DNA from: Eledone cirrhosa
Taxonomy: Eukaryota
Length of the DNA stretch: 64,000 nt
Assembly: GCA_964016885.1 (NCBI GenBank)
Contig: OZ024747.1
Span: forward strand, 38,192,001 to 38,256,000
Direction: 5' to 3'
Numbering within the stretch: position 1 is the first letter of the stretch; every line of letters begins with the position of its first letter. A program made the translations under genes and the position numbers. This document shows, piece after piece, positions 1 through 64,000 of this stretch. Below the pieces are notes generated by a model. The model saw only the letters and a program-made list of their open reading frames with translations, had not been told where the DNA came from and ran no database searches.

Positions 1-3000
1 ATGGGAGATAGTATAGTAAAATATGTAATGGCGAGATAGGTTAGTAAAATATGTAATGGGGAAATAGGATAGTAAAATATGTACTGGGGAGATAGGATAG
101 TAAAATATCTAATGGCGAGATAGGATAATAAAATATATAATGTGGAGAAAGGGTGGTAAAATATGTAATGGTGAGATAGGATAATAACATATGTAATGAA
201 GAGATAGTACAGTAAAATATGGTAATGGGGAGATAGGATAGTAAAATATGTAATGGGGAGATAGGGTGGTAAAATATGTAATGCGGAAATATGGTGGTAA
301 AATATGTAATGGGGAGATAGGAGAGTAAAATATCTAATGGGGAGATAGGATAGTAAAATATGTAATGGGCTGATAGGGTGGTAAAATATAGTACTCTAGG
401 GATAGGATTGTAAGATATGTAATGGGGAGATAGTACAGTAAAATATGGTAATGGTGAGATAGGATCGTAAAATATGTAATGGGGAGATAGGGTGGTAAAA
501 TATGTAATGGGGATATAGGGTAGTAAAATTTGGTAATGGGGAGAAAGGATAGTAAAATATGTTAATAGGGAGATAGGATAGTAACATATACAATGGGGTG
601 ATATGATAGTAAAATATGGTAATGGGGAGATAGGCTAGTAAAATAAGTAATAGGGAGATAAGGTGGTAAAATATATAATGGGGAGATACTGTGATAAACT
701 ATTTAATAGGGAGATAGGATAGTAAAATATGGTAATGGGGAGATAGGGTGGTAAAATATAGTACTTGAAATATGTAATGAGGAGATAGTACAGTAAAATA
801 TGGTAATGGGGAGATAGGGTGGTAAAATATCTAATGGTGTGATAGGATAGTATAATATGTAATGGGGAGATAGGATAGTAAAATATGTAATGAGGAGATA
901 GGGTGGTAAAATATGTAATTGGGTGATATGGTGGTAAAATAAGTAATGGGTAGATAGGGTTGTAAAATATGTAATGGGGAGATAGGATAGTAAAATATGT
1001 TAATGGGGAGATAGAATGGTAAAATATGGTAATAGGGTGATATGATTGTAAACTACGTAATGGGAAGTTAGGATAGTAAAATATGTAATGGGGAGATAGG
1101 GTGGCAAAATATGTAATGAGGAGATAGGGTCGTAAAATATCTAATGGGGAGATAAGGTGTTAAAATATGGTAATCGGGAGATAGGATATTAACATTTGTA
1201 ATGGGGAGATAGAATATTAAAATATGTAATGGGCACATAGGTTATTAAAACATGTAATGGGGAGATAGAATAGTAAAATATGAAATTAGGAGATAGGGTG
1301 GTAAAATATAGTACTGGGGAGATAGGGTGGTAAAATATCTAATGGTGTGATAGGATAGTAAAATATGTAATGGGGAGATAGGATAGTACAATATGTAATG
1401 AGGAGATAGGGTGGTAAAATATGTAATTGGGTGAAATGGTGGTAAAATAAGTAATGGGTAGATAGGGTGGTAAAATATGTAATGGAGAGATAGGATAGTA
1501 AAATATGTTAATGGGGAGATAGAGTGGTGAAATATGGTAATGGGGAGTTAGGATAATAAAATATTGTCATGGTGAGATAGGGTGATAAAATATTCTAATG
1601 GGGAGATAGGATAGTAAAATATGTAATGGGGAGATAGGATATTTAAAAATGTAATGGGGTGATAGGGTTTTAAAATATGGTACTGGGGAGATATGTTAGT
1701 AAAATATGTTAATTGGCAGACAGGGTGGTAAAATATGTAATGGGATGATCGGATGGTAAAATATGGTAATGGGGAGATAGGATAGTAAAATATGTAATGG
1801 GGAGATAGGGTGGTAAAATATGTAATGGGGATATAGGGTAGTAAAATATGGTAATGGGGAGAAAGGATAGTAAAATATGTTAATAGGGAGATAGGATAGT
1901 AACATATGCAATGGGGTGATATGATAGTAAAATATGGTAATGGGGAGATAGGCTAGCAAAATATGTTAATAGGGAGATAGGATAGTAACATATGCAATGG
2001 GGTGATATGATAGTAAAATATGGTAATGGGGAGATAGGCTAGCAAAATAAGTAATAGGGAGATAAGGTGGTAAAATATATAATGGGGAGATACTGTGATA
2101 AACTATTTAATAGGGAGATAGGATAGTAAAATATGGTAATGGGGAGATAGGGTGGTAAAATATAGTACTTGAAATATGTAATGAGGAGATAGTACAGTAA
2201 AATATGGTAATGGGGAGATAGGGTGGTAAAATATCTAATGGTGTGATAGGATAGTATAATATGTAATGTGGAGATAGGATAGTGAAATATGTAATGAGGA
2301 GATAGGGTGGTAAAATATGTAATTGGGTGATATGGTGGTAAAATAAGTAATGGGTAGATAGGGTTGTAAAATATGTAATGGGGAGTTAGGATAGTAAAAT
2401 ATGTTAATGGGGAGATAGAGTGGTAAAATATGGTAATGGGGAGTAAGGATAGTAAAATATGGTCATGGTGAGATAGGGTGATAAAATATGTAATGGGGAG
2501 ATAGGATAGTAAAATATGTAATGGGGAGATATGATATTTAAATATGTAATGGGGTAATAGGGTTTTAAAATATGGTACTGGGGAGATAGGATAGTAAAAT
2601 ATGGTAATTGGGAGATAGGGTGCTAAGATATGTAATGGGATGATCGGAGGGTAAAATATGGTAATGGGGAGATAGGATAGTAAAATATGTAATGGGGAGA
2701 TAACATAGTAAAATATGTAATGAGGAGATAGTGTGGTAAAATAGGTAATGGGATAATCGGGTGGTAAAATATGTAAAGTGGAGATAGGGTGGTAAAATAT
2801 TTAATGGGGAGTTAGGGTGGTAAAATATGTAATGAGGAGATAGGGAGGTAAAATAAGTAATGGGGAGATAGGGTGGTAAAATATGCAAAGGGATGATCGG
2901 ATGGTAAAATATGGTAATGGGGAGATAGGATAGTAAAATATGTAATGGGGAGATAGGATATTTAAAAATGTAATGGGGTGATAGGGTTTTAAAATATGGT

Positions 3001-6000
3001 ACTGGGGAGATATGTTAGTAAAATATGTTAATTGGCAGACAGGGTGGTAAAATATGTAATGGGATGATCGGATGGTAAAATATGGTAATGGGGAGATAGG
3101 ATAGTAAAATATGTAATGGGGAGATAGGGTGGTAAAATATGTAATGGGGATATAGGGTAGTAAAATATGGTAATGGGGAGAAAGGATAGTAAAATATGTT
3201 AATAGGGAGATAGGATAGTAACATATGCAATGGGGTGATATGATAGTAAAATATGGTAATGGGGAGATAGGCTAGTAAAATAAGTAATAGGGAGATAAGG
3301 TGGTAAAATATATAATGGGGAGATACTGTCATAAACTATTTAATAGGGAGATAGGATAGTAAAATATGGTAATGGGGAGATAGGGTGGTAAAATATAGTA
3401 CTTGTAATATGTAATGAGGAGATAGTACAGTAAAATATGGTAATAGGGAGATAGGGTGGTAAAATATCTAATGGTGTGATAGGATAGTATAATATGTAAT
3501 GGGGAGATAGGATAGTAAAATATGTAATGAGGAGATAGGGTGGTAAAATATGTAATTGGGTGATATGGTGGTAAAATAAGTAATGGGTAGATAGGGTTGT
3601 AAAATATGTAATGGGGAGTTAGGATAGTAAAATATGTTAATGGGGAGATAGAGTGGTAAAATATGGTAATGGGGAGTAAGGATAGTAAAATATGGTCATG
3701 GTGAGATAGGGTGATAAAATATGTAATGGGGAGATAGGATAGTAAAATATGTAATGGGGAGATATGATATTTAAATATGTAATGGGGTAATAGGGTTTAA
3801 AAATATGGTACTGGTGAGATAGGATAGTAAAATATGGTAATTGGGAGATAGGGTGCTAAGATATGTAATGGGATGATCGGAGGGTAAAATATGGTAATGG
3901 GGAGATAGGATAGTAGAATATGTAATGGGGAGATAAGATAGTAAAATATGTAATGAGGAGATAGTGTGGTAAAATAGGTAATGGGATAATCGGGTGGTAA
4001 AATATGTAAAGTGGAGATAGGGTGGTAAAATATTTAATGGGGAGTTAGGGTGGTAAAATATGTAATGAGGAGATAGGAGGTAAAATATGTAATGAGGAAA
4101 TAGGGTGGTAAAATATGTAATGGGTAGATAGGGCGGTAAAATATAGTAATCGGGAGATAGGATATTAAAATTTGTAATGGGGAGATAGATTAGTAAAATA
4201 TGTAATGGGGAGAGAGGATATTAACATATGTAATGGTGAGATAGTAGAGTAAAATATGTAATTAGGAGATAGGGTGGTAAAATATAGTACTGGGGAGATA
4301 GTACAGTAAAATATGGTAATGGGTAGATAGCATAGTAAAATATGTAATGGGGAAATAGGGTGGTAAAATAGGTAATGGGGAGTCAGCGTTGTAAAATATG
4401 GTAATGGGAAGATAGGAAAGTAAAATATGGCATTGGGGAGATATGATAGTAAAATAAGTAATGGGGAGATAGGGTGGTAAAATATGCAAAGGTATGATCG
4501 GATGGTAAAATATGGTAATGGGGAGATAGGATAGTAAAATATGTAATGGGGACATAGGATAGTAAAATATGTAATGAGGAGATAGCTTGGTAAAATATGT
4601 AATGGGATGATCGGGTCGTAAAATATGTAATGGGGAGATAGGGTGGTAAAATATGGTAATAGGATGATATGATTGTAAACTACGTAATGGGAAGTTAGGA
4701 TAGTAAAATATGTAATGTGGAGATAGGATATTAAACTATGTAATCTAAAGATAGGATATTAAAATATGTAATGGGAAGATAGGATATTAAAATATGTAAT
4801 GTGGAGATAGGATAGTAAAATATGTAATGGGGAGATAGGGTGCAAAATATGTAATGTTGAGATAGGATAATAAAATTTGTAATGAGGAGCTAGGGTGCTA
4901 AAATATGTAATGAGGAGATAGGGTCGTAAAATATCTAATGGGGAGATAGGGTGTTAAAATATGGTAATCGGGAGATAGGATATTAACATTTGTAATGGGG
5001 CGATAGAATATTAAAATATGTAATGGGCACATAGGTTATTAAAACATGTAATGGGGAGATAGAATAGTAAAATATGAAATTAGGAGATAGGGTGGTAAAA
5101 TATAGTACTGGGGAGATAGGGTGGTAAAATATCTAATGGTGTGATAGGATAGTAAAATATGTAATGGGGAGATAGGATAGTACAATATGTAATGAGGAGG
5201 TAGGGTGGTAAAATATGTAATTGGGTGATATGGTGGTAAAATAAGTAATGGGTAGATAGGGTGGTAAAATATGAAATGGGGAGATAGGATAGTAAAATAT
5301 GTTAATGGGGAGATAGAGTGGTGAAATATGGTAATGGGGAGTTAGGACAATAAAATATGGTCATGGTGAGATAGGGTGATAAAATATTCTAATGGGGAGA
5401 TAGGATAGTAAAATATGTAATGGGGAGATAGGATATTTAAATATGTAATGGGGTGATAGGGTTTTAAAATATGGTACTGGGGAGATAGGATAGTAAAATA
5501 TGTTAATTGGCAGACAGGGTGGTAAAATATGTAATGGGATGATCGGATGGTAAAATATGGTAATGGGGAGATAAGATAGTAAAATATGTAATGGGGAGAT
5601 AGGATAGTAAAATGTGTAATGAGGAGATAGGGTGGTAAAATATGTAATGGGGAGATAGGAGAGTAAAATATCTAATGGGGAGATAGGATAGTAAAATATT
5701 AAATGGGGAGGTAGGATAGTAAAATATGTAATGGGGAGATAGGATAGTAAAATATCTAATGGTGAGATAGGATAGTAAAATATGTAATGGGGAGATAGGG
5801 TGGTAAAATATGTAATCGGTATATTGGGTAGTAAAATATGGTAATGGGGAGAAAGGATAGTAAAATATGTTAATAGGGAGATAGGATAGTAACATATGCA
5901 ATGGGGTGATATGATAGTAAAATATGGTAATGGGGAGATAGGCTTGTAAAATAAGTAATAGGGAGATAAGGTGGTAAAATATATAATGGGGAGATACTGT

Positions 6001-9000
6001 GATAAACTATTTAATAGGGAGATAGGATAGTAAAATATGGTAATGGGGAGATAGGGTGGTAAAATATAGTACTTGAAATATGTAATGAGGAGATAGTACA
6101 GTAAAATATGGTAATGGGGAGATAGTGTGGTAAAATATCTAATGGTGTGATAGGATAGTATAATATGTAGTGGGGAGATAGGATAGTAAAATATGTTAAT
6201 GGGAAGATAGAGTGGTAAAATATGGTAATGGGGAGTAAGGATAGTAAAATATGGTCATGGTGAGATAGGGTGATAAAATATGTAATGGGGAGATAGGATA
6301 GTAAAATATGTAATTGGGAGATATGATACTTAAATATGTAATGGGGTAATAGGGTTTTAAAATATGGTACTGGGGAGATAGGATAGTAAAATATGGTAAT
6401 TGGGAGATAGGGTGCTAAAATATGTAATGGGATGATCGGAGGGTAAAATATGGTAATGGGGAGATAGGCTTGTAAAATAAGTAATAGGGAGATAAGGTGG
6501 TAAAATATATAATGGGGAGATACTGTGATAAACTATTTAATAGGGAGATAGGATAGTAAAATATGGTAATGGGGAGATAGGGTGGTAAAATATAGTACTT
6601 GAAATATGTAATGAGGAGATAGTACAGTAAAATATGGTAATGGGGAGATAGTGTGGTAAAATATCTAATGGTGTGATAGGATAGTATAATATGTAGTGGG
6701 GAGATAGGATAGTAAAATATGTTAATGGGAAGATAGAGTGGTAAAATATGGTAATGGGGAGTAAGGATAGTAAAATATGGTCATGGTGAGATAGGGTGAT
6801 AAAATATGTAATGGGGAGATAGGATAGTAAAATATGTAATTGGGAGATATGATACTTAAATATGTAATGGGGTAATAGGGTTTTAAAATATGGTACTGGG
6901 GAGATAGGATAGTAAAATATGGTAATTGGGAGATAGGGTGCTAAAATATGTAATGGGATGATCGGAGGGTAAAATATGGTAATGGGGAGATAGGAGAGTA
7001 AAATATGTAATGGGGAGATAAGATAGTAAAATATGTAATGAGGAGATAGTGTGGTAAAATAGGTAATGGGATAATCGGGTGGTAAAATATGTAAAGTGGA
7101 GATAGGGTGGTAAAATATTTAATGGGGAGATAGGGTGGTAAAATATGTAATGAGGAGATAGGGAGGTAAAATATGTAATGAGGAAATAGGGTGGTAAAAT
7201 ATGTAATGGGTAGATAGGGCGGTAAAATATAGTAATCGGGAGATAGGATAGTAAAATATGTTAATTGGCAGACAGGGTGGTAAAATATGTAATGGGATGA
7301 TCGGATGGTAAAATATGGTAATGGGGAGATAGGATATTAAAATTTGTAATGGGGAGACAGATTAGTAAAATATGTAATGGGGAGAGAGGATATTAAAATA
7401 TGTAATGGGGAGATAGGATAGTAAAATATGTAATGGGGAGAGAGGATATTAAAATATGTAATGGGGAGATAGGATAGTAAAATATGTAATTAGGAGATAG
7501 GGTGGTAAAATATAGTACTGGGGAGATAGTACAGTAAAATATGGTAATGGGTAGATAGCATAGTAAAATACGTAATGGGGAGATAGGGTGGTAAAATAGG
7601 AAATGGGGAGACAGCGTTGTAAAATATGGTAATGGGGAGATAGGAAAGTAAAATATGGCATTGGGGAGATATGATAGTAAAATAAGTAATGGGGAGATAG
7701 GGTGGTAAAATATGCAATGGGATGATCGGATGGTAAAATATGGTAATGGGGAGATAGGATACTAAAATATGTAATGGGGACATAGGATAGTAAAATATGT
7801 AATGAGGAGATAGGGTGGTAAAATATGTAATGGGATGATCGGGTCGTAAAATATGTAATGGGGAGATAGGGTGGTAAAATATGTAATGGGTAGATAGGAT
7901 AGTAAAATATGTAATGGGGAGATAGGGTGGTAAAATATGTAATGGGAAGTTAGGATAGTAAAATATGTAATGTGGAGATAGGATAGTAAACTATGTAATC
8001 TAAAGATAGGATATTAAAATATGTAATGGGAAGATAGGATATTAAAATATGTAATGTGGAGATAGGATAGTAAAATATGTAATGGGGAGATAGGGTGGCA
8101 AAATATGTAATGTTGAGATAGGATAATACAATTTGTAATGAGGAGCTAAGGTGCTAAAATATGTAATGAGGAGATAGGGTCGTAAAATATGTAATGGGGA
8201 GATAGGGTGTTAAAATATGGTAATCGGGAGATAGGATATTAACATTTGTAATGGGGAGATAGAATATTAAAATATGTAATGGGCACATAGGTTATTAAAA
8301 CATGTAATGGGGAGATAGAATAGTAAAACATGAAATTAGGAGATAATGTGGTAAAATATAGTACTGGGGAGATAGGGTGGTAAAATATCTAATGGTGTGA
8401 TAGGATAGTAAAATATGTAATGGGGAGATAGTATAATAAAATATGTAATGAGGAGATAGGGTGGTAAAATATGTAATTGGGTGATATGGTGGTAAAATAA
8501 ATAATGGGTAGATAGGGTGGTAAAATATGTAATGGGGAGATAGGATAGTAAAATATGTTAATGGGGAGATAGAATGGTGAATTATGGTAATGGGGAGTTA
8601 GGATAATAAAATATGGTCATGGTGAGATAGGGTGATAAAATATTCTAATGGGGAGATAGGATAGTAAAATATGTAATGGGGTGATAGGGTTTTAAAATAG
8701 GGTACTGGGGAGATAGGATAGTAAAATATGTTAATTGGCAGACAGGGTGGTAAAACATGTAATGGGATGATCGAATGGTAAAATATGGTAATGGGGAGAT
8801 AGGATAGTAAAATATGTAATGGGGAGATAGGATAGTAAAATATGTAATGAGGAGATAGGGTGGTAAAATAGGTAATGGGATAATCGTGTCGTAAAACATG
8901 TAATGGGGATAATAGGATAGTAAAATACGTAATGAGGAGACAGTACAGTAAAATATGGTAATGGGGAGATAGGGTGGTAAAGTAACTAATGATGTGATAG

Positions 9001-12000
9001 GATAGTAAAATATGTAACGGGGACATTACAAATTATGTAATCGGGAGATAGGGTGGTAAAATATGTAATGTGGAGATAGGCTGGTAAAATATGTAATCGG
9101 GAGTTAGGATAGTAACATACCTAATGGGGAGATAGGATAGTAAAATATGTAATGGGGAGATAGGGTGGTAAAATGTGTAATAGGGAGATAGGGTGGTAAA
9201 ATATGTAATGGGGAGTTAGGATGTAAAATATGTAATGGGCAGATAGGATAGTAAAATATGCAATAGGGAGATAGGATAATAAAATATGTAATCGGGAGAT
9301 AGGGTGGTAAAATATGTAATGGGGAGATAGGCTGGTAAAATATGTAATGGGGAGTTAGGATGTAAAATATGTAATGGGGAGATAGGAGATTAAAATATGT
9401 AATGGGGAGATAGGATAGTAAAATATGTAATGAGGAGATAGGGTGGTAAAATATGTAATGGGGAGATAGGGTGGTAAAATATGTAATGGGGAGATAGGAG
9501 AGTAAAATATCTAATGGGGAGATAGGATAGTAAAATATGTAATGGGTTGATAGGGAGGTAAAATATAGTACTCTAGAGATAGGATTGTAAAATATGTAAT
9601 GGGGAGATAGGATAGTAAAATATGTAATGGGGAGATAGGGTGGTAAAATATGTAATAGGGAGATAGCGTGGTAAAATATGTAATGGGGAGATAAGGTGGT
9701 AAAATATGTCATGGGGAGATAGGGTGATAAAAGATGTAATGGGAGATAGAGTAGTAAAATATAGTAATAGGGAGATAGGATATTTAAATATGGTAATGGG
9801 GAGATAAGATAGTAAAATATGTTATGGGGAGATAGGCTGGTAAAATATGTAATGGGGAGATAGGACAGTAAAATATGCAATAGGGAGATAGGATAATAAA
9901 ATATGTAATCGGGAGATAGGGTGGTAAAATATGTAATGGGGAGATAGGCTGGTTAAATATGAAATGGGGAGGTAGGATAGTAAAATATGTAATGGGGAGA
10001 TAGGATAGTAAAGTATGTAATGTGGAGATAGGGTGATAAAATATAGTACTGGGGATATAGGATAGTAAAATATAGTACTGGGGAGATAGGATAGTAAAAT
10101 ATGTTATGGGGAGATAGGGTGGTAAAATATGTAATGGGGAGATAGGATAGTAATATATGCAATAGGGAGATAGGATAGTAAAATATGGTAATAGGGAGAT
10201 AGGATATTTAAATATGGTAATGGGGAGATAGGATTTTAAAATACGGTACTGGGGAGATAGGATAGTAAAATATGTAATGAGGAGATAGGGTGGTAAAATA
10301 TGTAATGGGAGATAGGAGAGTAAAATATCTAATGGGGAGATAGGATAGTAAAATATGTAATGGGTTGATGGGGAGGTAAAATATAGTACTCTAGAGATAG
10401 GATTGTAAAATATGTAATGGGGAGATAGGATAGTAAAATATGTAATGGGGAGATAGGGTGGTAAAATATGTAATAGGGAGATAGGGTGGTAAAATATGTA
10501 ATGGGGAGATAAGGTGGTAAAATATGTCATGGGGAGATAGGGTGATAAAAGATGTAATGGGAGATAGAGTAGTAAAATATAGTAATAGGGAGATAGGATA
10601 TTTAAATATGGTAATGGGGAGATAAGATAGTAAAATATGTTATGGGGAGATAGGCTGGTAAAATATGTAATGGGGAGTTAGGATGTAAAATATGTAATGG
10701 GGAGATAGGATAGTAAAATATGCAATAGGGAGATAGGATAATAAAATATGTAATCGGGAGATAGGGTGGTAAAATATGTAATGGGGAGATAGGCTGGTAA
10801 AATATGTAATGGGGAGTTAGGATGTAAAATATGTAATGGGGAGATAGGAGATTAAAATATGTAATGGGGAGATAGGGTAGTAAAATATGTAATGGGGAGA
10901 TAGGGTGGTAAAATATGTAATGGGGAAATAGGATAGTAAAATATGGTAATGGTGAGACAGCATAGTAAAATATGGTAATGGGGAGATAGGATAGTAAAAT
11001 ATGTAATGGTGAGATAGGGTGATAATATATGTAATGGGAGATAGAGTAGTAAAATGTGGTAATAGGGAGATAGGATATTTAAATATGGTAATGGGGAGAT
11101 AGGGTTTTAACATATGGTACTGGGGAGATAGGATAGTAAAATATGTAATGAGGAGATCGTATAATAACATATGTAATGGGGAGATAGGATGGTAAAATAT
11201 GTAATGGGGAGATAGGGTGGTAAAATATGTAATTGGGAGATAGGAGAGTAAAATATCTAATGGGGAGATAGGATAGTAAAGTATGTAATGGGGAGATAGG
11301 GTGATAAATTATAGTACTGGGGATATAGGATAGTAAAATATAGTACTGGGGAGATAGGATAGTAAAATATGTAATGGGGAGATAGGATAGTAAAATATGT
11401 TATGGGGAGATAGGGTGGTAAAATATGTAATGGGGAGATAGGATATTAATATATGCAATAGGGAGATAGGATAGTAAAATATGTAATCGGGAGATAGGGT
11501 GGTAAAATATGTAATGTGGAGATAGGCTGGTAAAATATGTAATCGGGAGTTAGGATAGTAACATACGTAATGGGGAGATAGGATAGTAAAATATGTAATG
11601 GGGGGATAGGGTGGTAAAATATATAATGGGGAGATAGGGTGGTAAAATATGTAATGGGGAGATAGGATAGTAAAATATGTAATGGGTTGATAGGGTGGTA
11701 AAATATAGTACTCTAGAGATAGGATTGTAAAATATGTAATGGGGAGATAGTACAGTAAAACATGGTAATGGTGAGATAGGATAGTAAAATATGTAATGGG
11801 GAGATAGGGTGGTAAAATATGTAATAGGGAGATAGGGTGGTAAAATATGTAATGGGAGATAAGGTGGTAAAATATGTCATGGGGAGATAGGGTGATGAAA
11901 TATGTAATGGGAGATAGAGTAGTAAAATATAGTAATAGGGAGATAGGATATTTAAATATGGTAATGGGGAGATAAGATAGTAAAATATGTTATGGGGAGA

Positions 12001-15000
12001 TAGGGTGGTAAAATATGTAATGGGGAGATAGGATAGTAAAATATGCGATAGGGAGATAGGATAATAAAATATGTAATCGGGAGATAGGGTGGTAAAATAT
12101 GTAATGGGGAGATAGGCTGGTAAAATATGTAATGGGGAGTTAGGATGTAAAATATGTAATGGGGAGATAGGATAGTAAAATATGCAATAGGGAGATAGGA
12201 TAATAAAATATGTAATCGGGAGATAGGGTGGTAAAATATGTAATGGGGAGATAGGCTGGTAAAATATGTAATGGGGAGTTAGGATGTAAAATATGTAATG
12301 GGGAGATAGGAGATTAAAATATGTAATGGGGAGATAGGATAGTAAAATATGTAATGGGGAGATAGGGTGGTAAAATATGTAATGGGGAAATAGGATAGTA
12401 AAATATGGTAATGGTGAGACAGCATAGTAAAATATGGTAATGGGGAGATAGGATAGTAAAATATGTAATGGTGAGATAGGGTGATAATATATGTAATGGG
12501 AGATAGAGTAGTAAAATGTGGTAATAGGGAGATAGGATATTTGAATATGGTAATGGGGAGATAGGGATTTAACATATGGTACTGGGGAGATAGGATAGTA
12601 AAATATGTAATGAGGAGATCGTATATTAACATATGTAATGGGGAGATAGGGTGGTAAAATATGTAATTGGGTGATATGGTGGTAAAATATGTAATGGGGA
12701 GATAGGGTGGTAAAATATGTAATGGGGAGATAGGATAGTAAAATATGTTAATAGGGATATAGGGTGGTAAAATATGTAATGTGGAGATAGACTGGTAAAA
12801 TATGTAATCGGAAGTTAGGGTGGTAAAATATGTAATGGGGAGATAGGAGAGTAAAATATCTAATGGGGAGATAGGATATTAAATATGAAATGGGGAGGTA
12901 GGATAGTAAAATATGTAATGGGGAGATAGGATAGTAAAGTATGTAATGTGGAGATAGGGTGATAAAATATAGTACTGGGGATATAGGATAGTAAAATATA
13001 GTACTGGGGAGATAGGATAGTAAAATATGTTATGGGGAGATAGGGTGGTAAAATATGTAATGGGGAGATAGGATAGTAATATATGCAATAGGGAGATAGG
13101 ATAGTAAAATATGGTAATAGGGAGATAGGATATTTAAATATGGTAATGGGGAGATAGGATTTTAAAATACGGTACTGGGGAGATAGGATAGTAAAATATG
13201 TAATGAGGAGATAGGGTGGTAAAATATGTAATGGGGAGATAGGGTGGTAAAATATGTAATGGGGAGATAGGAGAGTAAAATATCTAATGGGGAGATAGGA
13301 TAGTAAAATATGTAATGGGTTGATAGGGTGTTAAAATATAGTACTCTAGAGATAGGATCGTAAAATATGTAATGGGGAGATAGTACAGTAAAATATGGTA
13401 ATGGTGAGATAGCATAGTAAAATATGTAATGGGGAGATAGGGTGGTAAAATATGTAATAGGGAGATAGGGTGGTAAAATATGTCATGGGCAGATAAGGTG
13501 GTAAAATATGTCATGGGGAGATAGTGTGATAAAATATGTAATGGGAGATAGAGTAGTAAAATATAGTAATAGGGAGATAGGATATTTAAATATGGTAATG
13601 GGGAGATAAGATAGTAAAATATGTTATGGGGAGATAGAGTGGTAAAATATGTAATGGGGAGATAGGATAGTAAAATATGCGATAGGGAGATAGGATAATA
13701 AAATATGTAATCGGGAGATAGGGTGGTAAAATATGTAATGGGGAGATAGGCTGGTAAAATATGTAATGGGGAGTTAGGATGTAAAATATGTAATGGGGAG
13801 ATAGGATAGTAAAATATGTAATGGGGATATAGGGTGGTAAAATATGTAATGGGGAGATAGGGTAGTAAAATATGGTAATGCGGAGTTAGGATAGTAAAAT
13901 ATGTTATCGGGAGAAAGGTTATTAAAATATGTAATGGGGAAATAGGATAGTAAAATATGGTAATGGTGAGACAGCATAGTAAAATATGGTAATGGGGAGA
14001 TAGGATAGTAAAATATGTAATGGTGAGATAGGGTGATAATATATGTAATGGGAGATAGAGTAGTAAAATGTGGTAACAGGGAGATAGGATATTTAAATAT
14101 GGTAATGGGGAGATAGGGTTTTAAAATATGGTACTGGGGAGATAGGATAGTAACATATGTAATGAGGAGATCGTATAGTAACATATGTAATGGGGAGATA
14201 GGATGGTAAAATATGTAATGGGGAGATAGGGTGGTAAAATATGTAATTGTGTGATATGGTGGTAAAATATGTAATGGGAAGATAGGGTGATAAAATAATT
14301 AATGGGGAGATAGGATAGTAAAATATGTAATGCGGAGATAGGATAGTAAAATATGTAATGGGGTGATATGGTGGTAAAATATAGTACTGGGGAGATAGGA
14401 TTGTAAAATATGTAATGGGGAGATAGTACAGTAAAATATGGTAATGGGGAGATAGGATAGTAAAATATGTAATGGGGAGATAGGGTGGTAAAATTTGTGA
14501 ATGGGGAGATAGGGTGGTAAAATATGTATTCGCGAGATAGGATAGTAAAATATGGTAATGTGGAGATAGGGTTTTAAAATGTGGTACTGGGGAGATAGGA
14601 TAGTAAAATATGGTAATTGTGCGATAGGGTGTTAAAATATGTAATGGGATGATCGGATGGTAAAATATGTAATGGGATGATCGGGTCGTAAAATATGTAA
14701 TGGGGAGATAGGGTTGCAAATTATGTAATGGGGAGATAGGATAGTAAAATACGTAATTGGGAGATATCGTGGTAAAATATGGTAATGTGGAGATAGAATA
14801 GTAAAATATGTAATGGGGCGATAGGATAGTAAACCATGTAATGGGAAGATAGGATATTAAAATATGTAATGGGAAGATAGGATATTAAAATATGTAATGG
14901 GGAAATAGGATAGTAAAATATGTAATGGGCAGATAGAATAGTAAAATATGTAATGGGGAGATAGGATACTAAAATAGGTAATGGGGAGATAGGGTGGTAA

Positions 15001-18000
15001 AATATGTAATGGGAATATAGGATAGTAAAATACAGTACTGGGGAGATAGGATAGTAAAATATGTAATAGGGAGATAGGATAGTAAAATATGTAATGGTGA
15101 GATGGGATAGTAAAGTATGTTATGGGGAGATTGGGTGGTAAAATATGTAATGAGGAGATAGGGTGGTAAAATATGTAATGGGGAGATAGGATAGTGAAAT
15201 ATGTAATGGGGAGATAGGATAGTAAAATATGTAATGGGGAGGTATGAGAGTAAAATATCTAATGGGGAGATAGGATTGTAAAATATGTAATGGGTTGATA
15301 GGGTGGTAAACTATAGTACTCTAGATATAGTATTGTAAAATATAGTACTCTAGAGATAGGATTGTAGGATTGTAAAATATGTAATGGGGACATAGGGTGG
15401 TAAAATATGTTATGGGGAGATAGGGTGGTAAAATATGTAATAGGGAGATAGGGTGGTAAAATATGTAATGGGGAGATAAGGTGGTAAAATATGTCATGGG
15501 GAGATAGGGTAATAAAATATGTAATGGGAGATAGAGTAGTAAAATATGGTAATAGGGAGATAGGATATTTAATTATGGTAATGGGGAGATAGGATTTTAA
15601 AATACGGTACTGGGGAGATAGGATAGTAAAATATGTAATGAGGGGATAGTATAGTAAAATATGGTAATGGGGAATTATAATAGTAAAATATGGTAATGGG
15701 GAGATAAGATAGTAAAATATGTTATGGGAGATAGGGTTATAAAATATGCAATAGGGTGATAGGATAGTAAAATATGTAATCTGGAGATAGGGTGGTAAAA
15801 TATGTAATGGGGAGATAGGCTGGTAAAATATATAATGGGGAGTTAGGATGTAAAATATGTTATGGGGAGATAGGAGATTAAAATATGTAATGGGGAGATA
15901 GGATAGTAAAATATGTAATGGGGAGATAGGGTGGTAAAATATGTAATGGGGAGATAGGGTAGTAAAATATGGTAATGCGGAGTTAGGATAGTAAAATATG
16001 TTATGGGGAGAAAGGTTATTAAAATATGTAATGGGGAAATAGGATAGTAAAATATGGTAATGGTGAGACAGTATAGTAAAATATGGTAATGGGGAGATAG
16101 GATAGTAAAATATGTAATGGTGAGATAGGGTGATAATATATGTAATGGGAGATAGAGTAGTAAAATGTGGTAATAGGGAAATAGGATATTTGAATATGGT
16201 AATGGGGAGATAGGGATTTAACATATGGTACTGGGGAGATAGGGTGGTAAAATATGTAATTGGGTGATATGGTGGTAAAATATGTAATGGGGAGATAGGG
16301 TGGTAATATATGTAATGGGGAGATAGGATAGTAAAATATGTTAATAGGGATATAGGGTGGTAAAATATGTAATGTGGAGATAGGCTGGTAAAATATGTAA
16401 TCGGGAGATAGGGTGGTAAAATATGTAATGGGGAGATAGGATAGTAAAATATGTTAATGGGGATATAGGGTGGTAAAATATGTAATGTGGAGATAGACTG
16501 GTAAAATATGTAATCGGGAGTTAGGGTGGTAAAATATGTAATGGGGAGATAGGAGAGTAAAATATCTAATGGGGAGATAGGATATTAAATATGAAATGGG
16601 GAGGTAGGATAGTAAAATATGTAATGGGGAGATAGGATAGTAAAGTATGTAATGGGGAGATAGGGTGATAAAATATAGTACTGGGGATATAGGATAATAA
16701 AATATAGTACTGGGGAGATAGGATAGTAAAATATGTTATGGGGAGATAGGGTGGTAAAATATGTAATGGGGAGATAGGATAGTAATATATGCAATAGGGA
16801 GATAGGATAGTAAAATATGTAATCGGGAGATAGGGTGGTAAAATATGTAATGTGGAGATAGGCTGGTAAAATATGTAATCGGGAGTTAGGATAGTAACAT
16901 ACGTAATGGGGAGATAGGGTGGTAAAATATGTAATGGGGAGATAGGGTGGTAAAATATGTAATGGGGAGATAGGAGAGTAAAATATCTAATGGGGAGATA
17001 GGATAGTAAAATATGTAATGGGTTGATAGGGTGGTAAAATATAGTACTCTAGAGATAGGATTGTAAAATATGTAATGGGGAGATAGTACAGTAAAACATG
17101 GTAATGGTGAGATAGGATAGTAAAATATGTAATGGGGAGATAGGGTGGTAAAATATGTAATAGGGAGATAGGGTGGTAAAATATGTAATGGGCAGATAAG
17201 GTGGTAAAATATGTCATGGGCAGATAGGGTGATAAAATATGTAATGGGAGATAGAGTAGTAAAATATAGTAATAGGGAGATAGGATATTTAAATATGGTA
17301 ATGGGGAGATAAGATAGTAAAATATGTTATGGGGAGATAGGGTGGTAAAATATGTAATGGGGAGATAGGATAGTAAAATATGCGATAGGGAGATAGGATA
17401 ATAAAATATGTAATCGGGAGATAGGGTGGTAAAATATGTAATGGGGAGATAGGCTGGTAAAATATGTAATGGGGAGTTAGGATGTAAAATATGTAATGGG
17501 GAGATAGGAGATTAAAATATGTAATGGGGAGATAGGATAGTAAAATATGTAATGGGGATATAGGGTGGTAAAATATGTAATGGGGAGATAGGGTAGTAAA
17601 ATATGGTAATGCGGAGTTAGGATATTAAAATATGTTATGGGGAGAAAGGTTATTAAAATATGTAATGGGGAAATAGGATAGTAATATATGGTAATGGTGA
17701 GACAGCATAGTAACATATGGTAATGGGGAGATAGGATAGTAAAATATGTAATGGTGAGATAGGGTGATAATATATGTAATGGGAGATAGAGTAGTAAAAT
17801 GTGGTAATAGGGATATAGGATATTTAAATATGGTAATGGGGAGATAGGGTTTTAAAATATGGTACTCGGGAGATAGGATAGTATAATATGTAATGAGGAG
17901 ATCGTATAGTAACATATGTAATGGGGAGATAGGATGGTAAAATATGTAATGGGGAGATAGGGTGATAAAATATGTAATGGGGAGATAGGATAGTAAAATA

Positions 18001-21000
18001 TGTAATGCGGAGATAGGATAGTAACATATGTAATGGGGAGATAGGGTGGTAAAATATGTAATTGTGTGATATGGTGGTAAAATATGTAATGGGGAGATAG
18101 GGTGATAAAATATGTAATGGGGAGATAGGATAGTAAAATATGTAATGCGGAGATAGGATAGTAAAATATGTAATGGGGTGATATGGTGGTAAAATATAGT
18201 ACTGGGGAGATAGGATTGTAAAATATGTAATGGGGAGATAGTACAGTAAAATATGGTAATGGGGAGATAGGATAGTAAAATATGTAATGGGGAGATAGGG
18301 TGGTAAAATTTGTGAATGGGGAGATAGGGTGGTAAAATATGTAATCGTGAGATAGGATAGTAAAATATGGTAATTGTGCGATAGGGTGTTAAAATATGCA
18401 ATGGGATGATCGGATGGTAAAATATGTAATGGGATGATCGGGTCGTAAAATATGTAATGGGGAGATAGGGTTGCAAATTATGTAATGGGGAGATAGGATA
18501 GTAAAATACGTAATTGGGAGATATGGTGGTAAAATATGGTAATGTGGAGATAGGATAGTAAAATATGTAATGGGGCGATAGGATAGTAAACTATGTAATG
18601 GGAAGATAGGATATTAAAATATGTAATGGGAAGATAGGATATTAAAATATTTAATGGGGAAATAGGATAGTAAAATATGTAATGGGGAGATAGAATAGTA
18701 AAATATGTAATGGGGAGATAGGATAGTAAAATAGGTAATGGGGAGATAGGGTGGTAAAATATGTAATGGGGAGATAGGAGAGTAAAATATCTAATGGGGA
18801 GATAGGATAGTAAAACATGAAATGGGGAGGTAGGATAGTAAAATATGTAATGGGGAGATGGATAGTAAAGTATGTAATGGGGAGATAGGGTGATAAAATA
18901 TAGTACTGGGAATATAGGATAGTAAAATACAGTACTGGGGAGATAGGATAGTAAAATATGTAATGGGGAGATAGGATAGTAAAATATGTAATGGTGAGAT
19001 GGGATAGTAAAGTATGTTATGGGGAGATTGGGTGGTAACATATGTAATGAGGAGATAGGGTGGTAAAATATGTAATGGGGAGATAGGATAGTGAAATATG
19101 TAATGGGGAGATAGGATAGTAAAATATGTAATGGGGAGGTAGGAGAGTAAAATATCTAATGGGGAGATAGGATTATAAAATATGTAATGGGTTGATAGGG
19201 TGGTAAACTATAGTACTCTAGAGATAGTATTGTAAAATATAGTACTCTAGAGATAGGATTGTAAAATATGTAATGGGGAGATAGTACAGTAAAATATGCT
19301 AATGGTGAGATAGGATAGTAAAATATGTAATGGGGAGATAGGGTGGTAAAATATGTTATGGGGAGATAGGGTGGTAAAATATGTAATAGGGAGATAGGGT
19401 GGTAAAATATGTAATGGGGAGATAGGATAGTAAAATATGTTAATGGGGATATAGGGTGGTAAAATATGTAATGTGGAGATAGACTGGTAAAATATGTAAT
19501 CGGGAGTTAGGGTGGTAAAATATGTAATGGGGAGATAGGAGAGTAAAATATCTAATGGGGAGATAGGATATTAAATATGAAATGGGGAGGTAGGATAGTA
19601 AAATATGTAATGGGGAGATAGGATAGTAAAGTATGTAATGGGGAGATAGGGTGATAAAATATAGTACTGGGGATATAGGATAGTAAAATATAGTACTGGG
19701 GAGATAGGATAGTAAAATATGTTATGGGGAGATAGGGTGGTAAAATATGTAATGGGGAGATAGGATAGTAATATATGCAATAGGGAGATAGGATAGTAAA
19801 ATATGTAATCGGGAGATAGGGTGGTAAAATATGTAATGTGGAGATAGGCTGGTAAAATATGTAATCGGGAGTTAGGATAGTAAAATACGTAATGGGGAGA
19901 TAGGGTGGTAAAATATGTAATGGGGAGATAGGGTGGTAAAATATGTAATGGGGAGATAGGAGAGTAAAATATCTAATGGGGAGATAGGATAGTAAAATAT
20001 GTAATGGGTTGATAGGGTGGTAAAATATAGTACTCTAGAGATAGGATTGTAAAATATGTAATGGGGAGATAGTACAGTAAAACATGGTAATGGTGAGATA
20101 GGATAGTAAAATATGTAATGGGGAGATAGGGTGGTAAAATATGTAATAGGGAGATAGGGTGGTAAAATATGTAATGGGCAGATAAGGTGGTAAAATATGT
20201 CATGGGCAGATAGGGTGATAAAATATGTAATGGGAGATAGAGTAGTAAAATATAGTAATAGGGAGATAGGATATTTAAATATGGTAATGGGGAGATAAGA
20301 TAGTAAAATATGTTATGGGGAGATAGGGTGGTAAAATATGTAATGGGGAGATAGGATAGTAAAATATGCGATAGGGAGATAGGATAATAAAATATGTAAT
20401 CGGGAGATAGGGTGGTAAAATATGTAATGGGGAGATAGGCTGGTAAAATATGTAATGGGGAGTTAGGATGTAAAATATGTAATGGGGAGATAGGAGATTA
20501 AAATATGTAATGGGGAGATAGGATAGTAAAACATGAAATGGGGAGGTAGGATAGTAAAATATGTAATGGGGAGATGGATAGTAAAGTATGTAATGGGGAG
20601 ATAGGGTGATAAAATATAGTACTGGGAATATAGGATAGTAAAATACAGTACTGGGGAGATAGGATAGTAAAATATGTAATGGGGAGATAGGATAGTAAAA
20701 TATGTAATGGTGAGATGGGATAGTAAAGTATGTTATGGGGAGATTGGGTGGTAACATATGTAATGAGGAGATAGGGTGGTAAAATATGTAATGGGGAGAT
20801 ATGATAGTGAAATATGTAATGGGGAGATAGGATAGTAAAATATATAATGGGGAGGTAGGAGAGTAAAATATCTAATGGGGAGATAGGATTATAAAATATG
20901 TAATGGGTTGATAGGGTGGTAAACTATAGTACTCTAGAGATAGTATTGTAAAATATAGTACTCTAGAGATAGGATTGTAAAATATGTAATGGGGAGATAG

Positions 21001-24000
21001 TACAGTAAAATATGCTAATGGTGAGATAGGATAGTAAAATATGTAATGGGGAGATAGGGTGGTAAAATATGTTATGGGGAGATAGGGTGGTAAAATATGT
21101 AATACGGAGATAGGGTGGTAAAATATGTAATGGGGAGATAGGATAGTAAAATATGTTAATGGGGATATAGGGTGGTAAAATATGTAATGTGGAGATAGAC
21201 TGGTAAAATATGTAATCGGGAGTTAGGGTGGTAAAATATGTAATGGGGAGATAGGAGAGTAAAATATCTAATGGGGAGATAGGATATTAAATATGAAATG
21301 GGGAGGTAGGATAGTAAAATATGTAATGGGGAGATAGGATAGTAAAGTATGTAATGGGGAGATAGGGTGATAAAATATAGTACTGGGGATATAGGATAGT
21401 AAAATATAGTACTGGGGAGATAGGATAGTAAAATATGTTATGGGGAGATAGGGTGGTAAAATATGTAATTGGGAGATAGGATAGTAATATATGCAATAGG
21501 GAGATAGGATAGTAAAATATGTAATCGGGAGATAGGGTGGTAAAATATGTAATGTGGAGATAGGCTGGTAAAATATGTAATCGGGAGTTAGGATAGTAAC
21601 ATACGTAATGGGGAGATAGGGTGGTAAAATATGTAATGGGGAGATAGGGTGGTAAAATATGTAATGGGGAGATAGGAGAGTAAAATATCTAATGGGGAGA
21701 TAGGATAGTAAAATATGTAATGGGTTGATAGGGTGGTAAAATATAGTACTCTAGAGATAGGATTGTAAAATATGTAATGGGGAGATAGTACAGTAAAACA
21801 TGGTAATGGTGAGATAGGATAGTAAAATATGTAATGGGGAGATAGGGTGGTAAAATATATAATAGGGAGATAGGGTGGTAAAATATGTAATGGGCAGATG
21901 AGGTGGTAAAATATGTCATGGGCAGATAGGGTGATAAAACATGTAATGGGAGATAGAGTAGTAAAATATAGTAATAGGGAGATAGGATATTTAAATATGG
22001 TAATGGGGAGATAAGATAGTAACATATGTTATGGGGTGATAGGGTGGTAAAATATGTAATGGGGAGATAGGATAGTAAAATATGCGATAGGGAGATAGGA
22101 TAATAAAATATGTAATCGGGAGATAGGGTGGTAAAATATGTAATGGGGAGATAGGCTGGTAAAATATGTAATGGGGAGTTAGGATGTAAAATATGTAATG
22201 GGGAGATAGGAGATTAAAATATGTAATGGGGAGATAGTATAGTAAAATATGTAATGGGTATATAGGGTGGTAAAATATGTAATGGGGAGATAGGGTAGTA
22301 AAATATGGTAATGCGGAGTTAGGATATTAAAATATGTTATGGGGAGAAAGGTTATTAAAATATGTAATGGGGAAATAGGATAGTAATATATGGTAATGGT
22401 GAGACAGCATAGTAAAATATGGTAATGGGGAGATAGGATAGTAAAATATGTAATGGTGAGATAGGGTGATAATATATGTAATGGGAGATAGAGTAGTAAA
22501 ATGTGGTAATAGGGAGATAGGATATTTAAATATGGTAATGGGGAGATAGGGTTTTAAAATATGGTACTGGGGAGATAGGATAGTAAAATATGTAATGAGG
22601 AGATCGTATAGTAACATATGTAATGGGGAGATAGGATGGTAAAATATGTAATGGGGAGATAGGGTGATAAAATATGTAATGGGGAGATAGGATAGTAAAA
22701 TATGTAATGCGGAGATAGGATAGTAACATATGTAATCGGGAGATAGGGTGGTAAAATATGTAATTGTGTGATATGGTGGTAAAATATGTAATGGGGAGAT
22801 AGGGTTATAAAATATGTAATGGGGAGATAGGATAGTAAAATATGTAATGCGGAGATAGGATAGTAAAATATGTAATAGGGTGATATGGTGGTAAAATATA
22901 GTACTGGGGAGATAGGATTGTAAAATATGTAATGGGGAGATAGTACAGTAAAATATGGTAATGGGGAGATAGGATAGTAAAATATGTAATGGGGAGATAG
23001 GGTGGTAAAATTTGTGAATGGGGAGATAGGGTGGTAAAATATGTAATCGTGAGATAGGATAGTAAAATATGGTAATGTGGAGATAGGGTTTTAAAATGTG
23101 GTACTGGGGAGATAGGATAGTAAAATATGGCAATTGTGCGATAGGGTGTTAAAATATGTAATGTGATGATCGGATGGTAAAATATGTAATGGGATGATCG
23201 GGTCGTAAAATATGTAATGGGGAGATAGGGTTGCAAATTATGTAATGGGGAGATAGGATAGTAAAATACGTAATTGGGAGATATGGTTGTAAAATATGGT
23301 AATGTGGAGATAGGATAGTAAAATATGTAATGGGGCGATAGGATAGTAAACTATGTAATGGGAAGATAGGATATTAAAATATGTAATGGGAAGATAGGAT
23401 ATTAAAATATGTAATGGGGAAATAGGATAGTAAAATATGTAATGGGGAGATAGAATAGTAAAATATGTAATGGGGAGATAGGATAGTAAAATAGGTAATG
23501 GGGAGATAGGGTGGTAAAATATGTAATGGGGAGATAGGAGAGTAAAATATCTAATGGGGAGATAGGATAGTAAAACATGAAATGGGGAGGTAGGATAGTA
23601 AAATATGTAATGGGGAGATGGATAGTAAAGTATGTAATGGGGAGATAGGGTGATAAAATATAGTACTGGGAATATAGGATAGTAAAATACAGTACTGGGG
23701 AGATAGGATAGTAAAATATCTAATGGGGATATAGGATAGTAAAATATGTAATGGTGAGATGGGATAGTAAAGTATGTTATGGGGAGATTGGGTGGTAACA
23801 TATGTAATGAGGAGATAGGATAGTGAAATATGTAATGGGGAGATAGGATAGTAAAATATGTAATGGGGAGGTAGGAGAGTAAAATATCTAATGGGGAGAT
23901 AGGATTATAAAATATGTAATGGGTTGATAGGGTGGTAAACTATAGTACTCTAGAGATAGTATTGTAAAATATAGTACTCTAGAGATAGGATTGTAAAATA

Positions 24001-25044
24001 TGTAATGGGGAGATAGTACAGTAAAATATGCTAATGGTGAGATAGGATAGTAAAATATGTAATGGGGAGATAGGGTGGTAAAATATGTTATGGGGAGATA
24101 GGGTGGTAAAATATGTAATAGGGAGATTGGGTGGTAAAATATGTAATGGGGAGATAAGGTGGTAAAACATGTCATGGGGAGATAGGGTAATAAAATATGT
24201 AATGGGAGATAGAGTAGTAAAATATGGTAATAGGGAGATAGGATATTTAAATATGGTAATGGGGAGATAGGATTTTAAAATACGGTACTGGGGAGATAGG
24301 ATATTAAAATATGTAATGAGGAGATAGTATAGTAAAATATGGTAATGGGGAATTATAATAGTAAAATATGGTAATGGGGAGATAAGATAGTAAAATATGT
24401 TATGGGAGATAGGGTTGTAAAATATGCAATAGGGAGATAGGATAGTAAAATATGTAATCGGGAGATAGGGTGGTAAAATATGTAATGGGGAGATAGGCTG
24501 GTAAAATATGTAATGGGGAGTTAGGATGTAAAATATGTAATGGGGAGATAGGATAGTAAAATATGTAATGGGGAGATAGGATAGTAAAATATGTAATGGG
24601 GAGATAGGGTGGTAAAATATGTAATGGGGAGATAGGGTAGTAAAATATGGTAACGCGGAGTTAGGATAGTAAAATATGTTATGGGGAGAAAGGTTATTAA
24701 AATATGTAATGGGGAAATAGGATAGTAAAATATGGTAATGGTGAGACAGCATAGTAAAATATGGTAATGGAGAGATAGGCTAGTAAAATATGTAATTGGG
24801 AGATAGGATTATAAAATATGTAATGTGGAGATAGGGTGGTAAAATAGGTAATGGAGAGATAGGATAGTAAAATATAGTAATGGAGAGATAGGATATTAAA
24901 ATATGGTAATTGGGAGATAGGATAGTAAAATATGTAATGGGGAGATAGGGTGGTAAAATATGTAAACGGGAGATAGGGTGGTAAAAGATGTAATGGGGAG
25001 ATAGGATAATTAAATATGGTAATCGGGAGATAGGATATTAAAAT
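1..25044. repeat. Satellite array, 28-bp monomer (~890 units) with higher-order structure
   Basis: Continuous tandem AAAATATGTAATGGGGAGATAGGATAGT and AAAATATGTAATGGGGAGATAGGGTGGT, with 29-bp TATGGTAAT variants. It runs off the left edge and ends abruptly at ~25044 (...ggatattaaaat|agacgatgcg). Confidence 0.98.
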
Positions 25045-25421
25045 AGACGATGCGTGGACACACGGAACTTATACAAAAATAATTCACTGGATGGAAAAAA
25101 GCAAGCGTGGAATAAATTTTAAGACATTGAAAAAATCACTGCCTACTCGGTGGCAACTCGGTGGAAAATTCAAAAGAATCAATCACGTGACATCGAGGTT
25201 GATCAGTGAGGAGTGGGGTGTTAAAAATACAGTAGCCCAGCTATTACTATGGACTATATTAGCAGTTTTGGCAAATTTTTGCTCAACAAAATAATTTGGA
25301 GATAATTATAAGGAATTAGTATATCTACCAACATATATTTACAGATGCATACCTATGCTAGAAAATATATAGGTTTTGTCTTAGTAACTTTGTGGTTAAT
25401 TGCAAGGGGATGCAGAACAAT

Positions 25422-25729
25422 TATATGAAAGACGTAAAACAAGAAAATTATAAAAATTTTACTAAGATTTCACTCCAACTAAGTAGTTTCTGAAAGGGAA
25501 TAAACATGAGAACGACTTCCTGAGGACGAAATGGCTTCTCCATGCTTTCCATTTCACTCCTACTAATTAGTTTCTGAAAGGGAATAAACATGAGAACGAC
25601 TTCCGGATGACGAAATGTCTTCTCCATTTTTTCTATTTGGAAACCATGTTTATTCCCTTTCAGAAACTAATTAGTTGGAGTGAAATTTTAGTAAGTATGT
25701 TAATTTTCATAATTTTCTTATTTTACGTC

Positions 25730-25738
<9 letters not shown>
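25422..25738. mobile_element. MITE-like element with ~85-bp imperfect terminal inverted repeats and an internal 84-bp direct duplication
   Basis: Left arm tatatgaaagacgtaaaacaagaaaatta...atttcactccaactaagtagtttctgaaagggaataaacatg (25422-25508) is the near reverse complement of catgtttattccctttcagaaactaattagttggagtgaaat...ttttacgtctttaatata (25646-25738). TA ends; the right end runs into (TA)n. Confidence 0.7.

Positions 25739-25774
<36 letters not shown>
25734..25774. repeat. (TA)n microsatellite
   Basis: Direct reading. Confidence 0.95.
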
Positions 25775-25777
<3 letters not shown>

Positions 25778-26439
25778 GTTGACGGACCCAGCATATGCCA
25801 GTACCGGTTGTAACTCAGTACACTCAATGGGCAATGTAAGATACATTACCAGAGTATACACATAGTTATTTGCCTCAACACAACACAAGTAAATCGGGTG
25901 CCTATAAGGTACTCGGAATCGAGTTTCTGCCGCACTAATGCAGCAGTAAGGTGCACTACACCATCTGTCTGCATATATCATGCAACAATGCACAATCGGC
26001 TTATGCGGCTTCATCAGCGGGTATCGGCTAATCAATAACCAATCGATCGACAGAATCCAAACACCGGCCCATGCCGGTCATGACTGTTTGTGACAACCGA
26101 CATGGTAAAGCGATTAGCAACTGGCAACCGGTAGGACTCTATTTCTCAATTAGCCACTGATTTATAAATTTTAGGTGGGACGGGAAGCTAAAAAGAATCA
26201 ATCTATTAGTTCCTGTCAGAAGCATTCAGCCAACGTGTCTCACACAGAAATTATCAAGGGGTGAAAAGATGGCTATTAGAAATAGCAGTTCACATTGATA
26301 TATATATATATATATATATACAAATGCACTTATTGTATACTGTATAATATACAGGATGTTTCTGATAAATCTTCGATGGCTTTTCGCTATGAAATTTGCA
26401 TGTATTAATTTCAACTATTCTTATCGATAACAACATAGT

Positions 26440-26534
26440 GTCTTTCCAGGGACTATGTTGAAAAATAAACCTCATATGGTCATTCCCTGAGAGTATCTTG
26501 GTCAACCTATGAACTTTTTCAGCCGACCTTTTAT

Positions 26535-26535
<1 letters not shown>
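26440..26535. mobile_element. Tc1/mariner-like terminal fragment
   Basis: actatgttgaaaaataaacctcat...gagtatcttggtcaacctatgaactttttcagccgaccttttata resembles a mariner-type end (aacttttcagcc.accct..ta) with a terminal TA. Recognised from memory only. Confidence 0.4.

Positions 26536-26536
<1 letters not shown>

Positions 26537-26627
<91 letters not shown>
26537..26627. repeat. (CA)n microsatellite
   Basis: Direct reading. Confidence 0.97.
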
Positions 26628-26629
<2 letters not shown>

Positions 26630-27092
26630 ATAGAAAGTGGTGGAAGAAGAAAAGAGATATAGGGAAAGAGAACATTCTTGCCACCATATGTTTCAGTGCG
26701 TGTCTGTGTGGTTTATACACTGGCAATACTTATTAGCTAAATATAAGATTGATGCTTGCCCCAGTCGCGTTAATTTGTAAAACGATGCACTGATAATTTT
26801 TACAAATACAACTAAATAATAAATGATTCCTAGATGTTGGAATATATGAAGATATATGGCATCAATGTTTTTTTACTCCATCTTTATATGTAATATACAT
26901 CGTTCTATATATATAGAGGGAACCATGTTTACTGGAGTGAAGTACTAACCACATCAATTAGTGAAATCAAGATTCACGCATCCCCCACGGAATTGGGGTC
27001 GTAAATCAACAAAAAGGTAACCCACCAAGTATGTTGTGTTGATCTGTACCAAACGATAGTCTGTGGTAGCCAGAATCCAGTAGATAGTTGAA

Positions 27093-27438
27093 GCAATAAA
27101 CGGAACTTTGAGGGAGGGTGAGGTATATATTTTTTGACAGCCACATTCAAGACAACAGCCACAACAACAACAGCAGCAACAACAACAACGACAGCAAACA
27201 ACGACCAACGTCACCTACACTGGCTGTTGTAGTCGCAGTGATAGTAATACTCACCTTACAACAACAACGTTAACAACAAATGACGAAGACAATAACAACA
27301 GCAATGAACGGAACTCTGAGGTAGGGTGATATACACACTTAATGGCAGCCATCCTCAAGACAACAGCGACAACAACAACGGCAACAACAACACCACCACC
27401 CCCATCGCTCTCACTGGTTATCGCAGTAGTAGTGATAT
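27093..27438. repeat. Diverged direct repeat, period ~208 bp, AAC-rich
   Basis: gcaataaacggaactttgagggagggtga...cagccacattcaagacaacagc (27093) versus gcaatgaacggaactctgaggtagggtga...cagccatcctcaagacaacagc (27301). Confidence 0.7.
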
Positions 27439-27648
27439 TAGTACCTAGTTAATGGCAGCGAGTACGTCCCAACCCGAGAACTAGGCAGCGACAACACTAC
27501 CAACAACAACACCAGTAATGAACACATCATGGCGATGACAGCAACAAAAAGGCCGGTGGTGCCGGTCGCGGTAAACAAATTCTTACATTAATAACAATAG
27601 TAACATAATAATCATAGCAATCATTGTTACCACCCTATGGCACAAGGC

Positions 27649-28925
27649 CATCTCCACCTCTTCCTCGACGGTGATCCGGTGTGGTCGACGTTTGCTAGAC
27701 GAGGTTTTCCCCAGCTCGTCTCCTTGACGAAGCTGCAGTCCTGTGTCAAGCGAAGACAGAAAGGGAGCGCTTGGAGATTGGAATGTCTTCAAGCGATCAC
27801 AGCCCTCGACCAATCGGGCGATGCGATCGGTGGAAACTCCACCTTGGCGTTCTATAGAGGATTAGTGGAGGGAAAGAGTGACGACGTCCTTGCGGAAACG
27901 CTGGGCGTCAACGAAAATCAACTAGCCAATCTCTTCGGGAGAACTTTCGGGCCGGGGCCCATGGATAATTTCCAAAAATCCCTAGCCTGGCAGTGCTACC
28001 GGGGAGCTTTGCCAGCGCGGGATAAACTCTACAGGAATGGAATTTCCGTCAGCCGGGCCTGTCCGAGATGCGCACAGGGCGACGAAACAGTCCTAAACGC
28101 ACTCGTCCAGTGTCCAAGCATTGCTGACTTGTGGGTTTATGTCGAACACCTGCTGTCGCGTGTAAGACGGATCCGGCTATCAGCTGAGTCCATCGTGAGG
28201 ATTGCCCCGCCGTCCTTATCTGCCTGGTGGCTATGGCGAAAGAGAGCGTGTGGTGGACGTGTTTGAAAGGGCTGAAGACGAGCACTTACCTCTTCAGGTA
28301 TGCTCTGATTAATGTTTTCAAATTGCATTTGAAAAGGAGAATCAGGCTGGAGAGGGAATTACTCGCTTCCCAGCAATTTGTTGAAAGATGGGTGAGAGAG
28401 GAAATCATGGCCCGAGTGAATGGGGGGGCCTACTCTCAGTATGCGCCTGTAAATTGAAGGTGGTAAACTGGGAGAGGGCACTTGCCCTGGTGGTCAGGGT
28501 CACCATGACTTTTTTAATGGGCTTTCTACCACGATGGCTGTCGGAAGTTTCCACCCTATTGGGGAATTTTCCTTTGTTTCTGTTTTTGTCATCTCCTTTG
28601 TTTTTTTTCTTTACACGCAGAAATACCCATTTGTACAGTCTTGTATTGTTCTGTGTTATCCTTAATGTAATACTTTATGTCAACCCACGTGGTCAGGGTG
28701 GCCGTAGTCTTTTGTGTTGTTTTCACCTCGAGTAACCCTCGGAGGTTTTCCCCTTTTGGGGGAATTTTTGCCGTTTGAATTATTTTTTAATTTATTTTTT
28801 ACTCATTTCTATCTTCTTGTTATAACCTATTTATACGGCCCAAACCCCCTTTGTTTCGCCCTGTACCGTTCTGTGGCGTCTGTAATGTTTGTCTTCATGT
28901 TAGCCCTTGTGACCAATAAAGAAAC

Positions 28926-28926
<1 letters not shown>
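27649..28926 (+). mobile_element. Tx1-1: 5'-truncated L1/Tx1-clade non-LTR retrotransposon (ORF2 C-terminus plus two tandem 3' UTRs)
   Basis: Decayed ORF2 C-terminus with knuckle CPRCAQGDETVLNALVQC, homologous to 48893-49726. Stop at 28450-28452, AATAAA at 28915, (ATT)14 at 28927-28968. Confidence 0.9.
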
Positions 28927-28968
<42 letters not shown>

Positions 28969-29410
28969 TGTCTTCTGTTCGGAAGTCTTTTTGCTCGCTC
29001 CCAGTAAGTCGCTTTATTTACCTGTTATAATTATTTGTTGTTTAATTTTTCTTGTTGTCAAGGGGAAAATATAATATTTGGACTTTTTGGCCCAAATATT
29101 TGAACAATATTTGAACATTTTACTTTTGAAAAAAAAACAAAAAAAACAAGGCTGAGCCACGCCCCCAGCAATATGTTTCCTGTCGTGTGACAACGGCGTG
29201 AAAGTTGAGAGGAGGGTTACACAAATTGATACAACAAACACCACCACAAATAACGTGAACAAAGACAACACTGAGAACACTTATTTAAAAAAAATTACCA
29301 CACCAACTATAACAATAACAGCGACAACCAAAATACAGAACAAAAAAAATGCCAACACTGAAAATATAAGTAATAGCAATGGCAATTATTCAGATTTGTA
29401 ACATACAAAC

Positions 29411-30679
29411 ATGGATTTCCCGCCATTACCAACGTCGACATGTGTTAAAGCCGCTATACCCACCGCCACAATGTCAAAAAGAACAACCAACACCACTGAT
29501 ACCACCACCACCACAGCAACAACCGAAACAAAAAATAAATTATTTTCTCATGATATCGAAATGGATTCTCCGAAAATCGACTCTTCCACGCTATTGACAC
29601 CACCACCACCACAACTGAAACTAAAAATAATAATAACAAAAATAACAATAACAACAACAGCAACAATAAGAATAACAACAACACCAGCGCAAAACCAGTT
29701 GTCGCTTGCTAAAGCGGCAAAAAATGAAACGGTGGTGGTTAGCCAGGAAGAATTGAATGAAGCCAAGCGAATGGTAAAAAATATGGTTACAGGGTCAGCC
29801 TCACCCGCGCCAACTAATACCATGGAGCATCGGCGCCTATGCACCGTGTCATATCGGATGATAAATATTAAAACGCGCCGAGTGGAACGGGCATCCGAGT
29901 CCCAGATACAAAAAGCTTTGGTATATGTGTGGGCTCAAAAAACCCACACCACACGTGGGCAAAATTATGGAACCGTGGACGTGTTCTTTGCAGCCCCACA
30001 GGAATCCAGAGAGCACTCCATGGCCCCTTTAAAAAGTGACAAGTTCACACTCGTCCTCAGCTATTGTGGTCAGAGGCTGGTGAGGATCAGGGTGACCCAG
30101 GTTCCGCTGGCCATTGAAATTCCCTGGCTAATGGCTGCCGTCCTCTCCGACATCGAGGCCGACACTAAAGTAATTGAGGTGATACAAGTAAAGCAGGAGA
30201 ACTGGTCCGAATCTGGGATGGAGCTCCTGATCCAAGCGGACAAAAAGAACATACAGGAAATTCCAGAGGTGATAGACCTCAATGACGGCAGCCACCTCAC
30301 CGTAATCGTTGAGGGTAGAAGGCCTAGGTGTGTCGTTTGTGGCGAAGGAACCCACCTAAAGTCTTTCTCCACTCAGGCTAAAAAGTTGAGGTCACCTTTC
30401 CTACCCACCCCAGTGACTCAACCATCAAAACCAGCAGTAGAAATGGCAGCAACAACTGTAGCAGCAACAACCCCAGCAACACTAACAGCAACAGTAGCAG
30501 CAACAACCCCAGCAACTGTAGCAGCAACAACAGCAACAACTGTAGCAAAACCAACATCACCACTACCCACCGCGCCAGAATTAGCACCAGCGCCTCCACC
30601 ATCCACCAGGCCACAACCAACACCAACAAACAGTGAGAAGGGCGGAAAAACCAGCCTTCCCCGACAAGAAGTGAGGTAA
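29411..30679 (+). pseudogene. Tx1-2 ORF1 (gag-like; Thr/Asn-rich N-terminus, degenerate CCHC CVVCGEGTHLKSFS), internally deleted near the 3' end
   Basis: 422-aa ORF homologous to the ORF1 regions at 44448-46320 and 50287-52261. It lacks ~600 bp present in Tx1-4. The true start may lie upstream. Confidence 0.75.
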
Positions 30680-30714
30680 GTGGATTTTCCCATCTTTTTC
30701 CACTCCTTTTCAAC

Positions 30715-33621
30715 ATGACCTTACTCAGAATAGGTAGCATAAACGCGCATGGTCTGCGGTCGTCATGGCAGCAAGGCCACTTTCTCAACGACCTCAGGTC
30801 ACTAAACATAGATATGGTGGCTATCAGCGAGACCAGAATCTCCGAAGCATGAGTTCGCACCGATCTTCGGCGGATACGATGTATACGCATCTCCCAGCCG
30901 TCCAGGATCGTGGGGTGGGGGGGTGGGGTGGGGGTGGTGTTGCCGTGCTTTTTCGGAGAGGTTTGGATCTCGCCATACGGGCCATCTTCCTGGACCCAGA
31001 AGGTAAGTTGGTGGTGCTGGACGTGACCAGCGGAGACGGGCAAGCTTTCAGGCTAGTAGCCATCTACGGCCCAACAGGGGCAGGACGGCCAGATTTCTTC
31101 AGACGTCCAGAGACCTTTCTTGGAACGTCCCGCTCTTTAGTGTTAGTAGGCGACTGGAACGGGATCTTAGATGCAAGCTGGAATTATGTGAGGCTAGTAG
31201 ACAGGGCAAGAGGGTGTAAAAGCCTCAACAACCTGCTCAGACGTATTGAACTGTCTGACAGTTATAGACTGGATTATCCGAATGTGCCAATGTAGACATG
31301 GGCAAACCGCATCGGGTCATCCAGATCGTATTTAAATATGGTATGCTGTAGGGAAACAGATAAGGCTAGTGTAGGTTGTCCACAATTTAAAGTAGTCGAC
31401 TAAACGGACCACACATTTGTGATCTGTGAAGTTGACTTAGATAAATTCCATAGGCAAGTGCAGGCTACTGGAAGCTGCACGCGTCGTTCCCGGAGTTCAC
31501 AGCTTACAGAGACCGAATTAGCGAATTAGTTAAGCGTGCATTGACGGGTTCGATCAGCAACAACAGGTGGTGGTTTACCCTGTAACGGGCTTTTAGAGTA
31601 GAATCTATAAGGTTTAGCAAAGGAGTAGTGATAGAGGAAAATATTTAGAGTGAGAGTTAGTTAGAAAACTTGAGGCGTTTAGGACAGGCATCGCAACCGA
31701 CACGCTTGCGGCGAGATTGGCAGTCGACCAATTTTTCAACGCTAAGCATGAAGGCTGCGTTGTCAGAGTTAGAGCGCGTGCTCTAAGACACGAGGGGACG
31801 GAAGCCGTTCAATGGTCCCGGGTGGCGGAGGCGCGACGTGGCAACAAGTCCACAATTCGACTTTGCCTGATCAAAACGGGCGCATGTTGGTCGAACCCCT
31901 GCGGATAAGTGCGGCTTTTCAACAGTACTTTGCTCAATTGTTCATGAGCGGAGGGGGCAGGATCGGAGTATGGACTTCGGTGCATACCTCGACAGACTGC
32001 TGCGGCTCTCGACGACCGCAGCGCAGTGCTGCGAAAAGCCGATAAAAGCAGATGAAATACGGGAAGCGATGTCTGACTGCGCGAGGGGTAAATCGCCATG
32101 TTTGGATGGTCTGCTCTACGAGCTTTATGCGTATATGCCAGACTTGTTCGGCGACCTCTTGGAAGATGTCTACTGCAACTGTCAGCAGAACGGGAGCATT
32201 CACAGTTTTGAGAGCCGGGGAGCGGTAGCGCTCCTGAGACCCGAACAAGGGGGATGTTATATACAACTTCAGGCCCATAACTCTGCTAAACGCAGAGTTT
32301 CAGATTTTGGCCAAGGTGTTAGCAAAGAGATTGGCGTTTGTCGTCGGTGATCTGGGAGGAGAGGCGCAAACATGCACCATTTCGGACAGATCCATCCACG
32401 ACAACCTCCATCTCATGCGACACATTATAGAGAGGGTAGTTAAGGAACCTGGCACGGGTCAACTTGGATCAATCTAAAGCTTTGATAGGGTCGACCATCG
32501 GTACCTGACTGCGGTCCTCGAGGCGGCAGCCTTCGGGCCTGTTTTTAGGGCTAGATCGCTGCGATTCACAACAATATCTGCTCGATTCTGAGGGTGAATG
32601 GTCACCTGTCGCAGGCTTTCAGCATCATGCGCTCTGTCCGCCAGGATTGCCCCCTCTCGTCCCTGTTGTATGCACTGCCCCTAGCGCCGTTACTGCACAA
32701 CTTGGAGACGATGAGGGGTGTTCCACGCGAACATGGATGCGGGAGATCCGTGTCAGAATACGCCGACGACGTCACCGTGGTGGTGTCGAGCTCCAAACAC
32801 GTCCAGAAGATTGGCAGCGCTCTCAAGGAAAACGATGCGGTGACAGGAGCAAAGATAAACCAGGAAAAATCGGAGCTGCAGTCCTGGATCAGCAAAAGGA
32901 CGAAGGATAGCGCTTGGAAGCTGCAATGTCTCCAAACGCTCACCGCTCTCTACCAGCTGGGCACTATTATCGGTGGAACATCCACCTCAGCGTTCTATAG
33001 AGGGCTAGTGGAGGGAAAGAGCGACGAAAATCTCGGGGAGACCCTGAGCGTCGAAGACGATCAGCTATTCGCTTTCTTCAAGAGAACATTGAGACCGGGG
33101 ACAATGGACAACTTCCAGTAATCCCTGGACTGGCAGTTTTACCAGGGAGCGTTGCCGGTTCGGGATAAGCTCTACAGGCGCGGAGGTGCTGTCAGCTGAG
33201 CCTGTCCGAAATGCGCGCAGGGCGACGAAACCGACCTGCGCGCACTCCTTCAGTGCCCGAGGATTGCTGACTTGTGCAGCTATGTCGAACAGCTGCTGTC
33301 GCGTGTAGGACGTATCCGGTTATCGACTGAGTCCATTATGCAGATAACCCCACCATCCTCCTTTAAAGATAAGGAAGGACAGGCAGTTTTCATCTGCCTG
33401 GTGGCCATGGCGAAAGAGATTGTGTGGTGGACAAGGTTGAAAGGGTTGAAATCGGACACTTTCCTCTACGGCCAATCCCTGATTAATTTTTCAAGTTTCA
33501 CTTGAAGAGGAAAATCAGGGGGAAGAGTCAAGTGCTGTCTTCTACTAAGTTTGTTGAAAAGTGGATGAAAGTTACGAGTTTGGTCCGAGTGAACGGGCCC
33601 GCTCTGAGTATGCGCCTGTAG
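30715..33621 (+). pseudogene. Tx1-2 ORF2 (AP endonuclease + reverse transcriptase), with many stops/frameshifts and a ~490-bp deletion
   Basis: APE motifs IGSINA, AISET, GDWN; RT motifs KSPCLDGL, VRQDCPLS, YADD. Deletion junction at 32871. Confidence 0.9.
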
Positions 33622-33906
33622 ACTGAGGAGTGGGAAAACAGAGAGGGCGCTTGCCTTGGTGCTCAGGGTGGCAGTGGTCTCTTTTGTGTGGATTTCACCA
33701 CTAGTGACCCTCGGATGTTTCCCCTTTTGGGGGAATTTTTGTTGTTTGAACTTTTTCGGATTTCTAGCCCGATTTTGTTATAACCTGTTTACACAACCAA
33801 AACCCACATTGTACCGCCCTGTACTGTTCTTTGCCGTCTCTAATGTTTTTCTTCGTGTCAGCTCTTGTGGCCAATAAAAAAATCCTTATTATTATTATTA
33901 TTATTA

Positions 33907-34179
33907 CAGTTGCATTTATCTTGCTTTATGTTCATACGAGTTATCACCAAGTCACAACCAGTGACCTCAAGCGACAACAAGGTCCACCATGTTCAAGAAA
34001 GAACATACATACTCACACATGCATCTTTAGTGTTTAGACTTGTGATGTACTTATATTGACAGAATCTTCCTTAGTATATGGGCAGTTCCCATTAGTACTA
34101 TCTTTTGTATTTCTCCTATACGCGGGTTTCCTGGGATTTGCGATAAGTAATCATTAGACCCCTTAGGTATCATTCCCAC
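33907..34179 (-). mobile_element. DongB-1: 5'-truncated 3' end of a second R4/Dong-like family
   Basis: The - strand at 34179-34051 reads VGMIPKGSNDYLSQIPGNPRIGEIQKIVLMGTAHILRKILSI*, homologous to the RLE C-terminus of the 34289 ORF (LGTISKG...LQKACLLGTARTLRYVLNI*). About 145-bp 3' UTR, then (AAT)n. Confidence 0.85.
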
Positions 34180-34214
34180 ATTATTATTACATTATTATTA
34201 TTAATATTATTATT

Positions 34215-37200
34215 CCTTGAATCTCAGTCATTGATGTTGGTTAACTGGAAAGTCCGTTGGATTGAATATCAAGCCACTACCTGCAGCCTCAGATATTCAG
34301 GACGTATCGGAGGGTTCTTGCCGTTCCAAGCAAGCATGCCTTTTGAAGCGTTCCAAAAAGCGTGAAGGGGCCGATTTTCTTTAACCATCCCTGGAAACCT
34401 TTGGAGATAGTCCCCAGTGCGCCTATGACAATCGGGATCACTTTGACTTCATGGCAGTTCCAAATCCTTTTCACCTCCCACTTTAGGTCCTGGTATCGGT
34501 TAATTTTCTCCCTCTCCTTCTCTTGCACTCTCGTGTCGAACGGGCAGGCCACATCCACAATCAGGCACGATCTTTTTTCTTTGTCCACAACCACCAGGTC
34601 AGGTCTATTGTGTTCCAGTTTTTTGTCCGTCTGTATCCTAAAATCCCACAGCACCTTCACCTGACTGTTCTCCATCACCGCCTCTGGCCTATGCTCATAC
34701 CATTTCTCAGAATGTGGTAGATTGTTTACTTTGCACAGGTGCCAGTGGATCACCCTGCCCATCACATCGTGTCTCCAGCCCTTATAGTGGGTCTGGGCTA
34801 GGTGTTTACACTCGGACACAATGTGGGCCACAGTCTCCTCTCTCTCTCCACAGATCCTGCACAGTGGGCTAGCCTCCTCCTTGTAGATATGGTGCTTCAA
34901 CCACTTCGTTTTGAGGGCCTGCTCCTGCGCAGCCATTAGCATTCCTTCTGTAGCCTTTTTGAGGTCTCCTCTTCTCAACCAGTTCCATGTCTGTGGATCT
35001 CTAAATTCAGTTTTCTCAAAGAAGGTACTATGAAGGGATTTTCCCTTAAGGCTGCTCTTCCTCCTTGATGTTATTTCCTCCTTGGATATCCCCTGGCCTA
35101 CTGTCCCCTCCTTCAGTACAGCTCTGAGCATTGGCTCCTTACTATAGGTCACGTATTTGTATAGGTTGTTTTTCTCCATCTGAACACAGTCCTCTATGCT
35201 GATAAGACCTCTTCCACCCTCAGATCTCCTTAGGTAGAGTCTATCGACATCACTCCTCTTGTGGAACATGTTGTAGATAGTCAATAGCTTCCTAGTCTTC
35301 CTATCCATTTCTTTTTGTTCAGCAACATTCCATCTCAGAATTCCCGCACTGTACCTAATAATAGACACAGCTCGGGAATTTACTGCGCTTATGGCATTTC
35401 TGCTGTTCAGATGTGACTTCAATACGCTCCTTACTCTCCGAATGTATTCAGTTCTTAACAATTCCTTCATTTTTTTGTTCTTTATGCCATCAGCCTCCAG
35501 AACGCCCAAATACTTGTATCCTTCCTCAGAGTCAATTTCCTTTATCATCTCACCAGTTGGTATCTGGATCCCGTTACTTCTGCTCAACCTACCCCTCCTC
35601 ATCACAATGACTCCACATTTACCAATACCAAACTGCATACATATATCACTGCTGAAAATACGGACAGTGTCAACAAGCACATCCAACTCCTTCTCACTTT
35701 TCCCGAAGAGCTTAAGATCGTCCATGAAGAGGAGGTGATTGATGGTAAGCTCTCCCCTTCCCAACTTGTATCCTGCTCTCACTTTTCGCAGCATAATGGT
35801 CAAGGGCATCAGGGCAAGGACAAACAACAGAGGGGACAGGCTATCTCCCTGGAAGATACCTCTCTTGATCTTCACGCTTCCCAAGGATACTCCAGTTGAT
35901 GTCAACTCTGTCTCCCAGGACCCCATACTCCTGCCCAGCAACTGTCTGATGTTATCTGCCACCCTGAAGATCTCCAGGCTTTTGGTGATCCAGGAATGAG
36001 GCACCATGTCAAATGCCTTTCTGTAGTCTATCCATCCCATGGCAAGATCAGTGTGTCTCCTCCTGCAATTCCCCATTACCATCTTATCAATAAGCAACTG
36101 GTCCTTTGTACCACGTGACTTCTTTCGGCATCCTTTCTGTTCGTCCGGTAACAAGTTGTTTGTGTGGAGGTGATGGTAGATTTCCTCAGACACAATGCTC
36201 GTCAACAGTTTCCACATTACGGGCAGACATGTGATAGGTCTATAGTTGGTAACATCATTACCCTTGCTTCGGTCTTTCATTATCAGAACTGTGGTACCTT
36301 TTGTCAACCACTCTGGCACCTCACCCGACACCAAGCAGTCATTGAACATGGCCGTCAGCTTCGGGTGGAGGGATGTTAAATGTTTAATCCAATACCCCTG
36401 CACACCATCTGGGCCTGGTGATTTCCAGTTGGTTAGTTTTTTGGCTTGCCCCTTAAGAGTTTCAACTGTGATACTCAAATCAGTCTGTTGTTGTGCCTGC
36501 TCACCGATCTCCCTCTGTACTGTCTCAATCCACCCTGCCTGGGCATTGTGTCTAACATCCTGCTCCCATATTCCTCTCCAGAATGTTTTAGCTTGTTCCG
36601 CCCCAGGGATCAAGTCGTTGCCTCTTTCTTTCCCCTCAAGCTGTCCAAACAGCATCTTCTGGTTGTTGTCGAACATGCGGTTCTGTTTATACTGACTGAC
36701 TCTGTTCTCGTATCGCCTGATTTTGGCACTCTTTGCTACAATGCGTTGCTTCAATTCCTCTATGATAATATTTAGCTTTTTACTCCTAGTTTTGTATTTT
36801 ATTTCCAGTCTATTTTTAGTGCCTATGTTTTTTAGTGTCCCATTCACTAGTGACTCAAGCTTTCCTATGTCATTTCTCATTTCCCCGATTTGCCCACTCA
36901 GTCGCTTCTTCCACCACGGCTCTGCTCTTTCTTGTCTGTTGTTTCCTCTCGCTTTTATACCAAGTAGTTTCCTCACCGTATTTGCTGTTGCTTTGAGGAT
37001 ATTGTTGCACTGGTGAAGACTCCTCGCCTCAAGGTATGGGATGACTTTGTTTACCTTAGCTGTTGTTTCTTTTAACTTTTTCCTGTCTACAAATCTTAGG
37101 TTCATAGGTCTCCCACTATCATTGTTCAACTCATCTACCACTAAATTTAGGATGTCAACCGAATCTTGTCCTAGCCCGTCAGCATTCATCTCCTCAGTGG

Positions 37201-38063
37201 CCGTATCTCTGTTCCAGGTATTATTTATCTCAGTATTCAGATCATTGTCTGCTTCGGGTGGTTCCTCCGTTCTCAGGACCTCCTCACCTTCATTTCCCGC
37301 CGGCTCGCTTGTCTGGCATACTACACCCGCCATCTCCAAGCCATTCTCTCTGCTCAGTTCCTCCAGTTCCAGCTCGCTTATCCACCCATTAGTTCTTATT
37401 ACCCGAGCCTGCCCGGCCAATTTTTGTTCATCTAATTTAAATAAACCAATCTCGTTCCAGATGTTATGCATCCGTCTCCTGTAGCCCCTCTCCTTGGGGT
37501 TACGTTTCAGGTAACATTGCATAACAGTTCTATTCAATTCTTTCGTCCAGTTGGTTCTGGCCCCTTTCCTTCTTCTTCTTCCTCCAACATCAGCAGTATT
37601 TGGTTAACAGTCAGGTTCCTGCTGCTGAGCCAGGGGGCACCTGTTGGGTGAGAGTCTGTCACATGACGTTCTAGTCTCCATTTCACCGTTATTCGAACTG
37701 TTTATGTTCGATATTTAAACACTCTTATCGAGGATTGGCGAACGTATGTTTACATAGCCATCTGTGGATCCGCCATCCCACTTGGCCCTTGTGTGGCATT
37801 ATCACCACGCTGTATACGGACACACATAAACAAACAAACACACGGGCAGAAAGGGCCCCAAAAATGAATAAGCATAAGTTTCATTGTAATGTAGTATTCG
37901 AATGTCTGACTTAGTTTTTGTTTTTTAAGTTTTACTTTTTCCCCCCTCTTCTCTGTCCGTCCGCCTGCTTCTCTCTTCATTCTTATTTTCTTTACGTTTT
38001 CGGGGTTTCTTTTTTTTGTTTTTGTTTTTCTCTGTTTGATTTTCTCGTTTTTTTTTTTTTTTA
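34215..38063 (-). mobile_element. DongA-1: full-length R4/Dong-clade site-specific non-LTR retrotransposon
   Basis: Single RT-RLE ORF and a ~75-bp 3' UTR. Flanked by (ATT)n at 34180-34214 and 38064-38099, i.e. (TAA)n in element sense, the known Dong target type. Confidence 0.93.
34289..37537 (-). CDS. RT + CCHC + restriction-like endonuclease polyprotein (R4/Dong)
   Basis: 1082 aa uninterrupted: SPGPDG, YRPITCL, IDYRKAFDMVPH, QGDSLSP, LFMDD, CRICGEREETVAHIVSEC, RHD, RPDLVVVD...DVACPFD...EKINRYQDL. The likely original ATG at 37681 is cut off by an in-frame TAA at 37604-37606. Confidence 0.93.
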   Translation of the reverse strand: MNRTVMQCYLKRNPKERGYRRRMHNIWNEIGLFKLDEQKLAGQARVIRTNGWISELELEELSRENGLEMAGVVCQTSEPAGNEGEEVLRTEEPPEADNDLNTEINNTWNRDTATEEMNADGLGQDSVDILNLVVDELNNDSGRPMNLRFVDRKKLKETTAKVNKVIPYLEARSLHQCNNILKATANTVRKLLGIKARGNNRQERAEPWWKKRLSGQIGEMRNDIGKLESLVNGTLKNIGTKNRLEIKYKTRSKKLNIIIEELKQRIVAKSAKIRRYENRVSQYKQNRMFDNNQKMLFGQLEGKERGNDLIPGAEQAKTFWRGIWEQDVRHNAQAGWIETVQREIGEQAQQQTDLSITVETLKGQAKKLTNWKSPGPDGVQGYWIKHLTSLHPKLTAMFNDCLVSGEVPEWLTKGTTVLIMKDRSKGNDVTNYRPITCLPVMWKLLTSIVSEEIYHHLHTNNLLPDEQKGCRKKSRGTKDQLLIDKMVMGNCRRRHTDLAMGWIDYRKAFDMVPHSWITKSLEIFRVADNIRQLLGRSMGSWETELTSTGVSLGSVKIKRGIFQGDSLSPLLFVLALMPLTIMLRKVRAGYKLGRGELTINHLLFMDDLKLFGKSEKELDVLVDTVRIFSSDICMQFGIGKCGVIVMRRGRLSRSNGIQIPTGEMIKEIDSEEGYKYLGVLEADGIKNKKMKELLRTEYIRRVRSVLKSHLNSRNAISAVNSRAVSIIRYSAGILRWNVAEQKEMDRKTRKLLTIYNMFHKRSDVDRLYLRRSEGGRGLISIEDCVQMEKNNLYKYVTYSKEPMLRAVLKEGTVGQGISKEEITSRRKSSLKGKSLHSTFFEKTEFRDPQTWNWLRRGDLKKATEGMLMAAQEQALKTKWLKHHIYKEEASPLCRICGEREETVAHIVSECKHLAQTHYKGWRHDVMGRVIHWHLCKVNNLPHSEKWYEHRPEAVMENSQVKVLWDFRIQTDKKLEHNRPDLVVVDKEKRSCLIVDVACPFDTRVQEKEREKINRYQDLKWEVKRIWNCHEVKVIPIVIGALGTISKGFQGWLKKIGPFTLFGTLQKACLLGTARTLRYVLNI

Positions 38064-38099
<36 letters not shown>

Positions 38100-41000
38100 G
38101 TTGTTCTTTGAGTCTCAGTCATTGATGTTATTTAACTGGAAAGTTTGTTGAAATGAATATCAACCGCTACCTGCAGCTTCAGATATTCAGGACGTATCGG
38201 AGGGTTCTTGCTGTTCCCAGCAAGCATGACTTTTGAAGTGTTCCAAAAAGCGGGGCTGGACTAATTTTCTTTAACCATCCTTGGAAACTCTTTGATAGTA
38301 CCTAGTGCGCCTATGACAATCGGGACAACTCTGACTTCATGGCAGTTCCAAATCCTTTTTACCTCCCACTTTAAGTCCTGGTATCGGTTAATTTTCTCCC
38401 TTTCCTTCTCTTGCACTCTCGTGTCGAATGGGCAGGCCACACCCACAATCAGGCACGATCTTTTTTCCTTGTCCAAAACCACCAGGTCAGGTCTATTGTG
38501 TTCCAGTTTCTTGTCCGTCTGTATCCTAAAATCCCACAGCACCTTCACCTGATCGTTTTCTATCACCGACTCTGGCTGATGCTCATACCACTTCTCAGAA
38601 TGTGGTAAATTGTTTACTTTGCATAGGTGCCAGTGGACCACCCTGCCCATCACATCATGTCTCCAGCCTTTATAGTGAGTCTAGGCTAGGTATTTACACT
38701 CGGATACAATGTGAGCCACAGTCTCCTCTCTCTCTCCACAGATCCTACACAGTGAGCTAGCATCCTCCTTGTAAGTATGGTGTTTCACCCACTTCGTTCT
38801 GAGGGCCTGCTCTTGCGCAGCCATTAGCATTCCTTCTGTAGCCTTTTTAAGGTCTCCTCTTTTTAACCACTTCCATGTCTGTTGATCTCTAAATTCAGTT
38901 TTTTTAAAGAGTGTACTATGAAGGGATTTTTCATGAAGGTTGCTCTTCCTCTTGTTGTTATTTCCTCCTTGGATATCCGCTGGTCTATTGTCCTCTCCTT
39001 CAGTACAATTTTGAGCATTGGCTCCCAACTGTCAGTCACGTATTTGTGCAGGTTGTTTTTCTCCATCTGAACACAGTCATCTAAGCTGATAAGACCTCTT
39101 CCACCTTCAGATCTCCTTAAGTAGAGACTATCGACATCACTCCTCTTGTGGAACATGTTGTAGATAGTCAATAGCTTCCTAGTCTTGCTATCCATTTCTT
39201 TTTGTTCAGCAACATTCCGTTTCAGAATTCCCGCACTGTACCTAATAATAGACACAGCTCGGGAATTCACTGCACTTATGACATTCCTACTATTTAGATG
39301 TGATTTTAATACGCTCCTTACTCTCCTAATGTACTCAGATCTTATCGATTTTTTCATAGTTTTGTTGTTGATATCATCTGCCTCCAGAACACCTAAATAC
39401 GTGTATCCTTCTTCAGTGTCAATTTCCTTTATCATCTCACCTGTTGGTACCTGGATTCCGTTGCTTCTGCCCAATTTACCCCTCTTCATCACTAGGACTC
39501 CACATTTATTAATACCAAATTGCATACAAATATCATTGCTGAAAATACGAACAGTGTCAACAAGTACATCCAACTCCTTCTCACTCTTCCAAAAGAGTTT
39601 AAGATCGTCCATGAAGAGGAGGTGGTTGATGGTAAGCTCTCCTTTTCCCAACTTGTATCCTGCTCTCACTTTTCGCAGTATAATGGACAGGGGTATCAGG
39701 GCAAGGACAAAAAACAGAGGGGACAAACAATCTCCCTGGAAGATACCTCTCTTGATCTTCACGCCTCCCAATGTTCTCCACCCGATGTTAACTCTGTTTC
39801 CCAGGACTTCATACTTTTGCTCACCAACTGTCTGATGTTATGTGCCACCTTGAAGATATCTAGGCTTTTGGTTATCCAAGAATGAGGTACGATGGCGAAT
39901 GCCTTTTTGTAATTTATTCATCCCATAGCAATACCAGTGTGTCTCCTCTTGCAATTCCTCATTACCATCTTATCAATAAATAACTGGTCTTTTGTACCAC
40001 GGGACTTCTTTCGGCATCCTCTCTGTTTGTCCGGTAACAAGTTGTTTATGTGGAGGTGATGGTAGATTTTCTCAGACCAAATGCTTGTTAACAGTTTCCA
40101 CATTACGGACAGACATGTGATAGGACTGTGGTACCTTTTGTCAACCACTCTGGTACCTCACCCGACATCAAGCAGTCATTGAACATGGTTGTCAGTTTCG
40201 AGTGGAGGGATGTTATATTCTTGATCCAATAACCCTGCACACCATCTGGCCCTGGTGATTTCCAGTTGGTTAGCTTTTTGGCCTGCCCTTTAAGAGTTTC
40301 AACTGTGATACTCAAATCAGTTTGTTGGTGTGCTTGTTCACTAATCTCCTTTTGTATTGTCTCCATCCACACTGCCTGATCATTATGTTCAACATCCTAC
40401 TTCCATATTCCTCCCCAGAATGTCTTAGTCTGTTCCGCCTCATGGATCAAGTCGTTGCCTCTTTCTTTCCCTTCAAGCCGCCCAAACAACATCTTCTTGT
40501 TATTGTCAAACATGCGGTTATGTCTCTACTTACTAACTCTGTTCTCATACCGCCTAATCTTTGCAATTTTTGCTACAATGCGTTGGTTCAGTTGCTCTAT
40601 GATAACACTTAGCTCTTTCCCCTAGTTTGGTATTCTATTTTCAATCTATCTTTAGTGTCTATCTTTTGTAATGTCCCATTCAGTAAGGACTCACGCTTTC
40701 CAATTTTTTTTTCTCATTTTCCTTGATTTGACCATTCAGTCGTTTCTTCCACCAAGGTTCTGGTCTTTCTTGTTTATTGTTTCCTCTCGTTTTTATACCA
40801 AGTAATTTCCTCACCACATTTGCGGTTGCTTTGAAGATATTTTTGCATTGGTGAAGGTTCCTCGCCTCAAGGTAAGGGATGACTTTGTTTACCCTAGCTG
40901 TTGTTTCTTTTAACTTTATCCTCTCTACAAATCTCAGGTTCATAGTATTTCCACTATCATTTCATTTCATCTACCACTAAGTTCAGGATATCAACCAAAT

Positions 41001-41430
41001 CTTGCCCTAGCCCGTTAGCATTCATTTCCTCAATGGCCATATCTTTGTTCCAGATTGTTCATGATAGTTCTATTCAATTCTTTCATTCAGTTGGTTCTTG
41101 TCCCATTCCTTCTTCTTCCTCCAACACCAGCAGTATTTGGATGACAGCCAGGTCCCTGCTGCTGGGCCAGGGAGCACTTGCTGGGTGAGAGTCTTTCACA
41201 TGACGTTCCAGTCTCCTTTTCACCGTTATTCGAACTGTTTAGGTTCGACATTTAAACACTCATATCGAGGATTGGTGAATTTATTTATGGTTATATAACC
41301 ACCGGTGTTTTTAGCGTCGCACCATCACGTTGTAGACGAAAATAAATAAATAAATAAATAAATAAAAACATTAAAAAATAAAAATAAGTTTCATTGTCAT
41401 GTTTGAATGTCTGACTTAGTTTTGTTCTCT
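38100..41430 (-). mobile_element. DongA-2: decayed R4/Dong copy in tandem with DongA-1
   Basis: Collinear homology to DongA-1 from the 3' UTR to the 5' UTR (aagtttcattgt...gaatgtctgacttagtttt). The ORF is broken into fragments (38261, 38681, 38863, 39918, 40103, 40680). Confidence 0.92.
38179..41219 (-). pseudogene. Frameshifted/deleted R4/Dong RT-RLE ORF
   Basis: QGDCLSP, LFMDD, CRICGEREETVAHIVSEC and RPDLVVLD fall in different frames. The start ATG of DongA-1 reads AAG here. Confidence 0.9.
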
Positions 41431-41444
41431 TTTTGTTTTTCAAG

Positions 41445-42180
41445 GCCCGTAACATCGGTTACTAGAGTTGTTGCTGCTGTTTTTGATTTTAGCTACGCTA
41501 AGCTGGTAGTCATAGCAACGAGGGAGGTAGGGGGTGTTGCGTTGAAAACTTTTTGAAATTTGTTTTTCTTTTGATGTTGCGTTTGTTTTTGTCTGTGTTC
41601 TGTTCTGTAATTTTTCGACTTGTTACTTATTATTATTTGACGTCGTTTAAACTAAACACTTTGAGAGCGTTTAGAAATAGAACGACAATAATAATTATTA
41701 TTATGGTGTTGTTAGCTATGTTGGTGGTGCCACTGTTGTTCATGTTGGGATGTTCAACATTTTCTTTTGACCGGGTCACGAAATCAGTCTATTCATATCT
41801 TTTGGTAGCTATCTCCTTTCTAGTCATGTGTAGTGGCACTACAACCTTTACTGTAGTGATGGTGTTGTTGCAGCTGTTGGTTTGTCTCTAGCTACATTTT
41901 GTGGTAGTGGTGGTGGTGGTGGTGTTGGAGCTGAGATTATTTGGCTGTTGTTTTCTTCTATTTGTGACCTTTTGTAACCATTTTCTTTTTTGAATATAAA
42001 ATTTCTGACACAAAATTAAATATTTGAGCCATATGCCAGGGTGTTATGGGTTCTCACTTCATGAGAGTAAAAACTGGTGTTTTATGTCCCATTTTTAATA
42101 ATAATTATTCTATCACAATCGTTTTAAATAGGTAAAAAATCAAAAACTTACGGGAGTGATTCCATAACACGTATTTTTCA
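41445..42180 (-). mobile_element. Probable inverted 5' UTR and ORF1 start of a Tx1-type element
   Basis: The - strand has ggctcaaatattt (cf. ggcccaaatattt at 29089, gcccaaaattt at 44393), then ttcaaaaaagaaaATG (cf. ttgaaaaaaaatcATG at 44448), ACA/AAC-rich coding-like sequence and TTSLA...TTLVTD (cf. TTSFAG...TVLVTEE). Confidence 0.45.
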
Positions 42181-42187
42181 CTTATTA

Positions 42188-43953
42188 TTTCAGCATCATG
42201 CGCTCGGTCCGGCAAGGTTGTCCGGTCCCGTCCCTTTTGTAGTACTGGCTCTCGAGCCATTACTGCACAAATTGGAGACCATGAGGGGGGAACTTTGCGA
42301 ACTGGGATGCGGAAGATCCGTGTCGGTTTATGCCGACGAGGTCACCGTGGTGATGTCGAGCACCAAACACGCCCAGAAGCTCGGCCCCGCTCTCAGGGAG
42401 TACGAAGCGGAGACAGGAGCAAATATAAACCAGGAAAATCGGTAGGCTTGCAACTCGGCACCTGGAGACGCATGTCCATGCCGTCCGAAAGCGTCGTGGG
42501 CTGCTGGACGGAGGGAGCGGTTAAATTGCTCGGGGTCGGGTTCGGTCCGGATCCCAGATGGAGAAACACTGGAGCGAGGTGGCGAGCAGGGTGGCTTCTG
42601 TCACCCAGAAATGGTCTGAGAGGAGGCTGTCTATGAAAGGTCGGGCGGAGGTGGCGAATGCGTACATCGCGTCCGTCATCTGCTACTGCCTGACCGTCGT
42701 ACCCTGCCCCCGTCCAACTCTCACCAAAATGGAGCGCCTTCTCTTCCACTTTTTGTGGAAGGGACGTGCTCCCATGGTAAAACGATCCATCTGCTGTCAG
42801 CACCCGTTGCGTGGATGACTGGGAATGCCGTGGCTAATGATGCGCAAACATGCACTGAGGTAGCGACATCTCTGGTGCTTCCTTGACGGTAAACATGTGC
42901 GGTCGCCGTTTGCCAGACACGCATTTACCAAGCTGGTCTCCTTGACGGAGCTGCAGTCCTGGATCAGAAAAAGACTGAGGGATAGCGCTTGGAAGCTGGA
43001 ATGTCTCCAGGCGCTCACCGCCCGCTACCAGCTGGGCACTATTATCGGTGGAACATCCACCTTGGCGTTCTATAGAGGGCTATTGGAGGGGAAGAGCGAT
43101 GACGTTCTTGGTGAGACCCTGGGCGTTGAAGAAGATCAGCTGTTTGCTCTCTTCAAGAGAACTTTCAGCCCGGGACCTATGGACAATTTCCAGAAATCCC
43201 TAGCCTGGCAGTGCTACCGTGGAGTGTTGCTGGTTCGGGATAAGCTCTACAGACACGGAGGTTCTGTCAGCCGAGCCTGTCCGTGATGCGTGCAGGGCGA
43301 CGAAACCATCCTACTCGCACTCATTCAATGCCCGAGAATGGCTGACTTGTGGGGCCATGTCGAACAGTTGCTGTCGCGTGTAGGACGGATCTGGTTATCA
43401 ACTGAGTCCATTATGCAGATATCCCTGCCATCCTCTTTTAAAGAGGATGAAGGGCAAGCATTCTACATCTGCCTGGTGCCCATGACATAAGAGATTGTGT
43501 GGTGGACAAGATTGAAAGGGTTGAAAATACACACTTTCCTCTCCGGCCAATCCCTGATTAACTTTTTCAAGTTTCACTTGAAGAGGGAAATTAGGGTGGA
43601 GAAGCAAGTGGTGTCTTCTAGTAAGTTTGTTGAAAGGTGCGTCAAAGTGGCGAGTCTGGTCCGAGTGAACGGGCCCGATCTGAGTATGCGCCTGTAGACT
43701 GAGGAGTGGGAAAAGTGAGAGAGGACGCTTGCCCTGGTGGTCAGTATGGCCGTGGTCTTTTGTGTGGCTTTCACCATGAGTGACCCTCGGATGTTTCCTC
43801 CTTATTGGAGAATTTTTGTTGTTTGCATTTTCAATTATTTTACACGTTTCTGTCTTTTATATCCTTTTAACACGGTCAAAATCCACTTTGTATCGTCCTG
43901 TGCCGTTTGTAATTATTTTCTTCTTGTTAGCACTTGTCGCCAATAAAGAAACC
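42188..43953 (+). mobile_element. Tx1-3: 5'-truncated Tx1 element (RT C-half to 3' UTR)
   Basis: Begins in RT (FSIMRSVRQG), YADE, knuckle region, stop at 43697, AATAAA at 43942, (ATT)n at 43954-43970. Confidence 0.92.
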
Positions 43954-43970
43954 ATTATTATTATTATTAT

Positions 43971-44228
43971 AGTTTCATTTATCTTGCTTTATGATCATAC
44001 GAGTTATCACCAAGTCACAACCAGTGACCTGAAGAGACAACAAGGTCCGCCATGTTCAAGAAAGAACATACATACACACACATGCATCTTTAGGTGTTTA
44101 GACTTGTGATGTACTTATATTGACAGAATCTTCCTTAGTATATGGACAGTTCCCATTAGTACTATCTTTTGTATTTCTCCTATACGCGGGTTTCCTGGGA
44201 TTTGCGATAAGTAATCATTAGACCCCTT
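43971..44228 (-). mobile_element. DongB-2: second 5'-truncated 3' end of Dong family B
   Basis: About 9 differences over ~258 bp versus DongB-1 by eye. The - strand at 44228-44115 reads KGSNDYLSQIPGNPRIGEIQKIVLMGTVHILRKILSI*. Confidence 0.85.
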
Positions 44229-44447
44229 TATTATTATTATTATTATTATTGGCGACCTACGTAGGAAATCGTATTATCGTGAGCTCCGCAAAAGTTTGTC
44301 GTTTTCAGTTGTTTAAAATTGCCATTTATGGACATTTTTTATTGTTAACTGTGTATAAGTGCATATACATTGTTTTCTGATTGGGGCCTTGAGCCCAAAA
44401 TTTAAACTTTTATAATTATCAAACAAAAATTTCTTTGAAAAAAAATC

Positions 44448-46320
44448 ATGGACGACTCACAGTCACACCTTCCTCACAAACTAACACATCACACCGACAC
44501 CACCATTGTAAATATTACTACGTTTGCCAACACTAAAAATATAAGCAGTAGCAATAATTTAAATTTGTCTCACGCAGACATTCATTTCCCCCCTTTACCA
44601 TTGACTGCAGGTGTTGAAGCCGCCACCCCCACCATCACCACAGCGATAACAGAAACAAAAAAAAAAAAAATTATCTCGTGACATCGAAATGGATTCACCA
44701 AAATGGACTCTTCCACACCGAACACCACTGACGCCACCACTACAACCACAACTGAAACTAAAAATAACAATAACAAAAATAACGATAACAACAACAGCAA
44801 CAATAACAATGAGAATAAGAAAACCACCCTGTCTTTTGCCAGAGTAACAAAAAAGTGCGAAGCAATCCTGGTAACTCAGGAGGAATTAAAGAGAATGGTA
44901 AAGACGGGTGGGTACAGGGTCAGCCCCCCCCCCACACCTAATAAAATGGAGCATCGGCGCCTATGCACTGTGTCTTATCGGACGATTAACATAAAATCGC
45001 GCCGAGTGGAACGGGCATCCGAGTCCCAAATCCAAAAAGCTTTGGGACATGTGTGGGCAAAGGAAAACCACATCAGACGTGGGCAGAAATATGAAACCGT
45101 GGACGTGTTCTTTGAAACACCACAGGAGGCCAGAGAACACTCCATGGCCCCATTAAGAAGTGACGACTTCACACTCGTCCCAAGCTATTGTGGCCAGAGC
45201 CTCGTAAAGATCAGGGTGACTCACGTTCCACCGGCCATCGAAATTCCCTCGCTAATGGCTGCCGTCCTCGCCGGCATCGAGGCCAACACCAAGATAATAG
45301 AAATAGCGAAAGAAAAGCAGGAGGACTGGTCCGGAGCTGGGATGGAGCTCCTGATCCAAGCGGACCAAAAAAGCATTGAGGAGATCCCAGAAGTAATAGG
45401 CCTAGGTGTGACGTTTGTGGTGAAGGAACCCAACTAAGGGCTCTCTGCCCTCAGGCTAGAGGTTGAGGCCACCTCTCTTACCCACCCCAGTGACTCAACC
45501 ATCAACACCACCAGCAGCAGAAATGGCAACAACTGTAGCAGCAACAACAGAAGCAACTGTAACAGCAACAACCCCAGCAACAGTAGCAAATCCAACACCA
45601 CCACAACCCAACGCGCCAGAACTAGCACCAACGCCTACACCATCCACCAGGCCACAACAAAAACCAACGCCTGTGGAGGATTTTCCACTCCCCGACCTAT
45701 CGCAACTGGAGACAGATTGTGACGACGAGGTGTGGGAAACGGTATCTGGAAAAAAGAAAAAAAGAAAAAGAAAGCAAAAAAGAAAAAAATCGTCTTCCTC
45801 CAAATACAAAATACAGAGGGAAACAAATAAACTATCAAACAAAAAAGTTAGGACAGCTATGCCACCATCCACACCAGCATCACCAACCTCAACACCACAA
45901 ACACCAACACCATCACCATCATTAACCCCAATACCACCATCACCAACACCACAAAAGTCACCAAAAAGCGAAAAACAAACAAACCCACAACATACGCAAA
46001 CAAAACAAAACAACCAAAACGATACACACTACACAGCATTAAATTTGAACAACAACCAATTATTACACTACATCCAACACAACACCAGCATCACAGAAAC
46101 AGACTACAAAACAACCCCAAAGTTCACACGACCTCCTCACATACAAATCACTCGCATCACACAGAAAACGTACACGACACTAAAACAAAAATACCCCAAA
46201 GACATCGGAGACTTCCGACAAGCACTCTCCAGGAGGATTTATAAGGACATCCTTCCGGAGGAGGCCACAAGCAGTGAAAAGGATGAAGAAACCATCCTTC
46301 CTCTACAAGAAGTAATGTAA
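44448..46320 (+). pseudogene. Tx1-4 ORF1 (broken)
   Basis: Fragments 44448, 44703 and 45463. MEHRRLCTVSYR...RRVERASESQIQKAL is shared with Tx1-2. Out-of-frame knuckle CDVCGEGTQLRALC; basic tract KKKKRKRKQKRKK. Confidence 0.8.
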
Positions 46321-46354
46321 GTGGTCTTTCCCATCTTTTCCACTCCATTTCAAC

Positions 46355-49300
46355 ATGACCTCACTCAGAATAGGCAGCATAAATGCGCTTAGCTTGGGGT
46401 CGTCATGGAAGCAGGGCCACCTGTTCAACGACCTCAGGTCACTAAACATAGATGTAGTGGCCATCAGCGAGACCAGAATCTCCGAAGCACGGACCTTCGC
46501 ATCGATCTTCGGCGGCTGCGATGTGTACGCATCTCCCAGCCGTCCTGGATCGGCAAGTGGAGTTACTGTGCTTTTTCGGAGACGTTTGGATCTCGCCATA
46601 CAGGCCATCTTCCTGGACCCAGAAGGTAAGTTGGTGGTGCTGGACGTGACCAGCGGAGACGGGCAAGCTTTCAGGCTAGTGGCCGTCTATGCCCAGACAG
46701 GATCAGGGCCGCCTGATTTCTCCCGGCGTCTGGAAACCTTTCTTGGAACGACCCGCTCTTTAGTGTTAGTGGGCGACTGGAACGGGATCTTAGATGCACG
46801 CTGGGACTGTGTGGGATTAGCGGATAGGGGAGGAGGGTGCAATAGCCTTACCAACCTGCGCAGGGGTTTTGAACTGTCTGACAGGTACCGATTGGATTTC
46901 CCGACTGTGCCAATGAGGACTTGGACAAATCGCATAGGGTCATCCAGATCATATCTAGATAGAGTATTTTGTAGGGAAATAGATAGGTCTAGCATAGGCT
47001 GTCCACAATTCAAGATAGTCAGCTACACGGTCCACAAATTCGTGATTTGCGTGCTTGACTTAGATAGGCTTCATAGACGAGGAACCGGCTACTGGAAGCT
47101 AAACGCGTCCTTACCAGCGCGCAAGGCCTACAGGGACAGGATTAGCGAACTAGTTAAGGGGGCGTTGACAGGGGGCCATCGTCAACAACAAGTGGTGGTT
47201 TGCTCTGAAAATAGCGATTGGAATAGAGTCCATTAGGTTTAGTAAGGCTTTAGCAATAGAGAAAAATAGAGCAGAGGGAGAACTAGTTAGAAAATTAGAC
47301 GAAGCGCTTAGCAAAGGCATCGCGACCGACGTACTTGCGGCGAATTTGGCCCTTGACCAATCCTTCAATGCAAAGCACGAAGGCTGCGTTTTCAGAGCTA
47401 GGATGCGTGCTCTCAGACACGAGGGGACGAAAGCCGTCCAATGGGCCCGAGTGGCGGAGGCGCGTCGTGGCAACAAATCCACGATCCGGTCTTTGGTGGA
47501 CCACGACGGGCGCATGCTACTCGATCCCGGGAAAATGTGTGAAGCTTTTCAGCGACATCGCTCAGCTGTTCGGGGGCAGCGGCGGGCCGGATCAAGGGAT
47601 AGACTTTAGTGTCTACCTCGATGGACTGCCGCGGTTCTCGGCCACTGAGGCGGAGTGTTGCGAAAAGCCGATAACAGCCGCTGAAGTACGGGTGACAATG
47701 ACTGGCTGCACAAGGGGTAAATCGCCTGGTTTGGATGGTCTGCCCTATGAACTTTGCGTACACATGCCAGACTTGTTCGGAGGCCTCTTGGCGGATGTCT
47801 ACTGCAACTGGCAACAGAACAGGAGAATTGCCAGCTCTGTGAGACGAGGAGCGGTGGCGCTGCTGAGAAAGGTTCCGAACAAGGGGGATAACATAGATAA
47901 TTTCAGGCCCATAACTCTGCTAAACACAGAGTTCAAGATTTTGGCCAAGGTGCTAGCAAAGATGTTGGCGCTTGTCGTTGTTTGTCTGGTGGGAGAGGCG
48001 CAGACATGCGCCATTCCCGACAGATCCATCCACGACAACCTCCACCTCATGCGATACATCGTAGAGAGTGTAGCTAGAGAACCTGGCACGGGTGGGACCT
48101 TGATCAATTTAGATCAGTCGAGAGCTTTCGATAGGGTCGACCATCGTTACCTAGCGGTAGTCCTGAGGGCGGCTGCTTTGGGGCTCGTCTTCAGAGGCTG
48201 GATCGCTGCCATACACAGCGACATCTTCTGTGTGGTGAGAGTGAACGGTCACCTTTCGGAACCGTTCAACATCATGCGCTCGGTCCGCCAAGGATGTTCT
48301 CTCTCGTCCCTCTTATTGACTCTCGAGCAATTACTGCACAAACTGGAGAGGTTGAGGGGGATCCCGCGCGAACTAGCACGCGGAAGATCTGTGTTAGCAT
48401 ATGCAGACGATAACACCGAAGTGGTGTCGAACGCCAAACGCATCGAGGCGATCGGCACTACACTAAGAGAATACAATGATCAACCGGGAAAAGTCAGTGG
48501 GTCTGCAGCTCAGCACCTGGAGAGGCAGGTCCATGCCGTCCAACAGCGTAGTCGGGCGCTTGACGGACGGACCGGTTAAATTGCTAGGGGTCTGGTTCGG
48601 TCCAGACCTCCAGACGTACAAAAACTGGGACGTGCTCACGAGCAGGGTGGCTTCTCTCACCCAGAAATGGGCGGAGAAGAAGCTATCCCTGAAAGGTCGA
48701 GCAGAGGTGGCTAACGGGTACATCGCGTCCGTCATCTACTACCGCCTGACGGTCGTACCTTGTCCTAAGCAAAGCTTTTGGTGGAAGGGACGCGCTCCGA
48801 TGGTCAGGCTGTCCATCTGCTGTCAACACCCGCTACGTGGAATGCTGGGTATGCCGTGGCTGATGATGCGCAGCCACGTGCCCAGGCTACGACATCTCCA
48901 CCTCTTCCTCGAGGGTTATCAGGTGTGGTCGCCGTTTGCTAGACGCGTCTTTCCCCAGCTCGTCTCCTTGACGGAGCTGCAGTCCTGGGACAAGCGGAGT
49001 CCGAGAGGGAGCGCTTGGACACTGGAATGTCTTCAGGCGCTCACAGCCCTCGACCAATCGAGCAATGTGATCGGTGGAAACTCTACCTTGGCGTTCTATA
49101 GAGGATTAGTGGAGGGGAAGAGCGACGACGTACTTGGGGAAACTCTAGGCGTCGACGAAAATCAACTAGCCAATCTCTACGGTAGAACTTTCGGGCCTGG
49201 GCCTATGGATAACTTCCAGAAATCCCTGGCCTGGGCAAGCAGTGCTACTGAGGAGCTTTGCCAGTTCAGGATTAACTCTACAGGCATGGAAGTACCGTCA

Positions 49301-49726
49301 GCCGGGCATGTCCGAGATGCGTACAGGGCGACGAAACCGTCCCGCACGCACTCGTTCAGTGTCCGAGCATTGCTGACTTGTGGGTTTATGTCGAACACCT
49401 GCTGTCGCGTGTAGGACGGGTCCAGCTATCAGTTGAGTCCATCGTGAGGATTGCGCCGCCCTCTTCCTTTAGCCGGGAAGGGCAGGCAATTTTTATCTGT
49501 CTGGTGACCATGGTGAAAGAGATAGTATGGTGGACACGTTTGAAAGGGCTGAAGACGAGCACTTACCTCTTCGGTGATGCCCTGATTAACTTTTTCAAAT
49601 TTCATTTGTATAGGAAAATCAGGGTAGAAAGGGAAGGTGCTCTCTTCCCAGCATTTTGTTGAAAGATGGGTGAGAGAAGCAAGAATGGCCCGAGTGAATG
49701 GGCCTTCTCTGAGTATGTGTCTGTAA
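46355..49726 (+). pseudogene. Tx1-4 ORF2 (APE + RT + knuckle), frameshifted
   Basis: IGSINA, DVVAISET, GDWN, SYLDRVF, YWKLN, SPGLDGLP, NFRPITLLN, LDQSRAFDRVDH, VRQGCSLS, AYADD. Confidence 0.93.
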
Positions 49727-50286
49727 ATTAAAGGTGAAAAACTGGGAGAGGGCACTTGCCCTGGTGGTCAGGGTCACTGTGGCTTTTTAATGGGCTTTCT
49801 CCACGAATGTCCCTCGGAAGTCCCCCCCCCCCTATTGGGGAATTTTTTCATTGTTCTATTATTACATCCTCTGTTTCTTGTTTTTTACACGCAGAAATGC
49901 CCATTTCTACCGCCCTGTATTGTCTTGTACTGTCCTTAAAGTCTACTTTATGTAGACTCTTGTGGTTAATAAAGAAAGCATTATTATTATTATTATTATT
50001 ATTATTGGTTGGTGAAGCCACGCTTCTTATCGCCTCCAGTCTTTTTCAACGTTTTACCTCTTTTTCAACCGTTCTAAACCTTTTATTCAAGTTTTAAATT
50101 TGATAAAAGTTTAGAAGAAGTGACCCACCTAATACAGGGCTTCACTAGTAAATAATACGGCACCCCTTTACGGGGTGTCGTATTCGTATTTGTGTAAAAC
50201 AATTTTTGAAAAATTTCAACATTTGATAACACAAAAAAGAGAGAGAGCGTTGTCAGACAACACAGAGAGAGGGAGACTTTATCAGC

Positions 50287-52261
50287 ATGTCAACAAGACA
50301 GCGTTCCAGCGGAGGTAAATATAAACGAAAATATTACAAAGTAAAAAAAGATTGTTACAGATTTAAAATTAACAAATATTTCTAACACAAACAACACCAA
50401 CAATAACACCAACAACATCACCAACAACAACACCAAAAATAACAGCGGTAAAGTCGAGAACGACAATAACAAAAATAACAGCGGTAAGGTCGAGAACGAC
50501 AATAACAAAAATAACAGCGGTAAGGTCGTGAACGACAATAACAATGACAATAACAACAGCCACAACAACAATAATAGTAGGAACAGGTATCAACAAAAAC
50601 AACAATAATAACAACAGCCACAATAACAGTAACAGCAGCAACAGTATCAACGAAAACAACACCAACAACTGTACCAGCGAAAACAACAACACTGACACCG
50701 ATACCTGTAATAGCGACCTCAGCACCACCAGTAAGACCAGTAGCGGCAGCAATAGTTGTGGTGCTGAAAAAGGGACCACTTCTTTTGCAGGTGTCGCCCG
50801 AAATATCGAGACAGTGTTAGTCACAGAGGAGGAGATGGCAGTCGCAAGGGCCATGGGGACAAGAAGCGCAAATAGAGTTTCCCTGAAACCTCCACCCGAT
50901 TTTTTCAAGGACCAGCAGCTACGAACGGTGACTTACCGCACCGTAAGAAAAATCTCACATCGAGTGGAGAGAGCCACGGAGGCTCAAATCCAAAAGGGCT
51001 TGGGGTGCATCTGGGCACGCAAAACCCGAGGCAGAAAGTACGCCACAGTAAACGTACTTTTCGCCCCCCCCCCCCCAGAAAGCAAAGTCTCACTCTTTGG
51101 AAACCCTTAAAAGTGAGGAGTTTGTCTTGGTGCCCTCCTACTGCGGGCAGAAAATTGTGAGGGTCAAAGTGACCCAGGTCCCACCCAACGTGCTCATACC
51201 TTGGCTGGCCGCGTCTGTCCTTGCTGGAATTGAGAACAGGGCGACCATGCTGCAAGTAGAAAAAATAGGGAGAGAGAACTGGTCAGGTATAGGCATGCAA
51301 ATGCTTATACAAACTGACCAGGAATGTATCGAGGTTATCCCCGATATCATAGACTTTGAGGAAGAACTCCAACTCCCTATAAGTGTAGAAGGAAGACGGC
51401 CAAAATGTTATCTCTGTGGATCGAAATGTCACCTCAGGGCCTTTTGCCCGCAGAAGACACCGAAGAGGGCCCCTCTCCTTCCAATACCTGGTCCGCTGCT
51501 ACCAAGAGCAGGACAGGCAACAAACGAAGAAGCCCTTTCCACGGTGAGTAGGAGGGCAACGTTCGTAGCACCCGTACCAAGGCCACGGATAACTAAAGCA
51601 GCATCATCAGTAGCGGCAACACCAATAGCTACATTTGAAATAGCTACACCAGCAACAACATTGCCGAAGAGGGCTCCACTACCACCACCAACAGCCGTGG
51701 AGCACATACCCCTCCCAGACGCCACAGAATCCGACATGGAGTTTGAGGCGGGAGTGACGTGGCAAACAGTCTGCCACAAAAAAACAAAAAATAAAAAAAT
51801 CCTTAGATTCACCCTCCAAATGCGAAGGCATACAAAGAGGGGTAAAGGCAGCAAGGAAACTTGCAGCAACACCACCACAAACACCAACAACGCAAACACA
51901 AGACACACAAACCAAACAGCAACAAGAAGAAAACGGCAACAAAATCACCCCTCCCCCCCAAAAGTACACAGCCATAAACATAGCAAAAAAAGAACTCATA
52001 AAATATATAAAGCAGCACACAGACATCACGGAAAAAAATGACTACACCCCACCAACACCAAGAACTCTCCCGACAAACATAAGCATCATCGAAATCTCAA
52101 TAGAACAACACAAACCTTTAAAACAAAAATTCCCCAACGCAGTTGGTGACTTCAGAGGGACGGTTACCAAGATGATTTACACTGACATCCTCTTGGAAAC
52201 ACCAATGACCAGCGAAAGGGACGGTTCTACTGTCCCTTCACCACACGAACAAGGTAAGTGA
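50287..52261 (+). pseudogene. Tx1-5 ORF1 (broken) with CCHC knuckle CYLCGSKCHLRAFC
   Basis: Fragments 50544 and 51097 are homologous to the other ORF1s but more divergent. Start approximate. Confidence 0.75.
50435..50542 (+). repeat. 3 x 36-bp tandem repeat in the ORF1 N-terminal region
   Basis: Unit aaaaataacagcggtaaggtcgagaacgacaataac (KNNSGKVENDNN in one frame). Confidence 0.9.
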
Positions 52262-52293
52262 CCCTTTCTCATTTGCCCCGTTTCTCATCCAAC

Positions 52294-55200
52294 ATGGCTG
52301 TACTCAGGATAGGCAGTATAAATGCACGTGGCCTGGGGTCATATTGGAAGCAGGGTCACCTGCTCAATAACCTCAGGTCACTAAACATAGATGTGGTGGC
52401 CATCAGTGAAACCAGAATCTCCGAGGCACGGGCCTTCGCACCGATCTTCGGCGGCTACGATGTATACGCATCTCCCAGCCGTCCAGGATCGGGGGGAGGG
52501 GTTGCCGTCCTTTTTCGGAGAAGCTTGGATCTCGCGATACGGGCCATCTTCCTGGACCCAAAAGGTTAGTCGGTGGTGCTGGACGTGACCGGCAGCGAAG
52601 GTAATGCTTTCAGGCTAGTAGCCGTCTACGCCCCAACAGGGGCAGGACGGCCAGATTTCTTCAGACGTCTAGAGACCTTTCTTGGAACGTCCCGCTCTTT
52701 AGTGTTAGTGGGCGACTGGAACGGTATCTTGGATGCACGCTTGGATCGTGTAGGGCTAGTGGATAGAGGAGGAGGGTGTAAGAGCCTCACCAACCTGCTC
52801 AGACGTTTTGAACTGTCTGACAGGTATCGACTGGATCGCCCGAATGTGCCAATGTGGACATGGACAAACCGCATCGGGTCATCCAGATCATATATAGATA
52901 GGGTATTCTGCAGGGAACTAGATAAGGCTAGTATAAGTTGTCCACAATTAAAAATAGTCGACTACACAGACCACAAATTTGTGATCTGTGAGATCGACAT
53001 AGACAGACTTCATAGATAAGGGCCTGGTTACTGGAAGCTGAACGCGTCTTTCCCGGCGCGCAAGGCCTACAGAGACCGGATTAGCGTATTAGTTAAGTGG
53101 GCGTTGACGGGAGCGGTCGTCAACAACAGGTGGTGGTTCGCCCTGCAAAGGGCAATTAAAGTAGAGTCGATTAGGTTTAGCAAAGGAGTATTGATAGAGG
53201 AAAATAGAGTAGAGGGAGGGCTAGTCAGAAAGCTAGAAGAGGCGTTTAGGACAGGCATCGCAACCGACGTTCTAGCTGCGAGATTGGCACTCGACCAATT
53301 CTTCAACGCAAAACACGAAGGCTGCCTTGTCAGAGCTAGAGCGCTTGCTCTGAAACACGAGGGGACAAAAGCCGTCCAATGGGCCCGGGTGGCAGAGGCG
53401 CGACGTGGTAATAAAGCCACAATTCGGTCTTTGTCTGACCAACACGGGTGCTTGATGCTCGAACCCGAGCGGATGTGTGAAGCTTTTCAGCAGCACTTTG
53501 CTGAACTGTTCGGGAGCTGCGGCGGCTCGGATCGGGACATGGACTTCCGTGCATACCTCGACGGACTGCCTCGGCTCTCGACGACCGCAGCACAGTGTTG
53601 CGAAAAGCCAATAACAGTCGGTGAAATACGGGAAGCGATGGCTAACTGCGCAAGAGATAAATCGCCAGGTTTAGATGGTCTGCCCTACGAGCTTCATGCA
53701 TTTATGCCAGACTTGATCGGTGATCTCTTGGCAGACGTCTACTGCAACTGGCAGCAGAACGGGAGCATTGCCAGTTTTGTGAGTCGAGGAGCAGTGGCGC
53801 TGCTGAGAAAGGATCCGAACAAGGGGGATGTTATTGATAATTTCAGGCCCATAACTCTGCTAAACGCAGAGTTCAAGATTTTGGCCAAGGTGTTAGCAAC
53901 GAGGTTGGCGCTTGTCGTCAAGGGTCTGGTGGGAGAGGCGCAGACATGCGCCATCCCGGACAGATCCATACACGACAACCTCCACCTCATGCGATACATC
54001 ATAGAGAGGGTGGTTAAGGAACCTGGCAAGCGTGGGACCCTGATCAACTTGGATCAATCCAAAGCATTCGATAGGGTCGACCATCGGTACCTGGCGGCGG
54101 TCCTTGAGGCAGCCGGTTTCGGGTCCGTTTTCAGGCGTTGGATCGCAGCAATGTACAGCGATATCTGGTCAGTTGTGAGGGTGAACGGTCAGCTGTCGCA
54201 GCCGTTCAGCATCATGCGCTCAGTCCGCCAGGGGTGTCCCCTCTCGTCCCTCTTGTACGTATTGGCTCTCGAGCCGTTACTGCACAAAATGGGGGCAATG
54301 ACGGGCGTCCCACGCGAACTAGGATGCGAGAAATCCGAGTCGGCTTACGCTGACGACGTCACCGTGGTGGTGTCGAGCACCAGACACGTCCAGATGCTCG
54401 GCACCGCTCTCAAGGAATACGAAACGGTGACAGGAGCAAAGATAAACCAGGAAAAGTCGGTGGGCTTGTAGCTAGGCACCTGGAGAGGCAAGTCCATGCC
54501 GTCCGACAGCGTCGTGGGGCGTTGGACGGACGGACCGGTTAAATTACTCGGGGTCTGGTTCGGACCGCACTTCCAGATGGAGAAAAACTGGAACGAGGTG
54601 ACGAGCAGGGTGGCCTCCCTCACCCAGAAATAGGCTGAGAGGAAGCTGTCCCTGAAAGGCCGGGCGGAAGTGGCGAATGCGTACATCGCATCCGTCATCT
54701 GCTACCGCCTCACCGTCGTCCCTTGCTCCAGCCCAACTCTAAGCAAAATGGAGCGCCTCCTTTTCCGCTTTTTGTGGAAGAGACGCGCTCCCATGGTCAG
54801 ACGATCCATCTGCTGTCAACACCCGTTGCGTGGAGGACTGGGCATGTCATGGCTGATGATGCGCAAAATGCGCTGAGGCTGCGGCATCTCTGGTGAACGG
54901 GTGTGGTCGCCGTTCGCCAGGAACATTTTCCCACAGCTCGTCTCCTTGACGGAGCTGCAGTCCTGGGTCAGAAAAAGACCGAGGGATAGCGCTTGGAAAC
55001 TGGAATGTCTCCAGGCGCTCACTGCCCTCTCCCAGTTGGGCATCAGAATTGGTGGAACATCCACCTCGGCGTTCTATAGAGGACTAGTGGAGGGGAAGAG
55101 CGACGACGTTTTCGGAGAGATCCTGGGCGTCGAAGAAGATCAGCTGCTTGTTCTCTTCGGAGAACTTTCAGCCTGAGGCCTATGGATAACTTCCAAAAAT

Positions 55201-55630
55201 CCCTGGCCTGGCAGAGCTACCGGGGAGCGCTGCCGGTTCGAGATAAGCTCTACAGGCACGGAAGTGCCGCCAGCCGAGCCTGTCCGAGATGCGCGCATAG
55301 CGACGAAACCGTTGTGCCCACACTCGTTCAGTGCCCGAGCATTGCTGACTTGTCGACTGAGTCCATTGTGCAGATGGTCTCGCCGTCTTCCTCTGAGGAG
55401 GAAGGGCAAGTTGTTTTCATCTGCCTGGTGGCCATGGCGAAAGAGATTGTGTGGTGGACAAGGTTAAAAGGATTAAAGACAAACACTTTCCTCTTCGGCG
55501 AATCCCTGATTAACTTTTTCAAGTTTCACTTGAAGAGGAAAATCAGGGTGGAGAGGCGAGTGCTGCTTTCTAGCAAGTTTGTTGAAAGGTGGGTGAATGT
55601 AGCGAGAATGGTCTGAATATACGTCTGTAG
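52294..55630 (+). pseudogene. Tx1-5 ORF2 (APE + RT + knuckle), several stops/frameshifts
   Basis: IGSINARGL, GDWN, SYIDRVF, YTDH, SPGLDGLP, LDQSKAFDRVDH, VRQGCPLS, AYADD, CPRCAHSDETVVPTLVQC. Confidence 0.94.
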
Positions 55631-55921
55631 TTTGAGAGATGGAAAAATTGAGAGAGGGCGCTTGCCCTGGTAGCCAGGGTGGCCGTGGTCTTTTGTGTGG
55701 TTTTCGCCACGAGTAACCCTCGGAGGGTTCCCCCCTATTGGGGAATTTTTCATTGTTTCACTTTTCATTTTATTGTTTATATATATATATATATGTTTTA
55801 TGTCCTTTTTCTTTTCTTATATAAATAATAAAAATATTTACACGCACAAAACCCACATCGTACCGTCCTGTTCCGTCTATGATGTTTTTCTTGATGTCAG
55901 CCCTTGTGGCCAATAAAGAAA

Positions 55922-55974
<53 letters not shown>

Positions 55975-56425
55975 TGAAGTAATACCTTGTTGTACAAACT
56001 CCGAGAACGGAATTACATAAAACATTTCGCCAAAGGCCTAATCAGGTATCTGGCTAAATTGATGCTGCTGGCAATGATATTGGTTGATTTGATGTTGACT
56101 GATGATCGAACAATTTACGTTGATTATGATGATTATTTCTATACTAACTGCACTATATATATCATTACATTCGTCATCATTACCACCGACAATAACAGAT
56201 GCTAGCATTTGCAATGGCCTTTATTTCAGATTTCACTACAATTTCTTGTGTAGTTAGCTACAACTTAACGAAGAAAAACGCTTTAGGCATATTTACGTTA
56301 TCTCTCCATGTTCCATGTCCTCCATCTCTCTGCTTCAGTATTTTTATGTAGTTGCTTCTGCTGATTTTCTTTTTGCCATTATATCTTCTTCAGTAATATA
56401 CATCAACTAAAAGGTATTATAATAT

Positions 56426-56545
56426 TCTGAGTTCAAATCCCGCCGAGGTTAACTTTGCCTTTCATCCTTGCGGGGTCGATAAAATAAAGTACCAGTAATG
56501 TACTGGGTGATTGCTGGCCTTGTGCCAAAAGTAGAAACAATTATA
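56426..56545 (+). mobile_element. tRNA-derived SINE fragment (octopus-type)
   Basis: B-box-like gagttcaaatccc followed by gccgaggttaactttgcctttcatcc...ggggtcgataaaataaagtaccagt. A homologous inverted copy lies at 63017-63105. Confidence 0.7.
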
Positions 56546-56663
56546 ACTTATATTGCTTCCTTGCTAGAATCTAAATTCAAATGCCGTACGTAAACATCTA
56601 AATACAAGGTTTAACTTCGGTGAAATAGAGTGTTCCATAACTTCAGTATATGTTTGTTCAAAG

Positions 56664-56664
<1 letters not shown>

Positions 56665-56726
<62 letters not shown>
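56665..56726. repeat. (TA)n microsatellite
   Basis: Direct reading. Confidence 0.97.
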
Positions 56727-56730
<4 letters not shown>

Positions 56731-56949
56731 GAATGTACCATAATCTTGTTTCCCAAAAGAATGGAAATGTCGGCTAGGACTTCTCTTGACCTAATCGGGT
56801 TCCAATGATGAGTGTTTTGAGGTAAATTGTACAGATTCTTTTGATACTACCTGTGGGCAGTGAGTATAACGATATATACTATGAAGTTGGACAGGTTAAA
56901 CAGTTGGAATTACAATAAATAGGATGTAACAAAACGTAAAATACAGAAA

Positions 56950-58140
56950 TATTTGTCGTGTTTACTGATATGCACATCGATTCAAAGCCGTACGCTTGGC
57001 AAAACAAGGACGCATGTCACCTCTCGTATGTAAGCAATTCCCTATTAATCTTTCTAGAAGAGAAAATAATTTCCATGCAGCTATGTTGGGTCTTATAGAA
57101 GCACCGTTTTTATTGCCTACTTTGTGCTATTTGTTTACTGTTGAGCTGATAGAAATCCACTCTAAAATCGAAACAGTTTCAAAGTAGCATCAGTTTCTTC
57201 TTTTAACTTCAATAACTTAAACGGTTTCCTGAACAAATAGTAATTTTTTATCTGGCATATCACTAAATGTTAATAATAAATGTTACGACAGAACTTATGG
57301 ATATTTTCAAAATAAAAATAAAACAAAATGTCAGTGTCTCTAACCCTTGTGATTTCTGAAAAAGCTTGAAGAATAAAAAATATACGTAATTACTTGGCGA
57401 TATTTCAATATAACAATTTTTCATTGTGCCGAAACAGCTTTCAATCCGCCCTTTGCAGGGTCAAGTTAAGAGTATTAAATTTATCAAATAATTCAGCAAG
57501 ACAAGAAAAATGTAATACAAATCTCTCATCAGTTACCAAAATTAACTATATCTGACTTTTTATCTGTGACAACAGGAAATAAATTATTTCTTGCCGAATG
57601 TCCATTAAAGTTTGAAGAAATTTTACACGTGGCAGCTATATCACTTCTGATTGCAACAGCAAGTTTTTGCAAATAATTTTAACTTCATTACATAATCCAG
57701 AAAATAATTTCACATTGATTCTCTTGGTTTTAATGAAAATCTCTCGTATGCAATTGTTTGGGTTTGACATGACATTTCCCCTACTTTTCTCTCATATTAG
57801 CAGTACCATCATTTCATATAGTTTGCAGCAGAAAAGCCTAGCAAAAACGAATTTTCGTTGAATTTAATTTCATGAAGTTATGAAATATTGCATAACATTT
57901 GTGCATGACATGCAACATTAATGTTTCCATGTAAGTGCATCACATATGCACCTGGGTTATTGACGTATAAGAGCATTTGACACGCCATGTATACTGCGGA
58001 TTACAGCCATTTGAAAGTGGTATTACTTTTAACTCTAATGTAATATTCTCACCGGCTACACTACGACATTTTTCATATGCAGTGGGTAGAATCAAAGATT
58101 CACCAATGGTAAGTGGTTCCATAACTTTTACAATCATTTA
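56950..58140 (-). pseudogene. Fossil hAT transposase (Buster/Charlie/ZBED5-like)
   Basis: - strand remnants in order: EPLTIGESLILP...IPLSN; FIKTKRINVKLFSGLCNE...LLLQSEVI*LPRVKFLQTLMDIRQEIIYFL (cf. LLLHTEVRWLSRG); RNCLHTRGDMRPCF (cf. C-terminal RNRL...DMR). Confidence 0.65.
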
Positions 58141-60335
58141 TCACTCAATATAAGACACTTATCATGTTTTACTTGAAGTCGATACAATATATACCATTCA
58201 AATATTGGGAGTAACAAAGAAAACAACATTTTAACTGTTATACAGATTACCTAACAAAATGTCATATTGAGTCACGTAAAGAATTACTTTAAATATCATG
58301 CAATAGCTTACTCTAGAATTAAGTTAGTCATACCCTGTGGTTAAATGAACAACTGAATAATGAACTTTGTGCACTTAAACTGTGCTCTATGCTAGTATAT
58401 TCTCATCGCCGTTTATTGAGACTAAATAATGAAAGCTGTCTAAAAGCAACATCCGTGTTTAATTAAATGAAATCCTCACCAACCTTGAAATATGAGAGAA
58501 TGTCGATAAAGACAAATTAAATTGAAAACTATCATAGGATGCTCACATTAACTACAATTGATAGAATACTGTTATGCTGTCAACAAATTCCACTATGTGA
58601 ATGAACTATTTGACCTAATGTCACCCAAACTGATTTATTAAATATACTAGAGAAATTCTCTTTGAGGTCAGGTTTCTGAAAAATGAAACCAACAATTAGT
58701 TCCGTTGATCACTTAATCGACATTTTGTAGGCATCCGTATACATAATAACAGAAAAGCAGTTTGTTATAATGTTGCCCCAAATCCTTCAGTAAAATATTT
58801 TTCAGTGTAACTTCCTAAGCACGAATATCCACTGAAACAAGGAGATGTCAAACCATTGCAAACCGTTTCCTCTAAAATATATCAATGTCAGGACGTGAAT
58901 TCAATTATAAAATTTTACTAATTGCTCGTTCGTTATATACCCCTATAACGAATTACAGCCAATATTTACGTATTTACAGCTAGATAGTTTGGGTGATTGG
59001 TAATATAGTGATTTCATTATAAATGCAGGAAAATGCCAATGTTGAAATATGAAGCAACGATCATTTGGTGTAAGATTGTACATCATTGTTTCGACAAACG
59101 ACTTTTGAAATACATTAAAGCGAATATACATCGAATAGCAAAAATGATATGTGCATTGTTGCATGCAGTGTGGGGTATAAATCAATGAGAACATTTATGA
59201 GAACGTTTATGAGATATTCTTGAACGCTACATGAGTTGAAAACACTTCGAAAACACAAAACAGGTTTATAAAATAATGCATAAATAAATTGCATAAAGTA
59301 GGGTTGGCGAGTTTCACTTCGCTATAATTCTCACATTTTCTCGGGAGATTATAAAATATGTCACTGAGCTCATACTTCTAATGTACACAATACACATGGA
59401 ATACAAGAGCGATATATCTAAGTTATGAAAGGAGAAATACATTGATATATACAGCAAATGATAGGTGGAATTAGCATAAATAGTTTTCTTACATTTCCAA
59501 CATGTACGCCAGTGGAAGAATCAATTACATCATGTAGACCCATTTTTACCAGCCCTGCAGAATTCGAACTCATTGCAAAAGATTAATATTTTGCGATGCA
59601 AGTAATCTAAATATTCGAGTGGTTTCTTTCTTCAACTATATCCCCTTCAAATTTGAACATACTTTATATACAAAACAGCTTTGATACTTTGATTACCTCT
59701 AAGTGGAGTCATTCCTATAGGAGTTTTGATTTGCCTCGTGGTTTAGATTGTACAGTAGTATCTATTTTATGCATCTTGCCTTTTTGTAATAAGAGCTACT
59801 CAGGCAGATTGGTATATCGGAGTTTGCTAACGTAAATAAGACAACGTAGTAGTAGTTAGGTATTCAGTATTCCTGGTAACACTATCAGGGAAATCTATAT
59901 TATTGCAAACATAAAACACAGGAGAATAAATTCATTTGCAACTGATTGAAGTTGCAATATATTTGCAGTTGTAAGAAACATAATTGTGTTGTTTTGGTGA
60001 TATAGATGTATATGCAAAATATTGTACAGTAAACAAAGCGAGAATATGAAAAAAAATTTTTAAAAAAGCACTAAAGTTCAACAACTCTTTCACGAGGTTC
60101 ATCACAATTTCGGTGCTTTAGATACACACACCACATAAAGAAATGCAGATTTATATTTAAGAGGTTAGAAAGAACATCTAACCATTGCAGTGGTCAGATT
60201 TAGAAAAGTGAAAAATCAAATGTAGGAAAATTTATGAGAAGGCGAAGGTAGGAGGAGACCCTCAGACAAGGAAGAAACACACCTATGTACACACACACAC
60301 ATACAGAGACACACATATTTATGAGTATATATAAA

Positions 60336-60436
60336 CAGAGTGTTCCCAATAAATGTATACACACTTCCACAACATTCTAATACATATTGCCTGTACAGGT
60401 AATCAAAGTACATATGCATTTTTCGGAGACGCCCTG
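60336..60436. mobile_element. Possible old Tc1-derived mini-MITE
   Basis: cagagtgttcccaataaatgtatacacact versus the reverse complement of the right end, cagggcgtctccgaaaaatgcatatgtact (~20/30 identical, mismatches mostly transitions). TA at the right end. Confidence 0.3.
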
Positions 60437-60903
60437 TATATATATAAACATATATATAATTTATTTAGTTTATTGTTACAAATTGCAAATTACTTCCGCG
60501 TGAAGGTTTCATCAGAGTGCTGAAGGATTTAGACAATACAGTGTATAAACACTAAAGCTGGAAAGCCCCACCCCTGAACAATATAAAAGAATAAAAAGGT
60601 TAATGAAGCTTAGATAATAAATGCGATCTTAAATAATTGTCTGTTGTTAAGGAAGGCTATTATAAACATTAATGAGGAACTGTAGATCAAAGGTAGGTAA
60701 GCTTTCAGTGAGGAAGTTGAATTATCTGATGCGGTAATAGCGACAAATATAGGTAACATAATAATACTGGTCCTGTAGAAAATGAGTAGAAATAAGGAAG
60801 AATCTAGGTGTCTATACTGGATCAATAACCATATAATGAGGCTAAACATTAAGTATAATAATTTTTATAATGATGAAATAGCTACATAGGCGTAGAAGTG
60901 TAC

Positions 60904-60904
60904 A

Positions 60905-60975
<71 letters not shown>
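60904..60975. repeat. (CT)n(TA)n compound microsatellite
   Basis: Direct reading. Confidence 0.95.
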
Positions 60976-60978
<3 letters not shown>

Positions 60979-61691
60979 TAAAAGAATAGAGGTGTAACAC
61001 ATGAGTTGTGATATATTAGTAAAAGGAAAAGAAAATGCTAACAAATTTTTCCCAGTGAAAAATAGTTTAAATAGGAATAAGTATAAATTAGTAATAAGTA
61101 TTTGTTAGTATTCAGTTTTAGTTTTAAGTTTTTACCGGTTGCGCATTTCTAATGCTTTTCAAAAATAATTTTGAGATAGAGCGCCCGTGATGTTTGCTCT
61201 AATCTGATCAGTTTTGGAAATTCTTCCTGTTTTACGAACCCACAACATACACACGTCAACATACATACCCACATCAGCATACATCCTACATACATTTCTA
61301 TCCACATATAAACACAATGACATACGTAAACACACATGTTCTATGGTGCAACACAAATATACACAAATTTGCATACCTTTTGATGTCTATAAATATAAAC
61401 GTGCCGACACACACACATACATATACGCACACATGCATTGCACCCTGATGGGCACATTCATATTTGTACACAAGTATTCCCATACGACAGGGCCTAATGG
61501 ATTCCCCTTGCAGTATGTACAATCTGGACACTCTCACACACCTTGGTGTTATGACAATACTATACATCATTTCACCCCTTTTATTATCAATGTTTTTGAT
61601 GTTCTTTTGAGAGAATCGTTTTTACAAATTACTGAAAATATCGAAAAATGTACACCATTTTTACCAGTATCACAAAAATACTGGTCCATCA

Positions 61692-61692
<1 letters not shown>

Positions 61693-61722
<30 letters not shown>

Positions 61723-61775
61723 CACACCCACACACACATATACACACACACACACACGCGTACACTAACATACAA

Positions 61776-61815
<40 letters not shown>
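61693..61815. repeat. Interrupted (CA)n microsatellite
   Basis: Direct reading. Confidence 0.92.
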
Positions 61816-61817
<2 letters not shown>

Positions 61818-62045
61818 CTCCGTATTGATTGTATTTTCGTTCTTGTGGTGGCTTCTGTGGCTTTGTCCCCTTAACCACAGTTTTCAATTTGTCACGCTAT
61901 TTAATGTATGTTTATTACTCTAAGTTGTAACCTATCGATTTCTCGATACATTCTTATTGAGTCCTTCGTGCAAACTCCGAATTTGGTCTTTCGCGGATTT
62001 GGCCGACCGCCACAGTTTCGATTTTTCCAACCTACTAATCGTATT

Positions 62046-62057
62046 TATATACATATA

Positions 62058-62128
<71 letters not shown>
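62046..62128. repeat. (TA)n microsatellite
   Basis: Direct reading. Confidence 0.95.
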
Positions 62129-62130
<2 letters not shown>

Positions 62131-62879
62131 GGAAAAAATGAAACGGAATTTCATTTCTCACTCTTAGTATGTATACGTACATACATATATGTATACAGAC
62201 GTACAATCGTATGTATATATATAATACATGCACACATATATACGTACATATATATATGTGTGCATGTATGTATATATATACATACTACTGTACGTCTGTA
62301 TACATATATATATAAATATATATATAAAACAGTAACTACATTTCCTTATATCTTAGTACATGTAATGGTACAATGGTACAAATGAAGAGCAAATGAAGAG
62401 CAGGAAACAATAATATCATGCGTAATCTAATACAGTAAGACTACGAATAAGTAATGTTGGCACGTTTCAAAGAAGAAATAAACGTAATGCTTTTAAATAT
62501 TCCTACTAATATAATAATAGAGACTTTTACAGATATCGAGCGTAAAAAGAGTAAACTTTTTGTAAGTATGCAATATTATTATTAAATGAAAATGTATGTA
62601 TGTACATGCAAATATCCATAAAACCGTACTAATTCTCATATCTGTTGAAATAGTCTTCTTCATAAACATTGATTAAGACTCGTATAGAAATTAGTATACA
62701 AGTATATATGCACATGTATTCTAAGTATATATGCACATATGTATGTACCCGTAATTCCCGAGGGAATGGTAGAGGCGCCATAATGACATACGGCATTTCT
62801 AGGTCATCTTTATAAAACCTAGCAGAACCCATCTCTCCAGGTCTGAATATGGCAGGCTTCTTCCGGAGAAGGATAGAGC

Positions 62880-63014
<135 letters not shown>

Positions 63015-63016
63015 AG

Positions 63017-63105
63017 AATCGACTCCAGTATTAGACTGGGACTTTTATTTTCGATCTTGAAATGATGAAAGGCAAAGTTGACCCCGGCGGGATTTGAACT
63101 GAGAG
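63017..63105 (-). mobile_element. tRNA-derived SINE fragment (same family as 56426)
   Basis: The reverse complement reads ctcagttcaaatcccgccggggtcaactttgcctttcatcatttc...tcgaaaataaaagtcccagt. Confidence 0.7.
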
Positions 63106-64000
63106 CAGAGAGCCGAAACGAATACTACGAAGCTCTCTAACGACTGTTTTAACAACTACTCAAGTGTTAAACCTATATGCAATGTGTGCTAATAAATATA
63201 TTATGCTCAGATATTACATCAAATCTCTATGAAAATTAGGTAAGATCTAACGATGAAAGAGATAGTATGCAACGGAATGAAGGAAGGTGCTTTTATTTAA
63301 TTCCTACCATTTGGGGTAAAGAAAATGGCCTACAAAAGCATAGTCCAAATACGGATAGTTATTATAATTCAACCGCTGTGAAATGTATGCACCCTCATTT
63401 GAGCTCAAAGGCACACAAGAAATTAATTTATGCATAGCCGAATGCTATTTTTTCAAAGCTGAATCTATATGAGTCACTACTTGGAATATTTAATTTTAGT
63501 CTATTATTCGATTGTCGTAGTTTTCTCACATTTATTATATATACATCGTGTGAAGTTGATCAAGTGATACTGAAACAACATTGGCAGTTTTACTAGTTGT
63601 GTAGTTGACGATGTGTGAAAAACACAAAAAACACTTTTCTAAGAATTGCTACAGGGTGGAGTTTATAGATATAGATATAATATATATATTTCAATCAGTG
63701 TGAATAAACACTTGGTTGTATTTGGATCCGTGTCTACTGTGAATATTAAATTAAGTTCTTTGAAGTTGTTGATAAAGGTTTTTCAGCAAATTACATAGTG
63801 TGCGATAATTCATATTCTTTGATACAATGGTCTCATGATTATATACTTAAATGCGTAAAATATATACGGGCCTATTATTTTTCAAGTCACAGATGAGGAT
63901 TTATTAACGATTGGTAATGCAGGTGATGAACAATCATTTTTTTTTTTTTATCGATAGGGATTTTTCAAAGGAAAGTAACCATCGAGCTGCGTACATTATT

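Follow-up and report, generated by a model that had tools for sequence, protein, structure and literature searches.

The window analysed here, a 64-kb stretch of contig OZ024747.1 of Eledone cirrhosa to which all positions below refer, contains an island of retrotransposon insertions strung together by short tracts that all read ATT on the + strand. The island begins with a 5'-truncated, Tx1-like 3' fragment (T1; 27649-28926, + strand) and an (ATT)14 tract (28927-28968) that is both the tail of T1 and the 5' flank of T2, a near full-length Tx1-like element (28969-33885, +) with broken ORFs and an internal deletion near 32872. A (TTA)7 tract (33886-33906), common to the tails of the two elements on its sides, separates T2 from a 5'-truncated Dong-B 3' fragment (33907-34179, -), a member of a family whose copies are 98-99.6% identical, and an interrupted ATT tract (34180-34213) leads on to Dong-A1 (34214-38047, -), a young RLE element with RT, CCHC and PD..D motifs in a 1104-aa open frame (34289-37603). 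The 5' UTR of Dong-A1 is cut off at an A-rich hotspot, and the upstream stop of this copy is absent from 19 of the 20 young copies that could be read. Beyond an (ATT)12 tract (38064-38099) lies Dong-A2 (38100-42181, -), near full length, from an older subfamily (87% identical to Dong-A1) and with a degenerate ORF; its 5' UTR accounts for positions 41450-42180, which rules out our earlier candidate for this segment, an inverted Tx1 5' piece. A short tract, TTATTATT (42182-42189), joins the 5' end of Dong-A2 to T3, a 5'-truncated Tx1-like element (42189-43953, +), followed by (ATT)5 (43954-43970), a second Dong-B 3' fragment (43971-44227, -), (TTA)7 (44228-44250), the full-length Tx1-like element T4 (44251-49979, +; ORFs broken), (ATT)9 (49980-50006), the full-length Tx1-like element T5 (50007-55923, +) and a terminal (ATT)17 tract (55924-55974). 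T5 has a CCHC knuckle in ORF1 near position 51406, a broken ORF2 of APE-RT-zf-RVT layout and a 3' hairpin with a CUUGU loop; the same Tx1-type hairpin ends a 5'-truncated SINE just outside the island (56431-56539, +).

This layout largely bears out a preliminary description made from the sequence alone. Its eight tracts lie where they were placed, all ATT on the + strand, and no AAT tract of at least four units occurs within 27649-55974; the ninth, short tract between Dong-A2 and T3 had been missed. The nine insertions stand as five Tx1-like and four Dong-like pieces, although their assignment to three families was too low a number, given that several Tx1 subfamilies are present, and the statement that every insertion has tracts on both sides holds with the exception of T1, whose 5' junction (27649) has no ATT. 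The five + bodies yielded APE (PF03372), RT (PF00078) and zf-RVT domains collectively rather than singly, individual copies being truncated or broken. Among the four - pieces, the two long ones have the RT-CCHC-PD..D RLE organization, whereas the two short ones derive from the 3' end of another Dong-like family, Dong-B, whose ORF is 34.5% identical to that of the first.

The + elements likely belong to the Tx1 clade (L1 group), as judged from their architecture and from a tree without named references. They have a two-ORF layout, with an ORF1 CCHC knuckle that is clear in T5, degenerate in T2 and not found in T4, and an ORF2 that combines an N-terminal APE, RT and a C-terminal CCHC according to Pfam and to natural copies, one of which (1137 aa) has the GDWN, YLDR, TDH, YADD and CCHC motifs. 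Long open ORF2 frames with catalytic motifs were found in natural copies of both the ATT-associated Tx1 families and Dong-B. The best PDB match of the Tx1-like ORF2 was human L1 ORF2p (E 4.5e-55 over residues 16-878), and protein-search and cluster matches included only generic APE-RT clusters and no named Tx1 reference; NCBIfam was uninformative. In the RT tree, which contains no named Tx1 rows, the Tx1-like elements group (87/90) with P0043/P0046; the EN loop of this pair is similar to the Tx1L graft of PDB 2v0r, and for P0050 as well 2v0r gave a better score than L1-EN did. Single-sequence AlphaFold modelled the EN domain with a pLDDT of 37, too low to be of use. Matches to an HDV-like ribozyme descriptor at Tx1 or Dong 5' ends were no more frequent than in shuffled sequences, and no such ribozyme was detected in either group. 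The - elements are Dong-like (R4 clade) by architecture, i.e., a single ORF with RT followed by CCHC and PD..D RLE and without APE, and by their (TAA)n target, found in their own sense. Their best PDB matches were R2 proteins, and an RT tree without named Dong or R4 references joins the two families as sisters (100/100). No Rfam ribozyme matched Dong 5' ends, and a crude HDV-like descriptor, used without positive-control validation, matched 0 of 16.

The pattern of the island holds genome-wide, not just locally. In the T5 family, exact 5' ends are preceded in phase by TTATTATT in 74 of 80 copies genome-wide, and an ATT 5' flank was found at 30/30 loci of this family (window copy counted), 29/30 of the T4 family and 29/30 of the T2 family (read by eye); the closest upstream tract of the Dong-A1 family was AAT at 30/30 loci, copies of the Dong-A family having been collected with a 5' UTR query. 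When junctions were tabulated by flank and orientation, as the preliminary description had proposed, the 61 full-length Tx1 5' junctions comprised 58 with ATT and three without a tract, and the 42 truncated ones 15 and 27, respectively; full-length Dong junctions showed eight AAT and four without a tract, and the 114 truncated ones 65 and 49. The reverse tract was thus seen at 0/103 Tx1 junctions and ATT at 0/126 Dong junctions (a filter also removed L094 and L103, two loci outside the window, and double counting of a few overlapping loci is possible). Three or more ATT units just upstream occur at only 0.22% of random oriented positions (sampled from 40 evenly spaced stretches totalling 400 kb). 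The frequencies of 74/80 and 58/61 lie well above the >20% of flanks by which Kojima 2015 defined a target preference, and the predominance of non-ATT 5' flanks among dispersed Tx1 copies that would have spoken against the original claim was not seen. Several of the junctions lacking a tract of at least three units carry two units or fall at a gap in the reference, a chimera, a deletion or a later insertion, which accounts for part of them.

Orientation is equally non-random. In a tract-centred count that was de-duplicated more strictly, keeping 271 loci and discarding 70, 568 of 571 element-tract contacts had the canonical polarity, the other three being inversions, with the qualification that many contacts are the elements' own tails and that most loci were picked around elements, only the 40 stretches being unbiased. 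At 73 tracts a Tx1 and a Dong element face each other across the tract, in every case in opposite orientation. Selection on pairs does not account for the polarity, since it also holds at tracts with a known element on a single side. ATT tails are not a trait of LINEs generally in this genome, as the RTE control had none (0/29).

We can also ask whether the array arose by local duplication, as an assembly artefact or through passive accumulation at microsatellites. The island is 2.6 kb away from a satellite that spans 35 kb or more, and the two Tx1-ATT-DongB modules resemble each other, but the window Tx1 copies are only 73-86% identical over their common 3' part, with unrelated 5' ends, and identity between the two Dong-B pieces (96.9%) far exceeds that between the Tx1 copies next to them (83.6%). 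These unequal identities rule out a segmental duplication of the module and make the second Dong-B piece an independent insertion. The same architecture, moreover, recurs on many contigs and in one random stretch (L256), and RTE elements show no comparable association. This set of explanations is therefore largely refuted, and we regard it as highly improbable.

A second Tx1 family, sister to the ATT families, has (TATC)n as its target: among its truncated 5' junctions, 16 of 24 carry TATC (background 0.73%) and none ATT. Its proteins are ~55-70% identical to those of the ATT families and its endonuclease hairpin differs from theirs. Target choice has presumably switched at least once within this Tx1 radiation. 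Two metagenome scans returned nothing on the flanks of a 42%-identical sister clade.

The SINE extends the pattern. It reaches ~145 copies/Mb (58 3' ends in 400 kb of random stretches), and its 3' end can be aligned with that of the Tx1 elements, including a common 4-bp hairpin with the CUUGU loop. Three of the four pairs of this hairpin are altered on both sides (covariation 0.51 vs. 0.23 when shuffled, a score that is not a probability because the 16 rows were hand-picked and are related). SINE polarity equals that of Tx1 in 69/69 contacts. Target-site duplications (TSDs) of the SINE are 10-20 bp long and begin with ATTAT in 18 of 19 random-locus cases. Its head, putatively tRNA-derived, has A-box-like and B-box-like motifs, recognized by eye only, and gave no Rfam tRNA match; a Deu/Nin-domain label may apply. 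The SINE family is likely mobilised by these Tx1 elements via the common 3' hairpin; the one LINE excluded as partner is RTE, whose 3' end differs.

We consider it probable that the island was built up from independent, target-primed insertions into ATT tracts, with the APE-type elements always inserted in the ATT sense and the RLE-type Dong elements always in the TAA sense. The fixed, opposite polarity likely arises because the two types nick one repeat, and prime there, on different strands; priming on opposite strands is what the geometry of target-primed reverse transcription predicts. To judge from the SINE TSDs, the core target seems to be a short ATTAT(T) motif; the non-repetitive 13-bp duplication of one Tx1 fragment (L169) likewise begins with ATTATT. 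The proposed nick position of autonomous Tx1 rests mostly on these two sources, because TSDs are unreadable inside pure tracts. The nick made by the Tx1 protein would fall in the (AAT)n strand, directly following ...ATAAT, with priming on an RNA tail of (AUU)n, and that made by Dong would fall in the (ATT)n strand, with priming on (UAA)n. Every insertion would duplicate part of the tract and add a tail, and therefore provide new targets for all families. The SINE, in turn, would use the Tx1 protein through the common hairpin and seed new tracts.

Alternatively, the element itself might bring the 5' ATT along, either in a transcript leader derived from a tract upstream or through a template jump, making the 5' signal partly self-made. 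The great precision of the ATT|G junctions would fit such an origin, as would three loci (L014, L080 and L093) where 6-15 units separate a SINE from Tx1 although no ATT tract is present in the upstream flank of the SINE. However, truncated copies, which lack a leader, are still flanked by ATT far above background (15/42 vs. 0.22%), the sequence beyond the tract is diverse, and the SINE TSDs place ATTAT at the pre-insertion site; we thus view a carried ATT as unlikely. A somewhat stronger contender, still doubtful in our assessment, attributes the polarity mainly to the RNA tail and its pairing with the primer strand: endonucleases would have no more than a loose A/T preference, and only nicks to which (AUU)n or (UAA)n anneals would be productive. 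Tail and flank indeed agree in all families, that on TATC included, SINE targets require only about ATTAT, and the hairpin loops of the ATT and TATC families differ by only 1-3 residues. Tail pairing alone, however, leaves the exact ATT phase of full-length Tx1 5' junctions unexplained; in TRAS1/SART1, swapping the endonuclease sets the target (PMC1919474), and the Tx1L EN is sequence-specific (PMC1950540). Endonuclease choice and tail pairing can also operate together.

Precedents exist for each ingredient: TAA as the target of Dong, TC/TTC as targets of Kibi/Koshi, the opposite directions of TRAS1/SART1 in telomeric repeats, and the SaTar arrays of plants. The Dong-like elements do not differ essentially from Dong/DongAg/DongBg of the R4 clade (single ORF RT-CCHC-RLE, TAA-targeted). 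A TAA target is listed for silkworm, mosquito and snail Dong elements (PMC3812793), and, going by a primer in PMC3774820, (TAA)n lies 5' of the element in its own sense; Dong-R4 is abundant and young in Octopus vulgaris (PMC13282606). Here, two families at 34.5% protein identity use one target, and our tests detected no HDV-like ribozyme of the kind demonstrated at the 5' end of B. mori Dong (PMC3774820). Kibi on (TC)n, Koshi on (TTC)n and crocodilian Tx1 on (TTCC)n/(TTTC)n are Tx1-clade APE elements in T-rich microsatellites (PMC4494074); our families, from an invertebrate host, differ in targeting (ATT)n and (TATC)n, so they work like Kibi/Koshi but are not classed with that lineage, which is defined by (TC)n or (TTC)n. 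TRAS1Bm and SART1Bm are described in PMC7265360 as two non-LTR families inserted in opposite directions in one tandem repeat, (TTAGG)n, which lowers the novelty of our case, although both are R1-clade APE elements at telomeres whereas APE and RLE partners meet here at dispersed microsatellites. The SaTar arrays of guayule and rice are modular, mostly non-nested series of unrelated elements linked by microsatellites, but they consist of MULE DNA transposons at (TA)n, and their description mentions neither "orientation" nor "polarity" (PMC5907723). Regarding the SINE, earlier work reports that SINEU has the same target preference as Tx1 families such as Tx1-Mar while the 3' end of SINEU-1 is common to no LINE (PMC4494074), as opposed to the Tx1 3' hairpin borne by our SINE itself, and that bivalve SINEs have 3' stem-loops in common with L2 and CR1 partners (PMC4824008).

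Literature searches found no description of ATT or TATC Tx1 targets, of opposite-strand sharing by APE and RLE elements, or of a Tx1-tailed SINE, although Repbase or the Zenodo octopus library may already list such targets; this is in agreement with the preliminary description, which could match an ATT-specific Tx1 lineage alongside Dong to no published system. On a broader reading, to which we give about even chances, octopod genomes would house a hitherto undescribed, microsatellite-partitioned retrotransposon community in which Tx1 switched between ATT and TATC by a few endonuclease residues, acts as the stringent partner of a SINE that ranks among the most abundant of the genome, via the CUUGU hairpin they have in common, and shares ATT with Dong on opposite strands; acting on common tracts, Tx1, SINE and Dong would therefore together make much of the genomic ATT microsatellite and the polarised TE arrays. 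Further, these families offer a natural matched set, with two unrelated endonucleases on one duplex and two Tx1 proteins ~55-70% identical on different repeats, for asking whether the endonuclease or the RNA tail determines target and orientation. They also name a likely partner LINE for a highly abundant SINE, and may provide a sequence-level cause for the octopod TE hotspots, which the O. vulgaris annotation (PMC13282606) maps but does not explain.

Contacts between elements and ATT tracts in the fetched loci of the E. cirrhosa genome showed a nearly invariant polarity: in 568 of 571 contacts (509 distinct tracts, 271 loci), the element was a Tx1-like copy or a SINE in plus orientation, or a Dong copy in minus orientation, relative to ATT, and at all 73 tracts lying between a Tx1 and a Dong copy, the two elements had opposite orientations. 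The polarity claimed in the preliminary description, as opposed to random orientation, therefore holds well beyond the window. The three exceptions are inversions: in two Dong copies the 5' piece is inverted (L276:7648-8181 and L226, ~3206-3311 on the minus strand), and a single Tx1 5' fragment is inverted but retains its own ATT flank. The two Dong inversions resemble L1 twin priming, which is unusual for an RLE element. Separately, young copies of the Dong-A1 family were truncated at a shared A-rich UTR point in 6/30 loci (window 38047-38063; L285, L286, L292, L295, and L298), possibly a microhomology hotspot or a non-autonomous subfamily.

Since many contacts involve self-made tails and most loci were picked around elements, 5' junction counts are the stricter test of whether ATT is a target or only a tail. 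Searching the genome (3.0 Gb) with Tx1 5' ends free of ATT, we found the ATT tract abutting the first base in 30/30 fetched loci of the T5 family (window copy counted), with diverse sequence past the tract, and in 29/30 loci each for the T4 and T2 families (by-eye reading); genome-wide, 74/80 exact T5 5' ends were preceded in phase by TTATTATT. Among the loci then collected (eight omitted, two of these by mistake), full-length Tx1 5' junctions were ATT in 58 cases, none in 3 and AAT in 0, and truncated ones 15, 27, and 0, against a chance level for ATT of 0.22%. In these loci, ATT 5' flanks are thus usual among full-length Tx1 copies and present in part of the truncated ones (58/61 full-length and 15/42 truncated junctions being ATT). 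Dong gave the mirror image, with 8 AAT, 4 none, and 0 ATT at full-length junctions and 65, 49, and 0 at truncated ones, where, as for Tx1, "none" takes in two-unit tracts, reference gaps, chimeras, later insertions, and unexplained cases; AAT was the nearest upstream tract in 30/30 Dong-A1 loci. An RTE control family from the same genome had ATT tails in 0/29 cases, its tails being mostly (ATGT)n or (AT)n. This RTE family (L261, L281, L314-L343) is very young, 40 matches being 100% identical across 251 bp, and its 3' UTR contains microsatellites. In full-length 5' ends of T2, another Tx1 family, and Dong-A1, the first base past the tract is always G, and GCTC...GTAAG occurs within 50 nt of the 5' end in several unrelated families; one may guess at a promoter element or a splice donor. 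A different LINE (L185:2784-5645; 954-aa open frame) lies within a T5 copy, outside any ATT tract.

Re-reading the window placed all eight tracts claimed there at the right positions, each reading ATT on the plus strand, and between them lie the five plus-strand Tx1 bodies (T1-T5, within 27649-55923; APE, RT, and zf-RVT domains) and the four minus-strand Dong pieces (RT-CCHC-RLE type), i.e., Dong-A1 (34214-38047), Dong-A2 (38100-42181), and two Dong-B 3' fragments. The claimed number of three families is too low, as the Tx1-like copies are mutually only 73-86% identical and differ in their 5' ends. T1 has no 5' tract, and a ninth short tract, beyond those claimed, links the second long Dong copy (5' UTR at 41450-42180) to T3. 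Because the Dong-B pieces are 96.9% identical to each other beside Tx1 neighbors only 83.6% identical, they are independent insertions. The island is a long case of an architecture common in the genome; a random stretch (L256) contained a Dong array. Upstream, a 28-bp satellite (~888 copies, strong G skew; window and L282) occupies 1-25045 and apparently extends at least 10 kb upstream of the window, and 27100-27640, upstream of T1, is a duplicated CAA-rich segment with no match elsewhere in the fetched loci among the matches listed.

Many Tx1 copies are inserted in tails of a SINE that is abundant (58 3' ends in 400 kb of random sequence) and whose duplications (TSDs), mostly 10-21 bp, start with ATTAT in 18/19 readable random-locus cases and, offsets allowed, have ATT within the first six bases in 21/26. 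The last 30 nt of the SINE are alignable to Tx1 3' ends, and the two have a 4-bp stem capped by a CUUGU loop in common, with both sides changed in 3/4 pairs (covariation 0.51 vs. 0.23 shuffled, for 16 hand-picked ends), whereas the 3' end of RTE, the one other LINE compared, is unrelated to the SINE tail; hence, Tx1 is likely the partner LINE of the SINE. The Dong-A2 5' UTR contains a three-unit ATT motif (window 41627-41635; L151-L180) into which the SINE has inserted repeatedly, in ATT sense in all but one case. Tx1 fragments also occur at this site, and one of them (L169) shows a 13-bp non-repetitive duplication starting with ATTATT.

In the established model of target-primed reverse transcription, as outlined in PMC1919474, the nick falls on the strand complementary to the element's sense, and this strand then serves as primer at the 3' end of the RNA. 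Given this geometry and the observed polarity, priming would start on the (AAT)n strand after ...ATAAT for Tx1 and the SINE, and on the (ATT)n strand for Dong, and duplication plus tail would leave a tract on either side of each insertion. At three SINE-Tx1 junctions the tract exceeds what the SINE's upstream flank permits, so the extra units come from tails or later slippage. Strand choice may be set by the endonuclease, by tail pairing, or by both; the polarity, flanks, duplications, and common hairpin are the parts of this scheme that we observed directly.

The plus-strand elements have L1-group architecture and, in a tree without named Tx1 rows, group (87/90) with unnamed proteins that have a hairpin like that of the Tx1L graft, so that membership in the Tx1 clade is likely but not proven. 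Argonauta hians supplied the one named close protein relative, with 55% identity across part of ORF2, consistent with an octopod host. A further clade (P0004-P0038) is sister to the octopod Tx1 (100/100), at ~42% ORF2 identity. The minus-strand elements match Dong in architecture and target, the tree having no named R4 or Dong rows. Random stretches also contained related Tx1 copies with (ATCT)n ends. This sister family, which points to a switch of target, has TATC tails in 20/30 cases and ATT in 0/30; its 24 visible truncated 5' junctions comprise 16 TATC, 1 GATA, 7 none, and 0 ATT (TATC chance level 0.73%), its readable duplications are 12 and 18 bp, and it makes its own tandem arrays (L244, L247, L276, L344-L381). 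ORF2 identity to the ATT families is ~55-70%, and the endonuclease hairpin is NNGGTS, NRSGTS, or NRNGSS vs. NRIGSS in most ATT-family copies (32 matches, overlapping loci included). In the L1 endonuclease, the hairpin loop is described as influencing target choice, yet as not modular alone (PMC1950540).

Elements of this model have been reported previously, including the TAA target of Dong, also in a snail (PMC3812793, PMC3774820), TC, TTC, TTCC, and TTTC targets in the Tx1 clade (PMC4494074), the opposite directions of TRAS1 and SART1 within telomeric repeats (PMC7265360), and modular, microsatellite-linked arrays in plants (PMC5907723). Octopus L1-Tx1 and Dong-R4 families have been catalogued, with target analysis absent from the portions of those papers covered (among them PMC13282606). 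The literature searched contained neither an ATT- or TATC-targeted Tx1 nor a SINE whose tail is of Tx1 type; Repbase and Kojima and Fujiwara 2004 may bear on the point. In conclusion, a real, genome-wide pattern is well supported; mechanistically, known parts are combined here in a new way, with a likely SINE partner and two apparently new Tx1 targets, ATT and TATC.
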